A stretch of 49,866 bases of DNA from Candidatus Woesebacteria bacterium RIFCSPLOWO2_01_FULL_39_10 (lineage in GTDB: Bacteria; Patescibacteriota; Microgenomatia; UBA8517). Shown one piece after another: positions 1-49,866 of the stretch. The position numbers and the translations under genes are program-made. Location: positions 13,829 to 63,694 of the forward strand of contig MGHC01000026.1 of assembly GCA_001793015.1 (NCBI GenBank). Reading direction: 5' to 3'. The notes under the pieces were generated by a model that worked only from the letters and a program-made list of their open reading frames with translations, did not search any database and had not been told where the DNA came from. How positions within the stretch are numbered: position 1 is the stretch's first letter; the number at the start of each line of letters is the position of its first letter.

Positions 1-596
1 TCCGCAACAGGGGCTTCCTCGGGAACTGCAACTACTTCTTCCTTTTCTTCGTGCGGGGGTTCGACCTTCACAAGTATTTGTTCTACATCTGTTTTAACTT
101 CCACTTTTTTACCATCAATGGGTAGATCTTTTACTAAAACACTCTGGTCTACCTCGACTAAACTTGCGAGGTTAATCTCAAACTTATCAGGTAAATCTGT
201 TGGAAGAGCTTCTACTTCAATCTCATCAATATACTGAACAACTGTTCCAAGCCCCTGTTTTTCAGCAGGAGCCTCGCCTACTAATTCAACTGGAATTTGG
301 GCTGTGACTTTACTTTTAAGGTCAACTTGCAAAAAATCTACATGAAGTGCCGAATCACTTACTGGATCAAGCTGTAAGTTGTGGATAAGAACCGGTCTCT
401 TTTCCCCATTAACCTGGAGTTCTACCAACCCCGTCTCCCCAACCTCTTTATAAACCTTTTGAAATTCAGCTAAGTTTACCTGAACTGATTGTGACTTTAC
501 CTTTTTACCAAATATATTTGCCGGAAGGATTCCTTCACTACGTAATTTTTTTACTTTCCTTCCTTCAATTGATCTTTTTTCTGCCTTGAGATTCAT
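1..596 (-). CDS. rplY: 50S ribosomal protein L25/Ctc (C-terminal end runs off the window)
   Basis: Absent from the ORF track because it is open at the window edge. Reverse-complement translation from the ATG at 596-594 gives MNLKAEKRSIEGRKVKKLRSEGILPANIFGKKVKSQSVQVNLAEFQKVYKEVGETGLVELQVNGEKRPVLIHNLQLDPVSDSALHVDFLQV... I found no stop in the stretches I translated (both ends; the last codons read PPHEEKEEVVAVPEEAPVA). The N-terminal RK..KKLR..G..PA..FG pattern is typical of L25/Ctc. Confidence 0.8.
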   Translation of the reverse strand, partial: MNLKAEKRSIEGRKVKKLRSEGILPANIFGKKVKSQSVQVNLAEFQKVYKEVGETGLVELQVNGEKRPVLIHNLQLDPVSDSALHVDFLQVDLKSKVTAQIPVELVGEAPAEKQGLGTVVQYIDEIEVEALPTDLPDKFEINLASLVEVDQSVLVKDLPIDGKKVEVKTDVEQILVKVEPPHEEKEEVVAVPEEAPVA

Positions 597-609
597 TCTA
601 TTTTTCCTT

Positions 610-3501
610 TTACCAAGTTAAGTTTAAAAACTTATCTTGGGACAATGTTGTATTATACTCAAAGCTATCCCCATCGGTCAAGGTAAATGGTTCTTTTGAT
701 GAAAATATTAATTCATGAGGATGGGAAATTCTTATTTTTATAGGGTATTCAGCAATTCCAGATTGCTTTCTCCATAAAAGTTTATATTCTCCCCCTTGCT
801 TGTATGTGTGAGTCGACCCACTCTCCCATTTAAATATAACCGCTTTCACTTCACGGGCTGGTATTTCAACAAATACACCAACCTCTTTGAAGCCACGAAC
901 TCCTTTCGACTCCAGATCTTTTTTCTCAGTCTCCCTACTTACAATTTCAACCGGTTCAAAACCGCTGTCAAAAGTTGTAATCAATCGAAGGTAAGTCAAG
1001 TAATTGATATCGGAGTCATTATCCAAAAACAAAATGATTTTTCTTTTTACAAGATTTTCTTCTAAAGAAACTTCGAGCTCTGCCTCTCGTTTTACACCCA
1101 AACTACTTCCCTCTTTTACCGATTCTATCAGAGCTACAAAATCAGAGAAACAGTTTTCAAAACAACTACTTTGAGTCAAAGCTCCGTCCCAACCAAGGCT
1201 TGAAACAGCTTTTTGAGTATTTTGATCTTTAACAAAAACCTGAACGTTTTTGTTTTCTAAACCCTTTAAAATTATCTTTAAAATTTTTATCTTATTTCTC
1301 TTGTCTACATTTCTTGTATTTAACAATCCGCGTAAGATCGCTGTTGAAAAAAACTCCGTATCCTGAGAAAGGTTTGTCTTATTATCTTTCAAACGAGTTA
1401 AGAACTCATAATTCACTTCCTCCTCATCTCCCTCAATCTGGATGCCACCCAGAGAAGAAATAATGTCTCCCACAAAAGTCCCATCAACCGAAACAACACC
1501 ATCAATTCTCTCGTCCAATTCCTTATCTAAAAACCATTCGACCTGACTAGCGGTTGTAGGAAAATCTGGATCCCAACTAGCATCCTGTAAATACCAGGTT
1601 GAAGCATCAAAGTATTTTCTTAAAGGGCTTGGCGGGTCAATTTGTCCGACTAATTTACTGTCCGCCAATCCTGTATCATAAACACGTAAGTTGGTCATTT
1701 TTAAATTTTCAAAAGTGAAAATGCCAAAATTTTCAATTGTTCCCCCACTTCCTCTAGCTTGATTATTATTCTGGAAAAGTAGCGCGTATTTCTTGGGAGA
1801 TTCTTTACCAAGAACACCACTTGCTTCTTTAAATACGTTACTTAGTTTTAACGATTTATCTCTTAGGATCTTTATGTCCAAATCCCCAACAATCCAATTC
1901 GACACAATCTTTGTAAGTGCACTCGAAGATTGAAGTTCACCCCCAAGGAAGCCAAGTTCTCTATAAATATTCTCCAGTTCCAAATAAATTGTCTCTGAAT
2001 ATTCTACCCCCTCGGAAGGCTCACCCCCCAAAACACCGCCGGTAAGTTTGAGAAAGTTTTCCATGAGAGAAATCGTTTCCACTCCTATGTCTACCTCCTT
2101 TGTAACTACGGTTGAAGTCTCACCAACCTTTTTATATAACCCCCCCACTAAAGGAATTTTATTCATCAGTTGGGAGTAGTTACTTGCGGCATTTGAAAAA
2201 AAAGATGAAACTTTTAGTTGTCTACTTGAAGTAGTAAGGTACCCCATTGGTAATGTAAGTTTAGTTAAAAGTATAAATAAAATTGAGACGCTTATAAAAA
2301 TTGCTGGAGCGAGAAAAAGTAGAAAAATAAAAAATGCTAATAATTTTTTTTGTCGCTTAATGTTTTCAAAATTAAAAACGTGGATAAAAGATATCTTTTG
2401 CAAAAAAAAGGGCGTTTTAGTAAGACTTTTTTGTACTTCTATGGATTTTTTATCCGCCTTCGCAGAAAATCCTGAGCGAATTCGAAGGAATGAATGCGAA
2501 GAGTTTTTCGCTTCGGAGGATTTTGCTCCGACGAAGCGAGAGGAGAAGATACCACTGGCGTCAGCCAGTGGAGCTTCATTTTTGACTTTTCCTGTGTAGT
2601 CTTTCTTTTCAAGGCGGCTATATAATGGGGGCGTGGGTTTTTGTATCAATATATTTTCCTGCGCCCGAAAAGCGTTTTGGTATGCTTTCGAGAGTAGCGT
2701 TTTTTTCTTTTCGTAAACATATATCTTTTCGTCAACTTCGGGCTGAAATACTAAACCCTTTTCTGATGAAAAAGTAATTGAATAATAAGGGTTTATTTTT
2801 CTAAAATACAATTCTAGCTCTTTGCTAGAAACCTTCTTTCCTAATATTGCAATCTTTTTTCCAAAAGCTTTTAGAGAAAAAAGATAACGAAGTAAATGGG
2901 GCGCGGCCTTTTCAATACTGAGAGGGTAAAACAAATGGCTTTTGGTAACTACAGTTATTATCTGTCTTCCGACCGCTTCTTGAAAGAACTCTTGTAATAA
3001 GGCGTAAAGGTCTCTATCAAAAGTTTGAGGAATCAGTTCTCCTAAAAAGACTCCGGCGACATTAAGTTTATCGTTATTAATAATTTGGTTAGCTAAATTG
3101 AATTGCCCTTCGTGTGTCTTAAGTTTTGTCGAATAGGGCAAAACAAATACCGTTTTTGACTCGGTTTTGGTTGCAACACTTTCTGCAAGTCTTATTTTTT
3201 CTAAATCATGCTGAACTAACTTTTTGTGAGGATTATGCAGAGTCGAAGACAATAAAAGACAGATCGTGTATGCAGAATTGTATTTATAGATACTTTCTAG
3301 ACTAGATCCGCAAGATATAATTTCAACATTGTTTACGTCTGCAAACTTTTTATTCCACTCGCCAACTCCGTGCGCGATAATTATTGGGGTACAATTTTTC
3401 TCGATAAGCCGAAACACGACCTCCTTCGATAACAGGTTAAATTCTGAAATTACTAAAACTTTTGGGTTGTTCCTGCTGAAAGAATCTTTTCCTGTCGCCA
3501 T
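610..3501 (-). CDS. Membrane protein with a C-terminal DUF4012-type domain and an N-terminal Rossmann-like cytoplasmic domain
   Basis: ORF track, 963 aa. One TM helix (LLAFFIFLLFLAPAIFISVSILFILL) is followed by a DUF4012-like core (YALLFQNNNQARGSGGTIENFGIFTF). The N-terminus KVLVISEFNLLSKEVVFRLIEKN looks like a degenerate NAD-binding fold. The linker (aa about 305-350) is encoded by GC-rich repeat copy A. Confidence 0.6.
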   Translation of the reverse strand: MATGKDSFSRNNPKVLVISEFNLLSKEVVFRLIEKNCTPIIIAHGVGEWNKKFADVNNVEIISCGSSLESIYKYNSAYTICLLLSSTLHNPHKKLVQHDLEKIRLAESVATKTESKTVFVLPYSTKLKTHEGQFNLANQIINNDKLNVAGVFLGELIPQTFDRDLYALLQEFFQEAVGRQIITVVTKSHLFYPLSIEKAAPHLLRYLFSLKAFGKKIAILGKKVSSKELELYFRKINPYYSITFSSEKGLVFQPEVDEKIYVYEKKKTLLSKAYQNAFRAQENILIQKPTPPLYSRLEKKDYTGKVKNEAPLADASGIFSSRFVGAKSSEAKNSSHSFLRIRSGFSAKADKKSIEVQKSLTKTPFFLQKISFIHVFNFENIKRQKKLLAFFIFLLFLAPAIFISVSILFILLTKLTLPMGYLTTSSRQLKVSSFFSNAASNYSQLMNKIPLVGGLYKKVGETSTVVTKEVDIGVETISLMENFLKLTGGVLGGEPSEGVEYSETIYLELENIYRELGFLGGELQSSSALTKIVSNWIVGDLDIKILRDKSLKLSNVFKEASGVLGKESPKKYALLFQNNNQARGSGGTIENFGIFTFENLKMTNLRVYDTGLADSKLVGQIDPPSPLRKYFDASTWYLQDASWDPDFPTTASQVEWFLDKELDERIDGVVSVDGTFVGDIISSLGGIQIEGDEEEVNYEFLTRLKDNKTNLSQDTEFFSTAILRGLLNTRNVDKRNKIKILKIILKGLENKNVQVFVKDQNTQKAVSSLGWDGALTQSSCFENCFSDFVALIESVKEGSSLGVKREAELEVSLEENLVKRKIILFLDNDSDINYLTYLRLITTFDSGFEPVEIVSRETEKKDLESKGVRGFKEVGVFVEIPAREVKAVIFKWESGSTHTYKQGGEYKLLWRKQSGIAEYPIKIRISHPHELIFSSKEPFTLTDGDSFEYNTTLSQDKFLNLTW
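2451..2593 (+). repeat. GC-rich hairpin repeat, copy A (inside the 963-aa ORF)
   Basis: Shares tatccNccttcgc ... gattNNgctccNgacgaagcg ... gagaagatacc-[8 bp stem, 4 nt loop]-agcttcat-N-ttttcct with copy B (32638-32816). It shares only the 3-prime module with copy C (33266-33312). The stem is CCACTGGC/GCCAGTGG at 2552-2571 with loop GTCA. Confidence 0.7.
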
Positions 3502-3636
3502 TACCGTTTAATACTAATGTAGTTAATAAAGGTTTACAATCTATCCTTTACAAATTAAGTACTTTAATAGACTAAAGCATGAAGACTTAATAATTTTCAA
3601 GTGACAAAAAGACTAAAACTTCTGGTTGACGTGAAA

Positions 3637-4062
3637 TTACATTGGGTTTTCATCAAGTTTTAAATTTACAAGTTTGTCGGCAAGTTTATTTTTCTCTCTT
3701 CTGACAATGTTATATTTTATTTCTACGTCGGTTATCCTTTTTTCCAATGCTTTTATTTTAATTATTAACAACTTTAGCTTTTCACTTTTTACTTTATATA
3801 AGCCGGTTACCTGGCGGACCACCAATTCCGAATCAAGAAAAAATGAAATTTTACTATTTTGAAAAAGTTTCTGGTTATCGACAAGCCAGGAAAGGGCCAT
3901 TGCTAACGCTTTATATTCTGCTTCATTATTCGTAGCTATTCCTAAAAATTCCGAATGTTTAATTAACACCCCACCGTCTTTTAATACAACAAACGCCGCT
4001 GCCGCAGGACCCGGATTTCCCCTTGCACCTCCATCTGTATAAATTTTGGAAATATCCTGCAT
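3637..4062 (-). CDS. rnhA: Ribonuclease HI
   Basis: 141 aa. IYTDGGARGNPGPAAAAFVV, NNEAEYKALAMAL, DSELVVRQ and NKLADKL match the RNase H1 catalytic pattern. Confidence 0.85.
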   Translation of the reverse strand: MQDISKIYTDGGARGNPGPAAAAFVVLKDGGVLIKHSEFLGIATNNEAEYKALAMALSWLVDNQKLFQNSKISFFLDSELVVRQVTGLYKVKSEKLKLLIIKIKALEKRITDVEIKYNIVRREKNKLADKLVNLKLDENPM

Positions 4063-4100
4063 ACTTTTAGTCTACCATTAAAATATAGCTTTGAAGCCTG

Positions 4101-4592
4101 CTACTTGAGGTTGATTACTAAATACCGATCGCTTCCTTCTCCTTGGGATTCTGTTTGAATTTCTGAATCTTCTGATAGCACAAGGTGAATAATTCTTCTT
4201 TGGGAAGGAGCCAAATTATATAAATATTGGGGTTCCCCGGTTGCCTTCGCTCGTTCAGCGGCTTGTATGGCTAGTTTTTTTAACCGATCTTCTTCTTTTT
4301 CTCTCCAATCAGATGTGTTTACAAGAATTCTTACCCACTCGCCCGTTTCGCGCCTAACCATCATTCCTAAAAGCGTCTGGATTGCTTGAAGATTTTTTCC
4401 CCTATTGCCGATAATTAAACCCGTTTCCTCTCCAGCTTCAATATCTATTAGAATTCCCTTGTTTTCTTTATCTTCTGTAACTTTCGCCTTAGCTTTTGTT
4501 CCCAAAAGAGTAAGAAGTTTACCAGAAAGCTCTTCTACTAAATTTACAACGCTAACTTCTTCTTTTGTTTTCTTGGTTTTTTTTGTTCCCAT
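4101..4592 (-). CDS. jag: Jag/KhpB-like RNA-binding protein (KH plus R3H)
   Basis: 163 aa. It has a KH-like GNRGKNLQAIQTLLGMMV and a C-terminal R3H-like SQRRIIHLVLSEDSEIQTESQGEG. It sits in the conserved position after yidC. Confidence 0.75.
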   Translation of the reverse strand: MGTKKTKKTKEEVSVVNLVEELSGKLLTLLGTKAKAKVTEDKENKGILIDIEAGEETGLIIGNRGKNLQAIQTLLGMMVRRETGEWVRILVNTSDWREKEEDRLKKLAIQAAERAKATGEPQYLYNLAPSQRRIIHLVLSEDSEIQTESQGEGSDRYLVINLK

Positions 4593-4619
4593 TTATTTTA
4601 GGGCCTTGCCTTTTAGGCG

Positions 4620-5432
4620 TCATGATTGTACCAGTTTTAACTTATTTATCCAAGGACTTAAGCCTCCCCACCCCTGCATTCTCACTTGTTGAATTCCTTG
4701 AGAAAGCGAGAAGATAAACCAGTACAGTGCAAGTCCTGATGCAAACTGCATACCGATTAATAGAGTAAACAAGGGAAAAGTGTAAGTCATTGATTTTTGC
4801 ATCGCAACCTGAAAGTCGTCCGACGACTCTTTCGTTTTCTTAGCAATTTTTTCCTCAACTTTTGTATACGGAGCCATAACTTTGGCCGATAGAAACTGGA
4901 CGATAGCCGACAGAATTAATATTGGTCCTGGTATAGGAAAGGGTAAAAAAGGAAAGTTAACTATGTCTGGTTTAGTTATATCAAGGTAAAGAAATGAGGT
5001 GTTTACCTTTTCTTCTTGCGCAAACTTTAGAGGCTCATACAAAAGTTCGTTGAACTTTGCTGCCGGATCTACGTCGACAACCAAAGTTCTCGTAAAGACA
5101 TTAAAAAAGGCAATTAATATTACTATTTGCAAGAGGTAGGGGAGACATCCTGCTCCCGGGTTAACTCCCTTTTCTTTATAAAGATCTGCCTGGGCTTGAG
5201 CGAGTTTTACTTTGTCTCCTTTGTGTCTTTCTTTCAATTTATCAAGTTGGGGGGCAAAATCTTTCATTTTCTTCATCGACTCCATATACGGACGTGTAAG
5301 GGGGTTCAAAATAAATCGAAGTAATAAGGAAAAACCAATAATTGCAAGCCCCATATTTTCAAAAAGTAGGCGGTAGGTAAGTATTAATCCGTTCGCTAAG
5401 GGCTGTATTAAAAGGCTGGTAAAAATATTCAT
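4620..5432 (-). CDS. yidC: Membrane protein insertase YidC (short, Gram-positive-like form)
   Basis: 270 aa and multi-TM, with KKMKDFAPQLDKLKERHKGDKVKLAQAQADLYKEKGVNPGAGCLP. It follows the rnpA-yidD-yidC-jag synteny. Confidence 0.9.
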   Translation of the reverse strand: MNIFTSLLIQPLANGLILTYRLLFENMGLAIIGFSLLLRFILNPLTRPYMESMKKMKDFAPQLDKLKERHKGDKVKLAQAQADLYKEKGVNPGAGCLPYLLQIVILIAFFNVFTRTLVVDVDPAAKFNELLYEPLKFAQEEKVNTSFLYLDITKPDIVNFPFLPFPIPGPILILSAIVQFLSAKVMAPYTKVEEKIAKKTKESSDDFQVAMQKSMTYTFPLFTLLIGMQFASGLALYWFIFSLSQGIQQVRMQGWGGLSPWINKLKLVQS

Positions 5433-5456
5433 AAATTTATAATATTTATTTTATTG

Positions 5457-5705
5457 TTAACTTCTTCGCATTTGGGGTTGAAACCGTGGAACAGGATCGT
5501 AAAAACCTGAAGATAGGGAGTTGCATCGAAGAAATCTTCGGGTCGCAAGAAATCCCCCTTTTAGTACGCCGTATTTGTTAATTGATTCCATTGCGTACTC
5601 GCTACACGTAGGATAAAATCTGCAGCCGCCTCCTAACAACTTTTCGAGTATTGGTGATAAAACCTTTTTATAAACCTTTAAAATCATGACAAGTATAAAT
5701 TTCAT
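5457..5705 (-). CDS. yidD: Membrane protein insertion efficiency factor YidD
   Basis: 82 aa, with the family signature CRFYPTCSEYAMESINKYG. Confidence 0.9.
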   Translation of the reverse strand: MKFILVMILKVYKKVLSPILEKLLGGGCRFYPTCSEYAMESINKYGVLKGGFLATRRFLRCNSLSSGFYDPVPRFQPQMRRS

Positions 5706-5800
5706 TTTAGAGACAGGTTTTTTATGACATCCTCCCCGCTCTGAAGAGCGGTGTTTCCTCTAAAGGAGGACGACATATCAGAGCTCAATTCGTCCCCGCC

Positions 5801-6154
5801 TTAAAAGGGTGGGGTTTTCTTGAGATCTGCTATAAACCTTTCAACTTCTCTCATAATTTCTTCCGTGGACTTCGAAGCAATACTTTTCTTTGTTAGAATT
5901 ACAACGTCCCACCCCATAGGGGTTATTGATAAATTCCTTCGTACGCCTTCATTAAATGCTCTTGAAATTCTGTTTCTATGAACGGCAAGCTTTGAAACTT
6001 TTGTCGAAATTACAAAAGCAAATTGAGACGGCTCCTTGTCGTCTCTTTTCAATACAACCGTTCCAAAATTCTCACTTTGAAGAAGTTTACCCTCCTTCTT
6101 CACCTGCTCTATCCTTTTACTGCTTTTTATTCGATGTTCATTGGCAAGTATCAT
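5801..6154 (-). CDS. rnpA: Ribonuclease P protein component
   Basis: 117 aa, basic, immediately downstream of rpmH. It contains KLAVHRNRISRAFNEGVRR, which resembles the RNR motif. Confidence 0.85.
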   Translation of the reverse strand: MILANEHRIKSSKRIEQVKKEGKLLQSENFGTVVLKRDDKEPSQFAFVISTKVSKLAVHRNRISRAFNEGVRRNLSITPMGWDVVILTKKSIASKSTEEIMREVERFIADLKKTPPF

Positions 6155-6162
6155 AGCAGGTG

Positions 6163-6297
6163 TTACAGCCTTTCTCTTCCTTTCCTGACTCGTCGTTTCG
6201 AAACTTTTTTTCCTGATTTAGTTGAAATTCTTTTTCTAAATCCATGTGTCCGGGCTTTCTTCCTCTTACTTGGTTGGTAGGTTCTTTTAGTACTCAT
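6163..6297 (-). CDS. rpmH: 50S ribosomal protein L34
   Basis: Below the ORF-track size cutoff. The reverse-complement translation is [44 protein letters not shown] (44 aa), followed by TAA at 6165-6163. Confidence 0.9.
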
Positions 6298-6441
6298 GTT
6301 TATTTCGTATTAGGGATCAACATTAAAGATTATATAGATTCAAACTTGGATTGTCCATTCGTTTTTTTAAAGTTAGCTACAGACCAACGCTTAATCTAAA
6401 GGAAGAACTAAGGGTTTCGGTATTTTTGGGGGTTGACGCGT

Positions 6442-6450
6442 TGTGGATAA
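6442..6450 (-). promoter_or_regulatory. Perfect DnaA box (TGTGGATAA, the complement of TTATCCACA) in the rpmH-dnaA spacer
   Basis: Exact 9-mer read at 6442-6450, 187 nt upstream of the dnaA start. Confidence 0.7.
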
Positions 6451-6486
6451 CTTTTTTAATATAGTGAACACAGTAAGCATATCAAT

Positions 6487-6540
6487 CTTGTTTATCGTGC
6501 GAAGTACGCTGAGCATGACAAACTTTGTTTATCATGCGAA
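6487..6540 (+). repeat. Two copies of a 17-nt direct repeat (cttgtttatcgtgcgaa / tttgtttatcatgcgaa) upstream of dnaA
   Basis: The copies are at 6487-6503 and 6524-6540 and differ at 2 of 17 positions. Both contain a TTATC core, so they could be degenerate DnaA boxes or an operator. Confidence 0.5.
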
Positions 6541-6636
6541 CAGCAAGAGAACTACGGCCCAGTTAGTATTCAGTTGTTGTAGAAATATTCTGCTCTGCCG
6601 AATTTTTCGGTTCTTTAGACCTAACCTTATTCTATT

Positions 6637-8007
6637 ATGGACGATGTTGATAAAAAGAAAGTTTGGAATGAAGTTTTAGAAAGCATAAAAGTAAGCGTTT
6701 CTTCTGCAATTTTTACAACTTGGTTTGCACAAACATACCTCGCAACTTTAGTAAAAGATAAAGAAAAATATATTGCAGAAATAGGGTGCGCGTCTAGCTT
6801 TGTTAAAACAACAATTGAAACAAGATATTTTGGGTTAATTCAAGACTATCTAACTGAGTCTCTTGGATCAAAATGTGATCTTCTAATTATCGTAAAAGAA
6901 AACCCTGACAAAAGGATTGTCGATGAGGCCGTGATCCCTCTTTTTGGCAATGTAAACAAAAACGAGCAAGATATGCTTGAGGCAGCTAGGAGATTAGGAC
7001 TTCGTCCGGGATTTACTTTTGCTAACTTTGCTGTTTCTTCATCTAACCAAATGGCTCACGCTGCGGCAGAAGCCGTCTCCACGGACATTGGAAACGCCTA
7101 TAACCCTCTTTTTATTTGGGGTGGTGTCGGGATCGGTAAAACACACCTTATGCATGCGATCGGCCACAAAGCCTTGGGTGGAAACCTTACATTAAATATT
7201 TACTCCTGTACTGGAGAACAGTTTACTAATGACATAGTTGAAGGTATACGAAATAAAACTACAGCTAGCGTCAGGCAAAAATACAGAAAGCTTAAGTGCC
7301 TGCTTGTTGACGACATACAATTTATTGCCGGCAAGGATACCGTACAGGAAGAATTTTTCCACACGTTCAACGCTCTTGTCTCAAACGGAAGCCAGGTCGT
7401 TTTAACTTCCGATAAAGCACCTAATGAAATTTCTAAACTGGAAGAACGTCTGAAAAGCCGTTTTGAGGCTGGTTTAATAGTTGATATTGCACCTCCAGAT
7501 TTTGAATTACGGTGTGCTATTACTCAAATCAAGGCAAAACAAAGGGGTCTGGAAATTCCTATGGACATGGTTCAACTAATCGCTGGAAACATAGAAACAC
7601 CAAGAAAGATTGAGGGGCTTTTAACAAAGCTCGTCTCTGAAGTAAAGCTAAGAGGCAAAGAAATTACTCCTGAAACTATTGAAGGACTACTAGGTAAAGA
7701 CGGGGAAGAGAACGGAAAGCCTATCAAAGCAAACCCGAATGATGTTATTTCTGCTGTTTCAAAATATTATTCTTTAGGTAAACACTCGCTTCTTGGTGCT
7801 TCGAGACGTCGTCCTGTTGCAAGACCCAGACAACTTCTAATGTATTTATTAAGGATTTATCTCGGGCTTCCACTTCAGGAGGTTGGGAGATTGGTCGGAA
7901 ACCGGGACCACACCACTGTAATGCATGCTGTTAATACAATAACCCATTTAGCCTCGAGTAATGTGGGTATTCGTGAGGATTTAAGGGGGATAAAAAATAT
8001 GCTTTGA
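6637..8007 (+). CDS. dnaA: Chromosomal replication initiator DnaA
   Basis: 456 aa. It has Walker A GGVGIGKTHLMHAIG, Walker B LLVDDIQF, and a C-terminal DNA-binding region with GNRDHTTVMHAVN. Confidence 0.95.
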   Translation: MDDVDKKKVWNEVLESIKVSVSSAIFTTWFAQTYLATLVKDKEKYIAEIGCASSFVKTTIETRYFGLIQDYLTESLGSKCDLLIIVKENPDKRIVDEAVIPLFGNVNKNEQDMLEAARRLGLRPGFTFANFAVSSSNQMAHAAAEAVSTDIGNAYNPLFIWGGVGIGKTHLMHAIGHKALGGNLTLNIYSCTGEQFTNDIVEGIRNKTTASVRQKYRKLKCLLVDDIQFIAGKDTVQEEFFHTFNALVSNGSQVVLTSDKAPNEISKLEERLKSRFEAGLIVDIAPPDFELRCAITQIKAKQRGLEIPMDMVQLIAGNIETPRKIEGLLTKLVSEVKLRGKEITPETIEGLLGKDGEENGKPIKANPNDVISAVSKYYSLGKHSLLGASRRRPVARPRQLLMYLLRIYLGLPLQEVGRLVGNRDHTTVMHAVNTITHLASSNVGIREDLRGIKNML

Positions 8008-8032
8008 GGATTCCTTGTTAGATATATTCCAC

Positions 8033-8141
8033 ATATCCACAAAAAACACTAACTTATCCACTTTTTTATGCACATTTCACTACGTTCAATGTAAACAATT
8101 TACTTCGAGCTTTCCTGAAGAGAGAAGTCCACTTATCCACC
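8033..8141 (+). promoter_or_regulatory. DnaA-box cluster in the dnaA-dnaN spacer (candidate oriC)
   Basis: ATATCCACA lies at 8033-8041, TTATCCACT at 8054-8062 and TTATCCACC at 8133-8141. Each is one mismatch from TTATCCACA and all share one orientation. An AT-rich stretch follows at 8150-8200. Confidence 0.65.
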
Positions 8142-8230
8142 GTCCCTACTACTAGTACTACTATATTTTTTAGATAAAAACTCACAAAGGACTAGACATG
8201 TAATCCTTACTATATTAGTATACGTTTACA

Positions 8231-9352
8231 ATGAAGGTCCAGGTACTTCAGGAAAATTTATCAGAAGCTCTATCGTTTTGTTCTCGTTTTGCGGGTTCAC
8301 GTATTCAACTACCAGTTCTAGCCAATATTCTTCTGAAAACTAATAAAAATAAACTCCTTGTTGCCTCAACTAATTTAGAAATTTCAGTTTCCATTTCTAT
8401 CGGAGCCAAAGTTACAAAAGAGGGAGAAATTACTGTACCTGCAAGAACTATTACAGATGTAGTTTCAAATTTAGGTGCTGGCCAAATCAATATAGAAGTA
8501 GATAAAGAATTAGTTAAAGTAACAACAAACGACTTCGAATCAAGTATTTCTGGTATGAATTCAGCGGACTTTCCAGTAATTCCTCATGAGTTGGGATTAA
8601 ATTCATTACAGCTTCCAAGTAAAGACTTCACGAAAGCTTTATCTAACGTATTATTTGCGGTTTCTAATGATGAAACACGTCCTGTTTTAACAGGAGTTCT
8701 CACTATTTTCAAAAGTAACGAAATAACGCTTGTCGCAACCGACGGCTTTCGTCTCTCCCAAAAAAAGCTTCAACTAAAGGGAGATAAGGAAGAAAAAAGG
8801 GTAATTTTGCCAAAAAACGCCCTTTCAGAATTATCTAGGTTGTCAGGCGCAGAGGACTCAATCGCTTTTTCATTCAAAAAAAACGAAAACCAGGTTCTTT
8901 TGGGAGTAGGAAACTCAACCTTAGCAACGAGAGTTATAGAAGGAGAATTTCCTGATTTTGAGAGAATTATTCCAAAAGAAACGAAAATTAAGGTTTTTGT
9001 AGACAAGGAAGAACTGTTGCGGGCAGTTAAACTTGCCTCAGTTTTTGCACGAGACGCAGGTAACGTAGTAAAAGTATTTATAAGGGAAGATTCGATTGAA
9101 CTTTCTGCAGAAAGTCAGACTTCAGGAAGTCAAAAGACGAAAGTCGAGGCAAAAGTAGAAACTGATATTTTAAAAAAGGGTACAGACTTTGTTATTGCTT
9201 TTAATTATCGTTTCCTGGAGGAATTTTTAAATACTGTAGGAGGGGAGGAAGTTCAATTGGAACTTTCAGATCCTAACGCCCCTGCACTTTTTTTGGACCC
9301 TAAAGACACAAACTTTCTTCATATTATAATGCCGGTAAGACTTCAAGCTTAA
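8231..9352 (+). CDS. dnaN: DNA polymerase III beta sliding clamp
   Basis: 373 aa, the usual three-domain length. It sits directly after dnaA and ends IIMPVRLQA. Confidence 0.9.
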   Translation: MKVQVLQENLSEALSFCSRFAGSRIQLPVLANILLKTNKNKLLVASTNLEISVSISIGAKVTKEGEITVPARTITDVVSNLGAGQINIEVDKELVKVTTNDFESSISGMNSADFPVIPHELGLNSLQLPSKDFTKALSNVLFAVSNDETRPVLTGVLTIFKSNEITLVATDGFRLSQKKLQLKGDKEEKRVILPKNALSELSRLSGAEDSIAFSFKKNENQVLLGVGNSTLATRVIEGEFPDFERIIPKETKIKVFVDKEELLRAVKLASVFARDAGNVVKVFIREDSIELSAESQTSGSQKTKVEAKVETDILKKGTDFVIAFNYRFLEEFLNTVGGEEVQLELSDPNAPALFLDPKDTNFLHIIMPVRLQA

Positions 9353-9357
9353 CTTTT

Positions 9358-9930
9358 TTAATAGCCTTGTTGAACTGGAAGGTTTAAAGAGTAATTGGGT
9401 GCGTATTTTTGCATAAAAGTATTGAGATTGGTGGGTTGAAAATACCAAACTTCAATTACAGTTCCGTCTTGATGACCCAGATAAGCGATTCCTTTTTCAG
9501 GGTAGACAAAAAGAAAAAAAGTACTACTATATGAAGTCTGATCAAAAAGCTTATAAGGAGGTTCTCCATATTTTTGCTTCAAAACCTGACTACTAATTTT
9601 ATCTTCCAGTGTAACTATTTCCTTAACTAGGATAACTGTATTATTTTCCAGAGTAAATTTGTGTGGTACAAATGGACTTGTCGACTGATATTCTAATATT
9701 TTCTTGTCAGCTTCGGTTTTTGTGTTTAAAGGATTACCCAATTTATCAATTACTTCTTTTTCACTACTTATCCCAGGAACGATTGATTTATAACTTGCGC
9801 CCCCTTGAGGCGCAGTAGTAAGTTTTTCTTCAATAGGAGTTGTTCTAGCTAGAACAACTGCACTTATTAAAACCACCAGAATTAAAACAACAAATTTATA
9901 TTTCAAAAAAGTAGATAAAAGTTTTCTCAT
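9358..9930 (-). CDS. Hypothetical membrane-anchored exported protein (last gene of the minus-strand locus)
   Basis: 190 aa with a single N-terminal TM helix (FVVLILVVLISAVVLA). I recognise no family. Confidence 0.5.
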   Translation of the reverse strand: MRKLLSTFLKYKFVVLILVVLISAVVLARTTPIEEKLTTAPQGGASYKSIVPGISSEKEVIDKLGNPLNTKTEADKKILEYQSTSPFVPHKFTLENNTVILVKEIVTLEDKISSQVLKQKYGEPPYKLFDQTSYSSTFFLFVYPEKGIAYLGHQDGTVIEVWYFQPTNLNTFMQKYAPNYSLNLPVQQGY

Positions 9931-9947
9931 TGTTACATTATAATCTA

Positions 9948-12900
9948 TTATCTGAATACAACCGTGTCGGCAAAGTTGTAGTGTCGGGGATAGCGAGATT
10001 GAAAGGTTGTGTTACCGCACCTGCTGGCCCAAAATGACGGCAGTTGTACATAGAGAGCATTTCCTTCTGCAAAACTTTCGTTCTGGTTAGAACCAGCGCT
10101 AGGATATGAGCAGAGAGGGGGTGGCTCAAGCGTTGGCGCCCCTGAATTTATATATCGAGACATCCAGCTTCCGTCGATTGCATCGAGGTGATGAGAGGCC
10201 TCATGGGTTAATATGTAGGTTGCATTATCTTCTCTCGTCAGTCCACCACTATCAAAGCTAATATCGCAAGTTGCGCTATGAGAGTGATATCCCCAAGCCG
10301 CTACAGCGGGCGGGTTGTAGCAAAGATTGACGGTTCCGCCACTGCATACTTTTGAAACAAAAACTGGATATCTTGTAACAAGCCTATTTATTGCTCTTTG
10401 TAAATTGTTTTTATAACCAGAAACAACGGCGCTAGAATTCCAACTGGATGCGTTATCGCTGATTACAAAACAACTCGATGGGGGGGATCCTATTATGACA
10501 GAAACCACCCCCAACGAGGTTTGGGAAGTTCCTGAAGGTTCGGTAGCAGTTACAGTAAATGTGTCGGAGATTAGTGAGTCATTGAATTGGCCTCCTGTGT
10601 ACGGAACCTCGTAGCTTACTAAATAGGGTTGAGTTGCTGATATTTGTTGTGGCGCAGCCGCTGCAATTGAAGGAAAGCTCTGAAGCGGTCCAGATTGAGG
10701 ACCTGCTTGAATATTTGTTTCTAAATCTTGGCAATTTCTAGTGTAGCTTGCATAAACCGAACAAGTGTTAGAAAAACTTATGTTGGTCAAAGTTCCCTGT
10801 AAAGCAGTTATTGTAACTGTATAGGTAACAGTGTAAGTTTGGTTGTTAGCAAGTGGGCCAGAAGGGTTTGCCTCTTTAAAAACTCCGACATATGGATTTG
10901 TTAAAGGTCCTCCAAATGGCGCAAATGTTTGGTGCGGGGGGACGACGAAGGCGCTGTTATTAATAATTAGAATTATAAAAATAAAAAGTAATAGTACTGT
11001 GATTAAAACAATTATTACGGCTTTTGTAAAAATTGGCGCAACAGTATAAACAAGACCTAAGATCATTGAATGAACAAAACCAACAGCCTGTGTTCCAGCT
11101 CCTGCAACTCCGACCGTACTTAAAAAGCTCGAACCAAAAACAACGCCTCCGACCAAGGTCACTGCAAGGCTGGGCAATACGATACCGCCCAACATTATTA
11201 ATGCTCCCATTACCATATAACCATTGCCGCGGTCTTCCTCACCTAAAAGTTTTGGAATGATTGAAACCGCCTTTTTAATTACTGAAAGGACTATTCCTGC
11301 AGCTTTAATTGCGATAGTTACTGCTGTTCCTATTCCGCCAGTAGCTACACCAGTGACTGCACTAGCAGCAAGATTAGCAAGAACTTTACTGCCTGTTTTT
11401 ACTGCAACTTTGGTCACGGTTTTCTTCCCTTCAGTCTTGAGAGATTGCACGACGAGTTTTTTGACTTGCGATTTTGCAACTCCAACGGTTTCGCCAACTG
11501 CAGTTTTTACAATTGGGGAGAGAATTTCTTGCTTTCTTTCAAGCGTTAGGGTTTGAAAGGGAGGAGAGGGAATTTTTGGTGCAACTTGTTCTATTGTAAT
11601 TTCAGGATGCCTAAATGCTAACTGTAGATTTTTGGTTAATTCCTTTTCTGATTCTTCTAGGCTAGCGATAATGTCCGAGCTTATAAAGAAGGACTCCTTT
11701 TCTTCTGGTGTGAGAAATTTGGCCTTAGCTACTTTGTCAATTAAGTCATCACTCCTTCCTCCCTGAAAATAAATTCTTAGCGCGGTTGTAAATTCCACGC
11801 CGTTAAATTCTTTAGAGATTACCCTTGCGGCTTCAAGTTCGTTTCTGGTTACTAGGTCAAGATCAAAGTGTCCGGAATCCTCTACGTGTTTTAAATGTTC
11901 TTTAACGTCCTCCCTGTCTCTAGCTTTTTTTGTTTCCTCACTTTCCTCGACAGTTGGTGTAAATGTTAGATAAATTCTCTCAGGAGCTTTTTCTCCGCCA
12001 GCAAGAATCGGATTGCCTTCAGAATCTAAACTAAAGTAAAGACCTGATTCTACTTTCAAGTCTCCTTTTTCAAGTTTTTCTACAAATCCCTTTTTAAAAT
12101 TCTCGTATCCTTCAGGTGTCTCAACTTTTTGTTGGGATTTTGGTTCTTCCTTATCAGTTCGTTTAGCCCTCTCATCAACTGTTTCTGTATATATATTTCC
12201 TGCTTTGTCTTGCCAAACTAAATGGTAAGTCTTTTTACCTGCCTGCGCAGGCAGGTCTTCTTTTGTTGGAACAGCAAATACATCGTAGTTTGTAATTCCC
12301 GGCCGAAGTTCAAAGGTAGTTGGTGCTTCGAGTTTCTTGCTCGCTTTTTCAACTTCAGGTCCCTGGCCTTGGGGCTTACTTTCGTCTGGTGGTTTCTCGG
12401 GCTCCTTCTTCGCATCCCGATCCTGTCTTTCTTGGTTATATTTTTCTCTTTTAAAAACTTCACGATAGGCTTCATTAATGTCCCTAAGAAGTTCACCCCG
12501 CCTGTTATATTCCTCTTGGGATATCTTGCCTTCTCTAAAATCTTTGTCAATTAAATCTGGATGAAGTTCCTTTTGAAGCTTACGATAGGCGTTTTTGATA
12601 TCTGTTTGTGACGCGGCATCAGTTAACCCGAGAGCTGCGTAATAATGAGCCGATTTTGACTGGCCTGGAGCCCCTTGGCTTTTCCTTCTGAATTCGTCGT
12701 AGTACCTTCTTTTTTCCTCGTTACCCAACGCTTCATTAGCTTCTTGATAGTATTCGTATGCCATTTTGGCTTGCTTGAGCTGTTCTTGTACTTCGCTATC
12801 GGGCACGCCTCTTTCTTTTAAACTTCTTTCCAGCTCGTCCAGGTTTAAAAGTTTCAACCCTTTGTTATATGCAACTTCGATCTCGCGGCCAGTTGCGTTT

Positions 12901-13256
12901 TCGTTTACTCCGAGCTGGGAGTAATAATCATTTTCGGGGGTTACGGGGGTTATAACAGTTGGGGGTTCCTCTTGTTTTTCTTCTTCTTCTCTACCGCCGC
13001 CTCCGCCTCCACCACCATAGTAGTGTTTTTTATGCAATAGTGAATAAAGGATTTTGTAGGCTGTGGGGACTTTGGCTTTTGAATCGTATTCTAAGGCTAG
13101 TTCTGGGTTAGTTTTCCACAATTCCTCGTATTCTGGCTCATGTTTAGTTAGTCTGGGGTCTCCATCAGGACCTAAAAGTCCATTTACATCTGCGATAAAT
13201 TCTATCTCTCTATCTTTATGGCCTTCTTTTAATATTGCTCTTGCTTGATCTTGCAT
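9948..13256 (-). CDS. Large membrane protein: two cytoplasmic J-domain-like modules, a TM bundle, and an extracytoplasmic HExxH gluzincin-like domain
   Basis: 1102 aa. The J domain with an intact HPD is HYYAALGLTDAASQTDIKNAYRKLQKELHPDLID (HPD codons at 12555-12563). An upstream degenerate J-like copy, DYYSQLGVNENATGREIEVAYNKGLKLL, lacks HPD. Hydrophobic helices span aa about 625-770. The C-terminal domain has THEASHH (10188-10205) and a downstream NESFAEGNA motif that could supply a third zinc ligand. Confidence 0.7.
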   Translation of the reverse strand: MQDQARAILKEGHKDREIEFIADVNGLLGPDGDPRLTKHEPEYEELWKTNPELALEYDSKAKVPTAYKILYSLLHKKHYYGGGGGGGGREEEEKQEEPPTVITPVTPENDYYSQLGVNENATGREIEVAYNKGLKLLNLDELERSLKERGVPDSEVQEQLKQAKMAYEYYQEANEALGNEEKRRYYDEFRRKSQGAPGQSKSAHYYAALGLTDAASQTDIKNAYRKLQKELHPDLIDKDFREGKISQEEYNRRGELLRDINEAYREVFKREKYNQERQDRDAKKEPEKPPDESKPQGQGPEVEKASKKLEAPTTFELRPGITNYDVFAVPTKEDLPAQAGKKTYHLVWQDKAGNIYTETVDERAKRTDKEEPKSQQKVETPEGYENFKKGFVEKLEKGDLKVESGLYFSLDSEGNPILAGGEKAPERIYLTFTPTVEESEETKKARDREDVKEHLKHVEDSGHFDLDLVTRNELEAARVISKEFNGVEFTTALRIYFQGGRSDDLIDKVAKAKFLTPEEKESFFISSDIIASLEESEKELTKNLQLAFRHPEITIEQVAPKIPSPPFQTLTLERKQEILSPIVKTAVGETVGVAKSQVKKLVVQSLKTEGKKTVTKVAVKTGSKVLANLAASAVTGVATGGIGTAVTIAIKAAGIVLSVIKKAVSIIPKLLGEEDRGNGYMVMGALIMLGGIVLPSLAVTLVGGVVFGSSFLSTVGVAGAGTQAVGFVHSMILGLVYTVAPIFTKAVIIVLITVLLLFIFIILIINNSAFVVPPHQTFAPFGGPLTNPYVGVFKEANPSGPLANNQTYTVTYTVTITALQGTLTNISFSNTCSVYASYTRNCQDLETNIQAGPQSGPLQSFPSIAAAAPQQISATQPYLVSYEVPYTGGQFNDSLISDTFTVTATEPSGTSQTSLGVVSVIIGSPPSSCFVISDNASSWNSSAVVSGYKNNLQRAINRLVTRYPVFVSKVCSGGTVNLCYNPPAVAAWGYHSHSATCDISFDSGGLTREDNATYILTHEASHHLDAIDGSWMSRYINSGAPTLEPPPLCSYPSAGSNQNESFAEGNALYVQLPSFWASRCGNTTFQSRYPRHYNFADTVVFR

Positions 13257-13265
13257 TTTGATTGT

Positions 13266-15188
13266 CTAGTACACTGCTGTGCGCGTAGTATTTGTAAGGA
13301 CCGTTGCTTGTTCAAGAAGCTCAGACGGTTTTGTGGTAACTAGTTTGTGCTCTTCGGGGGAAGCAACGACGGTGATTGGTGCGTGGCTTGTTCCTGCAAA
13401 AAATATACCCTCACCAATATTCGCCCCTAAAAGTAGTTGTTTCTCTCCTTGAGAAAGGTAAAAAACTTCGGCAACACGATCAACGGCCGCAGGGGACTGT
13501 TTAAATAAAACCCTTAAAGCAGAATTTGTAACAATTGCTTTTCCAATATCTTGAGCCAAAAAATCCTCAACGTCTTGCGTAATAGTTGTTAATCCCAAAT
13601 AGTATTTTCTTGCTCTTTTTACAATAGACCAAAGAAACTGTGCTGAATCAGCAAATCTCATCATGTGCCAGGCCTCATCAACAACCATCAAGCGTGGCTT
13701 TAAGTCTTTTCTTATTCGTGTCCAGATAAAATCAAGGATTACAAACATGGCAATTGGGCGCAATGTATCTTGTAATTCCCGAATCGAAAAAACAGTAAAC
13801 GGATTTTCCAATTCAATATTTGTCTGCTTATCAAAAATTCCAACAAAGGATCCTTTAACAAACTTTTCAATTCGGGCAGCTAAATCCAGAGCATCTGTCG
13901 TTTCCATTCCGGTAAGAATCTTATAAAGATCTTCCATTAGGGGAGGTTCTTTTGTTTGGGTTTCAGGGTCCTGTGTTATTCCCTTACTCCTGTAGGTTGC
14001 AACAAGCGCTCTGTCCAATAATGCTTCTTGGAATGGGGTTATTTGACCCATAATGACTTTAAAAAGAGAATGGAGAGATAAGATTTTCAAACCGAGGTTA
14101 TTTTCTCCGGCTTCATATACTTGCGATAAATCAAAAGGATTAATTTTAGAAGGAGAGTTAAAAGAAAAAGCGATATTTTGGCCTCCGACGGCATCTGATA
14201 GTGCTATATATTCACCTTCCGGATCAATAATAATAACTTCGGTTCCCAACATAAGGGATCGTACTGACTCAAGTTTTACAAAATAGCTTTTCCCAGCGCC
14301 CGAAGTCGCGAAGACCGTCATGTTTGAATTCTCTAGAGAAAATCTGTCGAAAATAATAAATGAGCCGTTTTGAGTATTAATTCCGTAAAGAATACCTTTG
14401 TCGCTTGAAAGTTCAGCTGAGGTTAACGGAAATGTGGTTGCCAAGGAGGTCGTATCCATGTTTCTAGTAATTGATAATCTGTCCAGACCAAAAGGAGCGG
14501 TTGACAAAAACCCATTTTCCATATCTAAAGTTGCATGCTGAGCGCGTATTAACAATGATCCTAAAGTTGCTTCAACCTGTTTTGTTATATGATTTAATTG
14601 CTCAAGATCCGCAGCCCGAATTGATATATAGAAACCGAACTCGAAAAAATGTTCAGCTCCTTTTACAAGCTCGTCTTGCAAAAGCCTTGCGTCCTCAAGT
14701 TTTGAAGTTGTTCCTGGGTCAACTATTTTCCCTCGCTCAAGGTCCGTTGCCACTTCAGCCTCCATTTCAGCAACTTTTCGCATCAGATCATCCAAAACAT
14801 TTTTCCCCTCAATTGGGTAAATGAAAAACGATATATCCAGAGAACTATTAAAATTCACAACCTGCTCAAGCCAGCCAGGAGACACAAATCGAGGGTAGCC
14901 TGCGATAAAGAGCGTTCTTAAATAAACGTCGTTTATTTTAAAATAGTCGAAATCCACCTCTACTGCAGAGGATGCAACAACATCAAGAACTTCCATTTTT
15001 TGGTTATTTATTGCCTCGACAGGATCTTTAATTGACGGCTTTTTAGTGAGATCTGAAACGGCTGGTTGAGATTTTACTTCTGATGCGACCTGAATTTTTG
15101 GCACAATGGGAATTGCTTGAGTATCAGGTTGGGGAGGAACCTTTTTTTGCTCAGGCTTTTTATTTCGTTTAAAAAGATTAAATTTCAT
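13266..15188 (-). CDS. virB4: VirB4/TrbE/TraC-like type IV secretion ATPase
   Basis: 640 aa. Walker A is ATSGAGKSYF (about 14281-14309) and Walker B is LMVVDEAWHMM. QFLWSIVKRARKYYLGLTTITQDVEDF follows them. Length and motif order fit VirB4-family ATPases. Confidence 0.8.
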   Translation of the reverse strand: MKFNLFKRNKKPEQKKVPPQPDTQAIPIVPKIQVASEVKSQPAVSDLTKKPSIKDPVEAINNQKMEVLDVVASSAVEVDFDYFKINDVYLRTLFIAGYPRFVSPGWLEQVVNFNSSLDISFFIYPIEGKNVLDDLMRKVAEMEAEVATDLERGKIVDPGTTSKLEDARLLQDELVKGAEHFFEFGFYISIRAADLEQLNHITKQVEATLGSLLIRAQHATLDMENGFLSTAPFGLDRLSITRNMDTTSLATTFPLTSAELSSDKGILYGINTQNGSFIIFDRFSLENSNMTVFATSGAGKSYFVKLESVRSLMLGTEVIIIDPEGEYIALSDAVGGQNIAFSFNSPSKINPFDLSQVYEAGENNLGLKILSLHSLFKVIMGQITPFQEALLDRALVATYRSKGITQDPETQTKEPPLMEDLYKILTGMETTDALDLAARIEKFVKGSFVGIFDKQTNIELENPFTVFSIRELQDTLRPIAMFVILDFIWTRIRKDLKPRLMVVDEAWHMMRFADSAQFLWSIVKRARKYYLGLTTITQDVEDFLAQDIGKAIVTNSALRVLFKQSPAAVDRVAEVFYLSQGEKQLLLGANIGEGIFFAGTSHAPITVVASPEEHKLVTTKPSELLEQATVLTNTTRTAVY

Positions 15189-15193
15189 GATTA

Positions 15194-15862
15194 TTAACTG
15201 AAAATATCCTTTTCTTTTACCGGCGACTCAGGGTTATAGACATTGTAAATAAGTTTAATCAGATCTTCGCTTGCAAGGGGACGTAACTTGATTTGTAATC
15301 TTCCAGCCTGACGTATTAAGTGGTCCCTTCTAGGAAGGAGTGCAATTTTTGCTTTTCTGACAACATAGGATTTTGGATACGGAAGCGGGCTCTTTTGCCC
15401 TGAAGGTCGAAGAGTTGAGAGTATCGATTTAGCTACACCCAGTTCGTAAGGCGTAAAAGGAATAACAACGTAAAACTTTTTACTTAAAACGTTTTTCTTT
15501 TTGATCGCATCGAGAATAAACATCTTATAATCTTCCATTACACTAAATAGCTTTGGGTTCTTAATTTTTTTTTCGGCTTCGGTTAAAAATTCCATATATC
15601 GGGAAATATCCTTTTTCTGAGTTCTTACAATAATTTGCGTTGGAAAGTTAAAAGAGTTTAGAAGTCCCGCGTAACTTGCTATAACGGCATTCTGCTCCCT
15701 TTCGCTCAAAAGTCCAAAATTAAGTGAGGTCGACTCCATGATTAAAGCTGCGCCCCCGTTTTTGTAGATAACCACACCGTCAACAATATCTGCAATAGGA
15801 ATTAAATCTTGGGTTGTTGAGGTAAGGGCTTTGTCCGGTGTTGATAAAAACGGTATTGTCAT
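15194..15862 (-). CDS. Hypothetical T4SS-associated protein resembling the N-terminal domain of VirB4/TraC-type ATPases
   Basis: 222 aa. DLIPIADIVDGVVIYKNGGAALIMESTSLNFGLLSEREQNAVIASYAGLLNSFNFPTQIIVRTQ follows the pattern seen at the start of Gram-positive VirB4 homologs. It has no Walker motifs and sits 6 nt upstream of virB4. Confidence 0.45.
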   Translation of the reverse strand: MTIPFLSTPDKALTSTTQDLIPIADIVDGVVIYKNGGAALIMESTSLNFGLLSEREQNAVIASYAGLLNSFNFPTQIIVRTQKKDISRYMEFLTEAEKKIKNPKLFSVMEDYKMFILDAIKKKNVLSKKFYVVIPFTPYELGVAKSILSTLRPSGQKSPLPYPKSYVVRKAKIALLPRRDHLIRQAGRLQIKLRPLASEDLIKLIYNVYNPESPVKEKDIFS

Positions 15863-15947
15863 ATTAAATGGTTATTTGTTATTAGTTATTGGTTAGTTCG
15901 CTTTAAACTCTTCATTATCTTAATTACTTAGTAACTTTAATAACTTC

Positions 15948-16946
15948 TTAACTTGATTTCTTCGCCCATATTGCAATCGGTGGGATAATTTCTCCTTTTG
16001 CCTCGATCGAGACCGGTTCAAAAATAAGTCCTTCCTTTTCCGTTAGTATTTCGTACCTACCGTCAGCTAATGGAGTTACAATCATAAAATGGCCCAATTT
16101 GTTGCTTTTAAGTGCTCTGGCGGGTCTACCTTCAGTATCTTTTATTTCAAGAATTGCATTTTCCACGATTTTTCCGTCAGGATCAACGACCTGCCCGACG
16201 ATAATATTTGCTTTAGTAGGCGGTGTAGGAGGAGCTGACTCTGGTGAAAAAGTAGCAGACTGTAGATTATCACTCTTTGTTCCAGCCATAGGGTTAACAA
16301 TGGAACTGGTTAGGCTAGAAGGGGCAACAAATAGCTCAACAGGAGGCAAGTCTTGTATCTTTTCCTCATTAGCTACCTCAAGAGGCTGGATATTGGGAAC
16401 CTCGACTTTTTTGGGACTTTGTTGAGATTCTGGAAAAACTGGAGCGGGAGAAACATCTTTTGCAAAATGTTGGGAAATTGAGGTCAGAATCTCCTTTTCC
16501 TTTTTTTCGAGTTTTGTGAATTCAGGAGGATTTACCGCGTCTTCATCGGGCGTGACAAGCGGTTGGATAGGAACTGGTAGTTCTTGGGTGGCCGACGGTA
16601 GGGTAACGGGAGCAACGTTTAATATTGGCTCAGCGGAAAAGTAGGCGGGCTTTTTGTCAGATTTTCTCCAGGTATAAATTGTCGGAGAATAAATTGACTT
16701 AATAAATAAAAGTATCCAGGTTGAAAGCGGTCTATTCTGAAGTGGGAAAAAGGCGAAGGCAACTCCAGCCAAAAAACAAATTATGATTAAAGGCCATTTA
16801 ACATAGGATGGGAGTGAGGAAGAATACAAAAGAAGTGCAAGAAGTGATCCAGCAGCAACTTGAAAAAATTGCTTTAACGTCATGTCTCCCACCAACTTGA
16901 ATTGGAAGGAAGAAATTTGTTGTGGTATCGGATGTTCTAGTTCCAC
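15948..16946 (-). CDS. PrgI/VirB3-like membrane protein fused to a Pro-rich linker and a CarboxypepD_reg-like beta-sandwich
   Basis: 332 aa. The N-terminus IPQQISSFQFKLVGDMTLKQFFQVAAGSLLALLLY plus a second TM helix matches the PrgI-family layout. The C-terminus IIVGQVVDPDGKIVENAILEIKDTEGRPARALKSNKLGHFMI is typical of the carboxypeptidase-regulatory-like fold. Confidence 0.6.
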   Translation of the reverse strand: MELEHPIPQQISSFQFKLVGDMTLKQFFQVAAGSLLALLLYSSSLPSYVKWPLIIICFLAGVAFAFFPLQNRPLSTWILLFIKSIYSPTIYTWRKSDKKPAYFSAEPILNVAPVTLPSATQELPVPIQPLVTPDEDAVNPPEFTKLEKKEKEILTSISQHFAKDVSPAPVFPESQQSPKKVEVPNIQPLEVANEEKIQDLPPVELFVAPSSLTSSIVNPMAGTKSDNLQSATFSPESAPPTPPTKANIIVGQVVDPDGKIVENAILEIKDTEGRPARALKSNKLGHFMIVTPLADGRYEILTEKEGLIFEPVSIEAKGEIIPPIAIWAKKSS

Positions 16947-16997
16947 TGCGCGTTAGCACAGTACATAGCACATAGTGCATAAAGCAAAGCACATAGG

Positions 16998-17375
16998 CTA
17001 AGACTGCGTTTTCCTTTCTAAATTTTTCATCATTGTTGTAAGTATTTTTGCGATTTGGTTATTTTCTTCGATAAATACTTTAACGGTTTTGTTATCAAAC
17101 ATTCCCAGCTCTAATATAATTTCTAGCCAATATTCGGTTTCAAAACAAGAGCCTCTCGCTATACTTAGAAATTGTCTGTAACTTTTATCATAATACCTTC
17201 CGTAACCTTCTGCTATATTTGCCGCTATAGAACTTACACTTCGTAAAAGTTGTATTACTAAAAACTCTTGTGTTTTTGGGAACCTTAACTTCGAGAAGTA
17301 CAGACTTGTCTCAATTGTTAAACTTTTTGCTTTTTGGTAAGCTACCAAATTTTTATAGCTGGCTATCTCAATCAT
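16998..17375 (-). CDS. Four-helix-bundle protein (23S rRNA IVS protein / Avd family), copy 1
   Basis: 125 aa. It has AANIAEGYGRYYDKSYRQFLSIARGSCFETEYWLEI, the family signature. Confidence 0.8.
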   Translation of the reverse strand: MIEIASYKNLVAYQKAKSLTIETSLYFSKLRFPKTQEFLVIQLLRSVSSIAANIAEGYGRYYDKSYRQFLSIARGSCFETEYWLEIILELGMFDNKTVKVFIEENNQIAKILTTMMKNLERKTQS

Positions 17376-17482
17376 GACCTTTGTGCTATGCGCTTTGAGC
17401 TATGCTCTATAAGCTTCAGCTTACAGCATGAAGTTATATATTCAACCCCAAGCATTTTTCACAACCCATTATTTAGTTATTT

Positions 17483-19744
17483 TTGCCTCGAGATGGTAAA
17501 ATATCCTATATGCCAGAAGAAGGAGAAGGAAACCCTGCAAGTATGGGTGACGATATGGAAAGAGAACAACTACCAATTGGTGAAACTCCAGAAGGTCAGA
17601 CAGGCCAAGCTAGTAGTGGTGAAATTCCGACGACACCCGATAGTATATCTCCGGTAAGTCCAGAGAGCCAACCAGAAAGTTCTGCAGAGTCCGAGTACAG
17701 TAGACTTCAAGCCGAACTTCGAAAAACAAGAAAAAAGCTCGCAGAGGAAGCAGAAAAAGGCGGAGCAACAGGCTTAACAGCTGAAGCTTATTTACGCCAG
17801 TTAGAGTTTCTTGACCAGATAGCTGAAGCACAAGCCAATACTGCATTTTATGATCAAGCAACATTTGAACTTGCAGAACTTCAAACACCAGAAGTCTTTA
17901 GACTACCAACTCCTGCGAGAATGTATGAAAGACTTTCTGATGAGGAAAGAGGGACCATAGGGAGAGGGGAATATAATTACTCAAACGACAAATACAAAAA
18001 CGATGTAGAAAAATGGATGGAGGATAGGATTCGAACTTTAGAATCAATAGAACAGCATTTTGAGGAGCAGCCCCAAGCGTACCAAGCTTTAGTAAATGCT
18101 ACTTTCCACTTTTCGCACCGCACTGAAACGAGAACATTAGGAAGAAGAATGAAAGAAAACCTGGACAAACGAAGAATTATTCGGAGAATGGTTAGAATTC
18201 GGGAAGAGGCAGGGGTCCAAGGTTTTTCAGATGTGAGCTCTGCTCTTAAATTTGAGCACCTAATACATGCCTTTAGTTATGAAAGAATTTCAGGTGACGT
18301 AGAACGCGAATTCCAAAACTATGAGCGTATGGGAAGGATTTTGGCACGGAGAAGAGACCTTTTTGGGAATTTAGATCCGGATAGTCAGGAGGGCAAGGAT
18401 CTTAAAAAAGAAATAGATGTTAAAGAAAGATACATTATTGATTATTTTAAGCACGGTGGAGTCGTGGAGGATAAAGGACTTGAGACTGCATATGCACTGG
18501 GGGGCAGAGATAATTCTGAGGATTTTTTCTTTAGGTTGGGCAAAGAAATACCTGATTATGAAAGAGATTACTTAATCGACAGGCAAATTAATGTGTTGGA
18601 AGATGGTGTAAGCGACGAAGCAAAGAGAAGGGAAAGATCTATAGTTGCCAAATATAAGAAAATTAACGAAAAACAAAAAAGAGGACTGCCAATTTCAGAT
18701 GAAGAAAGACTTAGTGATGAAGAAACCAAACTTTTAAAGCTTTTAGAATTTAGAAACAAAGAGTGGGCAACAAAGTACACCGGAGGACTCTATAGTCTTA
18801 CTGGAAGAGCTGCCGCTCAGGGTATGCGATTGGGTGGTTTGGGGGACTTCTATTTGGAAAGGCTTCTTAATATTCAGAGATGGTTCAAAGGCCATAGGGG
18901 TTTAAGAAGAACGGAGGGTATATGGAAAGGCGTGGGAAAATTTGAGGGCAACCCTTTTGATATGGGGCTAAGAGACCCCCTTACCGATATGCTCAAAGAA
19001 GCAGAAGATGAAAACCTTCAATATCTTCAAGGGTTGGGTTTGAATAATGTGGATTTCATTAAAGTGAAAGATGAAGTAGGTGAAGAAATAAATAAGATCG
19101 ATAAAATAATTAGTTTGGAACATGTAAAAATAGGAAGTAAAGATTTGTGGCAAGAATTACTTGATAAAAGGCTAAAGACATATGAAGGAGTGGTTGGAGT
19201 TAATGCTGATTACGAAGCTAAGGCAGAAGTAACAAGAAAGGTGGCTTTACTACCTTATTTACTCAATCCAACCGATGAGAAGTTAATAGCTTTACAAGAT
19301 TACTTTGAACATATGGGGACGGGTGAAGAAAAAGTTGGTTTTACAAGGAAAAACGGAGAACTAGTAGCAGGTAAAACAGAAAAAGTGTCAGGTATAGAAA
19401 CAAAACATATTGAACTGGGAGAAAGAACTCTTGAGTGGATGAGGGCAGATAAAAATGCTCCCGAATCAATAGAAGCCTTAAAATATTCAAAGTTACAAGA
19501 GTATCTTAACTTGATAGATCTAATGTCTAAGGAAGAGCTGATAAGTAATGAAAGAAGAGACTTTCTTTACAAAGAGTATTTGGGAACTTCAATAAAAACT
19601 TGGGCTCAGACAAAAACGCAGGTGGATCAGATGGTAGGCTTTATTTTTCGAAATCCCGAAACCCGGGCATTGAACATAAGTAATTTCTTATCAAACCTTT
19701 TGAAACGACTTTTCGGATATGTATTTCAAGAAGAAGCAAGGTAA
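17483..19744 (+). CDS. Hypothetical highly charged soluble protein (the only plus-strand gene inside the locus)
   Basis: ORF track, 753 aa starting at a TTG. The first ATG is at 17510 (MPEEGEGN...). It is rich in E, K and R, has no TM helix, and I recognise no family. Confidence 0.55.
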   Translation: MPRDGKISYMPEEGEGNPASMGDDMEREQLPIGETPEGQTGQASSGEIPTTPDSISPVSPESQPESSAESEYSRLQAELRKTRKKLAEEAEKGGATGLTAEAYLRQLEFLDQIAEAQANTAFYDQATFELAELQTPEVFRLPTPARMYERLSDEERGTIGRGEYNYSNDKYKNDVEKWMEDRIRTLESIEQHFEEQPQAYQALVNATFHFSHRTETRTLGRRMKENLDKRRIIRRMVRIREEAGVQGFSDVSSALKFEHLIHAFSYERISGDVEREFQNYERMGRILARRRDLFGNLDPDSQEGKDLKKEIDVKERYIIDYFKHGGVVEDKGLETAYALGGRDNSEDFFFRLGKEIPDYERDYLIDRQINVLEDGVSDEAKRRERSIVAKYKKINEKQKRGLPISDEERLSDEETKLLKLLEFRNKEWATKYTGGLYSLTGRAAAQGMRLGGLGDFYLERLLNIQRWFKGHRGLRRTEGIWKGVGKFEGNPFDMGLRDPLTDMLKEAEDENLQYLQGLGLNNVDFIKVKDEVGEEINKIDKIISLEHVKIGSKDLWQELLDKRLKTYEGVVGVNADYEAKAEVTRKVALLPYLLNPTDEKLIALQDYFEHMGTGEEKVGFTRKNGELVAGKTEKVSGIETKHIELGERTLEWMRADKNAPESIEALKYSKLQEYLNLIDLMSKEELISNERRDFLYKEYLGTSIKTWAQTKTQVDQMVGFIFRNPETRALNISNFLSNLLKRLFGYVFQEEAR

Positions 19745-19775
19745 GCGAGCGAAGCTTCGTTAATTTGATACATTA

Positions 19776-21791
19776 TTATTTAAAAGCCTGAAAGGAATTT
19801 ATTAATCCTTGCTTTATACTCGTTTTGCGTATGGAGGAGAGAGTACTTCCTACGAGGATTCCATTTGCCCAATACAATCCTGTTTCCCCAGCCGGAAGTA
19901 TATCGTAAGTGAAGTCCTTCTGGTAAAAAATATTATCGGCGGTTGTTACGTGACCTCCATCGTAAACATCTGCTACCTTAAGATCAGCAATTGTATAACC
20001 GTCACTTCTAGGGTGGCCAGGTGAAACGAAGAGTTCACGCCCATCGTCAATGACAAGATGAGTTATTATATGTGTCTTCGGCACTGGTGTAATGATAGCC
20101 TTAAGGATCTTTACGGAGATACGCAAACCAGATTTGTTTAATGTCCATATTTTTACCCCCTTCTTTAGATGTTGAACAGCAATCGCTCCTTTTGGAGTGT
20201 CAATTAGCGTATCTTCGGAAAGACATGGTTTCCTCCCAAACGCACTGAAAAGCCCCCTCCATCCACGAGCTTCAATTTCACCCATGATTTTCTTTTCATA
20301 ACCGCCCCTTATAAGACCGTAAGGATAAGTAATAGGTTGTGCACCAATTCCCACTCCAGTCATAATAGCAGCACCAATTGCAGAACCATACCCAAACGGC
20401 CTCTTGGAAATAAGCGATTGAATTATATTAGCGATATTTGGAACCAAAGCGAGTATTCCAATTGCAACTATAAATCCGAAATTAATCCCCGTTCCCAGAT
20501 CGAAACCAGGCAGATGAATAGTACCCGAACCTCCTAAAGATTGTATTCCGTACGGGTTTAATAAATTTACAGTGTTAAGCCCAGTGAAAATCGTTTCAAA
20601 TATGCCAGGATTCGTTGCATTAAATGAACTCCAGAAAATAAAATGAGCCAAAAAAAACATAGCAATTATTCCGGGAAATACTGCAACTTGGGCTACTAGG
20701 TCTCTAAGCCAACTACCGAACCCTCCAGTATTGGGAAATATTCCGCCTAATATTATTATTGGGCCAAAAACTATAAGAAGAACGATATTTATAAAGGTTT
20801 TTATCCAAGTCCAAAGAATTCGTAGCCAGATAAGTATGAAAAAAGCGATAATTACAAGGAATATAATGCCCTGAATAAATAATGCTGGTACTGCCATGGT
20901 TACTGATAAAACTCCAACGGTTAGTGGGATTATTGTATACGCTGTAATGTAAGTATTTACAATCAAAAACATTGTAATCATTGGATGGCCTCCAATAAGT
21001 TTGGTGTAAAGTTCAACTGCAGAAAGAGAACTTACAGAATCAGCGGCAACGGCAAGAAGCCCGACGGATACAAAAGAAAGGTCTATAACAAATCCTGCTA
21101 TCGCATAGGAAAATGTGATTAACAATAAAACGAATATCATGCGGGGAATTGCGGACTGAATAGTGATTACTGTCTGCGGAGATATTTTCAGTCTAAACAT
21201 GACCATGAAGGAAATGGCAACGAATGCTATGACCAAAAGAAAGTACGCAATATTTCTTATTGCCTTCCAAATTTCTTGAATTGGAGAGAGCGTTGAAAAA
21301 CCAAATCCTTGGGCTTCGGCCTGAGGAATTAGGTGAAATTGTGATAATTTATTTTGTATATACCCAATACCGGAAATCGGATTATTGGATACAGTATTAT
21401 TAATTACCTGAGCTAAGTTGGTCTCACCCACATAACCGATCCCAAAAGCTTGGAAGATGCCGGAAATTACTCCTGCTAAACAAGCCGAAATAGATGTGGG
21501 GCTTGCAAAATTTGTTCCAATACAGAGTAATATTTCCGGGGGCATAAATGCCGCTTTCAACGCGTGTAGAATCCAAATTACTTGTGCCTGAGTATAGCGT
21601 TCGCCGAAAATCTCATCTGGATTGGTTTGATCGTAAACCTTTGTCGCGTACTCGCCAAATGTCGGGTGATACCATGTTCCTACTTGTGCCTGAGCATAAG
21701 GAGTAACAAGACTAACTAGAAGTACTGAAGCCAGAACTAAGGATATGATCAGTTTTTTGATTAATGACAATTGACTTTTGACTTTTGACAT
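19776..21791 (-). CDS. Polytopic VirB6/TrbL-like membrane protein with a C-terminal Hint domain
   Basis: 671 aa. A signal-like N-terminus (LVLASVLLVSLVTPYAQAQ) is followed by at least 8 hydrophobic helices, then a Hint domain starting at Cys523. The VirB6 assignment rests on topology and context only. Confidence 0.6.
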   Translation of the reverse strand: MSKVKSQLSLIKKLIISLVLASVLLVSLVTPYAQAQVGTWYHPTFGEYATKVYDQTNPDEIFGERYTQAQVIWILHALKAAFMPPEILLCIGTNFASPTSISACLAGVISGIFQAFGIGYVGETNLAQVINNTVSNNPISGIGYIQNKLSQFHLIPQAEAQGFGFSTLSPIQEIWKAIRNIAYFLLVIAFVAISFMVMFRLKISPQTVITIQSAIPRMIFVLLLITFSYAIAGFVIDLSFVSVGLLAVAADSVSSLSAVELYTKLIGGHPMITMFLIVNTYITAYTIIPLTVGVLSVTMAVPALFIQGIIFLVIIAFFILIWLRILWTWIKTFINIVLLIVFGPIIILGGIFPNTGGFGSWLRDLVAQVAVFPGIIAMFFLAHFIFWSSFNATNPGIFETIFTGLNTVNLLNPYGIQSLGGSGTIHLPGFDLGTGINFGFIVAIGILALVPNIANIIQSLISKRPFGYGSAIGAAIMTGVGIGAQPITYPYGLIRGGYEKKIMGEIEARGWRGLFSAFGRKPCLSEDTLIDTPKGAIAVQHLKKGVKIWTLNKSGLRISVKILKAIITPVPKTHIITHLVIDDGRELFVSPGHPRSDGYTIADLKVADVYDGGHVTTADNIFYQKDFTYDILPAGETGLYWANGILVGSTLSSIRKTSIKQGLINSFQAFK
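19848..20225 (-). other. Hint (Hedgehog/intein-like, BIL-type) domain at the C-terminus of the VirB6-like protein
   Basis: Block A is CLSEDTLIDTPKGAIAVQHL (Cys codon at 20225-20223). Block B is LFVSPGHP (an SxxH variant of TxxH). The terminal block is FTYDILPAGETGLYWANGILVGS, where the canonical HN is replaced by GS, and 23 more residues follow. Confidence 0.7.
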
Positions 21792-21894
21792 TTTACTTGA
21801 ATAACTTCGTCTATCTAAATTAATAATAACATACTGTCATTCTCTAATTGCAAGAATAACTCAAGAATAACTTTTGACTTTTGACTTTTGACAT
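21771..21894 (-). repeat. 21-nt perfect direct repeat that duplicates the start codon region of the VirB6-like gene
   Basis: ttgacttttgacttttgacat occurs at 21771-21791 (the real start, MSKVKSQ) and again at 21874-21894. The 82-nt spacer contains GTTATTCTTGA-like words. Confidence 0.85.
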
Positions 21895-21906
21895 TTAGTT
21901 ACAAAA

Positions 21907-22278
21907 TTAATTGCCATCTTTTAAAAGTTTTCTTCTGAAGGCAGTAATCTGATTTGCTAATTTTTGTGCATTCTCTAAGTATTGAATGTGAATTTCTTTT
22001 GAAATGTATCTATCTAACAATGCTATATCGAGGCAAGCGACAATTTCATTAATAGAAGTATGAGATTTATTTAAGAAATTGGCAAAATCTTTATCAGTAC
22101 TCCGATCAGTACCCTCTGCGATATTTAGTATGATTGAATTAGCGGCTCTAATTATTTGATCCCCTAAAAGATATAACTCGTAATCAGGGAAGTATTTCTT
22201 AACTAGCGTTTTAATTTCACTTCTAAAAACAAGTGCATCTTTATAAACTTGAAATTTTCTGAATCTAAATTTCTTCAT
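21907..22278 (-). CDS. Four-helix-bundle protein (23S rRNA IVS protein / Avd family), copy 2
   Basis: 123 aa, with IILNIAEGTDRSTDKDFANFLNKSHTSINEIVACLDIA. Confidence 0.8.
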   Translation of the reverse strand: MKKFRFRKFQVYKDALVFRSEIKTLVKKYFPDYELYLLGDQIIRAANSIILNIAEGTDRSTDKDFANFLNKSHTSINEIVACLDIALLDRYISKEIHIQYLENAQKLANQITAFRRKLLKDGN

Positions 22279-22303
22279 AGAGTCAAATGTTAATTGTTAA
22301 ATG

Positions 22304-22789
22304 TCACAGGTTTTGTTGGCAAAAACTAAGTTTATATATCTGACCTGCATTATCGGGATTTGCGGATGCAGGAGTCGCAACGTCCACGTTCAATTTGCAG
22401 GCCTCTTCCGGGGTTATTCCTAGTTTTTCTAAGAAAACTTTTTCAGCGGCATCCTTCTGTTCGTTAAATGGTGAGGCAGAGATTGTAATATAAAAAAGGG
22501 TTTGGTCGGGAAGATAGAAAATATGAAAATTGTCTGTGCGGGAAATTGTGACATAACTTTTTTTATCGAAATTTTCTATACCCTTTGTAAAGTCATTCAT
22601 TCTTACACCCGAAATTACGATTGTTGGGCCTTTAAATCTATTATTCCCAGGCAAGAATTTAGAAAGAAATTCGGTGTTTTTAAAAACTTTTACCAAAACC
22701 AATACACAAAGTATAAGAAATATAAAGAGAATTACTCTTTTTACGTCCCTTCCCGGCTTTGTGTTTTCGTTTTTTTTCTTTATGGGCAT
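22304..22789 (-). CDS. Hypothetical membrane-anchored protein
   Basis: The ORF track gives 22304-22843. I prefer the ATG at 22789 (MPIKKKNEN...), which overlaps the upstream stop by 10 nt. It has a single TM helix (VILFIFLILCVLVLV). Confidence 0.5.
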   Translation of the reverse strand: MPIKKKNENTKPGRDVKRVILFIFLILCVLVLVKVFKNTEFLSKFLPGNNRFKGPTIVISGVRMNDFTKGIENFDKKSYVTISRTDNFHIFYLPDQTLFYITISASPFNEQKDAAEKVFLEKLGITPEEACKLNVDVATPASANPDNAGQIYKLSFCQQNL

Positions 22790-25700
22790 AGGCTGGCTAC
22801 AAGTTGCATGCAAATAACATTGGGTGATCCCCAAGGACTCCAATCTTGTCCACCTCCGGACATTGCAGAAGCGTAAGCTGCGTTTTCGTCTGGATCAAAA
22901 TACCCAAAAAATGTTTGTCCATCGCCGTATAAACAATAATCAACTGTCGGTTGGTCTAGTATTTGGCAGGAGGGATTGGGGTACGATGTATAACTAAAGG
23001 CCGCTGCACACACAGGCGGGTGAACTAAGAGGTTTATTTGGAAAAGACCAGCTGAATAGTCGGGAGTCGCTCCAATTCTACAATCATCATTTAAGGCTGT
23101 GGGGTTTCCACCTGACTCTCTGTTGCAAATAACTGAGGCTTGGTTGGCGTGACATCCTGGGAACCATTGGCTAAGATATGTTGGGCTGCAAAGCCCCGTT
23201 CCGATCTGACATCTTCCTCCGGTCGGAGCAGCCGGTGCTGTACAAAGGGATTGAAATACTTGATAAGCATCTTTTAAGGGAGAAAAGCCGGCAAGGGGTT
23301 CTCCCGTTAGACCCATACAGAGAGGTCCCTCAGGGGGTGGGATATCATGAAGCATGTGTAAATCGGCAAACTCGACATAATTTTGTGTAAAGATCCAGCT
23401 TAGGGCGTCTTGTACTCTTTGGGCCTGTTCTGCATAACTTAAGCCACCTATACAATAATTAGAGTTAGTTGCATGGATAGTGTTGAAGCCGTATTCAGTC
23501 AGCCAGATTTTATTGTTTGAATAGCCCCTTGTAACCATAATATCTCTTATTGCCAAAACGTTATTACGGTCTAAGGGGTCAGTATTTCGATTTGCCCCAT
23601 AAGGGTGAAACGTAACTGCGTCAAATCTTCCATTATATCGGTAATAATCATCTACTGCGGAAGCTCCGGCTCCCCCCAGCGGGGCCGCTGCGGCGATTGT
23701 AAGGCTTGAGTCAACTTGCTTTGCGGCATCACTGAATTGATTTAACCAAAATACATATAGCGCAGGATCGAAGTTCCCATTGGGATCATAGTTCCCATTA
23801 ATACCTTTGAAGTTTTCCCACATATCTGGCTCATTCCAAAATTCCCAATTTCTAATTCTTGGGTATTTTCTGACCACGTCTTGTGCAAACTGTCTAAATT
23901 CATTTACAACATTTTGATCATTACGATCCATTACACATTTTGTTTGATTACGGATACAACTGTTGGGATCGTTAGGATCTCCGGGATTGATAGTATTCCA
24001 AGGAGGAATTGTGACAAAAATTCCAATTATTGTTGTATTGTTTCCCAGCATCGTGTTTACGGCTGTATCAATTCCATTTCCATTCCAGTCATAAACGTCT
24101 TTTGTTGCTCCTTCAACTGCCGCCCAGTCTATTCCGAACCTGACGTTGGTTACTCCCAAAGTTCTGAAGTGTTGGGTAAATTGGGTAGGATTGTCCTTGA
24201 TTCTCCAAGATTGGGCAGAGATTCCACACCTTGCTCCTCCAATTTGGCCGAGAGGGGCGTATGGGTCGTTGAGTGGGTCTGGGGCAGACGTACATCCTTG
24301 GCCAAAACCCTTAGGTCTAAGCGTTTTTTGAATACAATTTAAAAAGTATTCATGAATTCCGCCGATATGGGGAAAGTAAAGTTCGGCTTGAGACCCCAAC
24401 CGCCCGGTTGCTGGATTTCCTGCAAGTGCACCACCGGTGACTGTATAGTTTACGGGAGAGGCTGCCGGAATGTCCCAAAGCCGTCTAATAGGACGCCCCG
24501 GCGCATCCTCGATTTTTGGAAATATTCTTTTAAATACGGCGGCTGGACCTGCAACCAAACGAGACCAAACCTCATCGGCTAGAGGAGTCTCCGTTACAGT
24601 CTGAAGAGCAATTGTTGCCGTACTTGAGCAATTTTGAGTTAGATTAAGGTTACTGCCAAAATTGGGATCAATTCCGCAAGTTAGATTACCTGTTCCTGTG
24701 TTGCAGGCTAATCCTGGGCAACATTGACCAAGCGATATCCCCGAAGCCTCGCAGACTTGCCCCGAAGGTATACAAGTAGGAGCAGCAGGAGTGCATCCGA
24801 CACCACAGAATTGATTCAGTCCGCAGTCGACTTGACCATAGTAATTGCTACAGTTCCAGTTTGAAACAGGTAGGGGCTGACAAGAACCAGATCCACCTGT
24901 TAATTTACTACAAAGATTTCCTTGAAGAGTGGGGTCATAGATAGCAAAATCACAGGACATTTGGGCAGTATACTGAATCGTTGCGGTCAGATTTGAGGCA
25001 AAAAGAGAGTCTCCCGGGTTTGACCGAATTTCGCGTATGTCGCAATATTGAGCACTTGGCGCAATGGCAGGATCTGCTGGAGCAGCAAGATCTGCTCCTT
25101 TATACGAGTGAAGAGTTTGTAAAAGCTCTCCAAGCTCGTTTGATTCAAGCATGTGGGAAAAATAAAGAAAGGAAGGATTTTGTTTTGTAATTTGAGAACT
25201 TAAGATCGTTACACTACTGGAACCCGCGGGTTGAATGGAATAAGTATCTAATCTACTTTGACCAACCCTATCTTCAGTTGAGGAGAAAGGAATATAGGAA
25301 AACATTGTTGAACTTGCAGGATTAAATAATCTCCAGAACTGATACCGTATCCAATAAACAAAAAATGGACTGGGATTAACTGGAAGGGGTGGGGGTGGTT
25401 GTCCGGGATTAACTAAATTCCAATACAGATTCCATATTGAACTAAGAAGAGATATATTCCAGATGCGCTGAAGTGGCGGTGCTTGAGTTACAAAGTCAGA
25501 TAGCCTAGCCCCAGGTGGGATGAGTGGTGGGAGTTGAAGACCCGGATAACAGTGAGATACCCCAAGAAGGATGTTCGAGCACGCGACAATCTGATTATGA
25601 CGAATATTACCCTGCTGTTGTTTGTCTACCTCTTGAATTCTTCTGACGACCTGGCTCTCCCAAGAAAGCAGTCTTTTCAAAGGTCCGGAAAAGTCTATGA

Positions 25701-27843
25701 TCCTCTTTTCTCCTTGGGTTGTAAGATTTCCAAAGATGTCAGTATCTGGCGGGTCATATTCTGCTCGGCCTATTACTCCATTTAAATACCAACTGACATA
25801 TTCGTTTACTTTTTGTGGGTCGGTTACTGTTTCGTCTTGAAATCGGCTGTTTATAACTCTAAAAGGGTCAGACTGGTTACCTATTGAAGGTTCAGTGTAA
25901 CCCATTATCGGTAATTCTGTATCTTGAGGGTCGATGGTGATATCCCTGGTTCTTGAGATGTTAAAAACGCAAGTTTCGGTTCCGTCGCCGTTATCACGAC
26001 AATCAGGAGAGTTTGCGCACTGATTAGGAAGGGTCGGATCGCAAGTGTTTAAAGACGGAATGCATTGTGAAGATGGAGTAGTGGATACCGAAGTACATTG
26101 CGGAGCAAGCCAGTGTTCAATATCTGGCTCATTCGGCCCAGTAATTGCGTAAACAGTCCCGCTTACTTGACTGTCAATTGACCGAAGGAAGGCTCCGTAT
26201 TGTGATGCTGACGGACCACTTGTCCAACTTGCATCACCAATTCGGATTATCGGAATAAGGTTACGACTATGTGCGATACCAATATCTGTAAGGACTGGGG
26301 TTTCGTCGATGCCGTTGGAAATAGCTAGTGTGTAAATCATTCCATCGACTCCATCGACGTCTGAGTAAAATTGTGACGGGGCTGAGTAATATACAGCAGA
26401 ATTCGCTCCAAGTTTTGTGCACGGAAGGCTACCGCAGGCGGTTGCAAAGTCGGATATCTTTCCCTGGTTCAGTAAATTTGGATTCCAAGTTGCGGGATCG
26501 TAATTTCCGTAACCGAAACCGTTAAAGAATAGCGCCCCTAAGTAACTGGAATCTCCCTTTACTAACGACATTTGTGTTCCAAGATCGCCCAGTGTTCCAT
26601 CGATAACGCCTGTTTCGGTTACCATTACAGGAAGGTTTAAGCCAGTAGCTGTTCTGAAGGCCGACACGTGTCCGGTAACATTATTACCACAACAGTTATA
26701 AGCGTTTCCTGCGATACCAGTAAGAGATGACCAGTCGGCACCGGCAGCATTCATTGCGCTCGCAATTTGATATGTCACGGGATTTGTGAAGTTAAATGCA
26801 GGAGAAAGAAATTTAATATGCGTTAAAGGCCCTGCGCTTGTTGCGCTGGATATCACACCATTCATATAAGATGCAAGTGCAGTTCCCATACAAGTTGGGT
26901 CAAATCCGATTGGTGAACAATTTCCGCCTCGACAGGCATAGCATGCTGCTCCAAGAGGTGTAGAAGGAACTGCGGGAGGAGAGGAGTAGCTTCCTGAATA
27001 ATTTGAGGGGTCGAATTGTTTATCAACGCTAAAGCTGTCAGTTAAAATAAAATCGTTTCCGCAAAAAAGCGCCAAATCTTCCAAACGCCTATTACAAGGA
27101 CTTGCCTGGTAGGGTCTTAGAGAGTGAAATTCGCCTTCAAAAGGATGAGTTAAGTTTGGCCTCGTTTCGTTACAAGGAACATACGGATCTGGATATGGGG
27201 TGCGCCTTCCAGGCGGTGGAGGATTTGTAACAGAATTACTACAAATTGCAGGAGGACGCTTTGGGTCATATTCTGGATTTCGTACGCTGCAAGAGCCGTA
27301 TGTTTTTGACTCTGGGCAATGACTTACAGGTGAACCGCAGCAGAATACATTTGAGCCGCAGGCCAAAATATCAGTTATTCCAGTCCAGGCACCTGTATTA
27401 AAAGTAACATCTGAGGGTGTGGCAAATTGTTGCCATCCTTTGTCAACGGAAATACCGGCCGGTGTGATAGGACCATCAAAGTTTGTTCCCCAACAAATAA
27501 GGGACGTATTACTCCAACTTGTTCGAGAGCAATAAGGTATAGTTTCCGCAGCCGTACCACAAACTGGGTTTCTAACAGCGTCATAAGCATTTGCTTCCCA
27601 CTGAGTATCGCATTTTACCGCGACCCCCTGTGTATTAATTGTTGCGTCATATAGAATTGCAGGTGGGGTCGGAGCTGCTGTATCGCAGGCACAGTTACTG
27701 CCGTCAGGATTGACGCAATAACAGGCAGCCTTAATTTCTTTTGGAAATGTAAAAAATAGTAAGAAGAAAAAACCCACTAAGAAAGTCAAGAAGTATATTC
27801 TAATAAACTCTTTGTTATTAAAAAAAAAATTGGACAGAAACAT
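22780..27843 (-). CDS. Giant secreted Cys-rich multi-hydrolase with clan GH-A-like TIM-barrel module(s) and a C-terminal lysozyme-like domain
   Basis: 1687 aa with an N-terminal TM/signal (IYFLTFLVGFFFLLFFTF). The GH-A motif is IRNWEFWNEPDMW (Glu codon at 23830-23832) and the nucleophile motif is KIWLTEYGF (Glu codon at 23494-23496). Earlier NEP-like and TE-like motifs are YAITGPNEPDIEHW (about 26111-26150) and VMVTETGV. The C-terminus CNRESGGNPTALNDDCRIGATPDYSAGLFQIN (from 23127 downward) parallels the E...S..DYG.xQIN pattern of C-type lysozyme and lytic transglycosylases. Knottin-like Cys clusters occur throughout. Confidence 0.65.
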   Translation of the reverse strand: MFLSNFFFNNKEFIRIYFLTFLVGFFFLLFFTFPKEIKAACYCVNPDGSNCACDTAAPTPPAILYDATINTQGVAVKCDTQWEANAYDAVRNPVCGTAAETIPYCSRTSWSNTSLICWGTNFDGPITPAGISVDKGWQQFATPSDVTFNTGAWTGITDILACGSNVFCCGSPVSHCPESKTYGSCSVRNPEYDPKRPPAICSNSVTNPPPPGRRTPYPDPYVPCNETRPNLTHPFEGEFHSLRPYQASPCNRRLEDLALFCGNDFILTDSFSVDKQFDPSNYSGSYSSPPAVPSTPLGAACYACRGGNCSPIGFDPTCMGTALASYMNGVISSATSAGPLTHIKFLSPAFNFTNPVTYQIASAMNAAGADWSSLTGIAGNAYNCCGNNVTGHVSAFRTATGLNLPVMVTETGVIDGTLGDLGTQMSLVKGDSSYLGALFFNGFGYGNYDPATWNPNLLNQGKISDFATACGSLPCTKLGANSAVYYSAPSQFYSDVDGVDGMIYTLAISNGIDETPVLTDIGIAHSRNLIPIIRIGDASWTSGPSASQYGAFLRSIDSQVSGTVYAITGPNEPDIEHWLAPQCTSVSTTPSSQCIPSLNTCDPTLPNQCANSPDCRDNGDGTETCVFNISRTRDITIDPQDTELPIMGYTEPSIGNQSDPFRVINSRFQDETVTDPQKVNEYVSWYLNGVIGRAEYDPPDTDIFGNLTTQGEKRIIDFSGPLKRLLSWESQVVRRIQEVDKQQQGNIRHNQIVACSNILLGVSHCYPGLQLPPLIPPGARLSDFVTQAPPLQRIWNISLLSSIWNLYWNLVNPGQPPPPLPVNPSPFFVYWIRYQFWRLFNPASSTMFSYIPFSSTEDRVGQSRLDTYSIQPAGSSSVTILSSQITKQNPSFLYFSHMLESNELGELLQTLHSYKGADLAAPADPAIAPSAQYCDIREIRSNPGDSLFASNLTATIQYTAQMSCDFAIYDPTLQGNLCSKLTGGSGSCQPLPVSNWNCSNYYGQVDCGLNQFCGVGCTPAAPTCIPSGQVCEASGISLGQCCPGLACNTGTGNLTCGIDPNFGSNLNLTQNCSSTATIALQTVTETPLADEVWSRLVAGPAAVFKRIFPKIEDAPGRPIRRLWDIPAASPVNYTVTGGALAGNPATGRLGSQAELYFPHIGGIHEYFLNCIQKTLRPKGFGQGCTSAPDPLNDPYAPLGQIGGARCGISAQSWRIKDNPTQFTQHFRTLGVTNVRFGIDWAAVEGATKDVYDWNGNGIDTAVNTMLGNNTTIIGIFVTIPPWNTINPGDPNDPNSCIRNQTKCVMDRNDQNVVNEFRQFAQDVVRKYPRIRNWEFWNEPDMWENFKGINGNYDPNGNFDPALYVFWLNQFSDAAKQVDSSLTIAAAAPLGGAGASAVDDYYRYNGRFDAVTFHPYGANRNTDPLDRNNVLAIRDIMVTRGYSNNKIWLTEYGFNTIHATNSNYCIGGLSYAEQAQRVQDALSWIFTQNYVEFADLHMLHDIPPPEGPLCMGLTGEPLAGFSPLKDAYQVFQSLCTAPAAPTGGRCQIGTGLCSPTYLSQWFPGCHANQASVICNRESGGNPTALNDDCRIGATPDYSAGLFQINLLVHPPVCAAAFSYTSYPNPSCQILDQPTVDYCLYGDGQTFFGYFDPDENAAYASAMSGGGQDWSPWGSPNVICMQLVASLCP

Positions 27844-27851
27844 GTTGGGCC

Positions 27852-28172
27852 CTATGGTGCTATTTGGAAATTTAGAATGTTCAATTGTCCGGTAAAAACT
27901 CCGATGAATCGCAGGAATAAATATGATAAAGCAAGAAGTACCATTCCTCCAATTGCGTATGTCAAAGTTTTTTTGGCTTGTTCTATGGCCTTAGGGTCTC
28001 CGCCTCCTGTAATAAACTGAATACCTCCCCAAATAAGCATAAAAAAAAGAACGATGCCTGCAAGTCCAAGTAGAGCAGCAATTGCGTTTTCAAAAATGCC
28101 CTCCAATCCTTTGAGGGTAGCAATTCCACTTATATTGTGAACTCCCGCCTGGGCAAGTAGCTTACTTTCCAT
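27852..28172 (-). CDS. VirB2/TrbC-like T4SS pilin-module protein P1
   Basis: 106 aa. Two TM helices flank FITGGGDPKAIEQAKKTLTYAIGG. An AGAGG Shine-Dalgarno lies 2 nt before the ATG. Confidence 0.7.
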   Translation of the reverse strand: MESKLLAQAGVHNISGIATLKGLEGIFENAIAALLGLAGIVLFFMLIWGGIQFITGGGDPKAIEQAKKTLTYAIGGMVLLALSYLFLRFIGVFTGQLNILNFQIAP

Positions 28173-28242
28173 ACCTCTAGTTTAATTGAAGAATTTGAGA
28201 AGGGCAACTGGTGTATTGATAGAATCTTATAGTTTTGTCCAC

Positions 28243-28266
28243 AAAAAAACCCCGATTTAATCGGGG
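28243..28266 (-). terminator. Rho-independent terminator after pilin P2
   Basis: On the minus strand the sequence reads CCCCGATTAAATCGGGG followed by TTTTTTT (plus-strand A-run at 28243-28249). It lies 20 nt after the P2 stop. Confidence 0.7.
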
Positions 28267-28286
28267 TTCTCTTTTTCTTACTCCTT

Positions 28287-28637
28287 TTATGGAGCTTGTG
28301 CATTCGGGATATTGAGTTGCAATATGTTTACCCCGAAGAATATATTAACTAAGTTGATTATTGCCCAAGCTGCAAAGACTATAACTAATCCAACTAGTGC
28401 TGCGGTGATTTGACCTCGCGCAGCCTCTGTCTGGGCTTTGTCGCCACCTGAAGTTATGTATCTTACTCCACCCCAGACTAGCATGAAGAAGAAAACTAAA
28501 GCTGCGACAATAAGAACTAAAATTATTAGAGCGGAAATAATGTTAGCAATCGTAATGTTATTAAGACCCGAGAACTGTCCTCCAGGGCTAATGTTGATTG
28601 GACTTTGGGCGAGAACTGTTGAAAAAAGTGTTGTCAT
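28287..28637 (-). CDS. VirB2/TrbC-like pilin-module protein P2 (own promoter and terminator; candidate major pilin)
   Basis: 116 aa, with YITSGGDKAQTEAARGQITAALVG between two TM helices. Confidence 0.7.
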   Translation of the reverse strand: MTTLFSTVLAQSPINISPGGQFSGLNNITIANIISALIILVLIVAALVFFFMLVWGGVRYITSGGDKAQTEAARGQITAALVGLVIVFAAWAIINLVNIFFGVNILQLNIPNAQAP

Positions 28638-28670
28638 GAAATTTATTTAATTATCTTTATGCTGATTATT

Positions 28671-28700
28671 ATTATGGCCATCACCAATTCTTTTTGTCAA
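28671..28700 (-). promoter_or_regulatory. Sigma70-like promoter for P2 (TTGACA-N18-CATAAT)
   Basis: On the minus strand, TTGACA is the reverse complement of 28695-28700 and CATAAT is the reverse complement of 28671-28676. The -10 element ends 33 nt before the P2 ATG. Confidence 0.45.
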
Positions 28701-28801
28701 GGGGTAAAATGATCTCAATTTTATCCCCTAACGGACATTTTGTGTGCAAAAAAACTTTTTTCTTGACCCAACTTACATTTCCTGCAAGGTGAGTTTTTCA
28801 A

Positions 28802-29176
28802 TTAAGGTATTCTAATTGCATTAATCATTGACTGAAGGTCGAGGATGTCCGGGAGTCCAAGTAAGGTGGCGATAAGGTCAAAAAGAAACATTGCGGCAAT
28901 TACAGCGACAAAACCGATTGCCCCAGTTGTGATTCTTCTTCTGGCACTTTCGTACGCCGCTTTATCTCCACCAGATGAAATAATACCTAGGGCACCTGTT
29001 ATTAGTACGAACATAAAGTAAAGTGCTCCGATGACTGTTAAAACGCCGATGGTTGTCGACAAGATTTGAGCAAGAATTCCAACGGCTCCTCCAGCACCTC
29101 CCACCAAACCAATAGTCCCTATACCGCTTAAGGGATTACCAATGGGTGTAGGATTTTGTGCAATCAAACTTTCCAT
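28802..29176 (-). CDS. VirB2/TrbC-like pilin-module protein P3
   Basis: 124 aa, with IISSGGDKAAYESARRRITTGAIG between two TM helices. Confidence 0.7.
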   Translation of the reverse strand: MESLIAQNPTPIGNPLSGIGTIGLVGGAGGAVGILAQILSTTIGVLTVIGALYFMFVLITGALGIISSGGDKAAYESARRRITTGAIGFVAVIAAMFLFDLIATLLGLPDILDLQSMINAIRIP

Positions 29177-29178
29177 AG

Positions 29179-29514
29179 TTAAGGGGTAAAGACCTTTAAC
29201 TGTAATAATGCGTTTGCGTCGTTAAAGAGAATTAGTCCAATAACTGCCGCGAGTACGAAAGCCCCTGCAGCAATAATCAGGCCCAAAACGCTATGCCAAA
29301 TTTTTGCACCAGCATCTTGAATTCTTTTTGGGTCACCGCCTGCTGAAAGATAGGCATAACCGGCAAGAATTAAGTTAAGTACTGTATAGATCCCGGCTCC
29401 GACAATCAGAGTTCGCAGAATAATGTTTAGAAGTACCTGTAGTCCATTCACACTTCCTCCGGCAAAAGGACGTAGCCAGGTTGGTACAGGAACACTTCCC
29501 CAAGGATTTTGCAT
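29179..29514 (-). CDS. VirB2/TrbC-like pilin-module protein P4
   Basis: 111 aa, with YLSAGGDPKRIQDAGAKIWHSVLG between two TM helices. Confidence 0.7.
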   Translation of the reverse strand: MQNPWGSVPVPTWLRPFAGGSVNGLQVLLNIILRTLIVGAGIYTVLNLILAGYAYLSAGGDPKRIQDAGAKIWHSVLGLIIAAGAFVLAAVIGLILFNDANALLQLKVFTP

Positions 29515-29518
29515 ATTA

Positions 29519-29845
29519 TTAACCTAAAATACTTACACCAAATGTACTCTCAATAAAACGTACAATCAAAAATGCAACTGCTATTATTATAAAGCCAATG
29601 ATTCCTGCTGTGATAATATTTTTTCCCTGCTCAATCTTTTGCGGATCTCCAGCCCCAGTAATCATATAAAAACCCGCAATAATTATAAGAATTACAAGAA
29701 CAACTCCTGCTACCATTATGGCGTTAGATAAAAGGATGGAGACAAGTTGCCCTAATCCTTCAACGCCAGGGTTAAGATCTCCTAAAAAATGTCCAACCTG
29801 GCCAAAAAAAGATTGGTCTATATCAACCTGCGCAAGATAGTTCAT
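29519..29845 (-). CDS. VirB2/TrbC-like pilin-module protein P5
   Basis: 108 aa, with MITGAGDPQKIEQGKNIITAGIIG between two TM helices. Confidence 0.7.
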   Translation of the reverse strand: MNYLAQVDIDQSFFGQVGHFLGDLNPGVEGLGQLVSILLSNAIMVAGVVLVILIIIAGFYMITGAGDPQKIEQGKNIITAGIIGFIIIAVAFLIVRFIESTFGVSILG

Positions 29846-29914
29846 AGTTAAAGTTTAATACAATACTATGTTAGAACTCAAATATTAGATCTCAAAACCA
29901 TATCTTAGAGCTAT

Positions 29915-30304
29915 TTAACTTCTTTTACCTTTCATTGTCAAAAGACTAGATGCAATCATTTTTCCGATCTCTTTTGCTTCAGACAGGAGTGGCTCTACTT
30001 TGTCTACTTTTTCTAGTTTTGAATCTTCCAGGAGCATCAACCAATAGATAGTTTCGTTAGTGCTTTTAAGGGCAATCTCATAAAATTTTATGAAGTCCCT
30101 TTTAGAACTCGATGACTTGGCTTCGACTAGGTTTGCTCCGATAGAAGTCGCGCAACGTAATAATTGATCTTCGATTATCCAATAAACTCTTTTTTCAGGA
30201 AAATCCTTAACGAAAACAATAATTGATAACGAAAATTGATAGGCTCTGTATTTTACATTAGATCTTAGATTTAAGTTATGGTTTTGAGTTTTGAGATACG
30301 ACAT
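29915..30304 (-). CDS. Four-helix-bundle protein (23S rRNA IVS protein / Avd family), copy 3
   Basis: The ORF track gives 29915-30331. I prefer the ATG at 30304 (MSYLKTQNH...), which avoids overlap with the upstream gene. The signature is TSIGANLVEAKSSSSKRDFIKFYEIALKSTNETIYWLMLL. Confidence 0.75.
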   Translation of the reverse strand: MSYLKTQNHNLNLRSNVKYRAYQFSLSIIVFVKDFPEKRVYWIIEDQLLRCATSIGANLVEAKSSSSKRDFIKFYEIALKSTNETIYWLMLLEDSKLEKVDKVEPLLSEAKEIGKMIASSLLTMKGKRS

Positions 30305-30317
30305 ATGAGTTTGTTTC

Positions 30318-31115
30318 TCATCCAAAAACATTTATTATTGGTGGTAAATTAAGAATTCGTGCAACGAGCTGCACTATCCAGAATGCCACAAATATTACAA
30401 TGAAACCAACAATTGCGTACATAATTTTTTCCCGGCCTGCTGCAATTCCTTTCGGATCTCCCTGAGAGGTAAGAATTTGATATCCACCCATGACAATGTA
30501 AATAAGAATAAGAAAACCAACAATTCCAAAGATGTATGGTAAAAGTGCAGCGACAATATTTCCTACACTACATATATTCGTTAATCCGCAGTTCCAGAAG
30601 TTTGGCAACCCTAACCTAATAAATCTTCCAAATTGTATGCCAGCTCGTCCGACTGGCGGGGGGGTTGGTTGGCAAAATACGCAGGATAAACACTGAGATT
30701 GGCCGCATTGAGATGTCGTACAGTAAGGATCACATGGCAATCCTACAGGTCCTAGGACATCTAGATTTTCAATACAGTTTTTCGGACTCGTTGTACTGGT
30801 ACTTGTTGCTGATATTGAATATCTCCCACGGGCTGTACAATTTACCGAAATGGGGGTTGAATTTTGCCCCAACGCGTCAGTCTGAAATGGGGTGGTTGCT
30901 GAGCAGGCGTTATTATTGAAAGCCAGATTATACCTTGTATTTGCATTTCCATTCGTCAAATTGATATTACCGGGCACACCTGCCGAAAGTGGATTCGGAG
31001 TAAATGTTAGGTTGCACTGCCCAGCTTGTGCATGAACTTTGGTGGGTTGAGATAGGAAAAGCACTCCAAACAAAAGAAAGATAGTTGCAATTAAAGTAAT
31101 TTTAATTATCTTCAT
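30318..31115 (-). CDS. Pilin-module fusion P6: signal peptide, Cys-rich ectodomain, then a C-terminal VirB2/TrbC-like module
   Basis: 265 aa. The signal is LLFGVLFLSQPTKVHAQA. The Cys-rich part is CDPYCTTSQCGQSQCLSCVFCQP. The C-terminus LTSQGDPKGIAAGREKIMYAIVG lies between two TM helices. Confidence 0.65.
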   Translation of the reverse strand: MKIIKITLIATIFLLFGVLFLSQPTKVHAQAGQCNLTFTPNPLSAGVPGNINLTNGNANTRYNLAFNNNACSATTPFQTDALGQNSTPISVNCTARGRYSISATSTSTTSPKNCIENLDVLGPVGLPCDPYCTTSQCGQSQCLSCVFCQPTPPPVGRAGIQFGRFIRLGLPNFWNCGLTNICSVGNIVAALLPYIFGIVGFLILIYIVMGGYQILTSQGDPKGIAAGREKIMYAIVGFIVIFVAFWIVQLVARILNLPPIINVFG

Positions 31116-32506
31116 AATCCTGGAATATTAAGAATTCGTACTCCGATAAGTCTTAAAATATAAACTCCAAAAAGGAGTAATAATAAACCGCTAATAGCTG
31201 CGGTCAAAAGCTCTTTTCCCGCCTGAAGTCTCTGAGGATTTCCTGCTGAGGTTATTACCAAAAATGCTGCGTAGATAATCAAAAGAAAGGCAATGCCACC
31301 TGCAATTCCAATTGCCCAACCGAGAATAAATTCTGCAAAATCATTCTTGTTTGTTATTGGAATGCAGCCGATTGCTGTGTAAAGTTTTCCAGTTAATAAA
31401 GGATCTATGGTTGGATTTCCAGAAGCGTCGCAGTAAACCATGGGTGGTTTGGAAGTAGCAGGTGATGCGGGTACACAACAAATTTGGCCCAAAGAGCAAA
31501 CTGAATTAGGGTCAAGTGGATTATTTATTCCATCTGGGGTGGTTCCTGGAATTGAACCGCAAGTAAACCCAGTAACACATGTTCCAGATTGTCCTGTAGA
31601 AACCCCCGTACATGTGGTGGGAGCCTGAAGGCAACTGAGAGTATTTTCTACGCAATAACCGCCAACGCATTTTTGTAAAAGATTACATTGTCCATTAGCC
31701 CCACAAGTGCCACTTGTATCAGTACAACTAAGACAGACAGTTGGTCGGTAATCGCATTGATAACCAGTAAGGCCTATTCCGGTGTTATAGCATACATATC
31801 CTGGCGGGCATCCACCCCCTCCACAAGTGAGATTATAATCAGTACAGATATTACACGAAGAGAGGGGATCAAATACGCATTGCCCGCTTGCGTTACACGT
31901 TTCTGTAGGACGGCATCTTCCGCCCGCTCCACAGCCCCCAATAGCGGGATTACAAATTTGAGTTGTAGGTAGCGGTTGATTTAGAGTACAACCAGTAATT
32001 AAAGGAATAGCACCTCCATCCAAAATTTGTGTTCGATCTCTGATAATGAAGTAAGGTATGACTCTAATCCCGACTTGGCCGCTTGGATAATTAGATAAGC
32101 CACCTGGTGCTGAATGCGAACCAAGATTTGCGGTTTGTCCAAGAGGACAAATTGTGGGTAAATTACCAGTACAATCATAAATTTGGACATCGTTTGTAAG
32201 TCGGTAAGAAGAAACAACATTAGATGGTCCGCACGGCCCATCGCAACAATCGATTAGTAGACTGTAGGAGGGGTTTGATATAGTACTTAGGTAAACATCG
32301 GCATCAGCTATACCTTGTATTAATCTGCTACTTACGGTAATACTAACTTGAGCAGTTGAACAGCTGGAAATATTTGATAGGACTTCAATTTCACCTGCTA
32401 TACCTGACGGAGTGGGAGTTTGTGCGTAAAGTACGGAATTATTAAAAATGAAAGTCGCTATAAAAATAGTAATAAAGACTACCAAAATCTGAAGTAACCT
32501 TTTCAT
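31112..32506 (-). CDS. Pilin-module fusion P7: signal peptide, large Cys-rich ectodomain, then a C-terminal VirB2/TrbC-like module
   Basis: 464 aa. The signal-like N-terminus is followed by many CxxGxC-type clusters (CNASGQCVFDPLSSCNICTDYNLTCGGGGCPPGYVC...). The C-terminus ITSAGNPQRLQAGKELLTAAISG lies between two TM helices. Its stop overlaps the P6 start by 4 nt. Confidence 0.65.
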   Translation of the reverse strand: MKRLLQILVVFITIFIATFIFNNSVLYAQTPTPSGIAGEIEVLSNISSCSTAQVSITVSSRLIQGIADADVYLSTISNPSYSLLIDCCDGPCGPSNVVSSYRLTNDVQIYDCTGNLPTICPLGQTANLGSHSAPGGLSNYPSGQVGIRVIPYFIIRDRTQILDGGAIPLITGCTLNQPLPTTQICNPAIGGCGAGGRCRPTETCNASGQCVFDPLSSCNICTDYNLTCGGGGCPPGYVCYNTGIGLTGYQCDYRPTVCLSCTDTSGTCGANGQCNLLQKCVGGYCVENTLSCLQAPTTCTGVSTGQSGTCVTGFTCGSIPGTTPDGINNPLDPNSVCSLGQICCVPASPATSKPPMVYCDASGNPTIDPLLTGKLYTAIGCIPITNKNDFAEFILGWAIGIAGGIAFLLIIYAAFLVITSAGNPQRLQAGKELLTAAISGLLLLLFGVYILRLIGVRILNIPGL

Positions 32507-32577
32507 TAATTTGAGTGTAGCACGAAAAAGAAAATTGCTAAATTGCTAAATAGTAGGGAGCAACTAAACAAGTTTTT

Positions 32578-33057
32578 TCAGATAGATAATTGTGAGTGTA
32601 GTTTAAAATAAGGAAGAAAGATAACTTCAGTAGTGTTTATCCCCCTTCGCGAAATACCCCGGACGTAAGTCCGCGGATGAAAGCGAAGGAATTTCGTTTC
32701 GGTCGAACGTCGCCAAAGGCTTTGCCGACGGCGCGAGGGATTCCGCTCCCGACGAAGCGCTGGGAGAAGATACCCCGACCGCAAGGTCGTGGGGAGCTTC
32801 ATCTTGATCTTTTCCTCAAGGGATAGATTGGCAACAATTGCTTTTTCGGGTTTGTATTTTCCTATGAAATTTCTCAATGAACGCGTAATTTCAGGTTTTT
32901 TCATTGTAGAAAATTTAGTTTCGACAGGTACAATTGTCTTACCTTTTTCAATTATAAAATCGACCTCGGACTTGTCTTTGGTTCTCCAAAAATGGGGTTT
33001 TGACGGGAATTCTGAAACTAGTCTTAAATTATGAAGAATGTACCCTTTTATTACCAC
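32578..33057 (-). pseudogene. 3-prime fragment of a DUF4143-type AAA ATPase gene, interrupted by GC-rich repeat copy B
   Basis: WRTKDKSEVDFIIEKGKTIVPVETKFSTMKKPEITRSLRNFIGKYKPEKAIVANLS and the final TEVIFLPYFKL fit the C-terminal part of DUF4143 proteins. The roughly 250-aa ATPase N-terminus is missing. The middle 55 aa (MKLPTTLRSGY...SRRGI) are encoded by the repeat. Confidence 0.55.
32638..32816 (+). repeat. GC-rich hairpin repeat, copy B
   Basis: This is the longest copy. Its hairpins include CCGGAC-GTAA-GTCCG(c)GG, GAAAGCGAA-GGAA-TTCGTTTC and CCCCGACC-GCAA-GGTCG(t)GGG (32773-32793). The 3-prime module gagaagatacc...agcttcat lies at 32764-32802. Confidence 0.7.
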
Positions 33058-33265
33058 ACTACCTTTTTAGTACGAGATTACAGGTAGTCAAGTATCTAAT
33101 CATGTCAATTAACACTACTTTTTTATCAGCAAAAACAGAAAACCACGCATTTACCAAGTTTGACTTGGCCAAGCTTTGCTTATGCGTGGATGAATGATTT
33201 TTCCGAGATACAGCTGAAAGCTAGTATCGAGGTCGGCTGAACTGCTTTTGCAGTGAAGATGTCCT

Positions 33266-33312
33266 GAGAAGATACCCCGATCGTAAGATCGGGGAGCTTC
33301 ATTTCTTTTCCT
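33266..33312 (+). repeat. GC-rich hairpin repeat, copy C (3-prime module only)
   Basis: gagaagatacc, then CCCCGATC-GTAA-GATCGGGG (33275-33294), then agcttcatttcttttcct. Confidence 0.7.
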
Positions 33313-33317
33313 AATTA

Positions 33318-33419
33318 CTAACTACCATCTCTGCCGAACCTGATTGTAGTAATCCTGGCCGAGGAGATATCGATTTTTGTTTACAAAGAATCGGGAAAGA
33401 TCTAAACATCAATTCATAA
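33318..33419 (+). pseudogene. Duplicated 5-prime fragment of the SpoIID-like gene (paralog of 34441-34536)
   Basis: About 85 percent identical by eye over about 77 nt. It translates to TISAEPDCSNPGRGDIDFCLQRIGKDLNINS-stop, compared with TIFAEPDCDNPGRGDIDFCLQRIEDELN in the full gene. Confidence 0.7.
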
Positions 33420-33444
33420 CAGATTTACATGGTATAATTCGAAG

Positions 33445-33852
33445 ATGGTTAAATTTAACAAGGAGAAACTTGACGTTGTCCGAAAAAGATATAATTTATC
33501 TTTAGTTATCCTTTTTGGTTCTCAGGTTGACGGCAGGGTTCACCCCAAAAGCGATCTAGACATCGCCGTTGTCAGAAATGATCAGAGTTTAGAGCTTAAT
33601 TTAATTAGACTAATTAGTGATCTGATACATATTTTTAATAATGACCGTGTGGATTTGGTTGATTTGACTCATGCCGACCCACTACTATTATTTGCAACGG
33701 CCTCCAAAAGCAGACTTCTTTCTGGGGAAGAGAAAGATTATGAGAACCTTTTATTGCGTGCATATCTTAGATATTCTGACTATATTCCTTATCTTGACAT
33801 GGAAAGAGACTTTGTATTAGGAAAGCTTAAAGATTATGTCGCCACTAGATAA
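33445..33852 (+). CDS. mntA: MntA-type nucleotidyltransferase antitoxin
   Basis: 135 aa, with the minimal nucleotidyltransferase motif LFGSQVDGRVHPKSDLDIAV. Confidence 0.8.
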   Translation: MVKFNKEKLDVVRKRYNLSLVILFGSQVDGRVHPKSDLDIAVVRNDQSLELNLIRLISDLIHIFNNDRVDLVDLTHADPLLLFATASKSRLLSGEEKDYENLLLRAYLRYSDYIPYLDMERDFVLGKLKDYVATR

Positions 33853-34258
33853 ACAGCTAGTAACAAGAAAAGCCAAACTAATAACAGGTGATTTGGAAAA
33901 GCTCAAAAGGTTTGAAAAAACACCCCTTTCGAATTATCTGAGAAATCCTGATACCCAGCTTTTAGTTGAACGATTATTAGAAAAGATCACGTCCAGATTA
34001 ATTGAAATCAATTACCATATTTTAAGACAAGAATTTGGAACATTGCCAAAGGACTATTTTAATTCTTTTGAAGAAATGGGAAAGGTTGGTGTTATTTCTA
34101 AAGAGTTAGCCGAACAAATTGCGCCATCTGCTGGTTTGAGAAATGCGTTAGCTCATGAATATGACACAATTGACCAGTCCCAGGTGTATTACTCGATGAA
34201 AAGGGCTTTAGATCAAATTCCCCAGTATCTTCAATTAATAATTGAATATCTTGGTTAA
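33836..34258 (+). CDS. hepT: HepT-type (DUF86, HEPN) toxin
   Basis: 140 aa, with the HEPN motif RNALAHEYD (Rx4H). It overlaps mntA by 17 nt. Confidence 0.8.
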   Translation: MSPLDKQLVTRKAKLITGDLEKLKRFEKTPLSNYLRNPDTQLLVERLLEKITSRLIEINYHILRQEFGTLPKDYFNSFEEMGKVGVISKELAEQIAPSAGLRNALAHEYDTIDQSQVYYSMKRALDQIPQYLQLIIEYLG

Positions 34259-34299
34259 AATCCTTACTAAAACTTAGGATTGATATAATAGGAAGAAGC

Positions 34300-36081
34300 A
34301 TGATTATTCAGTTAATTTCCAAATTTTTAAAATTCAAGAATCTTGCATGGTTATCATTAGCCCTTTTAACTTTTTTATTTTTTTCACTATTCACTAATCA
34401 CAAATCACCCTCCGGGCTAGAAGCCCTCAAGGGCTGGCAGCTAGTCACTATCTTTGCCGAACCTGATTGTGATAATCCCGGACGAGGGGATATTGATTTT
34501 TGTTTACAAAGAATCGAGGATGAGTTAAATCAACTCAAACCTGCTCAAGAATATAACAAAAAAGAGCTCGCTGGTTTACGAAGCCAAATTACAAGTTTGG
34601 AAAAAAGGATTGTTGGTTTGTCAAACCAACTTAAGGTTGTTGAAGAAGATATAGGGGTTCGAGAGGAAGATCTTGCTTATGCCCAAGCAATTTTTATAGA
34701 AAAAACTAAAAATCACTATAAATTCATTCGTCTTTACGATCCGCTTATGCCTTTTCTTTCATCAGAAAACGCCTCATCTTTTTTTAGAGAAATAGTTTTT
34801 AGGCAAAAAGCAGCAAATGAAGATATAAAGACAATGGAAAAGTACGCTGATGATCTTTTAGCTTTAAAAAAGGACAAGGAAACTCTTGAAAAAAATAAAA
34901 AAAGCCTTTCTTCGCTTCGCACCCAAGTAAATAGCAGGGCTACATTTTTAGCAGGAGAAGTTGAGAAAACAGAAAAATACCTAGCGACTTTGACAGCAAA
35001 GCAAGAAGAACTTTTAGCTCTTAAAGCTGGAGGATTTCAGACTTCTGTTGGTGAAACCCCGGCAACTCTTGAACCGTGTTCCGGTCCTCCGGGATCTTCA
35101 AACTATTGCGATCCTGGATTTAGACCCGCATATGCCGCATTTTCTTTTGGTGCACCGCATAGGACTGGTATGAGTCAGTATGGGGCTTTAGGAAGAAGTA
35201 AGTCGGGACAATCAGCAGAGCAGATTTTGTCTGCTTACTACTCTGGTTCTGAATTAAGAAAAGATTACCCTATTCCTGCAACGATTGGAGTTTCAGGTTA
35301 TGGAAGAGTTTCTTTTGAAGAAAATTACTTACTTGGTATATATGAAGTGCCGGAACGTTGGGGTGATGAAGGAGGGTTCGAAGCCCTAAAAGCCCAAGCA
35401 GTTGCCGCGCGATCCTATGCGCTGGCAGTTACTAATAATGGTAGCGGTACAATTTGCCCTACAGAATCTTGTCAGGTTTATAAACCCCAACTCAAAAGTG
35501 GAAAATGGGCTGAAGCTGTTCGGGCAACTCGTGGTTGGGTAATGGTTAGAGGAGGTTCAGCCGCGACGACTTATTATGCTTCCACCTCCGGCGGCTTCAC
35601 GATTTCTCAGTGGGGTTGGAGCGGAATAAAAGATGCAAAAGATGACAGTTGGCCAAGCCAAGCTTATGAGAAAATAGCCAGCTCTCCCTGGTTTTATAAA
35701 GCCTGGTACAGAACTCGAGGAGGGGCAACCTGTGGAAAAAGTAATCCTTGGTTAACTGGAGAAGAGGCGGCAGATATAATAAACGCCTGGGAAGTACTAT
35801 ATAAAGGAGGAGGAGATGTGTCGAGAATTTCGCCTGTTGATACAAATTGCTGGAGTGGCAATCCTTATTCGAAAGGCGAGCTGGCTGGAATTGGAGGTTA
35901 TACAAGCGTAACAAGCGTGTCGACCGTGTATTCAAACTCCGGATCAACTTTAAATATTTCTTTTGGTACTAATAAAGGGACAGTTACAATAACAGGCGAA
36001 GAATTTAAAAGAGCGTTTAATTTACGCGCACCCGGTTATATTGGTCTTAAAAGTAGCCTATTTAATATAGAGAAATTGTAA
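34300..36081 (+). CDS. Membrane-anchored coiled-coil protein with a SpoIID/LytB-like peptidoglycan hydrolase domain
   Basis: 593 aa. An N-terminal TM helix is followed by a roughly 200-aa coiled coil. The SpoIID-type motifs are GMSQYGALGRSKSG, ALKAQAVAARSYAL, CQVY and YYASTSGGFT. Confidence 0.75.
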   Translation: MIIQLISKFLKFKNLAWLSLALLTFLFFSLFTNHKSPSGLEALKGWQLVTIFAEPDCDNPGRGDIDFCLQRIEDELNQLKPAQEYNKKELAGLRSQITSLEKRIVGLSNQLKVVEEDIGVREEDLAYAQAIFIEKTKNHYKFIRLYDPLMPFLSSENASSFFREIVFRQKAANEDIKTMEKYADDLLALKKDKETLEKNKKSLSSLRTQVNSRATFLAGEVEKTEKYLATLTAKQEELLALKAGGFQTSVGETPATLEPCSGPPGSSNYCDPGFRPAYAAFSFGAPHRTGMSQYGALGRSKSGQSAEQILSAYYSGSELRKDYPIPATIGVSGYGRVSFEENYLLGIYEVPERWGDEGGFEALKAQAVAARSYALAVTNNGSGTICPTESCQVYKPQLKSGKWAEAVRATRGWVMVRGGSAATTYYASTSGGFTISQWGWSGIKDAKDDSWPSQAYEKIASSPWFYKAWYRTRGGATCGKSNPWLTGEEAADIINAWEVLYKGGGDVSRISPVDTNCWSGNPYSKGELAGIGGYTSVTSVSTVYSNSGSTLNISFGTNKGTVTITGEEFKRAFNLRAPGYIGLKSSLFNIEKL

Positions 36082-36250
36082 TTTCGTTCGGTAATGCTTT
36101 TTTCAGAAACGGCCCCGCACAAGCCTTAGCTTTACGGGGCAAGCACCCCAAGAATATAGTTGACTGTTTACCCCATAAACGAGCAAAGCGAGTTTTATGG
36201 GGCGAAGGCTTTTTCAAAAAGATTACCTCCCTCAAATATAAGCCTAACAA

Positions 36251-36259
36251 TGATATAAT
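36251..36259 (+). promoter_or_regulatory. Extended -10 promoter element TGATATAAT
   Basis: A perfect TGnTATAAT lies 57 nt upstream of the 36316 ATG. The leader that follows contains four TATCTTRATA-like repeats (36273-36313). Confidence 0.45.
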
Positions 36260-36315
36260 CAAAATAGTTATTTTCTTAATATCTTAATATCCTAGTATCT
36301 TGATATCTTAATAAA

Positions 36316-37029
36316 ATGCCTGATGTTTTTGACGCAAAAAAAGTTGGCGACAATGTTCCTAAAACTGAACTTGATCAGGTAGCTCCACATAAGACTTCCC
36401 AGAAACATGTTCCTAAAAAAGTAATCGAAATTCCCGAAGGTGTAGATGAGCACCAATTGGAAGGTCATAATCACAATCCGTTAAGTGCATTTTGTTATTA
36501 TCCAGACAATGTTAAGTTCATTAATGAGGACCCTGAGGAAAAGATTATTCTTCTCCTGCGAAAGCACCCAATCACTAACTTAGGTTGGCTAAGTATTACC
36601 TTTTTAATGTTGATAGCCCCTCCTTTTTTGTCTGTTGCCTCTCCTTTTGAAATGCTGCCTTGGGGATTTCAAATAATTTTATCTCTAGTCTGGTACCTAA
36701 TAACAACAGCTTTTGTCTTGGAGCAATTCTTGAGTTGGTTTTTTCATGTAAACATCGTTACGGATGAACGAATCATTGAAGTTGATTTCGTGAATCTTCT
36801 TTACCGGGAAATAACTGATGCAAACCTTGATCAAATTCAGGATGTAACAGTTGAAGTTGGGGGAGCTTTAAGAACTTATTTACACTTCGGTAATGTGGTA
36901 ATTCAAACAGCAGCCCAGGTTCCAAAAATTGAATTTGAGGCTGTTCCTAATCCTGACAAAGTTGCGCGTGTACTTAGGGAACTTCGAATTGAGGAAGAAC
37001 AAGAAAAGCTAGAAGGGAGAGTTCGTTAA
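36316..37029 (+). CDS. Membrane protein with a bacterial PH (bPH_2, YdbS/YdbT-like) domain
   Basis: 237 aa. LLLRKHPITNLGWL plus two TM helices are followed by VTDERIIEVDFVNLLYREITDANLDQIQDVTVEVGGALRTYLHFGNVVIQTAA. Confidence 0.65.
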   Translation: MPDVFDAKKVGDNVPKTELDQVAPHKTSQKHVPKKVIEIPEGVDEHQLEGHNHNPLSAFCYYPDNVKFINEDPEEKIILLLRKHPITNLGWLSITFLMLIAPPFLSVASPFEMLPWGFQIILSLVWYLITTAFVLEQFLSWFFHVNIVTDERIIEVDFVNLLYREITDANLDQIQDVTVEVGGALRTYLHFGNVVIQTAAQVPKIEFEAVPNPDKVARVLRELRIEEEQEKLEGRVR

Positions 37030-37254
37030 ATGGAAATATTCGGAAGTTTGGGAACACCGCTTCTTTTTGTAGTGAAAGTCGCTATTTGGCTATTTTTGGT
37101 TCTTTATGTCCTTTTTGCGGCAGTTGTTATACGACAAGTTCGGGTGATGATAGAAACTTTACAGGTTGGTTTAGAAAAGCCTTTAAAAGGTATTGCACTA
37201 ATCCACCTTATCTTTTCTGTCACAGTTTTTGTATTATCCCTTTTTATTCTATAA
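37030..37254 (+). CDS. Small two-TM membrane protein, hypothetical
   Basis: 74 aa. Its start abuts the upstream stop, so it is probably translationally coupled. Confidence 0.45.
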   Translation: MEIFGSLGTPLLFVVKVAIWLFLVLYVLFAAVVIRQVRVMIETLQVGLEKPLKGIALIHLIFSVTVFVLSLFIL

Positions 37255-37287
37255 CTTAGGAGGTAGCCTCAAAAGGTAGTCAACGAC

Positions 37288-39213
37288 ATGTCTTTTACAA
37301 CCGTTTCGGCAAAACTTACAGGTAATCCAGATAAAGCTGGTTGGGCTCAGGCGTACGAATTTAGTCCTGAGGATGAGGTTAAACTAGTAAATCGTGGACA
37401 TTTTTTTTCAGTTATTTCAACGTCCCGTAAAGGTGAGGGAATCGATAACGTCCTTGCGGGGCGCGAGGTGTTGTCGCGCCTTCATGAAGAGTATTTTGGC
37501 TCAACAGGCGAGAAGGTGTTAGATGCGCTTCGCAGTGCAACTCAAAAGGTGATTACTGAATTTTCCTCTTGGGAGGACGTAGAAATTGCGAGTGTTGCGC
37601 TCACGAAAAACATGGTGTATTTATCTTCCGGGGGCGGAGCACAAATTGCACTTTTGCGCGATGGAGCTCTCGTACAAATAATAAAAAGTGCTAAGGGTGA
37701 AGTAGTTACTGCCTCCGGTTTTGCAAAAGATAAAGACGTTCTTATTATTGGTACAAACTCGTTTTTCCAAACTTTTTCTTCGGGAATCATCAAAGGTGCG
37801 ATTTTAGGTAAAGATCCAAACTTAGCCGTGGAAGCATTGGCTCCGACTATTCATTCGCATGACGCTTCAGGAAATATTGGTGCCTTTTTTTTACGGTTGG
37901 AAGAAGTAAAACTCGAAAGTCTACCTGATATCAACGCGGAAGAGAATAATCGTGAAGGTATAGAAAGTTATGATAGTGTAAAGAAAATTACGGATGTAGA
38001 TTATACAACCCAACCTAAACCCTATACTTCTAGACAAAATATTTTTGCGAAAGCCTTAAAAAATCTACGAGAAAAAAGTTTGTATGTGAGTAAGGCTGAA
38101 GGATTTAACACACTTACCTCGTCGCAAAAAAGGGTATCAGCGAGTGTTGGAGTACTACTGATTATTCTTTTAGGGGTGAGTATTTTTTTTGGAATAAGGC
38201 AGAAACAGGAACAGGAGAAGGAATCTTTCTATAAAGAGAAATTTACTGCCGCTTCGCATAATCTAGAAGAAGCCGAGGAATTGCATAGTTTGAATCCTTC
38301 AAGGGCCAGGGAACTTTTACTTGAGGCGCGTGAGTCTGTATTGGGTCTAACCAGCGACGGAGTTGAGCAGCAAGAACTTCAGGAGTTAAAGAAAAAAATT
38401 GAAGAACGAGAGAGAGAAATTTTAGGTGAATACAGAGAGGAAGCAAAAGTTTTTGTGGATCTGTCGCTTCTTTCAGAAGGTTTTAAGGCAGATGCAATTG
38501 CCTTATCTGGTTTAAATGCGTACGTTTTGGATAAAGAAGGAAAAAGAATTATTCGCGCAACTATAGATTCGAAGAGAAGCGAGGTAGTAACAGGGCCCCA
38601 CATAATAAGCGAAGTTTATGCTTTTGCCGTCTATTCAGATAGAGTTTTTACTCTCAATAATGAAGGAATATTTGAAGTTGATAGCGGAGGGAAAAATAGC
38701 GTAATTGAAAATGATTGGTTGGGTATGGTTTTGCCATACGTCTACGCTGGTAACTTTTATATTCTTGATCCAAACGCATCAATGATCTATCGGTATTCGG
38801 GTACGGAAGATGGTTTCGGTGGGAAAAATGAATGGCTCGCTCCAGGGACCTCTGCCGATCTATCGGAGGCAATTTCAGTAATTATAGACGGGTCCGTTTG
38901 GGTACTTACGAAAGAGAATGATGTCTTAAAGTTTACCTTAGGAAATCCTCAGCAGTTTCACTTATCAGGCATATTTCCGGAACTTACCGAAATTACTTCT
39001 TTTTACACGAATGAATCCCTTAAATACATATATTTCCTAGACAGGGATAGTAAAAGGATAGTTGTTGTTGTTAAAGACGGAGAGTACAAAGCCCAATATG
39101 TATCTGACGAAATCGGAAATTCTAGAGGACTGGTTGTTTCTGAAGAGGAGAGGAAAATAATTCTTTTAACTTCCGATAAACTTTTCTCGATTGACCTGAA
39201 ACACTTAGACTAA
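37288..39213 (+). CDS. Hypothetical single-pass membrane protein (weak PP2C-like N-terminal domain; repeat-rich C-terminal domain)
   Basis: 641 aa with a central TM helix (VGVLLIILLGVSIFFGI). The N-terminal pattern (VALTKNMVYLSSGGGAQIALLRDGALVQI ... DVLIIGTNSF) only loosely resembles PP2C/SpoIIE. An AGGAGG Shine-Dalgarno lies at about 37258-37263. Confidence 0.55.
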   Translation: MSFTTVSAKLTGNPDKAGWAQAYEFSPEDEVKLVNRGHFFSVISTSRKGEGIDNVLAGREVLSRLHEEYFGSTGEKVLDALRSATQKVITEFSSWEDVEIASVALTKNMVYLSSGGGAQIALLRDGALVQIIKSAKGEVVTASGFAKDKDVLIIGTNSFFQTFSSGIIKGAILGKDPNLAVEALAPTIHSHDASGNIGAFFLRLEEVKLESLPDINAEENNREGIESYDSVKKITDVDYTTQPKPYTSRQNIFAKALKNLREKSLYVSKAEGFNTLTSSQKRVSASVGVLLIILLGVSIFFGIRQKQEQEKESFYKEKFTAASHNLEEAEELHSLNPSRARELLLEARESVLGLTSDGVEQQELQELKKKIEEREREILGEYREEAKVFVDLSLLSEGFKADAIALSGLNAYVLDKEGKRIIRATIDSKRSEVVTGPHIISEVYAFAVYSDRVFTLNNEGIFEVDSGGKNSVIENDWLGMVLPYVYAGNFYILDPNASMIYRYSGTEDGFGGKNEWLAPGTSADLSEAISVIIDGSVWVLTKENDVLKFTLGNPQQFHLSGIFPELTEITSFYTNESLKYIYFLDRDSKRIVVVVKDGEYKAQYVSDEIGNSRGLVVSEEERKIILLTSDKLFSIDLKHLD

Positions 39214-39438
39214 ATGCTTGTTTCTGAAGGCAAACCCGGAACTGGACTTAAGATATTTTTCAAAATCAGTTGCTTTCTTTTTATTCTTAAAAGCTATATA
39301 GCAAACAAGTTTAGGAGAAGTATTTTTAGTTGCGAGAATTCTATTTTCTTTATGCGACCTTAGTCTATTTCTCAAATCTGAGGAAAAGCCTACATAAAAC
39401 TTTCCATTTTTTAGTTCAAGTAGATAGGTATAGTACAT
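39205..39438 (-). CDS. GIY-YIG nuclease family protein
   Basis: The ORF track gives 39205-39471. I prefer the ATG at 39438, giving MYYTYLLELKNGKFYVGFSSDLRNRLRSHKENR (GIY-YIG core). Confidence 0.7.
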   Translation of the reverse strand: MYYTYLLELKNGKFYVGFSSDLRNRLRSHKENRILATKNTSPKLVCYIAFKNKKKATDFEKYLKSSSGFAFRNKHLV

Positions 39439-39560
39439 TTGGTGTACCACTTCGCTAAAGCTTCGCGGCACACACTCCTAGACAAATAAATAGCGATTGA
39501 GTGTTACCGAAAGGTGGCCGTGCCACGCGAAGCTCTTTACATATAGTAAAGAGCGGAGTG

Positions 39561-39918
39561 TGGAGACGGAGGGAGTCGAACCCTCGTCCGAAAAGCCCAG
39601 TAACAAACGCCTACAAGCGTAGCTAATTTTATAATTTCCTTTGGTCCTTACCAATTAGCAGGATGAATCAAAGTAAGATTTATATTTCTTAGACTAAATC
39701 TCTAAATCAAAAGATTAAGCTGCATCTCAACAGGTTTATGCCTATCCGTATCGGTTGAGAAACGGGTACGGTAGACATTCAACTTAGCTTAAATAAGCGT
39801 AGTCGAAATCTAAATCGCGGTTATCAGCAATTATTTTTTTTGATTTCTGATTAACGAGTGTAAATCAAACTCGGCTTGCAGTTTGTAAAAGTACTTCCCG
39901 TCGAAACCGGTCGTCCCC
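39561..39918 (-). ncRNA. ssrA: tmRNA (ssrA)
   Basis: On the minus strand the 5-prime end is GGGGACGACCGGTTTCGACGGGAAG. The 3-prime end is GGACGAGGGTTCGACTCCCTCCGTCTCCA, a tRNA-like T-arm and acceptor complementary to the 5-prime GGGGACG. It sits directly downstream of smpB. The candidate tag ORF is at 39828-39784. CCA is not encoded. Confidence 0.85.
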
Positions 39919-39925
39919 ATGTTTT

Positions 39926-40363
39926 TCAATCTAAACTTTTACCTCTAAGTTCGCGTTCTATGTCACGCTTTATGTCGCGTTTTTTAATTAATTCCTTCTT
40001 CTCGAACTTTCTTTTTGTCTTGGCTAGTGCTACTTCAGCCTTAATCAGAGGTCCTCTAGTATACACTTTTGTGGGTACGAGAGTCAATTTCTTTTGCTTA
40101 ATTTTTCCTTCAATCGAGATGATTTCGTTTTTGTGCATCAAAAGCTTTCGCATTCGTGATGGATCATGGTTTAGTCCGTTCGCAATGGGCATATTTGCGT
40201 TAATTAGGAAAAGTTCACCGTTTATGATTTTTGCAAATGCATTCGAAATATCGATATGACCTTCTTTTATAGATTTAACCTCGCTTCCGGAAAGGACCAT
40301 GCCAGCCTCGAACTTTTCTATAAGTTGATAGTTAAACTTTGCCTTCCTGTTTATAACCTGCAT
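39926..40363 (-). CDS. smpB: SsrA-binding protein SmpB
   Basis: 145 aa, with NRKAKFNYQLIEKFEAGMVLSGSEVKSIKEGHIDISNAFA. Confidence 0.9.
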   Translation of the reverse strand: MQVINRKAKFNYQLIEKFEAGMVLSGSEVKSIKEGHIDISNAFAKIINGELFLINANMPIANGLNHDPSRMRKLLMHKNEIISIEGKIKQKKLTLVPTKVYTRGPLIKAEVALAKTKRKFEKKELIKKRDIKRDIERELRGKSLD

Positions 40364-40384
40364 ATACTCTTATTGTACCCCAAA

Positions 40385-41083
40385 ATGGGAATAATTGATC
40401 TTGTTTTTCCACGAAATTGCCTTGGTTGTAAAAAAAGCGGTGTATATATTTGCGGCTCATGTATTCAAAAGCTTCCGCAACCGACACCATTGTGTCCACT
40501 TTGTGAGAAACCATCTGTTGACGGATTCACCCATTTTAAATGTAAAAAGGCACAAGGTTTGGATGGTTTATTAACTCTATGGCCGTATCAGGGTGTGATA
40601 AGGCGAGCAATTATTGCCTTAAAATATAAGTACGCTCGAGAGGTGGGAGATGAGCTTAGAAAGTATGCTGCAACCAAAATTAAAGACTACTTGCCTTTTT
40701 TACCCAAAGACGCAGTTTTTGTGCCGATCCCTCTTTATTGGTATAAAGAAAATGTAAGAGGATTTAATCAGGCGGCATTTTTTGGAAAATATATTTCTCA
40801 GAAGGTAGGGTGGGAGTTTTTGCCAGATTTATTGGTGAGAAAAAAACATACCAGACCTCAAACGGAATTGAGAAGCGAGGAGCGCCAGAAAAATATAAGG
40901 GGGGTTTTCGCACTAAGTAAACATTCTCAGTCAATTGTCAAAAGTCAAAGGTCAATTGTTCTGTTTGACGATGTCTATACAACAGGTTCAACTCTCAAAG
41001 AAGCTTGTAAAGTATTAAAAACCTACCTTCGCAGGCAGGGAAATGGCACCGGAAAAGTTTGGGGCCTGACTATTGCTCGTTAA
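40385..41083 (+). CDS. comF: ComF family phosphoribosyltransferase-like protein
   Basis: The ORF track gives 40256-41083, whose first part overlaps smpB antisense. I prefer the ATG at 40385 (MGIIDLVFPRNCLGCKK...). It has a zinc-finger-like CxxC...CxxC N-terminus and a PRT motif VLFDDVYTTGSTL. Confidence 0.8.
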   Translation: MGIIDLVFPRNCLGCKKSGVYICGSCIQKLPQPTPLCPLCEKPSVDGFTHFKCKKAQGLDGLLTLWPYQGVIRRAIIALKYKYAREVGDELRKYAATKIKDYLPFLPKDAVFVPIPLYWYKENVRGFNQAAFFGKYISQKVGWEFLPDLLVRKKHTRPQTELRSEERQKNIRGVFALSKHSQSIVKSQRSIVLFDDVYTTGSTLKEACKVLKTYLRRQGNGTGKVWGLTIAR

Positions 41084-41224
41084 ACGGTTTGGTTTACTAT
41101 GTTGTGCCGTACTTCAAGAAACTTTGAAGTTAGTCATTTTTATATTTTTCACCAATTTCGTCTCGCCGTAGCTAAGCCGAATCTCGCCTACGTCCTGCTC
41201 AGCAGGACTTCGGCGAAGCGAAGG

Positions 41225-41309
41225 CGGAGGGTGTGGGAGTCGAACCCACTCTGGACTTTCATCCAGCAAGTTTAGCAAACTTGTCTCGTGACCGTCTGAG
41301 TCACCCTCC
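41225..41309 (-). tRNA. tRNA-Ser (anticodon GCT)
   Basis: Hand fold: acceptor GGAGGGT/ACCCTCC, a 3-bp D stem, anticodon stem CAAGT/ACTTG with loop TTGCTAA, a long variable arm CTGGATGAAAGTCCAGA, and T arm GTGGG-TTCGACT-CCCAC. CCA is not encoded. Confidence 0.85.
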
Positions 41310-41349
41310 AAATTTATTGAGTTAGATTTCAATTATACCAAAGGTTCTC

Positions 41350-41925
41350 TTGGTAGAGAAGTTTGGAGTAATGTATAATGAATTTGTAATGGTGGAAGTA
41401 CAAACAAAAGAGGCTGATTCACCAGAAAATTCAACTGAAAAAAAAGAAGTACCTGAGAAGGATGTTTTTTCTTGGCGAGCACCCGAACGCCCCTTCAAAA
41501 GAAGAGATAGACAATTTTGGATCACAATTGTCGCAATAGCGTCTATATTTGGACTGATACTATTTTTGGCAGAAGGAGTTATGCCGGTAATTCTTATCAT
41601 TTCTCTAATTTTTCTTTTTTACGTTTTATCGACAGTTGAACCTGAGGAGACAATCTATACGGTCACAAATAAAGGAATTAAGATTTCTGAAAAACTTACA
41701 GATTGGCAAGTTCTTACTCGGTTTTGGTTTACGAAAAGGTTGGACAGCGATCTTTTGGTTTTTGATATGAACGTTGTTCCTGGTAGATTGGAATTGGTAG
41801 TACATTCAAAAGACAAAGATAAAATCCGGGATATTTTAACTTCCTATATGAAGGAAGAAGAAGCACAACCCTCCAACATAGATCGCACTGCAAGCTGGTT
41901 TTCTCGGTTTCTTCCGAAGGGTTAA
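41350..41925 (+). CDS. Hypothetical two-TM membrane protein
   Basis: ORF track, 191 aa from a TTG. The first ATG is at 41371 (MYNEFVM...). The TM pair is FWITIVAIASIFGLILFLAEGVMPVILIISLIFLFYVL. Confidence 0.5.
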   Translation: MVEKFGVMYNEFVMVEVQTKEADSPENSTEKKEVPEKDVFSWRAPERPFKRRDRQFWITIVAIASIFGLILFLAEGVMPVILIISLIFLFYVLSTVEPEETIYTVTNKGIKISEKLTDWQVLTRFWFTKRLDSDLLVFDMNVVPGRLELVVHSKDKDKIRDILTSYMKEEEAQPSNIDRTASWFSRFLPKG

Positions 41926-42025
41926 TTTATCATTCCACCGCAGATTTTTGGCGACATTTCTGGTAAAATAGCTGGGTAGTGTGTTCCTTTAGGTTAAGGC
42001 GGAACGCACTTTTTCTTTTAAAACC

Positions 42026-42097
42026 GCCCCTGTAGCTCAACGGATAGAGCGTCGGTTTGCGGAACCGGAAATACCAGTTCGATTCTGGTCGGGGGCA
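42026..42097 (+). tRNA. tRNA-Arg (anticodon GCG)
   Basis: Hand fold: acceptor GCCCCTG/CGGGGGC, D arm GCTC-AACGGATA-GAGC, anticodon stem TCGGT/ACCGG with loop TTGCGGA, and T arm ACCAG-TTCGATT-CTGGT. CCA is not encoded. Confidence 0.8.
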
Positions 42098-42103
42098 CTA
42101 GCG

Positions 42104-42190
42104 GGTGGGATGCTGGAGCGGTCTAACAGGCTGGTTTCGAAAACCATGCGAGGCATTAGTCTCACGGGGGTTCAAATCCCTCTCCCACCG
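42104..42190 (+). tRNA. tRNA-Ser (anticodon CGA)
   Basis: Hand fold: acceptor GGTGGGA/TCCCACC, anticodon loop TTCGAAA (stem CTGGT/ACCAT with one C-T mismatch at the top), a long variable arm, and T arm GGGGG-TTCAAAT-CCCTC. CCA is not encoded. Confidence 0.75.
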
Positions 42191-42206
42191 CTTGTTGGAA
42201 TAAAGT

Positions 42207-42656
42207 ATGTTTAATAAAAATTTAGTATTAATATCAGGAGCCTGCACTTTTCGGGAAGTAAAGGGTCAAAACCGTTGGTTTTTGATCAAACTACCTGACC
42301 TTGAGGAATGGGAAATTCCAAAGGTATTGGTAAGAAAAGGAGAGTCGTCGGTTAGGGCAGCTCTGAGAATGATGGGAGAAAAAGGCGGAATGACAACGAG
42401 AGTTTTGGAAGAAGCCGGACGAGCAGGGGGAGTTACAACAATCAATGGCAGGACATTTCCCCAAAGACATATTTATTATTTAATGGTTGCAAAATCAATG
42501 GCAGGCGAAGCAATTGGTTTTGAAAAATATAAATGGTTTGAGTATAAACAGGCGTTGAAACAGCTTTCTTCCAAAAGAGAACGATCAATGTTGAAGGCTG
42601 CAAAAGAGACTTTGGAGAAGTGGAGAAAAGAGCGTCAGAAGAAAAAGACTTCCTGA
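42207..42656 (+). CDS. Nudix-fold-like protein with a degenerate Nudix box
   Basis: 149 aa. GESSVRAALRMMGEKGG sits where the Nudix box GX5EX7REUXEEXGU is expected, but the REXXEE glutamates are not conserved. Confidence 0.45.
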   Translation: MFNKNLVLISGACTFREVKGQNRWFLIKLPDLEEWEIPKVLVRKGESSVRAALRMMGEKGGMTTRVLEEAGRAGGVTTINGRTFPQRHIYYLMVAKSMAGEAIGFEKYKWFEYKQALKQLSSKRERSMLKAAKETLEKWRKERQKKKTS

Positions 42657-42657
42657 A

Positions 42658-43173
42658 ATGAAACGGCAATTTACTGCTGGAGGAGTTGTCTACAAAAGGG
42701 AAAATTCAAAGGGCAAGGATGAACCCTTGTGGCTTATAACAAAATCTTCACCGAGTGAAATTTTCCCTACAACTTTTTGGAGGTTACCAAAAGGGTGGTT
42801 AGATGACGAAGACCAAGGTAAAAACCCTGGCCCAAAAACAACTGGTGAGAAGAAAGCAACAGAAGAAGAAATTCGAGAAGCCGCCAAACGCGAGGTAAGA
42901 GAAGAGGGGGGAGTAGAAGCAAAAATAGTTAAAAAAATACAAACAGAAAGATTTTTTATAACATACGAAGGTGATCGTATACTTAAATTTATAACTTACT
43001 TTTTAATGGAATATATTTCCGACCTTCCGGAAGGTTTTGGTTTTGAAACATCGGAAATAGCTTGGCTTCCTTATGAAGAAGCCAGGAACAAGCTAAAACA
43101 TTCAAGTGAGAAAAAAATATTGGATAAAGCTAAAAATATTTTAGATTCAGGAGTTCAGGAAAATTTGATATAA
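42658..43173 (+). CDS. Nudix hydrolase
   Basis: 171 aa, with an intact Nudix box ending EAAKREVREEGGVEA. Confidence 0.75.
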   Translation: MKRQFTAGGVVYKRENSKGKDEPLWLITKSSPSEIFPTTFWRLPKGWLDDEDQGKNPGPKTTGEKKATEEEIREAAKREVREEGGVEAKIVKKIQTERFFITYEGDRILKFITYFLMEYISDLPEGFGFETSEIAWLPYEEARNKLKHSSEKKILDKAKNILDSGVQENLI

Positions 43174-43243
43174 TTCATACTCAAACTTTCTTTAAAAGAA
43201 AGTTTGGCAAAGAAACAGAAAATGCAATTCAGAGTCCATACGA

Positions 43244-43330
43244 GGAGAGGTGCGAGAGCGGTTTAATCGGTACGATTGGAAATCGTATGTGATCGCAAGG
43301 TCACCGAGGGTTCGAATCCCTCCCTCTCCG
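43244..43330 (+). tRNA. tRNA-Ser (anticodon GGA)
   Basis: Hand fold: acceptor GGAGAGG/CCTCTCC, anticodon stem TACGA/TCGTA with loop TTGGAAA, a long variable arm, and T arm GAGGG-TTCGAAT-CCCTC. CCA is not encoded. Confidence 0.85.
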
Positions 43331-43334
43331 CCGC

Positions 43335-43423
43335 GGAGACGTGCCGGAGTGGTCGAACGGGCCGATCTTGAAAATCGGTGTAGCCTGCAAAGGTTACCAG
43401 AGGTTCGAATCCTCTCGTCTCCG
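43335..43423 (+). tRNA. tRNA-Ser (anticodon TGA)
   Basis: Hand fold: acceptor GGAGACG/CGTCTCC, anticodon stem CCGAT/ATCGG with loop CTTGAAA, a long variable arm, and T arm AGAGG-TTCGAAT-CCTCT. CCA is not encoded. Confidence 0.85.
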
Positions 43424-43435
43424 CATTTTTTGATA

Positions 43436-43465
43436 TTGACAGACGGTATGGCATACCAATATCAT
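43436..43465 (+). promoter_or_regulatory. Sigma70-like promoter TTGACA-N18-TATCAT that would give a near-leaderless transcript of the endonuclease gene
   Basis: TTGACA is at 43436-43441, TATCAT at 43460-43465, and the ATG at 43471. Confidence 0.4.
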
Positions 43466-43470
43466 AAGTT

Positions 43471-43848
43471 ATGAGGCTAACGCAAAGGAAGGGAGATGTT
43501 GCAGTATCACAGGCAATATCATCGTTTACAAAATTAGGTTATGACGTTTCTATACCCTTAACTGAATCAGCCCATTATGATTTGGTTATTGATTCAGCTG
43601 AGGGTCTCAAAAGAGTGCAGGTAAAGTATACCAGTAAAAAAGATGTCGATTTGAGACGTGTCCATTCAAATTCCTCTGGATATGTCGTTAAAAAAGCACA
43701 AGAGAACGCATACGATTGGCTATATGTTTACAAGGAATCTGGAGAAGAATATCTTTTCTTAGTATGCCTTTTTGGTAGAAGAGCCGTAAGACCGTTTGAT
43801 AAAGATCTTTTAAGAAATGTATTGAAACGTAGGGAAGAAACCGAGTGA
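43471..43848 (+). CDS. PD-(D/E)XK endonuclease of the group I intron-associated / homing-type family
   Basis: 125 aa. KGDVAVSQAISSFTKLGYDVSIPLTESAHYDLVIDSAEGLKRVQVKYTS fits the family's D...(D/E)xK arrangement (DLVID ... VQVK). Confidence 0.65.
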   Translation: MRLTQRKGDVAVSQAISSFTKLGYDVSIPLTESAHYDLVIDSAEGLKRVQVKYTSKKDVDLRRVHSNSSGYVVKKAQENAYDWLYVYKESGEEYLFLVCLFGRRAVRPFDKDLLRNVLKRREETE

Positions 43849-43878
43849 GGTTTGGTTCGAATCCCACCCTCACCGCCA
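43844..43878 (+). pseudogene. tRNA 3-prime remnant (T arm plus acceptor 3-prime strand) with an encoded CCA
   Basis: AGTGAGG-TTTGG-TTCGAAT-CCCAC-CCTCACC-G-CCA. The T loop and acceptor strand are tRNA-like, but there is no D arm or anticodon arm upstream. The upstream GTGAGG pairs with CCTCAC to form a minihelix-like hairpin. Confidence 0.5.
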
Positions 43879-43891
43879 GTTTTGAAAAAAA

Positions 43892-44503
43892 TTGAACCTT
43901 TATTTAATAATAATGCCTAAAAATCTTTTAATAATCATTTTGCTTATTATCGCTGCCGCATTAGCCGTGCTTGGTATTTTAGGTTTTCAAAAATCGACGG
44001 GTAAAGTTGACCCAGCAGTCAAGGAGATAGCAGACGAATACGTTATTAGTTTAGTTGGGAAAACTGAATTTAATAAAAATTATGTATTCGACTTTGATAA
44101 ATCTGAAGAATGTAAAGATGACAACCAAGTAGGGGGATGTTATATCAGATATAAATTTATTCCAGCAGAAAAATATGGTGATACTGAATATCTTTTCTTT
44201 TACAACTTTAGTAATAATCAGGTAGCGATAGCAAATAATGGTGTTTCAGTAATTTTGCCGAGCTGCGAGAAAGATAAAAATAATTGTAATTTTAAAGTTT
44301 CGTTTGAAGAGTTGAAAGAAATTGCAAGACAGGAAAACCTGGACGATGGTATTGAGTTGATTATGTACAACGATGAGATTGTTGCAGAAATAAGTTATTG
44401 TAATTTGGAAACAACAGAAAATCGAAAGAAAATGTACGTTAGTCTACAAGATGGAAGTATCTTATGGAGCGGCCCTAATAGTGAGTGTCAAGGAATAATT
44501 TAG
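43892..44503 (+). CDS. Hypothetical membrane-anchored exported protein
   Basis: 203 aa with an N-terminal TM helix (LLIIILLIIAAALAVLGILGF). I recognise no family. Confidence 0.5.
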   Translation: MNLYLIIMPKNLLIIILLIIAAALAVLGILGFQKSTGKVDPAVKEIADEYVISLVGKTEFNKNYVFDFDKSEECKDDNQVGGCYIRYKFIPAEKYGDTEYLFFYNFSNNQVAIANNGVSVILPSCEKDKNNCNFKVSFEELKEIARQENLDDGIELIMYNDEIVAEISYCNLETTENRKKMYVSLQDGSILWSGPNSECQGII

Positions 44504-44504
44504 A

Positions 44505-44705
44505 ATTTGCCGCCAAACCGAGCGAAGCTCGAAGTTCCGCTAAAAGCGGAACGAAAAACTTGAACTCGTCCAATCCGAAAGGGTCGCTTCTCCGCCAGAG
44601 GCGGACAGGTGCGGCGGGCGGAAGGGGGGTGTGGGGGGAATTCCGCCCGCCCTACAAATTTTGGGCGAAATCTGTTCGAATTTTTTCGAACGCACACCGC
44701 CCCGT
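44505..44705. repeat. GC-rich hairpin island (non-coding)
   Basis: Hairpins are GTTCCGC-taaaa-GCGGAAC, CCGCC-aga-GGCGG, GCGGGCGGAA-[G6TGTG6 loop]-TTCCGCCCGC and TTCGAA-tttt-TTCGAA. The flanks GGTGCG ... CGCACACC can also pair. It shares GCGAAGC-type words with other GC-rich islands in the window. Confidence 0.55.
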
Positions 44706-44753
44706 ATAGAGTAAAATTAAAACTTTCTTTTAAGTGGATCTTCTACTTCAAAT

Positions 44754-46142
44754 TTGATTCGATCGCTCGTAGTATTTACTTATTCTTTCCCTTTGTGTGA
44801 TACTGTCAAGGTGATAAATAGAATCAATTTACTCGTTAGAAAAGTGAAGGTAGGATCTCTCACTTTTTACGGGGTAATTACAGAAATTATTTATTTATTA
44901 TTTTTTCTTGTCGAACCTTTAAAAGGACTTTTAGGTGACAACTTCCGTGAGGTGACGAGCGACCGCATATTCGTAATCTTATTTGTGGTTTTTCTTACTT
45001 TGACCTTTATTTATATTAAGGTAACCCGAGTCATCGATTTTCAGAAAGTAAAATTCAAGCATATCGTTCTTTTTTCACTCCTTTTTAACCTTACACTTTT
45101 GCCAATCCGACCAGTTATGTCTTCTGATTTGTATACATATATTTCTCGTTCAAGAGTTTACTCGGAATATCATGCCAACCCTTATACAGTTCCTTATAAT
45201 TCTTTTTCCGAAGACGTTCTTTATCAACAGCTTGTTACACGCTGGTCGACATATACAGCAATATACGGACCTTTATTTATTTTTTTCGGGAGCCTTATAA
45301 CTTTGATTGCCCAAAATAATCTTTTTTTAAATATTTACATTTTCAAATTATTTTTTGTAATTATGAATATTGCTAACATTTTCTTAATAAAAAAGATTAC
45401 AAATGACAAAAAAGCTGTACTTCTTTATTCCTGGAATCCACTCATTACTTTAGAGTTTGCACTGAACGCCCATAACGATGTTCTTATGATCTCCTTTTTT
45501 CTAGTGGGTGTACTGTTTTTGTTTTCAAAAAAGAGAAATATATTTACGTACACATCTTCCTGGTTATTCTTTTTCACTTCAGTTCTAGTTAAACTTTTTA
45601 CAGTTATTTTTATTCCCTTTATTTTTATCCACATAATAAGAAAACTTCCGAACAAAAGTAAGTTTATATTTTTGATTATTGCCTTTTTCGGTAGCGTAGT
45701 CTTACTTATTATGCCGTTCATACCGTTTTGGGATGGGTGGAGGATATTTTCTCGTTTATTCGAAGTAGTACAAATGGAGGGTTATGTGACAACGGTAGGG
45801 ATTCTAACACTCTTTTTTTTCCTTGCAATGCTGCGAGTGCCGAACCCTAGCGTTTTAAGCAAAGTTATTAGTAAGTCATTTTTTTATATTTCCTATACAA
45901 TAATTGTAGTAAAGTCGGTTTTTGACAGAAATATAGTTCAAGAAAATAGATTGCTTTGGTATCTTGCTATCTCTGCCTCGCTTTTTTATATATTTTTTAT
46001 TTCAAGATTTTTTCCATGGTACTTTACAACTTTGATTACTATCTATGTTATATACGTTGGGATAACCAAAAATAATTCACTGATCGCTCTCATTCATGGA
46101 ATGACACTTTATGCCCTTTCAACCTACATTATTCTTAGATAG
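44754..46142 (+). CDS. Polytopic membrane protein, GT-C-type glycosyltransferase-like (DUF2029/PimE-like pattern)
   Basis: ORF track, 462 aa from a non-ATG start, so the true start is uncertain. It has at least 10 hydrophobic helices and a first-loop motif SSDLYTYISRSRVYSEYHANPYTVPY. Confidence 0.5.
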   Translation: MIRSLVVFTYSFPLCDTVKVINRINLLVRKVKVGSLTFYGVITEIIYLLFFLVEPLKGLLGDNFREVTSDRIFVILFVVFLTLTFIYIKVTRVIDFQKVKFKHIVLFSLLFNLTLLPIRPVMSSDLYTYISRSRVYSEYHANPYTVPYNSFSEDVLYQQLVTRWSTYTAIYGPLFIFFGSLITLIAQNNLFLNIYIFKLFFVIMNIANIFLIKKITNDKKAVLLYSWNPLITLEFALNAHNDVLMISFFLVGVLFLFSKKRNIFTYTSSWLFFFTSVLVKLFTVIFIPFIFIHIIRKLPNKSKFIFLIIAFFGSVVLLIMPFIPFWDGWRIFSRLFEVVQMEGYVTTVGILTLFFFLAMLRVPNPSVLSKVISKSFFYISYTIIVVKSVFDRNIVQENRLLWYLAISASLFYIFFISRFFPWYFTTLITIYVIYVGITKNNSLIALIHGMTLYALSTYIILR

Positions 46143-46257
46143 AAGCTATTTCAAAACCTCCCAAGTCAAGACTTGGTCGGGTTTGAAAAGCCCTTCGGGA
46201 GCTTATGGCATCCCAGTTCAAAAAGGGTTTTGAAATGGGCTGTAGGATTCATTCATT

Positions 46258-47148
46258 GTGAAAAGAAAAAATTTCAATCTTGATTTTGTTGGAATAGGTG
46301 CTGAAAAGGCCGGAACTACCTGGCTGGCTGAGTGTTTAAATGATCACCCTGAAATTTATGTACCAAATCAAAAGGAGATTTTTTTCTTTAACGAATACGA
46401 CCCTCATTATCTTAAAGTGAAAAATTATCGATACTCCAAGGGACTTTCGTGGTACAAACACCAGTTTGACGGTTCGGGCAATGTGCTGAAAGGAGAATTT
46501 AGTCCGACCTATCTTTATGACGAAAAGGCGGCAAAACGAATTGCCAAAGATTTTCCAGACACAAAAATAATCGTTATTTTTAGAGAACCTGTAAGTAGGG
46601 CTTTTTCTCAGTTCATACACGATAAACGTATTGGACTTATTAAAGATGTAAGTTTTGAAGAAGCGATTTCACAGCAGGATAACTACATCAAAAAGGGTTA
46701 TTATTTCACCCACCTGAAAAGATATTACAAACTATTCAAACCTGAAAATATTTTGACTTTGATATACGAAGATATAAAGAAAAATCCCCTCGCGATAGTT
46801 AGAAAAACTTATAAATTCTTAGGAGTAAAAAAGATTAACTTCAGACCAAAACATCTTTATATGAGATCAAATACTGCAGGAGAAGCTCGGTTACCCTTAT
46901 TTAACTATTTTATGATGCAGACAGACTACTTTCTTAGAAAGAAAAGATTGGACTTTTTGCTAAAAGCGTTTGATACGTTGGGAGTGAGAAGATTCGCTAT
47001 GTATATAAGAGATCTAAATACACTTAAACTTAAGAAATATCCTGAAGTGGGTGGGGATGTAAAACAACAATTGCGGAAAAAATACGTAAGCGATATTCAT
47101 AAATTGGAGAAATTGCTAAAAAGGAATTTAAGTTTTTGGTACAAATAA
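46258..47148 (+). CDS. Sulfotransferase family protein
   Basis: 296 aa with a GTG start. The 5-prime PSB-like loop is GAEKAGTTWL and the 3-prime PB-like motif is FREPVSRAFSQF. Confidence 0.7.
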   Translation: MKRKNFNLDFVGIGAEKAGTTWLAECLNDHPEIYVPNQKEIFFFNEYDPHYLKVKNYRYSKGLSWYKHQFDGSGNVLKGEFSPTYLYDEKAAKRIAKDFPDTKIIVIFREPVSRAFSQFIHDKRIGLIKDVSFEEAISQQDNYIKKGYYFTHLKRYYKLFKPENILTLIYEDIKKNPLAIVRKTYKFLGVKKINFRPKHLYMRSNTAGEARLPLFNYFMMQTDYFLRKKRLDFLLKAFDTLGVRRFAMYIRDLNTLKLKKYPEVGGDVKQQLRKKYVSDIHKLEKLLKRNLSFWYK

Positions 47149-47154
47149 TGGTTA

Positions 47155-48390
47155 TTGCTATTCAAAAATATGACCAAAAGAAATTTAGAACTGAGGAAAG
47201 AATCTTCTTTTAACCCTTTTCGATTCTTTACAAATCCTGTTTTTTGGTTAAGTTTGATTGTCTTACAAGTAGTGATAATTCTTTTTAGTAGGTTTTTTTC
47301 TGAGTCAGCCTCTTTTCTTTTAGTTGGAAGCGATTACATCCACTACTTGGCTGCTGCACGCTTAGTAAGGGATGGAATGGGTGATCTTATTTATAATATC
47401 GAGGTAAATTATGAGGCACAGAGAATGGTTTTGGGACCAAACTCACCGATAAGTATTTTAACTTTTAGAAGCCTTCCTTTTGTTAGCTTAATTTTTCTAC
47501 CTTTTACTTTTTTTCCAGCCATAACGTCTTTTCGAATATTTGGGTTAATAAACATTTTGCTAATTTTTTTGATTATTTATCTTTTTATTAAATACATATC
47601 CAAAAAGAATGTACAGACACTTTATTTGCTGGTGATCAGTTTTACGTTCGTCCCCATCCTTGAAACTTTGAAAAACGGACAGGTTTCCATTATTTTGACT
47701 GCAATTTTATTTGGAATATACATAACCTTCAGGAAAAAGAAGTATTTGCTAGCGGGACTGTTAGTAAGTCTAATGCTTTTGAAAACTCAATTTATAATCT
47801 TTTTTCCCTACCTTTTTATTTTATGTAGCCAAAGGAAAAAATTTCTGTTAGGTTTTGTGACGGGGTTAGTTGGATTATTTTTGTTAAGTTCTGCGGTTTC
47901 CGGATTTAATTTCTGGCTTAGTTACCCAAAACATCTTTTAGAAACAGAAGGACCAGAGTATGGAAGTCGCACGAATGAGCTTTTTACGTTTTATGCGCTA
48001 TTTCAAAACTTAGGGGTTTGGCAGAAATTAAGTGCATTATTAACAGGAGCTTTTTATATATTTACACTCATACTTTTTAATAAAAAACAGAAAGAAGTTG
48101 GTTTTAATAACTCATTTATTTCTTTCGTCCTCTTATCAATTCCTTTGTCAATCCATGTTCTTTTACACGATTTAACGTTCCTTTTATTGCCACTTTTTGT
48201 TATTTCTAGTTCGCTGTCTCAAAGCCTCGCCAGGAAGAGAATCTTGTTGAAAACTTTCTTTATCCTAGCAGTACTTTTCGTATTACCGATATTATCTTTA
48301 AAAGTGTCTCCCAATTATCTTTTACTTATAATTTTTGGATTGGGTTTGTATTTTCTTTACAATAAATTACCCAAAATAAATTCTGTCTAA
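47155..48390 (+). CDS. Polytopic membrane protein, GT-C-type glycosyltransferase-like
   Basis: ORF track, 411 aa from a TTG. An ATG lies at 47170. It has at least 9 hydrophobic helices and no soluble domain. Confidence 0.5.
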   Translation: MLFKNMTKRNLELRKESSFNPFRFFTNPVFWLSLIVLQVVIILFSRFFSESASFLLVGSDYIHYLAAARLVRDGMGDLIYNIEVNYEAQRMVLGPNSPISILTFRSLPFVSLIFLPFTFFPAITSFRIFGLINILLIFLIIYLFIKYISKKNVQTLYLLVISFTFVPILETLKNGQVSIILTAILFGIYITFRKKKYLLAGLLVSLMLLKTQFIIFFPYLFILCSQRKKFLLGFVTGLVGLFLLSSAVSGFNFWLSYPKHLLETEGPEYGSRTNELFTFYALFQNLGVWQKLSALLTGAFYIFTLILFNKKQKEVGFNNSFISFVLLSIPLSIHVLLHDLTFLLLPLFVISSSLSQSLARKRILLKTFFILAVLFVLPILSLKVSPNYLLLIIFGLGLYFLYNKLPKINSV

Positions 48391-48407
48391 CCAAAATATG
48401 GTAAGAA

Positions 48408-49866
48408 TCTCACAAACCAGTAGACTATTACTTTGCTTTGTTATTTTATTTGCAGCCTTTTGGTTAAAAGGAAATCTTTTTCTTGATCCTGATTTTGGCT
48501 GGAGATTAAAAACCGGCGAATTAGTTTTGACTCAAGGAATACCAGAGACAGACCCTTTTACATACACAATGCCCAGTTTTCCCTGGGTTGATCATGCATG
48601 GAGCCAGTCTTTGCTCATGTACATAGCGCATTCTCTGTCTGGGTACGCGGGACTTGCTTTAGTCTACTCACTTTTTGCAGTTTTAGCTTTATGGATTACA
48701 AACAAAAGATTAAAACTTGATACCGTAAAAAAGTTGACCACTCCCAAGTATTTTATCGTTTTTCCATTTTTTCTTTTTGTCTCAATTTTATTTACTTTTT
48801 TTGGCGTTCGTGCACAGGTTCTTAGTTGGTTAATGCACGGAGTTCTTCTTTTTATTCTTTTCGAGCCTGAAAGGTTTAAACGACTGCGTAACTTTTTGCC
48901 ATTATTCTTTCTTTTCTGGGTGAATCTTCATGGAAGTTTTGCATCTGGTTTAGCAACGTTTTTTCTGTTCGTGATTGTAAAAGCAATTCGAGAAAGGAAA
49001 ATTGATAGAGGTGGCTTAATAATTTTCTTTTCGTCGATACTGATTACCTTAATTAATCCTTATGGAGCAGGTGTTTGGAGAGAAGTGTGGTCTTCGATAT
49101 CTGATTCTTCACTCCGCTGGACAATCGTTGAGTGGATGCCTGCACTCATCATGCTTGATGTCGCGATGGTTGTCTTGATGGGAATTTCTTTGGCTCTAAC
49201 TTTAAGATATAGAAAAAAAATAACTCTGGAAGAAAAAGTACTTTATTTTGTGTTTTTACTTCAAGCAATGGCTTCAAGAAGACACCTTCCTTTGTGGGCG
49301 CTTGTCGCATATCCAATTACAGTTAGGGGTGTCTATTTCGTATGGCTTGAGGCAAAAAAGTATAAAGGTGGGGTGGAGCGGTTTCGTAAAATGAATTCTA
49401 TTGCTTGGGTGTTTTGTTTAATTGTTTTTTTTACTCAATCTGGTTTGGCACTCCACGAAGCCTATTTATTGGGATTCGGAGATTTTTATCCGAAAAAGGC
49501 TGTTACTTTCCTAACAAGAAATATTCCGGAAGGCGAGATTTTTTCAGAGTACGGTTGGGGAGGATATCTAGTCTGGAAACTTCCAGAAAAAAAAGTATTT
49601 ATTGACGGAAGGATGCCTAGTTGGCGATGGAAACCCGGTGACGAAGCAGAGTTGGCGTCAGCATTTGATACCTACACTGGTATACAAAAAGGAGAAATAG
49701 ATTACAAAGAAGTTTTTAAAAAGTACGAAGTGTCAACGGTTTTATGGAGTAAGGCGAAAAAAGAAACCCCGATTGATAAACTATTTAGTGATTTGGAAGA
49801 CTACCTTGTCGTTTTTGGATTGGAGAAGGATGACTATGATTTTTTGACCGACCTGGAAAGTAACGG
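48408..49866 (+). CDS. Polytopic membrane protein (GT-C-like candidate), 3-prime end runs off the window
   Basis: Absent from the ORF track because it is open-ended. I translated from the ATG at 48408 (MVRISQTSRLLLCFVILFAAFWLKGNLFLDPDFGWRLKTGELVL...) to 49865 without meeting a stop. It has many TM helices and a late motif FSEYGWGGYLVWKLPEKKVFIDGRMPSW. Confidence 0.6.

Follow-up and report, generated by a model that had tools for sequence, protein, structure and literature searches.

The window, by which we mean the whole analysed stretch of 49,866 nt, contains three copies of a GC-rich repeat, all in the same orientation (Table 1). Their local GC content is 0.50-0.59, compared with about 0.33-0.36 nearby, and they have in common the module GAGAAGATACC, an 8-bp stem with a 4-nt loop, and GGAGCTTCAT, as an earlier sequence-only reading of this DNA had described. 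Copy A is located in the linker of a 963-aa DUF4012 protein and copy B in a truncated DUF4143 ORF (32578-33057, minus strand), within its C-terminal tail. Both are in frame with their hosts, in frames m2 and m0, which are offset by one nucleotide; here too the earlier description was correct. Copy C lies outside any ORF and its length is not a multiple of three (3n). It had been taken for a repeat of 47 nt at 33266-33312, which is wrong, as a full-length element of a second subtype spans 33127-33302 and is covered by covariance-model matches at 33246-33302 and 33122-33227. Type-2 relatives of copy C were found at further loci (L001, L003, L012, L033, L037, L057, L064 and L113-L116), and the subtype of copy B with an expanded central hairpin (P3) recurs in L074, L089 and L025.

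Table 1. Features of the three repeat copies in the window.
Feature	Position	Strand	Details
Copy A, TTTAT target motif	2449..2453	+	transposon-adjacent motif; host DNA kept on the left flank
Copy A, element	2454..2579	+	type-1 mini element, 126 nt (3 x 42)
Copy A, left-end subterminal hairpin (hp1)	2470..2489	+	from model alignment mismatches and fold
Copy A, central hairpin P3	2508..2539	+	CGCTTCGGAGG...CTCCGACGAAGCG
Copy A, right end	2543..2579	+	GAGAAGATA guide region, hairpin, terminal AGCTTCAT
Copy A, right-end hairpin	2552-2571	+	CCACTGGC-GTCA-GCCAGTGG
Copy A, flank motif	2586..2593	+	CTTTTCCT, 6 nt after the copy
Copy B, TTTAT target motif	32636..32640	+
Copy B, element	32641..32802	+	type-1 mini element, 162 nt (3 x 54); extra hairpin inserted in P3
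Copy B, left-end hairpin	32657..32676	+	CCCCGGAC-GTAA-GTCCGCGG, 18 nt after TTTAT
Copy B, right end	32764..32802	+	GAGAAGATA, hairpin 32773-32794 with one bulged T, AGCTTCAT
Copy B, flank motif	32809-32816	+	CTTTTCCT, after the copy
Copy C, TTTAT target motif	33122..33126	+
Copy C, element	33127..33302	+	full-length type-2 mini element, 176 nt
Copy C, left-end hairpin	33143-33189	+	CCACGCA...TGCGTGG, 33-nt loop insertion
Copy C, right end	33266-33302	+
Copy C, flank motif	33305-33312	+	CTTTTCCT, after the copy

The repeat is not restricted to this contig. A covariance-model search, which had been proposed earlier, gave 85 matches, and a genome scan detected about 90 further hairpin-bearing copies in 112 loci, nearly all of them in genomes of the ultra-small CPR bacteria. 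Copy A matches covariance model R1 with 121 bits (E 9.5e-27). The family is found in Woese-, Davies-, Levy-, Curtiss-, Gottesman-, Ames-, Nealson-, Uhr-, Sungii- and Berkelbacteria as well as in Saccharibacteria, and its members are 95-190 nt long with sharp ends (TTTAT/CC...GGAGCTTCAT/) and unrelated flanks. Copies within a single MAG are 98-100% identical while their flanks are unrelated, indicating recent mobilisation; one complete CPR genome with many near-identical copies is CP066686.1. Many contigs break inside the element. We found no description of the family in the literature searched, and it appears to be a mobile-element family undescribed so far.

The boundaries of the element can be read from two leuS alleles that are 97% identical. 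The filled allele reads GTAGTATTTAT, then the insert (CCCCC...GCTTCAT), then TGGCC, and the empty allele reads GTAGTATTTAT followed directly by TATCC, so that the insert is exactly 126 nt long and lies 3' of TTTAT. Each of the two alleles has this motif a single time, and the target site is not duplicated. In 76 copies, the TTTAT of the left flank is conserved at 84-97%, and the right flank has only a weak enrichment in T. Neither terminus is an inverted copy of the other, and terminal inverted repeats are absent. The left-end hairpin (hp1) begins 18 nt past TTTAT and the right-end hairpin (hp3) stops 8 nt short of the element end. For the ISGst elements of the IS605 family, TTTAT and TTCAT have both been published as transposon-adjacent motifs (TAMs; PMC10055086).

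The sequence-only reading had counted TTTTCCT as part of the module. It belongs to the flank and the element ends at ...CAT, since the sequence after CAT is unrelated in the about 90 copies from other genomes and the filled and empty alleles place the boundary there. The flank motif CTTTTCCT occurs seven times on the plus strand of the window, three of these after the copies, and was not found in the flanks of copies from other genomes. It is real and genome-specific but outside the family-wide element, and the transposon model leaves it unexplained.

The right end links the repeat to a transposase family. It follows ORFs of 146-149 aa, about 38 nt past their stop codons, at three loci, L090 (Lentisphaeria), L109 (a cyanobacterium) and L117, which are outside CPR or on unlabelled metagenome contigs. 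The ORFs of L090 and L109 match the Y1_Tnp family (Pfam: PF01797) with E-values of 3.6e-34 and 1.8e-39, and the L117 ORF shares 72% identity with the TnpA of L090. The right ends of the mini elements and of these three loci are identical in motif, and the right-end module of copy A stands downstream of tnpA at all three. The earlier reading had missed that this end is that of transposase-bearing IS200 elements. At its left end, L090 has TTTAT, the same 18-nt spacing as the mini elements and an AAATACC foot, and its left-end hairpin resembles its right-end hairpin. Between the left ends of mini elements and transposase-bearing elements only this geometry and the AAATACC foot are common, with no extended sequence. 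A tblastn search of the window and of about 700 kb around the CPR copies (8-kb neighbourhoods) detected no Y1 transposase gene, and no transposase-bearing copy with a CPR-type left end was recovered. The tnpA-linked right end and the exact insertion 3' of TTTAT without duplication are typical of the 'peel-and-paste' elements of the IS200/IS605 family. We consider it highly probable (roughly 0.85) that the repeats are non-autonomous, gene-less miniature derivatives of an insertion sequence of this family, similar to its palindrome-associated transposable elements (PATEs).

The stems had been noted to differ between copies and yet to stay complementary, and this covariation is strongly confirmed by an alignment of 49 related copies. 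In this alignment 90.4% of the cells are paired, compared with 39-48% in slid controls, and 17 pairs are changed on both sides, with 145 such cells (0 of 500 shuffles). Both subterminal hairpins covary, hp1 with seven and hp3 with five doubly changed pairs. Between subtypes, P2 appears as CTTCGC/GCGAAG, AAAGC/GCTTT or GAAGC/GCTTC, P1 as UCC/GGA or UCAG/CUGA, and P4 as GAAG/CTTC or AAC/GTT. The GAAG/CTTC pairing of the right end is invariant, though the search pattern partly forced this; the divergent subtype L020 has the AAC/GTT pairing and the terminus TTTAT. Furthermore, a conserved long-range helix pairs the first bases of the element, CCNCC, with a GGNGG directly 5' of GAAG. The loops are GTNA (GTAA, GTTA, GTCA, GTGA) and not strictly of the GNRA type previously described. 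G.T exceeds A.C in the stems by a modest margin (55 versus 39, or about 20 once one weak pair is left out), so that the case for strand specificity is made mainly by the TTTAT/TTCAT motifs and the GTNA loops. In copy A, hp1 is weakened, with only TCCT/AGGA left as outer pairs and a small number of inner ones, and this copy may no longer be mobile.

A fold of this kind could also belong to a structured non-coding RNA transcribed from the plus strand, for example an omega-RNA for a TnpB- or IscB-type nuclease or a regulatory RNA, instead of to single-stranded DNA. The multi-helix covarying fold with its G.U pairs, tandem G.A pairs and GNRA-like loops, and the fold z-scores of -5.3 and -3.1, would suit such an RNA, and PATEs of the IS605 family often carry omega-RNAs (PMC10055086). 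However, in a search of the window with Rfam 15 only tmRNA and tRNAs reached the gathering score, and the three copies gave nothing but noise at E <= 10. The minus strand folds almost as well, and the parent-type elements carry only tnpA, whose distance of about 38 nt from stop codon to element end leaves no room for an omega-RNA scaffold. Recognition by the transposase fully accounts for the hairpins, their spacing and the end motifs, and we regard an RNA gene as very unlikely. Relative to the host ORF the element is antisense in 23 of 32 cases and sense in nine, so that there is no consistent transcriptional context. An RNA acting within the host transcript is not supported either, given the 23 antisense copies.

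The copies inside ORFs differ from the others in length: 31 of 32 are a multiple of three nucleotides long, whereas elsewhere this is the case for 18 of 36. Stop codons are depleted, with 2.90 open frames per element compared with 1.28 +/- 0.13 in shuffles, and the depletion affects four of the six frames. The host genes include LeuRS, GlmS, Sua5, Obg, PolX, VanW, Wzy_C and DUF4012, of which the first four are essential, and in the hosts the insert is flanked by Pfam domains on either side. Orthologues lack the segment: in the DUF4012 homologues P0002 and P0003 this position is a gap, and the LeuRS that is 97% identical lacks exactly 42 aa. For copy A, the predicted peptide at the junction between host and insert is ...VKNEAPLADASGIFSSR.... 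The earlier view of a repeated, structured element that sits in frame in genes and encodes no common peptide is supported. Four different frames of the element are used by host ORFs.

That view had been accompanied by an alternative, namely that small protein genes on the minus strand (MKLP..., MKLH...), each with its own SD and ATG, form a decayed family. On this strand every copy does start with ATGAAGCTCC, the ATG frame is open in many copies, and AGGAAAAG stands 2-6 nt upstream in the three window copies. The arrangement of AGGAAAAG, spacer and ATG thus holds within the window and fails as a family feature; the SD-like flank is absent outside the genome of the window. Moreover, this ATG is the terminal CAT of the TTCAT motif read on the opposite strand, and the same transposon end also follows tnpA genes. 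Many copies have stops in the ATG frame, which extends beyond the element end. Stem covariation alters the peptide, whose register switches between GIFS and VSSP, with compensating changes in length at other places restoring it. With host ORFs also reading the element in several frames, a peptide that is not conserved and an ATG that belongs to the transposon end, we reject this alternative as almost certainly wrong.

Insertion into essential genes such as LeuRS, GlmS, Sua5 and Obg might instead be tolerated if the segment were removed from the host mRNA or protein, as a mini-intron, by translational bypass or in an intein-like manner. The compact and highly structured element would fit, and in yeast mitochondria GC-rich hairpin inserts are bypassed by ribosomes. 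Removal at the RNA level, however, sets no constraint on length or stop codons, in conflict with the 3n bias and the stop depletion. The fold is that of the plus strand and most host genes are on the other strand, there are no matches to introns or ribozymes, and the peptides are without intein motifs, so we find this explanation very unlikely. A group II intron, which has a 34-nt domain V with a GNRA loop, a 5' GUGYG and at least 400 nt, was also rejected: the element has 95-190 nt and starts with CCNCC, and its central hairpin is of variable length and can take up large insertions, as in copy B.

Read as a mini element of the IS200/IS605 family, the repeat runs on the active (plus, top) strand from the host TTTAT over 18 nt to the subterminal hairpin of the left end and on to the central hairpin, and its right end reads GAGAAGATA-CC, an 8-bp hairpin with a GTNA loop, and GG-AGCTTCAT. 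In a mechanism modelled on IS608, ISDra2 and ISGst, a Y1 (HUH) TnpA dimer provided in trans would bind both hairpins on single-stranded DNA and cut after TTTAT and after TTCAT. Purine-rich guide bases 5' of the hairpin feet would pair with the cleavage sites and so present them, at the right end GAAG with CTTC, following the rule described in PMC5934647. A pairing of the A-rich left-end guide with TTTAT is a plausible candidate, with more than one register possible. The CCNCC/GGNGG helix may bring both cleavage sites to one helical junction, and the excised single-stranded circle would then be pasted 3' of another TTTAT without duplication. Because CPR genomes are gene-dense, many insertions would fall into ORFs, and those persisting would be 3n long, with a stop-free frame, in a tolerant loop or linker. 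Judging from frame preservation, in-ORF copies are most likely translated and add about 42 aa to the host protein, and their survival inside protein-coding genes is attributed to the length in multiples of three and the lack of stop codons.

These observations lead to a broader and more tentative proposal, for which the odds seem to us slightly unfavourable: a CPR-wide lineage of IS200/IS605 mini elements specialised for life in coding genes, with 3n length, four of six frames stop-free, scarless insertion and excision, and a fold that joins the ends. Where genomes are gene-dense, about 1 Mb in size and poor in intergenic safe sites, selection for 3n and stop-free copies would be a clear example of a transposon adapting to the genome architecture of its host. 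If the proposal is true, loops of about 42 aa are being added to essential enzymes of minimal genomes, and it would offer the first mechanistic model for RPE-type 'selfish DNA in coding genes'. The IS200/IS605 reading by itself ties the long puzzling in-frame repeats in genes to a defined transposition chemistry, and as this chemistry is scarless and precise excision is possible, the phenomenon becomes testable. For annotation, the three sites in the window should be labelled as transposon copies and not as RNA genes or small ORFs. The element also breaks MAG assemblies and inflates or alters predicted proteins, including aminoacyl-tRNA synthetases.

Among known systems, the element most resembles IS200/IS605 elements (IS200, IS608, ISDra2, ISGst) and PATEs. 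Gene-less PATE-like copies without tnpA that are mobilised in trans are known from G. stearothermophilus (PMC10055086), and the CPR element is likewise present in many copies without tnpA. As in IS200/IS605 elements, there are subterminal hairpins on the same strand at both ends and no terminal inverted repeats, the insertion is exactly 3' of a retained 5-nt motif (TTTAT) without duplication, the right end closes with a related motif (TTCAT), and purine-rich bases 5' of the hairpin foot are predicted to be complementary to the cleavage site. It differs in being only 95-190 nt long, in the extra conserved helices (the long-range P1, P2 and P3) that fold the whole element into a compact junction, in its 3n bias and stop depletion in four of six frames, in its habitual location inside ORFs, and in its occurrence in CPR/Patescibacteria without a cognate transposase among the loci searched.

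The earlier comparison with Rickettsia palindromic elements (RPEs) holds as a description of behaviour, given the 3n lengths, the depleted stops and the orthologues without the segment. RPEs, reportedly described by Ogata et al. in 2000, are said to be short hairpin repeats located in frame in genes, including essential ones, and translated, with no transposase nearby. The CPR element likewise forms short hairpin-bearing repeats in frame in essential and other genes, where it is probably translated, and no transposase was found near the CPR copies, but it occurs in a different phylum and is not a simple palindrome. No transposition mechanism is known for RPEs, whereas for the CPR element the ends, the target motif and the parent transposase family are identified.

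REP/BIME sequences are short hairpin repeats mobilised by RAYT (TnpA-REP) transposases of the Y1/HUH superfamily (PMC8266576), and the CPR element resembles them in being a short hairpin repeat associated with this enzyme superfamily. REPs are single hairpins of about 35 nt, intergenic and with a conserved GTAG-type tetranucleotide, whereas the CPR element has distinct left and right ends as in a true IS and inserts into genes.

On the plus strand, the three window copies of the element (A, B and C) share the module GAGAAGATA-CC[6 bp + 4-nt loop]GG-AGCTTCAT, with a GC content of 0.50-0.59 vs about 0.33-0.36 in the surrounding DNA. The sequence-only reading had described stems that differ between the copies yet stay complementary, and direct reading of the three sites bears this out. 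It had also counted TTTTCCT as part of the module. In an alignment anchored at CAT, similarity is lost directly after CAT and directly before (T)TTAT in all copies, therefore TTTTCCT is flank and not element. Copy C, placed before at 33266-33312, starts further left, with CAGCAAAAAC... directly after TTTAT, and is a full-length representative of another subtype (type-2; A and B are type-1).

The boundaries were established from filled and empty alleles of a leucyl-tRNA synthetase gene. The LeuRS gene of locus L047 contains a copy of the element and has a twin in the protein database (P0136, 826 aa). A protein 97% identical to it (P0137, 777 aa) lacks exactly the 42 residues EAPHDL...FAKGD. In the DNA (L118), the empty allele reads ...GTTGTAGTATTTAT followed directly by TATCCGGCC..., and the filled allele reads ...GTTGTAGTATTTAT[CCCCCTTCGC...GGGGAGCTTCAT]TGGCCGC.... 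The insert measures 126 nt, TTTAT occurs once per allele and nothing is duplicated. The extents of the window elements in the table follow from these boundaries. Predicted junction peptides between host and insert include AANEAPHDLTVGVSSPSASSGAESLQSE in LeuRS and VKNEAPLADASGIFSSR in the host of copy A. The empty site expected for copy A had no match in the metagenomes.

Positions of the elements, their hosts and neighbouring features in the window
Feature	Position	Strand	Remark
Copy A element	2454-2579	+	126 nt; ends set by leuS filled/empty pair
Copy B element	32641-32802	+	162 nt; ends set by leuS filled/empty pair
Copy C element	33127-33302	+	176 nt; ends set by leuS filled/empty pair
Copy A host, 963-aa ORF	610-3501	-	DUF4012 match
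Copy B host, ORF	32578-33057	-	only last 40 positions of DUF4143 matched
CTTTTCCT after copy A	2586-2593	+	
CTTTTCCT after copy B	32809-32816	+	
CTTTTCCT after copy C	33305-33312	+	
CAGTAGTG, left of copy B	32628-32635		
CACTACT, left of copy C	33113-33119		
Region around copies B and C	32578-34300		rearranged look
83-nt segment right of copy C	33324-33406		
84%-identical duplicate of this segment	34447-34529		in 5' region of SpoIID-domain gene
Nucleotidyltransferase/HepT toxin-antitoxin pair	33445-34258		
SpoIID-domain gene	34300-36081		
Weak R1 match	28241-28344	-	E 0.003
Weak R1 match	5724-5836		E about 0.003
31-nt direct repeats	21763-21793; 21866-21896		103 nt apart
tmRNA gene (178 bits) and four tRNA genes	39558-39918; 42026-42190; 43244-43423	-; +; +	ordinary

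R1, the covariance model of the element, recovered only copies A, B and C in the window. Of two further weak matches, the one on the minus strand was dismissed as a terminator-like hairpin (AACCCCGAT-TAA-ATCGGGGTTTTTTT) between two minus-strand ORFs. The 31-nt direct repeats contain TTGACTTTTGACTTTTGACATTT and resemble iterated TTGAC(T/A) boxes; they too are located between two minus-strand ORFs.

The sequence CTTTTCCT follows each window copy at a distance of 2-6 nt, and these sites make up three of its seven plus-strand occurrences in the window; the flanks of A and B have TTGA(T)CTTTTCCT in common. It is complementary, with one G.T pair, to the element's own AGGAGAAG and is absent from element flanks in other genomes. 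Either an extended target preference or, in this lineage, a short extension at the 3' end could account for it. The region around copies B and C looks like a rearranged junkyard, because it holds a duplicate segment, a toxin-antitoxin pair lying between the two 83-nt segments, and the truncated DUF4143 ORF. The bases next to copies B and C on their left sides form a reverse-complementary pair and enclose copy B and the DUF4143 fragment, which may be chance.

Scanning 185,579 species genomes with the pattern GAGAAGATACC-N16-22-AGCTTCAT gave at least 112 loci, and about 90 among the 112 matches listed contain a genuine hairpin between the two motifs. Some complete CPR genomes, CP066686.1 for instance, hold many copies. 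The element has GAGAAGATACC-hairpin-GGAGCTTCAT as its right end and CCNCC...hairpin, directly after TTTAT, as its left end. Almost all hosts among the matches listed are CPR/Patescibacteria (Woese-, Davies-, Levy-, Curtiss-, Gottesman-, Ames-, Chisholm-, Nealson-, Uhr-, Sungii-, Portnoy- and Berkelbacteria, and Saccharibacteria). Many copies are found in MAGs titled 'uncultured Gammaproteobacteria bacterium isolate binchicken' (L004-L006, L017, L024, L047 and others). This title seems taxonomically wrong, since the closest named relatives of the L047 LeuRS are Woesebacteria. Within a single MAG, copies share 98-100% identity and their flanks are unrelated; many contigs also end inside the element. 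It is thus a recently mobile repeat. The left hairpin of copy A is degraded, so this copy may be immobile. Ten matches in viral contigs are due to chance; they lack both a hairpin and TnpA. We found no description of the element in the literature on palindromic elements, MITEs or RPEs (Rickettsia palindromic elements) in CPR/Patescibacteria, or on its motifs.

Relatives with a transposase connect the element to the IS200/IS605 family. In a Lentisphaeria (L090) and a Pseudanabaenaceae locus (L109), the same right end lies about 38 nt after an ORF of 146-147 aa that carries HVHFLV and the tyrosine motif GFYA/GYFA and matches Pfam Y1_Tnp ('Transposase IS200 like') with E 3.6e-34 and 1.8e-39, respectively. 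A second metagenome scan, with GG added to the pattern and the gap unshortened, gave five loci, including new subtypes and a third case of tnpA plus right end (L117), whose protein is 72% identical to that of L090. The left end of L090, TCAAGGGGGGTAAATACC[CCGACCCTTGGGTCG] directly after TTTAT, shares TTTAT, the 18-nt spacing and the AAATACC foot with the CPR mini-elements, and its hairpin resembles the right-end hairpin of L090 itself. In the plus sense, type-2 mini-elements read ...CAGCTGAAC...TGA, resembling the QLN...stop C-terminus of the transposases of these relatives. This resemblance fits an origin by internal deletion. Neither the window nor about 700 kb of CPR loci yielded a Y1 gene.

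The structure was derived from 49 type-1 copies (alignment A3) with RNAalifold and inspection. P1 pairs element bases 1-5 and the last T of TTTAT with GGNGGA directly 5' of GAAG; P2 (CTTCGC/GCGAAG) encloses the left-end subterminal hairpin hp1; P3 is a central hairpin with tandem G.A alternating with G-C/C-G; and P4 (GAAG/CTTC) encloses the right-end hairpin hp3. Across these copies 90.4% of cells are paired and 17 pairs are changed on both sides (145 such cells). None of 500 shuffles reached any of these values, and slid controls were paired at 39-48%. Between subtypes, entire stems are swapped: P2 (CTTCGC/GCGAAG, AAAGC/GCTTT, GAAGC/GCTTC), P1 between UCC/GGA and UCAG/CUGA, and P4 between GAAG/CTTC and, in locus L020, AAC/GTT. 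Plus-strand loops are GTNA, and G.T is more frequent than A.C in stems by a modest excess. An alternative in which the 5' end pairs with the central hairpin was discarded, as covariation favours the bases 5' of GAAG as its partner.

In the IS200/IS605 family, guide bases lying 5' of each hairpin pair with the cleavage sites and so recognise them, and the element integrates 3' of its target with no duplication (PMC5934647). By analogy, P4 would be the pairing of guide bases with the cleavage site, and P1 would set the left cleavage site beside the right one. A single A separates the P1 3' strand from the P4 5' strand; after excision as a circle, CTTC-AT-CCNCC and GGNGG-A-GAAG would form one uninterrupted pairing. 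The element would move by top-strand single-stranded 'peel-and-paste' transposition, with a Y1 TnpA acting in trans.

Other identities were considered. Group II intron domains V/VI were suspected because one bulged hairpin contains CGC and the next hairpin has an A at -8 and an AU terminus; they are rejected because the 5' motif is absent, the central hairpin varies and the size does not fit. A TnpB omega-RNA is rejected because the parent-type elements carry tnpA alone. There were no fitting motifs and no Rfam matches for an integron attC site, hammerhead or other small ribozymes, a retron or a DGR; the element itself has no Rfam match at the gathering score or at E <= 10. A MITE with terminal inverted repeats and target duplication is rejected, because inverted repeats are absent and a k-mer test for duplication came out negative.

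Many copies reside inside genes. We called a copy in-ORF when a stop-free stretch of at least 150 aa spans the whole element; this applies to 32 of the 68 copies with enough flank (23 antisense to the element plus strand, nine sense). The length is a multiple of three in 31 of these 32 vs 18 of 36 elsewhere. Per element, 2.90 of six frames are open vs 1.28 +/- 0.13 (maximum 1.57) in composition-matched shuffles, and the TGA inside ATGAAG always closes one minus frame. In the host genes, domains lie to either side of the insert. The hosts include LeuRS, Obg, Pol X, VanW, an O-antigen ligase, GlmS, in which the insert separates the GATase and SIS domains, and Sua5/YrdC, in which it cuts the domain in two. 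A protein 51% identical to the copy A host (P0002) has the same two-part architecture with a gap at the element position. A second DUF4012 protein (863 aa), of Ca. Woesebacteria RIFCSPHIGHO2_01_FULL_39_23, holds an independent copy (L083:4973-5106) in the inter-domain linker that copy A also occupies, oriented the other way round. As proposed from the sequence alone, the hosts of A and B read through the element in frames offset by one nucleotide.

Published work supports the match to the IS200/IS605 family: TTTAT and TTCAT are known there as the transposon-adjacent motifs of ISGst, as are PATE-like copies that lack genes and are mobilised in trans (PMC10055086). The likeness to RPEs suggested earlier holds for behaviour, namely frame-preserving residence in real genes, where the inserts are probably translated.

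What the first reader, a model, noticed from the sequence alone, without database searches (positions are those of the whole stretch)
9948..32506. Type IV secretion / pilus-like super-locus beside oriC with no relaxase or VirD4
Between dnaN and the degraded DUF4143 gene, almost every gene is on the minus strand and the set reads as one envelope machine. It includes 7 VirB2/TrbC-like pilin-module genes, and a 1687-aa multi-hydrolase ending in a lysozyme-like domain that could fill the VirB1 role. It also includes a polytopic VirB6/TrbL-like protein, a PrgI/VirB3-like protein and a VirB4-like ATPase (Walker A ATSGAGKSYF, Walker B VVDEAWHMM). I see no VirD4-type coupling ATPase, VirB11, relaxase, integrase or att-like junction. 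The locus is wedged into the origin neighbourhood, so it does not look like an ordinary conjugative element. The accessory parts are a J-domain/metallopeptidase membrane protein, a Hint-tailed VirB6, pilin-ectodomain fusions and interspersed four-helix-bundle genes. None of these belongs to any T4SS architecture I know. Given the reduced-genome CPR-like context, a host-contact, DNA-uptake or effector-delivery apparatus is a reasonable hypothesis.
Basis: partly seen in the sequence, partly recalled or inferred. Interest (0 to 1): 0.8.

Follow-up and report, generated by a model that had tools for sequence, protein, structure and literature searches.

The report
Patescibacterial (CPR) type IV secretion locus
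This is the origin-proximal, relaxase-less type IV secretion and pilus gene cluster that most candidate-phyla-radiation bacteria carry, here in a Woesebacteria-like genome; it is real but was already described in 2023-2025 papers, and only a few lineage-specific add-ons look new.

Summary
Window 9358-32506 encodes a VirB4 ATPase, a TrsD-like VirB4 N-domain protein, a PrgI/VirB3-like protein and a polytopic VirB6 candidate. It also encodes a 1687-aa wall hydrolase ending in an SLT_3 lysozyme domain and seven VirB2-type pilin modules. No relaxase, coupling protein or integrase lies anywhere in the 49.9 kb.

It is not new as a kind. Quinonero-Coronel et al. 2025 (PMC12102498) describe this Patescibacteria T4SS clade, its pilin arrays, its near-absence of relaxases and its proximity to dnaA/dnaN. 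They cite Wang et al. 2023 (PMC10633639), where the T4SS gene cluster, including its pilin genes, is essential for epibiotic growth.

In 80 related loci the order pilins-hydrolase-VirB6-[opposite-strand gene]-PrgI-TrsD-VirB4-dnaN-dnaA recurs. The locus is therefore ancestral at the origin, not wedged in, and not an ICE.

The accessory parts are lineage-specific. The J-domain extension is shared with one relative, and the Hint tail was seen on no other VirB6-like protein examined. The four-helix-bundle genes are inverted-repeat-bracketed cassettes, variably present.

One lead was not found in the papers read. The only plus-strand gene (17483-19744) fills a fixed slot whose occupant differs undetectably between close relatives.

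Verdict: new member of a known kind; interest about 0.35.

The parts
9358..9930 (-). 190-aa bitopic membrane protein (N-terminal TM helix plus ectodomain), last gene of the PrgI-VirB4 block, abutting dnaN
   Evidence: One TM helix at aa 13-31. No family hit. Orthologues sit in the same position in 8 loci and in L081.
9948..13256 (-). 1102-aa membrane protein. Cytoplasmic N-terminus with two J domains (nt 12432-12944; HPD at aa 232), four TM helices (nt 10962-11333), then an ectodomain (nt 9951-10961) with an Ig-like domain and an HExxH...E motif (HEASH at nt 10191-10205).
   Evidence: DnaJ Pfam E=5.5e-14 with two stretches. TM helices. HExxH plus E(S/D)FAE conserved in alignment A5. Profile against PDB gives the M34 peptidase PPEP-1 only at E~0.07. 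The fold model gave only Ig-like hits. The L081 orthologue aligns only to aa 417-1101 of this protein, so it has no counterpart of the J-domain region. L084 has the J-domain module.
13266..15188 (-). VirB4 ATPase (640 aa) of the CD1110 / MPF_FATA type, lacking its own N-terminal domain
   Evidence: NCBIfam conju_CD1110 370 bits against a 325-bit cut-off, matching profile positions 177-735. PDB 4AG5 E=5e-43. Pfam P-loop_TraG E=3e-26.
15194..15862 (-). 222-aa TrsD-like protein, the separately encoded N-terminal domain of VirB4
   Evidence: Matches positions 2-137 of conju_CD1110, positions 87-233 of VirB4_plasma, and TrsD NF041427 (E=2.4e-5), all below their cut-offs. Orthologues carry PF26593 TraC-like hits. 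Present in 74 of 80 loci.
15948..16946 (-). 332-aa PrgI/VirB3-like membrane protein with a C-terminal Ig-like (CarboxypepD_reg) ectodomain
   Evidence: PrgI E=7.7e-5 (23.6 bits, gathering score 27) and CarboxypepD_reg E=4e-5. Present next to TrsD in 71 of 80 loci.
16998..17375 (-). Four-helix-bundle (23S_rRNA_IVP) gene cassette 1, bracketed by an inverted repeat at 16964-16994 / 17374-17404. Probably not a machine part.
   Evidence: Pfam E=1.9e-27 and TIGR02436. Flanking inverted repeat. Absent in L081. Present at the same site in L003, L005 and L085.
17483..19744 (+). 753-aa soluble, charged, mostly alpha-helical protein of unknown function. It is the only plus-strand gene, diverges from PrgI and converges on VirB6, and fills the 'variable slot'.
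   Evidence: No TM helices. No Pfam, NCBIfam or PADLOC hit. 42 representative clusters among 1.84 billion proteins. All six members looked up sit in the same slot. AF2 model pLDDT 77.5 and pTM 0.72, with no PDB or viral fold match.
19776..21791 (-). 671-aa polytopic VirB6 candidate (signal peptide plus about 8 TM helices) with a C-terminal Hint (intein-like) domain at nt 19854-20228
   Evidence: Hydrophobic segments. Position conserved in 25 loci, where homologues are 510-600 aa and lack a Hint domain. Weak TrbL hit in 1 of 18 members. Hint: Pfam Hint_2, consensus intein 6DSL E=2e-6, and 50-67% identity to 417 small CPR Hint proteins.
21907..22278 (-). Four-helix-bundle (23S_rRNA_IVP) gene cassette 2, bracketed by an inverted repeat at 21869-21896 / 22285-22312
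   Evidence: Pfam E=2.6e-25. Inverted repeat. Absent in L081. Present at the same site in L083.
22304..22843 (-). 179-aa bitopic membrane protein (TM helix at aa 37-55 plus a small ectodomain). Its annotated TTG start overlaps the hydrolase gene.
   Evidence: Homologues in L002 and L012. A 159-aa gene occupies the same position in L083. No family hit.
22780..27843 (-). 1687-aa signal-anchored, Cys-rich surface protein ending in an SLT_3 lysozyme-like domain (nt 22831-23130). This is the VirB1-role candidate.
   Evidence: SLT_3 34.4 bits, or 42.4 bits alone, against a gathering score of 27. Weak GH hits at aa ~1300-1500. Orthologues of 800-1185 aa in 9 loci. Split into 632 + 398 aa in L081.
27852..29845 (-). 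Five short VirB2-type pilin genes: 27852-28172, 28287-28637, 28802-29176, 29179-29514 and 29519-29845
   Evidence: PF18895 E=2e-11, 6e-11, 3e-4, none, and 4e-10 respectively. Shared two-TM module. 1:1 orthologues in L081 at 57-85% identity.
29915..30331 (-). Four-helix-bundle (23S_rRNA_IVP) gene cassette 3, bracketed by an inverted repeat at 29882-29913 / 30266-30297
   Evidence: Pfam E=6.7e-25. Inverted repeat. Absent in L081.
30318..31115 (-). 265-aa protein: signal peptide, Cys-rich ectodomain, then a C-terminal pilin module (nt 30321-30578)
   Evidence: PF18895 E=2.4e-8 at aa 186-251.. The L081 orthologue is a plain 129-aa pilin.
31112..32506 (-). 464-aa protein: signal peptide, large Cys-rich ectodomain, then a C-terminal pilin module (nt 31115-31339). 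First gene of the locus.
   Evidence: PF18895 E=5.8e-4 at aa 394-446.. The L081 orthologue is 280 aa.

Best explanation
This is the chromosomal type IV secretion system of the Patescibacteria clade, in a Woesebacteria-like (Microgenomatia) genome. That clade is a derivative of the monoderm MPF_FATA conjugation machinery that has gained VirB2-type pilins and lost its link to DNA-processing genes.

The locus has three transcription blocks:
- pilins, hydrolase, 179-aa protein and VirB6 (32506 to 19776, minus strand)
- PrgI, TrsD, VirB4, the J/HExxH membrane protein and the 190-aa protein (about 17400 to 9358, minus strand)
- one divergent plus-strand gene (17483-19744)

Likely mechanism. Steps 1-3 are inferred from what is established for VirB/Trw systems. 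Steps 4-5 are speculative.
1. PrgI/VirB3 and the polytopic VirB6 candidate form the membrane platform.
2. The split VirB4 (TrsD N-domain plus the 640-aa ATPase) docks on that platform. It uses ATP to pull the two-helix pilins out of the membrane and polymerise them into a filament or conduit through the wall.
3. The SLT_3 hydrolase, and possibly the HExxH ectodomain, open peptidoglycan.
4. The two pilin-ectodomain fusions act as minor or tip pilins that contact the host cell.
5. The cargo is not relaxase-bound DNA. Protein or some other host-directed traffic is most likely.

The origin-proximal position is ancestral and conserved.
For: Identity of the parts:
- VirB4 passes the CD1110 equivalog cut-off, and HerA is negligible.
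- The best solved relative is a monoderm VirB4.
- TrsD and the 640-aa ATPase together tile the full VirB4 model, positions 2-137 plus 177-735.
- PF18895 pilins, SLT_3 and PrgI are present.

Relatives and synteny:
- 585 relatives were confirmed in the genome collection. The best are titled Woesebacteria or Microgenomates, at 54-82% identity.
- Gene order is conserved. TrsD occurs in 74 of 80 loci, PrgI in 71 of 80, and DnaA/DnaN in 64 of 80. VirB6, hydrolase and pilins appear wherever the 10-kb flank reaches them.
- The closest relative, L081, has the same locus bounded by dnaN and SpoIID.

Context:
- Four DnaA-box-like sites lie in the dnaA-dnaN spacer.
- No relaxase, T4CP or integrase is in the window.

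Literature:
- PMC12102498 reports 2,425 VirB4 in one Patescibacteria clade nested in MPF_FATA, together with TrsD, PrgI and pilin arrays of 2-11 genes that are common in Microgenomatia. It also reports only 109 relaxase homologues in 103 of 3,035 genomes, and dnaA/dnaN/rnpA near virB4.
- PMC10633639 shows that the T4SS gene cluster, including its pilin genes, is essential in Southlakia epibionticum, with no recognisable coupling protein or relaxase.
- PMC12857230 reports that the comEC deletion mutant remains viable.
Against: - The PrgI and TrsD matches are below curated cut-offs.
- The VirB6 candidate has no significant profile or PDB match.
- No VirB8-like protein was identified.
- I built no VirB4 tree, so clade membership is inferred from nearest relatives and synteny.
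- All functional data come from Saccharibacteria, not Microgenomatia.
- A coupling protein could lie elsewhere in this genome. The 2025 paper finds VirD4-like genes in most genomes, usually far from virB4, and sister lineages carry one in the locus.
- The cargo and the direction of transport are unknown.
Confidence: 0.8

Rival explanations
1. It is an import machine. A ComB- or Ced-like T4SS would take up DNA or nucleotides from the host, making up for the missing nucleotide synthesis of CPR cells.
For: - No relaxase or T4CP in the window, as in H. pylori ComB.
- The VirB4 has a weak CedB hit, E=5e-15.
- The PNAS perspective PMC11665869 names the T4SS as a candidate nucleotide-acquisition route, because comEC is dispensable.
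- In the ABY1 class the T4SS sits beside comF, recG and radA.
Against: - The CedB score is 55 bits against a 700-bit cut-off.
- No CedA- or ComB-specific parts, nuclease or DNA-binding protein were found in the locus.
- There is no experimental support in any CPR organism.
Confidence: 0.15
2. It is a working conjugation system whose coupling protein and an unrecognised relaxase are encoded elsewhere. Alternatively, the unknown slot protein is the DNA-processing factor.
For: - VirB4 belongs to a conjugative family.
- Gottesmanbacteria-type loci carry a TrwB/TraG-type T4CP inside the locus, beside a large unknown protein.
- The 2025 paper leaves open 'very different relaxases'.
Against: - Position and synteny next to dnaA are vertically conserved in 64 of 80 loci.
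- No integrase or att site is present.
- The 753-aa protein family has no invariant His or Tyr and no HUH motif.
- Relaxase homologues were found in only 103 of 3,035 genomes.
Confidence: 0.04
3. It is a decayed integrative conjugative element that happened to land beside oriC.
For: A DUF4143 ATPase fragment and an MNT/HepT toxin-antitoxin pair lie at the pilin end, 32578-34258. Three small cassette-like genes lie inside the locus.
Against: - The closest relative has the same locus between dnaN and SpoIID without those insertions.
- All core genes are intact.
- No direct repeats flank the locus, and no tRNA gene abuts either end.
- The order is conserved across many genomes titled Woesebacteria, Gottesmanbacteria, Daviesbacteria, Curtissbacteria and other Microgenomates.
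Confidence: 0.01

Closest known systems
Patescibacteria-clade T4SS (Quinonero-Coronel et al. 2025, PMC12102498; Southlakia epibionticum SEML1_0006-0019, Wang et al. 2023, PMC10633639)
   Same: It shares VirB4 with a separate TrsD, PrgI/VirB3, VirB6 and a tandem array of divergent VirB2-like pilins. It also shares a wall hydrolase and a peptidase-like gene next to virB4, the absence of a relaxase, a chromosomal position near dnaA/dnaN/rnpA, and the array style typical of Microgenomatia.
   Different: This copy has a two-J-domain extension on the protein downstream of virB4, a Hint tail on VirB6, an unusually large 1687-aa hydrolase and three four-helix-bundle cassettes. The paper reports VirB6 as scarce in Microgenomatia. 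Here a positionally conserved polytopic candidate is present but is invisible to TrbL/VirB6 profiles.
MPF_FATA conjugative T4SS of Firmicutes (CTn2 CD1110 type; pGO1 Trs; pCF10 Prg)
   Same: VirB4 passes the CD1110 equivalog model. TrsD-like and PrgI-like partners are present. There is no outer-membrane core. A large wall hydrolase fills the VirB1 role.
   Different: Those systems have a T4CP and a relaxase, sit on plasmids or ICEs, and have no VirB2 pilins. This locus has seven pilin modules, has no DNA-processing genes, and is fixed beside the origin.
VirB2/TrbC conjugative pili of Gram-negative T4SS (R388, F, Ti)
   Same: Small two-helix pilins with a short polar loop. VirB4 is the presumed pilin dislocase.
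   Different: There is no VirB5, B7, B9, B10 or B11. Seven old paralogues take the place of one major pilin, and two of them carry large N-terminal ectodomains.
H. pylori ComB and archaeal Ced DNA-import systems
   Same: T4SS-derived, with a VirB4-type ATPase and without a relaxase or coupling protein.
   Different: No ComB- or Ced-specific components were detected. The CedB match is far below its cut-off.

Membership tests
Patescibacteria-clade T4SS | VirB4 ATPase whose nearest relatives are Patescibacteria VirB4 (monophyletic clade inside MPF_FATA) | tested here: inconclusive
   VirB4 identity is met. Many of the 80 best relatives carry CPR record titles and all show the same local gene content, at 54-85% identity. 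No tree with reference MPF classes was built.
Patescibacteria-clade T4SS | TrsD-like protein encoded next to virB4 | tested here: met
   The 222-aa gene lies immediately upstream. It matches TrsD and VirB4 N-terminal profile positions, though below cut-offs. It is present in 74 of 80 loci.
Patescibacteria-clade T4SS | PrgI/VirB3-like membrane protein near virB4 | tested here: inconclusive
   PrgI E=7.7e-5, 23.6 bits against a gathering score of 27. The position is conserved in 71 of 80 loci.
Patescibacteria-clade T4SS | VirB6-like polytopic protein | tested here: inconclusive
   About 9 hydrophobic segments and a conserved position. No PDB profile hit. TrbL E=0.0015 in 1 of 18 members.
Patescibacteria-clade T4SS | Array of divergent VirB2-like pilin genes (PF18895) | tested here: met
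   Seven modules, four of them above the gathering score.
Patescibacteria-clade T4SS | No relaxase near virB4; chromosomal, near dnaA/dnaN | tested here: met
   dnaN ends 6 bp from the locus. DnaA boxes.
Conjugative T4SS / ICE | Relaxase (MOB) and oriT | tested here: not met
   No relaxase family hit on any ORF in the 49.9-kb window. The rest of the genome was not available.
Conjugative T4SS / ICE | Type IV coupling protein (VirD4/TcpA) | tested here: not met
   None in the window. In contrast, loci L038 and L043 carry TrwB_AAD_bind plus TraG-D_C proteins.
Conjugative T4SS / ICE | Integrase or excisionase with flanking att repeats | tested here: not met
   No integrase. No flanking direct repeats. 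Synteny is conserved.
MPF_FATA (Firmicutes CD1110 type) | VirB4 of the CD1110 family | tested here: met
   370 bits against a 325-bit cut-off.
MPF_FATA (Firmicutes CD1110 type) | No VirB2 pilins; surface adhesins instead | tested here: not met
   Seven pilin modules are present.
Ced / ComB DNA importers | CedB-type ATPase or ComB-specific subunits | tested here: not met
   CedB 55 bits against a 700-bit cut-off, and CedD 27.8 bits against 600. No other Ced or ComB parts were found.
Zincin metallopeptidase (M34/PPEP-like), for the ectodomain of the 1102-aa protein | HExxH plus a downstream Glu ligand in a zincin fold | tested here: inconclusive
   The motif is conserved in 7 of 9 aligned homologues. 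PPEP-1 is matched only at E~0.07. The AF2 model (pLDDT 67) gave no zincin match.
Hint / intein-like autoprocessing domain, for the VirB6 tail | N-terminal Cys, a block-B His, and the Hint fold | tested here: met
   CLSEDT and SPGHP motifs are present. Pfam Hint_2 and 6DSL E=2e-6. The domain is 50-67% identical to PF13403 proteins. The C-terminal HN junction is absent (GST), so splicing is unlikely.

The most novel reading that the evidence does not exclude
The one plus-strand gene (17483-19744) marks a fixed 'variable slot' in Microgenomatia T4SS loci. Every related locus has a large, soluble, charged protein on the opposite strand between VirB6 and PrgI. Its sequence family changes between genomes whose VirB4 are up to 89% identical. 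In sister lineages a coupling protein lies in the same inter-gene region on the same strand, with a small cytidylyltransferase-like gene between them. The most novel reading is that these proteins are the missing cargo of the CPR T4SS, or a cargo-handling or host-specificity factor: fast-evolving effectors matched to particular hosts. This was not mentioned in the T4SS papers read here.
Probability: 0.2. Interest if true: 0.7.

Novelty: new member of a known kind. Interest (0 to 1): 0.35.

Why it matters
The Patescibacteria T4SS is essential for epibiotic growth in the one species tested, and its role is called 'completely unknown' (PMC11665869). Any clue to its cargo matters.

This window does not change the picture of the machine. 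It does give three things:
- a clean, complete Microgenomatia example
- a candidate for the VirB6 that profile searches miss in that class
- a concrete, testable candidate for a substrate or specificity factor, namely the variable-slot protein

The pilin paralogues are 1:1 orthologous between genomes (57-85% identity) but only 25-40% identical to each other. This argues for a fixed multi-pilin assembly rather than the antigenic-variation idea raised in the 2025 paper.

Tried and rejected
- ICE or mobile-element reading: rejected on synteny and the lack of integrase or att sites.
- HerA/FtsK reading of the ATPase: rejected.
- Homology among slot proteins: phmmer, jackhmmer, blastp and hhalign all failed to link the window's 753-aa protein to the slot proteins of GTDB-representative loci. 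Only marginal colinear hits appeared between L010 and L011.
- Fold of the 753-aa protein: the model is good, but Foldseek found nothing in PDB or BFVD.
- Defence-system reading of the slot protein, the four-helix-bundle genes and the J-domain protein: no relevant PADLOC hit. One bundle gene gave only a marginal Type II restriction-enzyme hit (E=9.4e-4, 16.5 bits).
- Peptidase fold of the HExxH ectodomain: the shallow alignment gave pLDDT 67, and only Ig-like matches came back.
- VirB6 by profile against PDB: no hit.
- Promoter and terminator scan: no more sites than chance.
- Rfam: nothing inside the locus.

Full report
**What is in the window.**
- The left flank reads rnpA-yidD-yidC-khpB on the minus strand, then dnaA (6637-8007) and dnaN (8231-9352) on the plus strand.
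- Four one-mismatch DnaA boxes cluster in the dnaA-dnaN spacer (8033-8141), and a perfect box lies upstream of dnaA. The origin is therefore within about 1-2 kb of the locus.
- From 9358 to 32506, every gene but one is on the minus strand.
- The right flank holds a DUF4143 ATPase fragment, an MNT/HepT toxin-antitoxin pair, SpoIID, smpB, tmRNA and tRNAs.

**Checking the parts: the ATPase group.**
- The 640-aa ATPase is a VirB4. It scores 370 bits on the NCBIfam CD1110-family equivalog (cut-off 325) and 15.8 bits on HerA (cut-off 970).
- Its best solved relative is the monoderm VirB4 domain 4AG5, E=5e-43.
- It matches only profile positions 177-735. The adjacent 222-aa protein matches positions 2-137 of the same model and also TrsD. 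The pair is therefore a split VirB4, as the literature describes for TrsD.
- The 332-aa protein has a sub-threshold PrgI match and an Ig-like ectodomain.

**Checking the parts: membrane, wall and pilin genes.**
- The 671-aa protein is polytopic and positionally conserved. It is essentially invisible to TrbL/VirB6 profiles and to PDB, so 'VirB6' is a reasoned assignment, not a demonstrated one.
- The 1687-aa protein has a solid SLT_3 lysozyme-like domain at its end. Otherwise it shows only weak glycoside-hydrolase signals.
- All seven pilin modules share the two-helix design with a [ST]xGG[DN]P loop. Four pass the PF18895 threshold.
- Two pilin genes carry large Cys-rich N-terminal ectodomains.
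- No relaxase, coupling protein, VirB11 or integrase is encoded anywhere in the window.

**Relatives and synteny.**
- A scan of one genome per GTDB species with the VirB4 confirmed 585 relatives. The 80 best are 54-82% identical. Many are titled Woesebacteria, Microgenomates, Gottesmanbacteria, Daviesbacteria and the like. Several third-party assemblies are titled Gammaproteobacteria or Pseudomonadales but show the same CPR gene order.
- Within 10 kb of virB4, TrsD occurs in 74 loci, PrgI in 71, and DnaA and DnaN in 64. VirB6, hydrolase and pilins appear wherever the flank reaches them.
- The recurring order is pilins-hydrolase-(179 aa)-VirB6-[opposite-strand gene]-PrgI-TrsD-VirB4-(membrane protein)-(190 aa)-dnaN-dnaA-rnpA.
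- The closest relative, L081 (VirB4 85% identical), has the same locus bounded by dnaN and SpoIID.
- The locus is thus vertically inherited at the origin. It is not inserted there, and it is not an ICE.

**What is already known.**
- Quinonero-Coronel et al. 2025 (PMC12102498) analysed 3,035 Patescibacteria genomes. They found 2,425 VirB4 forming one clade nested in MPF_FATA.
- They found only 109 relaxase homologues, coupling proteins mostly far from virB4, and dnaA, dnaN and rnpA as the commonest neighbours.
- Wang et al. 2023 (PMC10633639) showed by Tn-seq that the T4SS gene cluster of Southlakia epibionticum (SEML1_0006-0019), including its pilin genes, is essential. They noted the missing coupling protein and relaxase.
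- A 2025 review calls these systems unique among monoderms for being required for growth and for their potential to make conjugative pili (PMC12857230).
- A 2024 perspective calls their role 'completely unknown' (PMC11665869).

**The accessory parts: J domains and the HExxH ectodomain.**
- The two J domains occupy an N-terminal extension of about 416 aa that has no counterpart in the L081 orthologue, whose alignment covers only aa 417-1101. None of the 16 homologues in the representative loci has an HPD motif.
- One metagenomic relative, L084, has the same two-J-domain module.
- The HExxH...E motif in the ectodomain is conserved in about half of the homologues. Neither sequence profiles (PPEP-1, E~0.07) nor the fold model establish a peptidase.

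**The accessory parts: the Hint tail and the four-helix-bundle genes.**
- The Hint tail is real but was seen on no other VirB6-like protein. The 25 VirB6 homologues and L081 all stop about where it begins.
- Its nearest relatives, at 50-67% identity, are 417 small CPR proteins. Among the members inspected, the build is an N-terminal anchor, a variable ectodomain and a C-terminal Hint domain ending in GSTL. The tail is therefore a recent domain fusion.
- The N-terminal Cys and the block-B His are kept, but the C-terminal His-Asn is lost. N-terminal cleavage or thioester transfer is plausible, and splicing is not.
- The three four-helix-bundle (23S_rRNA_IVP) genes are each bracketed by a private inverted repeat built of short tandem motifs. 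Each repeat has 21-22 Watson-Crick matches in 28 nt. Random positions average 16.4 +/- 1.0 and reach 21 or more in 0.27% of trials.
- The predicted RNA folds pair these flanks.
- L081 and L084 lack these genes. L083, L085, L003 and L005 have one at the same two sites, and three of those four have flanking repeats.
- They behave like recurrent small cassettes, not like machine subunits.

**The plus-strand gene.**
- The 753-aa protein has no TM helix, no family hit and a disordered N-terminus.
- A word-indexed search of 5.8 billion proteins found one homologue. Full HMMER against 1.84 billion representatives found 42 clusters.
- All six members whose contigs I read lie in the same slot, divergent from PrgI and convergent with VirB6.
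- All 25 representative loci that include both VirB6 and PrgI have at least one large soluble opposite-strand ORF there.
- Those ORFs do not join the 753-aa family or, mostly, each other by any method tried.
- L010 and L011 share 89% VirB4 identity, yet their slot proteins show only marginal colinear similarity. The window and L081 share 85% VirB4 identity and 62% in the slot protein.
- In Gottesmanbacteria-type loci a TrwB/TraG-type coupling protein lies in the same inter-gene region on the same strand as the large unknown protein.
- The AF2 model is confident (pLDDT 77.5, pTM 0.72) and almost all-helical, and it has no fold match.
- I cannot say what this protein does. Effector, cargo adaptor or specificity factor are the readings I rank highest, at roughly 0.2 together.

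**Pilins.**
- Each pilin of the window has a 1:1 orthologue in L081 at 57-85% identity, while paralogues are 25-40% identical to each other.
- This is an old, stable paralogue set. It fits a fixed heteromeric assembly better than ongoing antigenic variation.

**Verdict.**
This is a new member of a known kind.
- The best-supported mechanism is a VirB4-powered pilus and translocon used for host interaction rather than conjugation. The cargo and the direction of transport remain open.

Noticed in passing
window 17483-19744 (+); slot between VirB6 and PrgI in L002-L081: A fixed 'variable slot'. Every related locus has a large soluble opposite-strand ORF here, but the sequence families are not detectably related, even between genomes with 89% identical VirB4. 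The window's family has 42 representative clusters, and all six members examined lie in this slot. The predicted fold is confident but has no match.
   Followed up: yes
window 16964-17404, 21869-22312, 29882-30297: Each of the three 23S_rRNA_IVP four-helix-bundle genes is bracketed by its own 28-32-nt inverted repeat of short tandem motifs, with arms about 350-390 nt apart. Flank complementarity exceeds 99.7% of random positions. The same is seen in L083, L003 and L005. They resemble rRNA intervening-sequence cassettes sitting in an mRNA operon and could be RNase III processing sites.
   Followed up: partly
window 19854-20228 (-): The VirB6 candidate ends in a Hint domain that is 50-67% identical to a large family of small CPR proteins of 122-301 aa. 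The members inspected are built as an anchor, a variable ectodomain and a C-terminal Hint domain. None of the 120 best hits is VirB6-like, so this is a recent domain fusion. The family itself, Hedgehog-like in layout, may deserve a look.
   Followed up: partly
window 12432-12944 (-): The membrane protein downstream of virB4 carries two cytoplasmic J domains. The second has HPD and the first is degenerate. Only L084 among the relatives examined shares this. It could recruit DnaK to the base of the machine.
   Followed up: partly
L038 5649-7844, L043 5521-7713 (also L042, L051): Gottesmanbacteria-type loci encode a TrwB/TraG-type coupling protein inside the T4SS locus, on the opposite strand, in the same VirB6-PrgI region as a ~1200-aa unknown protein and a cytidylyltransferase-like gene. 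The coupling protein is therefore not universally distant from virB4 in Microgenomatia.
   Followed up: partly
window 21763-21793 and 21866-21896: A 31-nt direct repeat (90% identical) duplicates the first codons of the VirB6 gene 103 nt upstream, just below the second four-helix-bundle cassette. It may be a scar of the cassette insertion.
   Followed up: no
window 32578-34258: A truncated DUF4143 ATPase (matching PADLOC PDC-S01 C-termini) and an MNT/HepT toxin-antitoxin pair lie between the pilin array and SpoIID. L081 has SpoIID directly after the pilins, so these are insertions. MNT/HEPN pairs also occur inside the locus in L017, L021 and L085.
   Followed up: partly
window 27852-32506 versus L081 17114-20859: The pilin paralogues are 1:1 orthologous between genomes (57-85% identity) but only 25-40% identical within an array. 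The ectodomain of the 265-aa pilin fusion is absent from its 129-aa orthologue.
   Followed up: partly
window 23000-28000: The hydrolase gene has a clearly higher G+C (0.44-0.46) than the rest of the window (0.33-0.41). This may be compositional (a Cys/Gly/Pro/Ala-rich protein) rather than a sign of foreign origin.
   Followed up: no
window 39205-39471 (-), 41223-43424: A small GIY-YIG-domain ORF sits beside the tmRNA gene, and four of the five tRNA genes in 2.2 kb are tRNA-Ser.
   Followed up: no

Follow-up and report, generated by a model that had tools for sequence, protein, structure and literature searches.

What does the gene that directly follows virB4 contribute to the T4SS of Microgenomatia, and what part does its J domain play there? 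Epibiotic growth of Patescibacteria requires their T4SS in the sole lineage tested, a cultured relative (Wang et al., 2023, PMC10633639), and surveys have found neither a relaxase nor the usual coupling ATPase in this system (Quinonero-Coronel et al., 2025, PMC12102498; PMC10633639). In a cultured Saccharibacterium, a peptidase and a lysozyme encoded beside virB4 are reported to be essential; outside Paceibacteria, most VirB1 homologues show no association with virB4, and Microgenomatia have few VirB6 homologues (PMC12102498). We analysed a window of 49,866 nucleotides from Candidatus Woesebacteria bacterium RIFCSPLOWO2_01_FULL_39_10, in which an initial annotation had described a protein joining J domains to an outer peptidase. 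Its account of domains, topology and synteny is supported, whereas a role of Hsp70 as a general energising partner is not.

Gene structure and genomic context

The gene has the boundaries and length first assigned to it, and its ATG (13254-13256) lies nine nucleotides (acaatcaaa) past the TAG stop codon of virB4 (13266-13268), also as first described. The segments of the encoded protein and the neighbouring genes are listed in Table 1. The cluster would represent a chromosomal, origin-proximal, Gram-positive-type (MPF-FATA-like) T4SS of Microgenomatia/Woesebacteria-type Patescibacteria. Here virB4 is split into two ORFs of 222 aa and 640 aa. At least six T4SS-pilin genes occur in the cluster, two of them with long N-terminal extensions, and a lysozyme-like (SLT_3) domain sits on another of its proteins. 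The ORFs scanned in the window yielded no domain of VirD4, VirB11 or a relaxase, in agreement with the published surveys and with the earlier description of a system without VirD4 and VirB11.

Table 1. Features of the gene, its product and its neighbours in the window
Feature	Residues	Position (nt)	Strand	Remarks
Whole gene, virB4-adjacent membrane protein	1102 aa, ATG start	9948..13256	-	J domains, TM region, beta-sandwich, zincin
G8 run and acidic low-complexity linker	81-108 (G8: 81-88)	12933..13016	-	pLDDT about 30
Degenerate J-like repeat 1	109-189	12690..12932	-	NLD replacing HPD
Canonical J domain	204-272	12441..12647	-	HPD at aa 232-234, nt 12555-12563
Beta-rich module, cytoplasmic	320-433	11958..12299	-	Otherwise in one family representative only, P0018
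Helical module, cytoplasmic	434-584	11505..11957	-	pLDDT 81-97; common to 32/153 members
Lys-periodic amphipathic helix	585-635	11352..11504	-	Runs into membrane region; net charge +7
Gly-rich hydrophobic membrane region	636-770	10947..11351	-	Kept in 150/153 members
Beta-sandwich, extracytoplasmic	786-925	10482..10901	-	Conserved C832-C842 pair
Zincin metallopeptidase domain	926-1102	9951..10481	-	HEASHH at nt 10188-10205; ESFAE at nt 10065-10079
VirB4 ATPase portion, CD1110 family		13266..15188	-	Stop 9 nt ahead of J/zincin gene
VirB4 N-terminal (TraC-like/TrsD-like) domain		15194..15862	-	Own ORF
PrgI/VirB3-like membrane protein		15948..16946	-	C-terminal CarboxypepD_reg-like domain
Conserved bitopic protein	190 aa	9358..9930	-	Next after J/zincin gene in every related locus

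A pattern scan of genome contigs recovered three loci only, the derived patterns being too narrow. The order VirB4, this gene, a gene of about 185-190 aa, dnaN and dnaA was found in 12/12 related loci, so that the gene always stands directly after virB4, and the synteny that the initial annotation had expected of relatives is borne out. Its 190-aa neighbour has no match in PDB or Pfam, and no detectable similarity to PrgL despite occupying the position of PrgL.

A conserved outer metallopeptidase

Word-indexed searches for homologues were largely unproductive (5, 1 and 6 matches), low-complexity words probably overwhelming the full-length alignment query, and the family surfaced in an exhaustive representative search with a profile of aa 740-1102, which retrieved no fewer than 782 clusters (50% identity), with E<=1e-30 for 294. 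The conserved unit of this family is the membrane region, the beta-sandwich and the zincin domain, a combination for which Pfam holds no model. The core is invariant and retains a complete HExxH...ExxxE site in its M34-like zincin domain. In the family alignment HExxH is present in 149/149 sequences, as had been anticipated for orthologues; 144 of them keep E1060 and 140 keep E1064. A lone HExxH could be a chance occurrence; this one is invariant.

The catalytic site consists of H1018, E1019 and H1022 together with E1060-S-F-A-E1064, and alignment with PPEP-1 makes the second Glu of the latter motif, E1064, the likely third zinc ligand. The initial annotation had placed a THEASHH motif at 10188-10205. 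The motif is present, but these coordinates span HEASHH and leave the leading T outside. The downstream NESFAEGNA, with its gluzincin-type spacing, is present as described (aa 1059-1067). The C-terminal stretch of about 330 aa is not the single domain first described but the beta-sandwich followed by the zincin domain. In Foldseek searches the former resembles domains of Ig-like type from adhesins and pilins of Gram-positive bacteria, and it has a weak DUF7507 match in member P0004.

In a full-length Foldseek search, matches to the beta-sandwich dominate alongside weak matches to aminopeptidase N, and the zincin domain was modelled alone (pLDDT 91.6, pTM 0.90). Its top PDB profile match is PPEP-1/Zmp1 (E=0.006), in which HExxH and E-x-F-A-E align. 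The top and sole notable Foldseek PDB match is anthrax lethal factor (LF; probability 0.97, E=0.08, TM 0.47), and the viral structure library returned generic zincin matches only. Among 38 zincin domains of the family, one matched Pfam ATLF (PF07737; E=0.12), and none exceeded the Pfam threshold. The motif itself is that of M34, with E-x-F-A-E about 40 residues after HExxH, the PPEP-1 counterpart being HETAH...EFFAE. We thus regard the domain as a probable distant M34-like gluzincin, on sequence and model comparisons whose links to M34 are individually marginal. It would define a new zincin family, distant kin of anthrax lethal factor and PPEP-1.

Two members illustrate how far this architecture varies within the same genomic slot. 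In P0145 a Pfam Peptidase_M23 domain (E=1.7e-14) replaces the zincin domain at the IGxPPxDC junction, and P0160 (302 aa) consists of a membrane anchor with one or two hydrophobic segments and the zincin domain only. The C-termini of P0005, P0151 and P0152 had appeared M23-like from an HLHMEF motif, which Pfam did not confirm; P0145 is the sole verified M23 member.

Membrane topology

The N-terminal 600 aa are hydrophilic and carry no signal peptide. Hydrophobic segments are absent before about aa 626 and present in aa 636-770, matching the earlier description of a soluble N-terminal part followed by hydrophobic helices. The membrane region contains a KR-rich loop (aa 661-680), which precedes the final helices, a very hydrophobic last helix (aa 746-766) and the conserved exit motif I-I-N-x-x-A-x-V-V-P-P; no K/R follows the final helices. 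All eight cysteines of the protein lie beyond the last TM helix, those of the zincin domain being paired as C929/C971, C979/C997 and C1049/C1080. Across the family, cysteines number 0.03 per 100 aa before the motif vs 2.67 after it, and their count is even in 82/83 sequences; C979 and C997 occur together in 65 sequences, are jointly missing from 60 and disagree in 1. The cysteines, lacking ahead of the last membrane helix, even-numbered after it and with one pair that is kept or lost jointly, support a C-terminus outside the cell. The AF2 model has four helices in the membrane region, with low confidence there; an even number of spans would put both termini on the same side. Most likely the N-terminus is cytoplasmic and the beta-sandwich and disulfide-stabilised peptidase lie outside. 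This is the J-in, peptidase-out arrangement of the initial annotation, with which the M23 homologue at the same junction and the adhesin-like matches of the beta-sandwich also agree.

So widely kept a hydrophobic region could also belong to a highly divergent VirB6/ConG-type channel subunit with an appended peptidase. The scarcity of VirB6 homologues in Microgenomatia fits this identity, as does the gene after virB4 in ICEBs1 and Tn916-type elements, which encodes a VirB6-like protein. Profile searches, however, gave no support: neither the protein nor 15 relatives matched TrbL, VirB6 or PrgH in Pfam or NCBIfam, and in hhalign the family alignment matched PrgH of pCF10 with a probability of 0.3%, the single-sequence template making this a weak test. 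Moreover, the one or two hydrophobic segments of the minimal member P0160 are too few for a VirB6-like protein. We see a slim chance that the protein is such a subunit, an identity compatible with the explanation that we favour below.

The J domain is an accessory

The canonical J domain scores 52.5 bits against Pfam PF00226 (cut-off 27.8; E=5.5e-14, in two stretches), and its HPD lies exactly where it was first reported. Only this second domain has HPD; the upstream J-like repeat had been described as lacking it, and NLD indeed stands in its place. Of the profile searches that the initial annotation had proposed, that with DnaJ thus gave a significant match, and the peptidase profile Pfam ATLF gave none. 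The tandem of degenerate and canonical J domains recurs in P0009 and P0033. A family-specific insertion between HPD and helix III is common to its J domains, which therefore have a shared origin. NCBIfam equivalogs of DnaJ/DjlA type reach 17-45 bits vs cut-offs of 150-619 and cover the J domain alone, to which the PHROGs matches are also confined. By sequence, the protein classifies as J-domain-only (class III), and neither as DnaJ proper (type I/II Hsp40) nor as DjlA. Elsewhere in the N-terminal region, the G8 run precedes the J-like repeats, as had been noted, in a linker that is predicted to be disordered and shows no conservation in the family, and the helical module found no match in Pfam or PDB.

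Conservation of the J domain in orthologues, on which the initial annotation had counted, is not observed. It is found in 12/132 family representatives with a sizeable N-terminus, leaving roughly 90% without, and HPD is retained in 8 of the 12, the others having PPD, HRD, HSD or none of these. Hsp70 is therefore no general energising partner of this type of T4SS. The J domain is an accessory, and Hsp70 at most a lineage-specific add-on.

These counts bear directly on the mechanism first proposed, in which DnaK, recruited through the J domain, serves for unfolding or energising, and pilins or secreted substrates are matured by the outer peptidase. It draws on a genuine J domain with HPD, on the missing coupling protein, VirB11 and relaxase domains, on the pilin genes, two with long N-terminal extensions, and on M34 relatives being protein endopeptidases. 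Yet the nearest homologues, P0001 and P0002, lack a J domain and have the same VirB4 and cluster, and the system evidently functions without a tethered J domain. Nor is there a DnaK among the ORFs of the window; an ORF at 37288-39213 (641 aa), suspected from its length, has no Pfam match. We consider this mechanism distinctly unlikely. The outer domain itself may still process pilins or substrates. There is, to our mind, a slender prospect that in a subset of Patescibacteria the coupling-protein-less T4SS recruits Hsp70 via the J domain of this core-adjacent membrane subunit, with DnaK unfolding or handing over substrates at the channel entrance or driving assembly and disassembly of the machine, and with the same polypeptide bearing the new envelope-cutting zincin. 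Whether a type IV machine ever has Hsp70 wired into it can be tested directly with this family.

A proposed role at the envelope

The explanation that we favour, and to which we give an even chance, is that the protein is a fixed accessory T4SS subunit with an envelope-cutting outer zincin and a swappable cytoplasmic module that here bears J domains. It would fill the role of the membrane-anchored cell-wall hydrolases PrgK and CwlT at the same operon position. The outer zincin would cut peptide bonds in peptidoglycan stems or in surface proteins, in the cell's own envelope or in that of its host, allowing channel and pilus to form or to establish contact. The cytoplasmic module, with one functional J domain and a degenerate copy, may tether ATP-bound DnaK at the cytoplasmic face of the machine, probably to aid assembly, quality control or the handing-over of clients; it would be an add-on specific to this lineage and not the motor of the system. 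The SLT_3 domain counts against this explanation, since another protein of the cluster carries it and may already fulfil the cell-wall role. The protein shows no similarity to known peptidoglycan hydrolases, having no SLT/lysozyme, CHAP/NlpC-P60 or M23 domain (M23 occurs in P0145), which also weighs against it, as do the marginal links to M34, whose characterised enzymes act on proteins, the indirect evidence for topology and the lack of a J domain in most of the family.

A different target is conceivable, in that an exposed protease at the T4SS or contact site may attack the bacterium on which the epibiont lives, at its surface proteins or its wall, instead of serving housekeeping wall remodelling. 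The outer domains are 35-51% identical across loci vs 73-87% for VirB4, and thus evolve much faster than the machine; the catalytic module swaps between zincin and M23; the stalk is adhesin-like; and the relatives LF and PPEP-1 target specific proteins. Such a role would also suit a T4SS on which epibiotic growth depends in the cultured relative. On the other side, the host of this lineage is not known, the tether of a short linker and one beta-sandwich limits the reach from the membrane, and the strict position after virB4 fits assembly hydrolases of conjugative systems. We judge such a host-directed role, in place of wall remodelling, unlikely.

In the favoured reading of an accessory subunit, the T4SS of Microgenomatia has in this gene family a conserved component that carries no annotation and seems to have been overlooked. 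It is a candidate hydrolase or channel partner of the kind rarely found beside virB4 in surveys. The soluble, confidently modelled zincin domain, with its obvious catalytic mutant, offers an enzymatic handle.

Comparison with known systems

The window belongs to the same cluster type as the published T4SS of Patescibacteria, with which it shares PrgI, a Patescibacteria-clade VirB4, the TrsD-like N-domain, VirB2-like pilins and adjacency to dnaA and dnaN (PMC12102498; PMC10633639). Neither the gene family nor its zincin and J domains are mentioned in the main text or available supplements of those studies.

A close parallel is the Enterococcus plasmid pCF10, where PrgI is followed by VirB4 (also of the CD1110 family), PrgK (lysozyme and CHAP) and PrgL (208 aa). 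Like prgK, the J/zincin gene directly follows a CD1110-family virB4 and precedes a gene for a bitopic protein of about 200 aa, and its place in the operon beside virB4, kept in all 12 loci, is that of T4SS cell-wall hydrolases. Like PrgK and CwlT of ICEBs1, its product is large and membrane-anchored and has an outward hydrolytic domain or domains, one of them a peptidase (CHAP in PrgK). It differs from both in having an HExxH zincin and not lysozyme, CHAP or NlpC-P60, and in a cytoplasmic N-terminus that is large and variable and bears J domains; its sequence showed no similarity to that of PrgK.

PPEP-1/Zmp1 of C. difficile and anthrax lethal factor are extracellular enzymes, and to our knowledge the characterised M34 enzymes cut proteins, not peptidoglycan. 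The likeness to them lies in HExxH and E-x-F-A-E, aligned to the C-terminus, and is marginal. Unlike theirs, the domain described here is disulfide-rich, membrane-tethered behind a beta-sandwich and linked to a T4SS.

As regards the J domain, E. coli DjlA, Mycoplasma TopJ, Sec63 and Pam18 offer parallels, each placing a J domain at a membrane or envelope machine and localising Hsp70 there. Weak NCBIfam matches to DjlA (30 vs 162 bits) and TopJ run through the J domain, and DjlA has the reverse order, with its TM segment N-terminal and its J domain C-terminal. A literature search returned no description of a J domain in any T4SS component. In Sec63 and Pam18 the J domain is on the receiving side of the translocon, whereas here it would lie on the cytoplasmic, sending side; if Hsp70 were indeed wired into this T4SS, bacteria would have an equivalent of Sec63/BiP or Pam18/mtHsp70 that acts on the sending side.

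The virB4-adjacent gene

The gene beside virB4 is a genuine open reading frame, and the J domain, hydrophobic segments and peptidase motifs of its 1102-aa product are as the initial annotation described them, down to the exact position of HPD and its absence from an upstream J-like repeat. The TAG of the virB4 ORF (13266–13268) ends nine bases ahead of the ATG (13254–13256), as had been noted, and 17 nt separate the stop of the J/zincin gene from the start of the next gene. Given these short spacings, virB4, the J/zincin gene and the 190-aa gene look like an operon. AlphaFold predicts disorder around a run of eight glycines, and this run is not conserved across the family of homologues.

Features of the J/zincin gene and of the genes around it
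Feature	Nucleotides	Strand	Residues	Remarks
J/zincin gene	9948–13256	−	1102
G8 run			81–88
J-like repeat			109–189	NLD where HPD expected
DnaJ domain				two stretches; Pfam E=5.5e-14, 52.5 bits (gathering score 27.8)
HPD	12555–12563	−	232–234
Hydrophobic segments			636–770
Amphipathic helix			585–660	Lys-periodic; family hydrophobicity profile
KR-rich loop			661–680	then Gly-rich hydrophobic stretch; same profile
Last helix			746–766	very hydrophobic, no K/R behind; same profile
Beta-sandwich			~786–925
HEASHH	10188–10205	−	1018–1023
NESFAEGNA			1059–1067
dnaN, dnaA		opposite		past 190-aa gene
190-aa protein	9358–9930	−	190	bitopic, N-terminal TM helix; 3' of J/zincin gene, PrgL/VirB8 position
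VirB4, two ORFs	13266–15862	−	222 + 640	TraC/TrsD-like N-domain; CD1110-family ATPase, E=2e-110
PrgI/VirB3-like	15948–16946	−		same strand as J/zincin gene
PF05635 paralogues (three)	16998–17375, 21907–22278, 29915–30331	−		'23S rRNA-intervening sequence protein'
753-aa protein	17483–19744	+	753	no Pfam domain
671-aa protein	19776–21791	−	671	weak Hint_2 match only
1687-aa protein	22780–27843	−	1687	C-terminal SLT_3 lysozyme-like, only recognizable domain
T4SS-pilin (PF18895) genes	27852–32506	−		at least six
Polbeta/MNT nucleotidyltransferase, HepT-like RNase	33445–34258	+		gene pair

Topology

Several lines of evidence argue for the proposed arrangement with the J domain inside and the peptidase outside. 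The N-terminal 600 residues are hydrophilic, carry a high proportion of charge (36% K/R/D/E) and lack a signal peptide, with no hydrophobic segment found upstream of about residue 626, and the C-terminal 332 residues are 10% charged and 34% S/T/N/Q. All eight cysteines lie past the last membrane helix. In a set of 83 family members, cysteines number 0.03 per 100 residues ahead of the conserved IINxxAxVVPP motif and 2.67 behind it, where their number is even in 82 members; C979 and C997 are both kept in 65 sequences, both missing in 60 and discordant in one, as would be expected of a disulfide. Moreover, at the junction where other members carry the zincin, one family representative (P0145) has a Pfam-significant Peptidase_M23 domain. 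The hydrophobicity profile is consistent with a cytoplasmic N-terminus, an interfacial amphipathic helix, a helical hairpin, a final crossing helix and an external C-terminus; the four low-confidence helices that AlphaFold places here are compatible with more than one span count.

A predicted zincin, probably a distant relative of family M34

The full-length AlphaFold model, built on a 51-sequence alignment, is of good confidence at residues 790–1102 and 430–560 and poor across the membrane region. The C-terminal region, initially described as a single domain of about 330 residues, comprises two in this model: a beta-sandwich, whose neighbors in a structure search are the Ig-like domains found in adhesins and pilins of Gram-positive bacteria, and then a zincin (modeled separately at pLDDT 91.6, pTM 0.90). 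The gluzincin-type site proposed there holds up, with HExxH invariant in all 149 sequences possessing the domain and the second-motif glutamates E1060 and E1064 present in 144 and 140 of them. When the family zincin profile was searched against all PDB sequences, the top match was the Pro-Pro endopeptidase PPEP-1/Zmp1 (E=0.006), with HExxH aligned on HETAH and E-S-F-A-E on E-F-F-A-E, the second Glu of which is the third zinc ligand of PPEP-1. Independently of this, anthrax lethal factor is the sole notable Foldseek PDB match (probability 0.97, E=0.08, TM 0.47), and the Pfam ATLF model matches none of 38 family zincin domains above its threshold. Each link is marginal, but jointly they indicate MEROPS family M34; because profile and structure matches agree and ATLF does not match, we call the domain a putative new zincin family, distant kin of M34, with predicted zinc ligands H1018, H1022 and E1064 and catalytic base E1019. 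Such kinship favors a protein substrate; the exchange of zincin for M23 favors an envelope peptide. A host-directed protease is a conceivable, if unlikely, reading.

A large family with a variable cytoplasmic module

A first search with the C-terminal half returned only five relatives; an exhaustive profile search returned 782 clusters at 50% identity (E≤0.001; 294 at E≤1e-30), most of them 600–1100 aa long. No Pfam threshold other than that of DnaJ was reached by 15 relatives scanned whole or by 38 isolated zincin domains, and the sequences, mostly from Candidatus Woesebacteria, are named "hypothetical protein", "J domain-containing protein" or "CbpA". The family is thus large and unannotated.

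Among the best 152 of the profile matches plus the query (n=153), on which the family statistics rest, 150 have the membrane region. Since a J domain occurs in only 12 of the 132 representatives in which that region is preceded by 100 residues or more, and 85 of the 153 members have a different, also unannotated N-terminal region of ~450 aa, the cytoplasmic part is a variable module on a constant membrane-and-peptidase core. HPD is kept in eight of the 12 J domains and is otherwise PPD, HRD, HSD or nothing; the closest homologues (P0001, P0002) have no J domain, and P0009 and P0033 share the tandem degenerate repeat plus second J domain. J-bearing members are scattered in a rough tree, yet their J domains have in common a family-specific insertion behind HPD, which suggests that the domain arose once and was then lost or exchanged repeatedly.

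Although genuine, the J domain is accessory. The initial annotation proposed that, in a system lacking VirD4 and VirB11, Hsp70 could be an unfolding or energizing partner and the outer domain could process pilins or substrates. None of the ORFs scanned in the window has a domain of VirD4, VirB11, a relaxase or DnaK, but an Hsp70 motor with a pilin or substrate maturase is distinctly unlikely, because ~90% of the family lacks a J domain and Hsp70 therefore cannot be the general substitute for VirD4 or VirB11; the observations behind that proposal stand, its interpretation only in part. In some lineages the J domain may tether DnaK at the cytoplasmic face. We found no description of a J-domain fusion to a T4SS component in the portions of the literature searched.

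The T4SS cluster and its relatives

The order VirB4, J/zincin-family gene, ~185-aa gene, dnaN, dnaA recurs in 12 of 12 related loci, the ~185-aa gene being absent or undetected in some and dnaN/dnaA scored where the contig extends far enough, so the adjacency to virB4 first noted here extends to relatives. The same slot also holds the M23 variant and a minimal 302-aa member (anchor and zincin only). Identity across these loci is 73–87% for VirB4 versus 35–51% for the outer domains of the J/zincin-family protein.

The PrgI/VirB3-like protein continues through a Pro-rich linker into a C-terminal CarboxypepD_reg-like beta-sandwich, a fusion kept in related loci L001, L002 and L009; the VirB4 split is kept in L001, L003 and L009, and L002 has one fused 881-aa protein. 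Two pilin proteins (265 and 464 aa) bear a long N-terminal extension, with the pilin domain at the end. The 1687-aa protein, with homologous stretches in L001 and L009, is likely a VirB1-like lytic enzyme of the cluster. The 753-aa and 671-aa proteins are both kept beside T4SS genes in L001 and L009. The three PF05635 paralogues, of a four-helix-bundle family related to DGR Avd proteins, are scattered between the T4SS genes, and one such gene occupies an equivalent place in L009 (5730–6272). The Polbeta/MNT and HepT-like pair looks like a toxin-antitoxin module.

Two public MAG contigs titled 'uncultured Gammaproteobacteria bacterium' (CAYSZS010000004.1, L006; CAYMZX010000003.1, L007) have the gene order of the window and of Woesebacteria contig L005 (PrgI, split VirB4, J/zincin family, 190-aa, dnaN); their taxonomic labels look wrong.

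Comparison with known systems

This type of cluster is known: a Patescibacteria T4SS related to Gram-positive conjugation systems, adjoining dnaA and lacking relaxase and coupling protein (PMC12102498, PMC10633639). Neither the family nor the J domain is mentioned in the main texts of these papers or in the PMC12102498 supplementary material examined. The Enterococcus plasmid pCF10 is annotated in the order PrgH (TrbL/VirB6), PrgI, VirB4 (CD1110 family), PrgK (871 aa, lysozyme plus CHAP) and PrgL (208 aa). That the J/zincin protein is a divergent VirB6 is unlikely, the family alignment showing no similarity to PrgH (probability 0.3%). It has no sequence similarity to PrgK either, and the 190-aa protein has none to PrgL, Pfam or PDB; nevertheless, the shared order with PrgI and CD1110-family VirB4 puts the J/zincin gene at the place of PrgK and the 190-aa gene at that of PrgL. 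The J/zincin protein is best read as an outward-facing, membrane-anchored zinc endopeptidase and, in this type of T4SS, a fixed partner of VirB4. It would thus represent a T4SS-associated envelope hydrolase type with a new zincin family, functionally analogous to the assembly hydrolases PrgK and CwlT of Gram-positive conjugation systems.

Follow-up and report, generated by a model that had tools for sequence, protein, structure and literature searches.

The locus raises the question whether a membrane protein encoded among T4SS genes ends in a self-processing Hint domain and what such a domain would do to the protein that carries it. The window, i.e. the whole stretch of 49,866 nucleotides that was analyzed, contains a reading frame for a 671-aa protein with 100% identity to NCBI OGM21152.1 of Candidatus Woesebacteria bacterium RIFCSPHIGHO2_01_FULL_38_9. 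The fused reading frame is reproducible; it was recovered in eight contigs, two NCBI accessions and, additionally, one independent ENA variant. The label "Hint domain-containing protein" is already present for it in UniRef. All features of the gene and its neighborhood are compiled in Table 1.

Table 1. Features of the gene for the 671-aa protein and of the surrounding T4SS cluster (positions refer to the window).
Feature	Position (nt)	Strand	Remarks
Whole gene: signal peptide, polytopic membrane protein (candidate VirB6 analogue) and C-terminal Hint domain	19776..21791	-	671 aa
Membrane core, residues 178-462, ~7 hydrophobic helices	20406..21260	-	hydropathy, AF2, conservation, Foldseek
Basic variable C-terminal host linker, residues 463-522, ending ...GWRGLFSAFGRKP	20226..20405	-	homolog alignment
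Hint domain with tail, residues 523-671	19779-20225; stop codon 19776-19778	-	
Hint core, residues 523-651, Cys523 to ...GSTL	19839..20225	-	Pfam, phmmer, AF2, Foldseek, family alignment
Cys523, block A nucleophile	codon 20223-20225	-	codons checked by hand
Block B Ser590-Pro-Gly-His593 (SPGH), equivalent to intein Thr(B:7)-x-x-His(B:10)	20013..20024	-	alignment and PMC4031507
Asp630 in YDILP, equivalent to the Asp at intein block F position 4	19902..19904	-	alignment and PMC4031507
Gly648-Ser649, in place of the penultimate His and terminal Asn of inteins	19845..19850	-	motif census
22-residue basic tail TLSSIRKTSIKQGLINSFQAFK, net charge +4, helix in AF2 (pLDDT ~75)	19779..19844	-	model, sequence
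VirB4-like ATPase (TraG P-loop, AAA_10, CagE_TrbE_VirB)	13266..15188	-	defines T4SS context
PrgI/VirB3-like membrane protein with CarboxypepD_reg-like C-terminal domain	15948..16946	-	
Convergent gene, 753 aa, no Pfam match	17483..19744	+	conserved on the downstream side of the host gene in every syntenic locus; delimits the Hint cassette distally
Secreted protein, 1687 aa, C-terminal SLT_3 lysozyme-like domain	22780..27843	-	VirB1-like cell-wall hydrolase
Two T4SS_pilin (PF18895) genes	28287-28637 and 28802-29176 (span 28287..29176)	-	

Residues 523-671 read CLSEDTLIDTPKGAIAVQHL ... LFVSPGHP ... YDILPAGETGLYWANGILVGS, then TLSSIRKTSIKQGLINSFQAFK. From the sequence alone, the first-pass annotation had proposed a Hint domain at this C-terminus; HMM searches, AF2 modeling and Foldseek bore this out with significant sequence matches and a very clear Hint fold. 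The 671-aa protein matched Pfam Hint_2 (PF13403) at E=5.5e-5 and 24.0 bits as compared to a gathering score of 28.4, with only block A aligned; its aligned Hint relatives, 59 out of 59, matched the same model at E<=0.01 (best 5.3e-11). A phmmer search of PDB sequences retrieved the CatC consensus DnaE-type intein over blocks B-G at E=1.9e-6, rising to 5.6e-9 with the family profile as query. The sequence match is thus far above chance. The AF2 model of the domain reached a mean pLDDT of 94.6 and gave 59 Foldseek matches against the PDB at E<=1e-3; all 50 among the matches listed have a Hint fold, including the Ssp DnaB mini-intein 1mi8 (E 8.6e-8, TM 0.73/0.77), the C. thermocellum BIL 2lwy (TM 0.73/0.78), the Tetrahymena BIL2 6y75 and Hedgehog 1at0 (E 2.5e-6). 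Residues 523-671 are confirmed as a genuine intein/Hedgehog-type Hint domain.

Conservation of the Cys and of the His in SPGHP was checked as a possible refutation, and both residues proved invariant in the homologs: in an alignment of 59 family sequences Cys523, Ser590, His593 and Asp630 (C1, S68, H71 and D108 of the domain) did not vary. Cys1 and Ser-x-x-His recurred throughout both wider motif censuses, covering about 260 relatives overall, and block B was S-x-x-H in 97/97 relatives in a census of sequences matching the motif. For inteins, the roles that residues B:7, B:10 and F:4 play at the scissile bond of the N-terminal junction have been described (PMC4031507). The replacement of the terminal His-Asn by Gly-Ser, likewise noted in the first-pass annotation, is real and turned out to be a family trait, with Ser at the Asn position in 132 of the 136 family representatives. 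The protein ended five residues or less past that Ser in 100/136 representatives, mostly after 3-5 residues, and the typical family end is x-S-T-L. In the 671-aa protein 22 residues follow Gly-Ser, one less than originally counted.

In the uncleaved protein the junction between host part and Hint domain reads ...GRKP-CLSEDTLIDTPK, the host side ending ...GLFSAFGRKP and the peptide across the junction being KPCLSEDTLIDTPK. This junction, Lys-Pro|Cys-Leu (Pro522|Cys523), is atypical for the Hint family, where C-P-I|C is usual: position -1 was Ile in 98/126 relatives and Pro in 2/126, position -3 was Cys in 101/126, and the 671-aa protein deviates at both, with Pro at -1 and a residue other than Cys at -3. 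Two other family members, P0218 and P0233, likewise have Pro at -1. Pro at this position is unfavorable for several inteins used in expression systems. In one tested intein, Pro at -1 slowed N-terminal cleavage, did not block it and still allowed it to become near-complete (PMC11842431).

Splicing by this Hint domain appears excluded from its sequence, because x-Ser replaces His-Asn and the majority of relatives have just 3-5 residues beyond this Ser. Asn cyclization should be impossible because the near-invariant Ser stands at the Asn position, and the domain has neither a C-extein nor a conserved insertion site, either of which splicing would presuppose. The chemistry to be expected is N-terminal cleavage, between Pro522 and Cys523. 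The earlier proposal of N-terminal cleavage without splicing was accordingly a correct reading of the sequence, most relatives also being devoid of a C-extein, and the domain can probably only cut itself off.

Among known systems, the best structural and sequence matches are mini-inteins (Ssp DnaB, gp41-1 and the DnaE-type consensus "Cat"), with a residue-by-residue alignment of blocks A, B and F; unlike these, the present domain lacks His-Asn and a C-extein and does not occupy a conserved site of a conserved protein. B-type BIL and Hint_2 domains share with it the Hint fold, Cys1 and intact blocks A, B and F, and no similarity to block G. B-type BILs lack block G and their cleavage is uncoupled from splicing; their hosts are bacterial proteins that are not conserved and mostly secreted, and within these they occupy variable regions, where cleavage and not splicing is expected (PMC4031507, PMC7765530). 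The present subfamily differs from them by its position at the very C-terminus, its conserved x-S-T-L end and its usual C-P-I|C junction, and the present host is a polytopic T4SS membrane protein. A-type BILs have a conserved C-terminal His-Asn and no +1 nucleophile, whereas the end found here is x-Ser-Thr-Leu. Hedgehog/Hog proteins also consist of a cargo followed by a C-terminal Hint domain, for which a Cys thioester would be expected with no Asn and no splicing. In contrast to them, the Woesebacteria protein is prokaryotic and has neither a Gly-Cys-Phe junction nor a sterol-recognition region; a lipid acceptor would be only hypothetical.

The host gene is located within an origin-proximal T4SS cluster of Patescibacteria. 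A T4SS gene set near the replication origin agrees with the description of this group, and T4SS genes were reported to be essential for epibiotic growth of a cultivated relative (PMC12102498). The first-pass annotation had called the membrane protein VirB6-like, and this name stood in part. It was supported by polytopic topology, by the position of the gene among those for VirB4, VirB3/PrgI-like, VirB1-like and T4SS pilin proteins, as for VirB6/TrwI channel subunits, and by a weak fold match (E ~0.1): in a Foldseek search with the host model, TrwI/VirB6 of R388 took five of the seven top ranks, at E 0.1-1.6, probability 0.47-0.80 and TM 0.29-0.43. Sequence models gave it no support. None of 50 proteins, the query and 49 homologs, matched VirB6/TrbL in Pfam at E<=1; NCBIfam and PHROGs gave no VirB6 support for the host protein, and the host-family profile had no matches among PDB sequences. 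The host protein is a candidate VirB6-like protein by position and weak fold match only. Known extended VirB6 proteins carry functional C-terminal domains and are not known to bear a self-removing Hint domain. VirB6 homologues are scarce in Microgenomatia, suggesting divergence (PMC12102498).

The AF2 model of the host protein showed pLDDT >90 across roughly residues 170-470, and conservation within the host family centers on the membrane core, with invariant residues such as P205, Q206, P216, F227, S228, G233, D237 and P344. Across 119 homologs, Hint-less tails contained on average 9.6 K+R versus 4.3 D+E. These positive-inside statistics suggest that the C-terminal tail or linker is probably cytoplasmic. 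The positive-inside pattern has one violation, the loop 322-332, and AF2 draws residues 297-341 as a single long helix.

A survey of VirB6-like homologs, proposed with the original annotation, revealed that the same tail is present and rare. The Hint domain was found in 2 of the 120 best host-family clusters, P0001 and P0006 only. A scan of metagenomes for further VirB6-like fusions yielded one, L096, with a distant Hint domain (43% identity, rank 334 among the matches of the query), which indicates an independent acquisition. A scan of GTDB species-representative genomes found Hint relatives and no further VirB6-like fusion. Hint-less homologs terminate 0-30 residues past the junction at residue 522 and have a total length of 510-560 aa. 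P0006 shares 83.5% identity in its membrane part with the Hint-less P0083, and the two contigs are collinear with 79% nucleotide identity except for 494 nt versus 46 nt exactly at the cassette. This is a clean indel of about 450 nt in which the last codons of the host gene have been replaced. The Hint domains of the query and P0006 were reciprocal nearest neighbors in 280/500 bootstraps, moderate support for a sister relationship. Taken together, the Hint tail appears as a rare add-on, a recently acquired cassette which is neither a core part of the T4SS nor a property of the host family. GC content was 0.41 in the Hint part and 0.39 in the membrane part and gave no signal of foreign composition; tblastn detected no paralogous Hint copies elsewhere in the window. 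Fusion with an adjacent small Hint gene was considered and rejected: the syntenic Hint-less loci L005, L007, L100 and L101 have no such gene next to the host gene, which is adjoined by the conserved homolog of the convergent 753-aa gene instead.

The Hint family comprises 1351 representative matches (clusters at 50% identity) and is peripheral to Pfam Hint_2. More than 1000 of its clusters were found in CPR bacteria, DPANN and other archaea, Chloroflexi, Myxococcota and others. A word-indexed protein search with the Hint domain alone missed the own cluster of the 671-aa protein and hence under-samples Hint domains on long proteins. The proteins that have a Hint domain of this family at their very end are highly diverse and for the most part exported; a subtilase, a caspase-like protein, an FGE-sulfatase and a beta-helix protein are among them. 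A cytoplasmic Hint domain would be unusual for its family, since most members are exported. The neighborhoods of small Hint proteins are not T4SS, and no partner gene co-occurring with the family was found in them.

In line with the observed fold, conserved catalytic residues, lack of Asn and C-extein, rarity in the host family, indel and T4SS context, we favor a cassette-acquired Hint domain of the BIL-B or Hedgehog/Hog functional type that removes itself from its host protein (probability about 0.6). A cassette of about 450 nt consisting of Hint domain, short tail and stop codon would have entered the 3' end of the host gene and replaced its last few codons. Residues 523-671 would provide the N-terminal nucleophile and the helpers of blocks B and F, with no C-terminal Asn and no real C-extein. 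Cys523 would attack the carbonyl of Pro522 in an N-to-S acyl shift aided by Ser590, His593 and Asp630, and the thioester would then be resolved by water or a small thiol. The predicted products are a Hint fragment of 149 aa and a membrane protein of 522 aa ending ...SAFGRKP, which would match the Hint-less homologs in length. Self-removal would restore a near-native host protein, and this would account for the toleration of the domain on a C-terminal tail that is variable and probably cytoplasmic. Occurrence, rate and compartment of the cleavage, and the lack of a dedicated secretion role, are points that we infer.

Several other explanations have to be weighed against such self-removal. The Hint domain may be silent and stay attached, with Pro at -1 or the context stopping the acyl shift; it would then be a globular appendage, e.g. 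a cytoplasmic interaction or plug domain, or a recent insertion in decay. The Pro, the absence of the family-typical C-P-I|C junction and the sporadic distribution in the host family agree with a silent domain, and acquisition was recent at least in the P0006 lineage, so that intact motifs need not mean selection in the new context. However, the three VirB6-like fusions, whose Hint domains differ by 31-57%, have all retained the four catalytic positions and the x-S-T-L end, and Pro at -1, which also occurs in P0218 and P0233, still permitted near-complete N-terminal cleavage in the tested intein. We consider a silent domain unlikely. Occurrence of the same architecture in three divergent host-family members, each with a basic tail of 20-22 residues, hints at selection for more than neutral passage. 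Most members of the Hint family lack such a tail. In a Hedgehog-like ligation, the Pro522 thioester would react with a specific nucleophile, e.g. the head-group of a lipid, an amine of the cell wall, or the N-terminus or a Lys of another T4SS subunit, and the channel C-terminus would be covalently modified or anchored; the tail could then serve as an adaptor resembling the sterol-recognition region. Such a reaction would fit the Hedgehog-type order of a cargo and a terminal, Asn-less Hint domain, the presence of 1at0 among the fold matches, the occurrence of the tail in 3/3 fusions, as compared to 100/136 representatives stopping within five residues, and its modeling as a helix with net charge +4. 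The tail is, however, far shorter than the sterol-recognition region, the three fusions show no conservation of its sequence, and the hydrophobic moment reaches no more than a moderate value (~0.4 for the best 11-mer); furthermore, no partner gene accompanies the Hint family and close Hint-less homologs evidently function without such a modification. Specific ligation is distinctly improbable.

Two further readings have hardly any probability. A degenerate true intein near the host C-terminus, with the last 22 residues as C-extein, would agree with the intein-like fold and blocks A, B and F, and with Thr after the Ser at +1. It was rejected: a homing endonuclease is lacking, the Hint-less homologs stop where the junction lies and show nothing that corresponds to the 22-residue tail, Asn is replaced by the family Ser, and the nearest relatives are C-terminal domains with 3-5 residues past that Ser. 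Hint domains are also known from secreted bacterial toxins in the literature, and a pretoxin-type Hint domain of a polymorphic toxin would release a C-terminal toxin domain. Here merely 22 residues follow the Hint domain, the Asn for C-terminal cleavage is lacking, no toxin match was obtained in Pfam, PHROG or NCBIfam, and what follows is not an immunity-like gene, but the conserved 753-aa gene in convergent orientation.

The self-removing Hint domain favored here is mechanistically ordinary; its host context is new, and a literature search found no paper linking Hint or BIL domains to VirB6 or to the T4SS of CPR bacteria. If cleavage occurs, the 671-aa protein would be a T4SS membrane subunit naturally equipped with a C-terminal tag that removes itself, in a bacterium that is uncultivated and depends on a host. 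The impact on T4SS biology is probably small, since the domain is missing from close homologs, which the processed product would resemble. The indel between two loci of 79% identity is a useful example of Hint modules moving onto gene 3' ends, and the terminal Hint family could be a source of N-cleaving tags for protein engineering that are compact, at about 130 aa. The wider value lies at the level of this family: its terminal Hint domains are very numerous and uncharacterized, combine an invariant Ser for Asn with a C-P-I|C junction, and are joined to proteases, caspase-like proteins, sulfatase-maturase-like proteins and many exported proteins of unknown type. A bolder idea, to which we give a slim chance, is that these modules are a prokaryotic counterpart of Hedgehog processing and move the new cargo C-terminus from the thioester to a specific acceptor, e.g. 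a lipid, a cell-wall component or another protein. A disulfide between Cys(-3) and Cys1 within C-P-I|C might gate the reaction by redox in the exported members; in the T4SS case the C-terminus of the channel subunit might be covalently modified or cross-linked, or the Hint fragment might be released with a basic tail resembling a T4SS export signal. The candidate chemistry of the family, hydrolysis versus transfer and possible redox gating, would be cheap to test.

The 671-aa protein encoded by the ORF at 19776-21791 (-), the query, is identical to the hypothetical protein A2714_03045 (OGM21152.1) of Candidatus Woesebacteria bacterium RIFCSPHIGHO2_01_FULL_38_9. Its C-terminal region had been flagged in the first-pass annotation as a Hint domain; every sequence string quoted there was found in the DNA where it had been placed, and the tail past Gly-Ser counts 22 residues instead of 23. 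Residues 523-671 are indeed a Hint domain. Pfam Hint_2 matched with E 5.5e-5 and 24.0 bits, slightly under the cut-off of 28.4 bits and with block A alone aligned; Vint and TIGR01445 matched weakly. A phmmer search of PDB sequences aligned Hint residues 53-125 with the consensus DnaE-type intein CatC (E 1.9e-6, improving to 5.6e-9 with the family profile), pairing S-P-G-H with intein S-D-N-H and YDILPAGETGLYWANGILV with intein YDLLNVGEDNLYYTNGIVS. An AF2 model of the domain, built on 59 relatives, reached a mean pLDDT of 94.6. Comparison of this model with the PDB by Foldseek revealed 59 matches at E ≤1e-3, and all 50 among the matches listed have a Hint fold, including the Ssp DnaB mini-intein (E 8.6e-8, TM 0.73/0.77), a C. 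thermocellum BIL domain (TM 0.73/0.78), gp41-1, the Mtu RecA intein, Tetrahymena BIL2 and the Hedgehog autoprocessing domain.

Features of the query and of its gene neighbourhood
Feature	Position	Strand	Remark
yidC	4620-5432		
rnpA	5801-6154		
dnaA	6637-8007		
dnaN	8231-9352		
1102-aa protein	9948-13256	(-)	DnaJ (J-domain) match at residues 205-238
VirB4-like ATPase	13266-15188	(-)	
PrgI/VirB3-like protein	15948-16946	(-)	
Two paralogous 23S_rRNA_IVP genes	16998-17375, 21907-22278	(-)	four-helix bundle
753-aa protein	17483-19744	(+)	no Pfam hit
1687-aa Cys-rich giant secreted protein	22780-27843	(-)	C-terminal SLT_3 lysozyme-like domain, weak glycosyl-hydrolase-core match
Two T4SS_pilin genes	28287-29176	(-)	
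Query, signal peptide	N-terminus		
Query, acidic N-terminal domain	after signal peptide		~140 aa
Query, membrane core	residues 178-462		~7 hydrophobic helices
Query, basic linker	residues 463-522		
Query, flagged Hint region	residues 523-671		149 residues
Cys523 codon	20223-20225	(-)	checked directly in DNA
Ser-Pro-Gly-His codons	20013-20024	(-)	checked directly in DNA
Asp630 codon	19902-19904	(-)	checked directly in DNA
Gly-Ser codons	19845-19850	(-)	checked directly in DNA

An alignment of 59 sequences showed Cys1, Ser68, His71 and Asp108 of the domain (Cys523, Ser590, His593 and Asp630 of the full query) to be invariant, among them the Cys nucleophile and the SPGHP histidine singled out earlier. 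In inteins, Thr B:7, His B:10 and Asp F:4 flank the N-terminal scissile bond and favour thioester formation (PMC4031507); position B:7 is Ser in the query and likewise in CatC. At the C-terminal end, the position of the penultimate His varies among 122 close relatives (G, K, D, Q, A or R) and that of Asn is Ser. A wider motif census covered 141 representatives of 50%-identity clusters, 136 of them scored at the Asn position: Ser was found in 132, followed by Thr-Leu in 123, and the protein ended ≤5 residues past this Ser in 100. Since both Asn and C-extein are missing, neither splicing nor Asn-dependent C-terminal cleavage is possible, and N-terminal reactions alone are left. This fits the N-terminal cleavage without splicing that had been predicted from the replacement of His-Asn by Gly-Ser. 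The query thus resembles B-type BIL domains, which contain every intein motif save the C-terminal one and uncouple cleavage from splicing (PMC4031507; PMC7765530); its Hint also matches the Hedgehog architecture. A true intein was rejected because terminal Asn and C-extein are absent and Hint-less homologs end near the junction. A pretoxin Hint was likewise rejected.

Residues 440-671 were used for an exhaustive phmmer search of 1.84 billion cluster representatives, which revealed 1351 matches at E ≤1e-3, 1091 of them at E ≤1e-10; in the best 150 of the 1351 (153-993 aa), Hint lies at or close to the C-terminal end. Hint alone retrieved ~150 proteins from Patescibacteria, Woesearchaeota, Chloroflexi and Dadabacteria, nearly all of 180-260 aa and sharing 43-66% identity with the query Hint. 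In each, a membrane anchor or Tat signal at the N-terminus is followed by a short stretch, the motif C-P-I-C/L-x-x-N-T-L-I-D-T-P and Hint. N-terminal partners within the family include subtilase, a caspase-like domain with a TM segment, FGE-sulfatase, beta-helix repeats and peptidoglycan-binding repeats, and a genome scan added members from Methanosarcinales, Bacteroidetes, Anaerolineae, Myxococcales and Binatia. Given such varied hosts and taxa, Hint is a promiscuous C-terminal module of which the query is one case. The family junction carries Cys at -3 in 101 and Ile at -1 in 98 of 126 representatives. The query junction R-K-P/C has neither; Pro at -1 occurs in just 2 of the 126, and Cys at -3 is absent from all three T4SS fusions described below. 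The C-P-I/C junction of the family (proteins P0121-P0381; loci L020-L099) appears to resemble the disulfide redox trap, C-P-G-C, that has been engineered into inteins (listed as reference 99 in PMC4031507), and by this analogy may allow exported members to be switched naturally by redox state.

Furthermore, a recurrent ~85-aa domain, for which no Pfam match was seen, directly precedes Hint in many proteins that are otherwise unrelated, namely P0121, P0137, P0243-P0245, P0274 and P0329 (pattern ...SL.EGQRE..LL.EKIYPD...G.NF.EYP...P.TL..GE...NGCT.TL.L......A.F.K..D..RPCPIC); hence, the mobile unit may often comprise this domain plus Hint. A subgroup (P0180, P0202, P0218, P0233 and others; locus L003:8001-8612) shows a twin-arginine (RREFLEKV) signal peptide, ≤8 residues, Hint and a 14-27-residue tail with an 'IRK' motif, which would leave hardly any N-extein to release once exported. 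Next to the L003 Hint gene lie a PqqD-like gene and three glycosyltransferases. Two database entries, P0002 (552 aa, source 'src') and P0384 (534 aa), are fragments of the same protein; in P0002, residues ~386-455 are missing and the sequence breaks off within Hint, yet it serves as 50%-cluster representative. Hint fusions can therefore go unnoticed in clustered databases when the representative is odd or Hint-less. A word-indexed protein search with the 149-aa Hint returned neither the query's own protein nor P0006, a second fusion; surveys of Hint on long proteins therefore need exhaustive or DNA-level scans.

The host gene lies within a T4SS-like cluster adjoining dnaA, dnaN, rnpA and yidC in the region 610-9352; in location and kind, the cluster corresponds to the origin-proximal, monoderm-type T4SS reported for Patescibacteria (PMC12102498). 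Recognisable VirB6 homologues are rare in Microgenomatia, probably by divergence (PMC12102498); Woesebacteria are part of the Microgenomates group. The earlier label 'VirB6-like' gained from the cluster position and from the full-protein AF2 model, in which the membrane core is confident (pLDDT >90 over ~residues 170-470) and the top Foldseek matches, weak ones (E 0.1-1.6, probability 0.47-0.80), were TrwI/VirB6 chains of the R388 T4SS. However, no Pfam, NCBIfam or PHROG model matched the host family, nor did a profile of 119 homologs match PDB sequences. The label is thus a reasonable hypothesis by position and modelled structure, and not established membership. Positive-inside statistics over the 119 homologs gave net charges of -6.4 for the N-terminal domain, +3.0 for loop 200-217 and -2.3 for loop 389-435; tails without Hint contained 9.6 K+R versus 4.3 D+E. 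The single violation is loop 322-332, and AF2 draws residues 297-341 as one long helix. An N-out, seven-TM, C-in topology is favoured but uncertain; it would place Hint in the cytoplasm.

Within this cluster, the role of VirB1-like wall hydrolase probably falls to the 1687-aa SLT_3 protein, whose homologs range from 469 to >1322 aa in syntenic loci. In all related loci (L001, L005, L007, L096, L100, L101), the 753-aa gene directly follows the candidate VirB6 gene in convergent orientation, and its product is probably an unrecognised conserved part of the Patescibacteria T4SS cluster. The 23S_rRNA_IVP pair brackets these two genes; L101 and L007, syntenic loci without Hint, lack it. The VirB4-like ATPase gene is directly followed by the gene for the protein with the DnaJ match.

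A survey of VirB6-like homologs for the same tail, proposed in the first-pass annotation, revealed Hint in just two of the 120 best host-family clusters (443-589 aa), that of the query and P0006 (684 aa); a metagenome scan added a third fusion, L096. Hint-less homologs stop 0-30 residues beyond the junction position (P0004, for example, ends in GWRAIFKAFRPGGSTAKGT). The membrane parts of query and P0006 are just 37% identical, and that of P0006 shares 83.5% identity with P0083, which has no Hint. Their contigs, L001 (P0006) and L005 (P0083), are collinear with 79% DNA identity in both flanks. At the indel, 494 nt in L001 face 46 nt in L005, and the difference is exactly Hint, tail and stop in place of the last ~six codons (L005 AFLRRSGRRV-stop versus L001 AFFRQTRP/CLTEN). 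The downstream convergent gene is identical in type across all loci examined. The query and P0006 Hints are mutual nearest relatives (69% identity) with moderate support (280/500 bootstraps), because the identity still reaches 64-67% for non-T4SS Hints of the same groundwater metagenomes. The L096 host is a family member of ~725 aa with 29% identity to the query, and a T4SS_pilin gene (E 2.7e-10) lies immediately upstream of its gene; a Pro/Thr-rich linker leads to the junction GAPT/CLPSNTLIDTP, and 20 residues follow Gly-Ser. Its Hint shares only 43% identity with the query Hint and ranks 334 among the query's matches; this one host family thus acquired Hint at least twice independently. Judged by sequence comparison, the Hint tail is a cassette that is rare in the host family and was acquired recently.

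The most likely mechanism is N-terminal self-cleavage that would release Hint. Cys523, helped by Ser590, His593 and Asp630, would perform an N-to-S acyl shift at the Pro522-Cys523 bond, and the thioester would then be resolved by hydrolysis or thiolysis. A 149-aa fragment of Hint and tail would be set free, leaving a 522-aa protein of the length of ordinary host-family members. Such self-removal would make insertion at the variable C-terminal tail almost harmless, which agrees with the sporadic occurrence of Hint and with the general tendency of BIL domains to lie in variable regions (PMC7765530). We infer that Hint has no dedicated role in secretion.

Pro at -1, a junction atypical for the family and the recent acquisition would also suit a Hint that is possibly a catalytically silent appendage. 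The catalytic positions are all intact in the query, P0006 and L096, and Pro is expected to slow the reaction but need not prevent it, by analogy with a systematic -1 scan of one intein in which Pro fell into the slow class yet allowed nearly complete cleavage in 20 h (PMC11842431). The new C-terminus may instead be transferred onto a specific acceptor as in Hedgehog. This gains slightly from the basic tail of 20-22 residues that all three T4SS fusions carry and most family members lack; however, the three tails are not conserved among themselves, and homologs without Hint do without such a modification.

Full-text literature searches revealed no link between Hint/BIL domains and VirB6-type proteins or CPR T4SS, in line with the earlier remark that no Hint on a VirB6/TrbL-type protein was known. 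Domain type, fold and predicted chemistry are already known; the host context is new, and the automatic UniRef name of the query, 'Hint domain-containing protein', already points to its Hint. The very large, uncharacterised terminal-Hint family, with its invariant Ser for Asn and its C-P-I/C junction, is a lead of greater interest than the query itself.

Follow-up and report, generated by a model that had tools for sequence, protein, structure and literature searches.

A conserved-core protein with variable lysozyme-like and glycosidase-like modules, encoded beside the pilin genes of a Woesebacteria-type T4SS locus

The window, the whole stretch of DNA analysed here (49,866 nucleotides of contig MGHC01000026.1 from Candidatus Woesebacteria bacterium RIFCSPLOWO2_01_FULL_39_10), carries a T4SS locus with a pilin array and genes for VirB6-like, PrgI-like and VirB4 proteins, as well as SpoIID-like and peptidase genes. 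Directly after the last pilin gene of this locus lies one very long reading frame:

27852..28172, minus strand: last VirB2-like pilin gene of the array (PF18895, E 2e-11), 8 nt upstream of the big gene
22780..27843, minus strand: the whole big gene, an intact open reading frame of 1687 aa plus stop
27727..27843, minus strand: Sec-type signal peptide or N-terminal anchor, aa 1-39, read directly from the sequence
27199..27726, minus strand: Cys-rich N-terminal domain, aa 40-215, 14 Cys, no Pfam match
27019..27141, minus strand: conserved motif M, EFHSLRPYQASPCN..EDLALFCGND, aa 235-275, in 112 of 120 family members
22304..22789, minus strand: small membrane-protein ORF downstream, likely ATG at 22789, 10-nt overlap with the big-gene stop

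In DNA of 40% G+C, an open frame of this length is far beyond chance, judging from stop-codon frequency. The encoded protein contains 66 cysteines, an even number, and begins with a charged n-region and some 20 hydrophobic residues (about aa 14-34) that lead to an IKA-A site; homologues align with a matching N-terminal pattern and (V/I)xA-Q/A sites. A run of ten T residues (27820-27829) falls inside the stretch encoding this signal or anchor. The 8-nt gap, from the pilin end at 27852 to the big-gene ATG at 27843, has no clear Shine-Dalgarno sequence. A recognisable homologue of the small downstream ORF occupies the same place in 7 of 23 other loci, and the 10-nt overlap recurs in locus L004, the one locus checked for it. 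An earlier note, which had described a Cys-rich secreted protein of 1687 aa with an N-terminal signal or anchor, co-oriented with a pilin gene and 8 nt downstream of it, was right on each of these points, and the gene indeed sits within the T4SS pilin operon. All the motifs that it quoted are present where it had placed them (VMVTETGV from aa 406, GPNEPDIEHW from aa 569, NWEFWNEPD from aa 1332, IWLTEYGF from aa 1446, ESGGNP from aa 1576, DYSAGLFQIN from aa 1595, and a Cys-rich stretch from aa 988).

The full-length protein found no useful match among PDB sequences, in NCBIfam or in PHROGs. The gene order, from pilin array to big gene to VirB6-like gene, is kept in all 23 loci compared, which come from different genomes. 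The product is a disulfide-rich, predicted Sec-exported, fixed accessory component of the T4SS/pilus cluster in one family of Woesebacteria-type Patescibacteria. Could this placement nevertheless be a genomic accident near the replication origin, with the protein serving as a general enzyme of wall or exopolysaccharide remodelling in growth, division or biofilm turnover? PslG-type enzymes, the nearest relatives of one of its modules, normally serve exopolysaccharide biosynthesis or turnover. T4SS clusters of these bacteria also adjoin housekeeping genes (PMC12102498). We hold such an accident to be very improbable, given how strictly the position between pilin array and VirB6-like gene is observed, with co-oriented frames that overlap or nearly touch, and given that the family is confined to lineages with the T4SS locus.

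Which part of so large a protein makes the family? We surveyed 125 species genomes of the Woesebacteria-type family and compared 120 homologues for architecture, and found two features at the centre of the protein:

24274..26070, minus strand: conserved core domain, aa 592-1190, a predicted fold with no known relative
24628..24954, minus strand: Cys-rich insert within the core, aa 964-1072, 14 Cys, of which 10 are invariant in 9 homologues

What defines the gene family is the core, about 600 aa and about 40% of the protein, and not the enzyme modules. It occurs in single copy in 106 of the 125 species genomes, has at least 274 homologues, and has a frequency of about 0 outside the family in a 300-genome sample of the phylum; the Cys-rich domain at aa 40-215, in turn, is common to only 5 of 120 homologues. 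The AF2 model of the core (pLDDT 86.5, pTM 0.79) has no significant Foldseek match in the PDB fold library or the BFVD viral fold library, and the core matches no PDB sequence and no Pfam entry. The pilus-binding maturation proteins of ssRNA phages top the viral fold list, at E of 0.05 or above, probability of 0.04 or below and TM of about 0.1, and we treat them as noise. The earlier reading had overlooked both the core and the short N-terminal motif, the main part of the protein. It had also placed knottin-like Cys clusters between the modules; a dense cluster does exist, but it is an invariant part internal to the core, and a function as inter-module linker is rejected. This insert is possibly a tandem cystine knot, a likeness that rests on one weak Foldseek match, the best for the core, to a double-knot toxin (E 0.09, probability 0.84, 62 columns), which we place on aa 964-1072 by inference.

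Between the core and the C-terminus the protein carries a module recognisable by its sequence as a glycosidase-type barrel:

23227..24246, minus strand: module B, clan GH-A barrel nearest GH39/PslG, aa 1200-1539, by homologue profile
23830-23832, minus strand: module B acid/base residue E1338, in NWEFWNEPD
23494-23496, minus strand: module B nucleophile E1450, in IWLTEYGF

As a single sequence, module B gives only sub-threshold matches to GH1 and GH_cc and reaches no Pfam GH cut-off, so that its link to GH39 is transitive, running through homologues. Of these, phmmer found 830 at E <= 0.001, and a profile was built from 55, among which between 22 and 31 match each of Pfam GH5, GH_cc, GH42 and GH39, and 10 match GH10. 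Against the PDB this profile finds PslG of Pseudomonas aeruginosa (GH39, 5bx9; E 1e-54) and GH39 xylosidases (E 1e-29). Module B shares the WxxWNEP, HPY and IWxTExG motifs with PslG (PDB 5bx9/4zn2) and the GH39 beta-xylosidases, E1338 and E1450 aligning with the PslG motifs WNEPN and TEWG, and the alignment spans the whole barrel up to PslG residue 334 of 416; the last ~80 residues of PslG have no counterpart. The GH-A catalytic pair that had been proposed from the motifs is thus confirmed and can be assigned more closely, and its two glutamates are invariant, with H1413, in all 55 sequences. Unlike PslG, module B is embedded in a 1687-aa protein of a T4SS locus, as a clean insertion that is missing from the closest homologue.

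The C-terminus itself is lysozyme-like:

22783..23211, minus strand: SLT_3 lysozyme-like domain, aa 1545-1687 (PF18896, 42.4 bits, cut-off 27)
23116-23118, minus strand: E1576, in the ESGGNP motif
23059-23061, minus strand: D1595, in the DYSAGLFQIN motif

The genome has no other SLT_3 domain. This one scores above the cut-off of an uncharacterised Pfam entry named 'Lysozyme like domain', and the literature searched yielded no mention of PF18896 or SLT_3; the classical SLT family PF01464 stays below its cut-off (E 0.28). A lysozyme-like end had been read from the two motifs, and the comparison bears this out: in PDB searches with the SLT_3 profile the best matches, and best solved sequence relatives, are C-type (GH22) lysozymes (insect 6ukc/3cb7, human, hen), with E 1.4e-4 for an insect enzyme, whereas the similarity to hen lysozyme alone is weak (hhalign E 0.012, probability 4%). 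The motifs ES..N and DY.G(I/L)(F/L)QIN and the later cysteines align with Glu35, Asp52, Cys64 and the later cysteines of these enzymes, so that E1576 and D1595, both invariant in 20 homologues, fall on Glu35 and Asp52. The SLT_3 domain differs from the C-type lysozymes in being bacterial, fused to other modules and richer in cysteines, and the likeness is one of sequence.

Between motif M and the core lies a region for which the earlier note had suspected a second barrel:

26074..26907, minus strand: module A, predicted (beta/alpha)8 barrel, aa 313-590, by AF2 model
26614-26616, minus strand: module A TETG Glu, E410, in VMVTETGV
26128-26130, minus strand: module A NEP Glu, E572, in GPNEPDIEHW

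The suspicion holds as far as the fold is concerned, since the AF2 model (pLDDT 84, pTM 0.85) predicts eight alternating strand/helix units and its Foldseek matches are all TIM barrels, generic ones spread over many superfamilies (E about 1e-4, TM <= 0.47). The TETG, NEP and GNAY motifs are conserved, with the NEP Glu kept in 10 of 10 homologues and the TETG Glu in 9 of 10, the exception having Lys in its place. However, the order of the motifs is reversed relative to clan GH-A, TETG (aa 410) coming before NEP (aa 572), and their three-strand spacing around the barrel is preserved only under circular permutation; likewise, hhalign brings module A into line with the GH39-like profile only once its sequence has been re-permuted, at E about 5e-4 and a probability of about 30%. 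Because neither the native nor the re-permuted order finds a glycosidase among Pfam or PDB sequences, we do not file module A as a member of clan GH-A; module A alone also has no match in an index of 5.8 billion proteins. Taken together, the motifs and the predicted model make it probable that module A arose from clan GH-A by circular permutation and is a third glycosidase barrel. Circularly permuted TIM-barrel glycosidases are known from clan GH-H, where GH70 has a rotated strand order relative to GH13 and keeps the catalytic geometry. They offer a precedent for the rotated barrel proposed here, although they belong to a different clan and the permutation of module A is read from motifs and a predicted model. 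A reading as two tandem canonical barrels is rejected, since module A is an autonomous unit that occurs at three different positions among homologues.

Do these modules still cut glycans? One could imagine a mainly structural or adhesive protein at the tip or base of the pilus whose modules bind glycans and are inactive as enzymes. The conserved part is, after all, a non-enzymatic core of novel predicted fold, the disulfide-rich protein suits the extracellular space, its gene adjoins the pilin genes, and one module A homologue lacks the putative nucleophile. Yet the invariance of the E, H and E of the GH39-like module and of the E and D of SLT_3 argues for retained catalysis, and we judge a mainly structural or adhesive function improbable.

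How the modules are distributed bears on what they might cut. Across the 125 genomes, SLT_3 is found in 18, module A in 12 and the GH39 module in 1, while other family members have a NAGPA domain; the enzyme modules are variable add-ons to a fixed core. The commonest C-terminal tail, 'type 1', is carried by 50 of 120 homologues and matches nothing in Pfam or the PDB, nor the SLT_3 profile. That all members of the family have a lysozyme at their end is accordingly unconfirmed, and because SLT_3 is in the minority and the commonest tail lacks homology, peptidoglycan cleavage cannot be taken as the job of the whole family. This pattern also bears on a VirB1/PrgK-type housekeeping function, in which the protein would merely open the bacterium's own peptidoglycan and surface polysaccharide for assembly of the T4SS channel and pilus, with no action on a host. 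In monoderms a T4SS depends on a wall hydrolase of its own, PrgK and TraG of pIP501 being examples (PMC12102498). The big gene has a fixed operon place directly after the pilins and encodes a lysozyme-like domain whose catalytic pair is intact and which has no SLT_3 counterpart elsewhere in the genome. But a self wall is conserved, and for it one would expect neither an SLT_3 domain so much rarer than the core (18 against 106 genomes) nor modules (GH39, NAGPA, module A) that are gained, lost and reshuffled so quickly. The locus also has other wall-active candidates, the SpoIID-like protein and the peptidase, which could be alternative wall-breaching components. We therefore doubt the housekeeping function as a full account, while granting it a real chance.

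We consider it somewhat likely that the protein is a T4SS-associated subunit that cuts envelope glycans lying in the way of the pilus or channel, with the envelope of the partner (host) cell as perhaps the likelier main target. The earlier note's proposal, a wall-breaching enzyme of the apparatus with glycanase activities directed at a host envelope, is thus plausible. Motif M and the core would probably serve as a scaffold, holding the protein on or close to the apparatus or pilus. From its family membership, SLT_3 would cleave the MurNAc-GlcNAc backbone of peptidoglycan, and would probably do so as a hydrolytic muramidase, not as a lytic transglycosylase, because its Glu/Asp pair is like that of C-type lysozymes. 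By the same reasoning, the GH39/PslG-like barrel would be a retaining endo-glycosidase, with E1338 as acid/base and E1450 as nucleophile, and may act on a surface polysaccharide other than peptidoglycan; module A would probably be a further glycosidase. Jointly, the modules could clear envelope glycans ahead of the T4SS pilus or channel. We look to the partner's variable envelope because the modules swap between species whereas core and position stay fixed; the protein may also act to some extent on the bacterium's own wall.

A bolder version, rather unlikely in its entirety, would make the core a new-fold pilus/T4SS carrier whose interchangeable warheads (a C-type-like lysozyme, a PslG-like GH39 module, NAGPA and barrel A) fit the host envelope of each lineage, module A the first circularly permuted glycosidase of clan GH-A, and SLT_3 a bacterial branch of the C-type lysozymes. 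If so, the protein would determine the host range of episymbiotic Woesebacteria, a function analogous to that of the depolymerase tail spikes of phages.

The only species of Patescibacteria amenable to genetics cannot grow as an epibiont without its T4SS, and we know of no identified wall-breaching component in most classes of the phylum. For the Woesebacteria-type family, the gene family described here is a concrete candidate with testable catalytic residues. Since its core stays fixed and its enzyme modules are swapped, it could report on the attachment partners of these uncultivated bacteria. Structure determination is worthwhile for the core, for the barrel that may be a permuted GH-A and for the SLT_3 domain with its likeness to C-type lysozymes. 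Classical VirB1 homologues rarely lie near virB4 in Patescibacteria, where other glycosidases may substitute for them, and the published survey of Patescibacteria T4SSs does not report the big-protein family (PMC12102498).

Two kinds of known system invite comparison. In phages, tail-spike and tail-fibre depolymerases and virion-associated lysins likewise join a conserved attachment part to interchangeable glycan-cutting modules that vary among close relatives; this is an analogy only, as the comparison found neither sequence nor fold similarity between them and the big protein, which is a component of a cellular secretion system. The T4SS wall hydrolases, VirB1 of diderms, PrgK of pCF10, TraG of pIP501 and CwlT of ICEBs1, stand closer. 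The big protein differs from them in lacking a CHAP, NlpC/P60 or LytM partner, in place of which it has glycosidase barrels, in having an SLT_3/C-type-like domain rather than a classical SLT, in consisting mostly of a novel core, and in having a lysozyme domain that the family can dispense with. It nevertheless combines the two features by which such hydrolases are recognised, a gene within a T4SS cluster and a predicted peptidoglycan-cleaving domain; like them it has a lysozyme-superfamily domain and is, by prediction, exported, and like PrgK, TraG and CwlT it is multidomain.

Read on the minus strand, 22780-27843 is one unbroken open reading frame for a protein of 1687 aa, as an earlier note had described, and every motif quoted there was found in place, including the glutamates E1338 (23830-23832) and E1450 (23494-23496). 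The product is an exported, Cys-rich (66 cysteines), multidomain protein: at the N-terminus a run of hydrophobic residues leads into an IKA|A site, and a signal-like start also in its homologues bears out the anchor or signal proposed before. The frame begins 8 nt past the stop of a 106-aa gene, the previously noted pilin, which matches Pfam T4SS_pilin (E 2e-11). Close to its start, at 27820-27829, a T10 run spans minus-strand codons 5-9 (N-F-F-F). The orthologue at comparison locus L004 also carries T10 (L004 4672-4681), although the proteins are just 57% identical; because the run is kept at this distance in another genome, the homopolymer itself is conserved, be it a slippage switch or simply the outcome of FFF codon choice.

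Genes around the 1687-aa protein gene.
34300-36081, plus strand: SpoIID-domain protein, divergent, on the other side of the pilin array
27852-32506: seven T4SS_pilin genes, upstream
22780-27843, minus strand: the 1687-aa protein
22304-22789, minus strand: small membrane-protein ORF, downstream; from its likely ATG it overlaps the large gene's stop by 10 nt
Downstream: VirB6-like protein with a Hint tail
Same cluster: PrgI/VirB3-like protein and VirB4 (TraG P-loop, CagE/TrbE/VirB)
Same cluster: J-domain membrane protein
Interspersed in the cluster: 23S-IVS four-helix-bundle genes

The identity of these genes marks the locus as a patescibacterial T4SS cluster, a type described as essential in Southlakia epibionticum (PMC10633639). 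Could the large gene sit in this region by accident? Conserved synteny excludes it. The comparison took in 20 species genomes from the GTDB family to which this one belongs, together with three loci from metagenomes; the order pilin array (7-10 genes), gene of the core family (defined below), VirB6-like gene holds in 23 of 23 loci. The 1687-aa protein has a fixed place in the T4SS/pilin operon. The core-family genes in this sample encode 731-1333 aa, and the 1687-aa protein is the biggest family member seen; homologues bearing organism names come from Candidatus Woesebacteria. Beyond the pilin array the SpoIID gene is mostly divergent; it was found in 16 of the 23 loci (L002-L025), several of the remainder stopping short of its position. 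Between the core-family and VirB6-like genes a small ORF is recognisable in some loci only, with a homologue of the window's small ORF at the same position in 7 of 23 other loci; its overlap with the stop codon of the large gene, seen in the window and in L004, suggests translational coupling.

Boundaries of the protein's parts were drawn from pairwise and multiple alignment with homologues, and their occurrence was counted among 120 homologues.

Parts of the 1687-aa protein.
aa 1-39: signal or anchor; homologues show the same pattern
aa 40-215: Cys-rich N domain; 5 of 120 homologues
aa 235-275: motif M, a short conserved motif, EFHSLRPYQASPCN..EDLALFCGND; 112 of 120
aa 313-590: module A, a predicted barrel; 9 of 120
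aa 592-1190: core; 120 of 120
aa 1200-1539: module B, a GH39/PslG-like barrel; absent from the closest homologue, P0002 (57% identical), present in the fragment P0010
aa 1545-1687: C-terminal domain; 41 of 120

The core is the defining part of the family and is conserved with no known relatives, and the enzyme modules differ between species. It has at least 274 homologues, none of them annotated. Of the GTDB family's 125 species genomes, 106 have it in single copy (91 of the 101 of good quality); beyond the family, a 301-genome phylum sample yielded one weak match (E 3.6e-6). Neither the core family nor PF18896, the Pfam domain SLT_3, is mentioned in a published Patescibacteria survey (PMC12102498). 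A confident AlphaFold model built from 64 sequences is mixed alpha/beta (pLDDT 86.5, pTM 0.79) and found nothing significant, with a best E of 0.09 against PDB folds and of 0.05 (probability 0.04) against the viral fold library BFVD, and PDB sequences and Pfam gave no significant match to the core. The sole near-match is a double-knot toxin; its 62 columns presumably fall on the invariant Cys cluster (aa 964-1072) and offer a faint hint of the knottin-like character that the earlier note had ascribed to the Cys clusters. Invariant polar residues, including E695, R748-H749, S855/E857 in FSSTED, H897/E900 and D945 in NPGD, could form a putative active or binding site. A proline/aromatic-rich insertion within the core, NISLLSSIWNLYWNLVNPGQPPPPLPVNPSPFF (aa 790-835, about 25339-25476), is shared only with P0002. 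Maturation (pilus-binding) proteins of ssRNA phages head the BFVD list (E of at least 0.05, TM about 0.1, non-significant), probably as noise, though a curious one for a pilus-operon protein.

Scanning 1.8 billion representatives in full with HMMER gave 830 homologues of module B. When 55 of these are aligned, E1338, H1413 and E1450 are the sole invariant columns, and the aligned sequences match Pfam Cellulase/GH5, Glyco_hydro_cc, GH42, GH39 and GH10. A profile of these homologues matches PslG (GH39, 5bx9) across the entire barrel at E 1e-54, followed by 5jvk and then by GH39 beta-xylosidases at about 1e-29, with WNEP and TExG aligned to the catalytic motifs of PslG. Together, these matches and invariant residues argue strongly that module B is a retaining glycosidase of clan GH-A, closest to the branch of GH39 that holds PslG, an assignment that is transitive, since by itself the window sequence reaches GH1 and GH_cc only below threshold; the clan GH-A pair E1338/E1450 proposed earlier is upheld. 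Unlike PslG, whose last ~80 residues have no counterpart here, module B is barrel only. Among the 125 family genomes it occurs just in the window's own.

The C-terminal domain matches SLT_3 at 42.4 bits (cut-off 27), and classical SLT reaches E 0.28 only. Twenty homologues keep E1576, D1595, GLFQIN and six cysteines invariant. The best solved relatives of the homologue profile are C-type lysozymes, namely insect 6ukc (E 1.4e-4) and 3cb7 (E 2.2e-4), with human lysozyme at about 0.01-0.2. The likeness to C-type lysozyme and lytic transglycosylase drawn before was apt. The invariant Glu/Asp pair aligns with Glu35/Asp52, several cysteines are in register, and this pair favours a predicted hydrolytic muramidase. 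The domain is the only SLT_3 in the genome. Both the GH39-type catalytic apparatus and the lysozyme-type pair are intact, and this invariance makes a purely adhesive role, with barrels and lysozyme end serving only for attachment, less likely.

Tail types among 120 homologues.
SLT_3, by HMM match: 41
'Type 1', about 185 aa, invariant W.NE(S/T).ASNY...DFG: 50
Weak SLT/SLT_2-like, Pfam matches sub-threshold: 21
Fourth type, no Pfam match: 5

The lysozyme end is thus common, not universal, in the core family. The type 1 tail, the commonest, has a conserved terminal C-P (for example in P0009, P0163, P0186 and P0225) and gave no recognisable match in Pfam, in PDB or to SLT_3; a catalytic domain not described before, lysozyme-like or of another kind, is one possible reading. 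P0010 shares 66% identity over aa 1191-1687 and the same GH39-then-SLT_3 order. P0011 (1437 aa, from the representative library) lacks the core and has an unrelated architecture, in which an SLT-like segment (GPCQFMPNQW) is combined with a GH39/PslG-like barrel at the C-terminus that shares 48% identity with module B; the pairing of lysozyme and GH39 has therefore arisen more than once.

The AlphaFold model of module A (pLDDT 84, pTM 0.85) has eight alternating strand/helix units, with GNAY(N/H), TETG and an aromatic FN.F at the ends of strands 2, 3 and 4 and NEP after strand 8. Clan GH-A enzymes carry the acid/base (NEP) on strand 4 and the nucleophile (TE) on strand 7; in module A the sequence order is reversed, whereas the three-strand spacing round the barrel is kept, as expected if a circular permutation had placed the new termini between strands 4 and 5. 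By hhalign against a GH39-like profile, the native order gives two separate insignificant pieces (E 0.012 and 0.019), and moving the strand 3-4 units to the front gives one colinear alignment of 150-180 columns, every such arrangement scoring E 5e-4 to 2e-3 (probability 14-32%). NEP does not vary, and of 10 homologues only P0184 departs from the TETG Glu, with Lys in its place. In neither order did module A match Pfam or PDB sequences, and Foldseek returned only generic TIM barrels of many superfamilies (TM at most 0.47). The second barrel suspected earlier is thus, going by the model, very probably a TIM barrel, with conserved TETG and NEP; its tie to glycosidases found no echo in Pfam, PDB sequences or Foldseek, and the chances that it is a permuted GH-A glycosidase are about even. 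It is present in 12 of the 125 family genomes. Depending on the homologue, it sits at the N-terminus, behind motif M or behind the core, and is accordingly an autonomous domain in its present order. In P0195, whose C-terminal 609 aa hold a second, divergent segment ahead of the module A copy, the same C..A..YMNTVI helix opens both, and these may be a tandem pair of such barrels.

What might such a protein do? We propose that the core would tether it to the T4SS apparatus, and that the modules would cut peptidoglycan and surface polysaccharide, opening a path for the pilus or channel. Whose envelope is cut? A VirB1-like role at the cell's own wall is a serious rival. Since shuffling affects the modules and leaves both the core and the gene's position fixed, the envelope of the partner cell seems to us the more likely main target.

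The family with its novel core appears undescribed, as does the C-type-lysozyme-like nature of SLT_3. Multidomain wall hydrolases encoded in monoderm-type T4SS are known from PrgK, TraG and CwlT. Those proteins have peptidase partners, whereas the core family carries glycosidase barrels instead (PslG-like GH39, barrel A and NAGPA, PF09992, the last in about a quarter of its homologues), a replacement that likewise appears undescribed.
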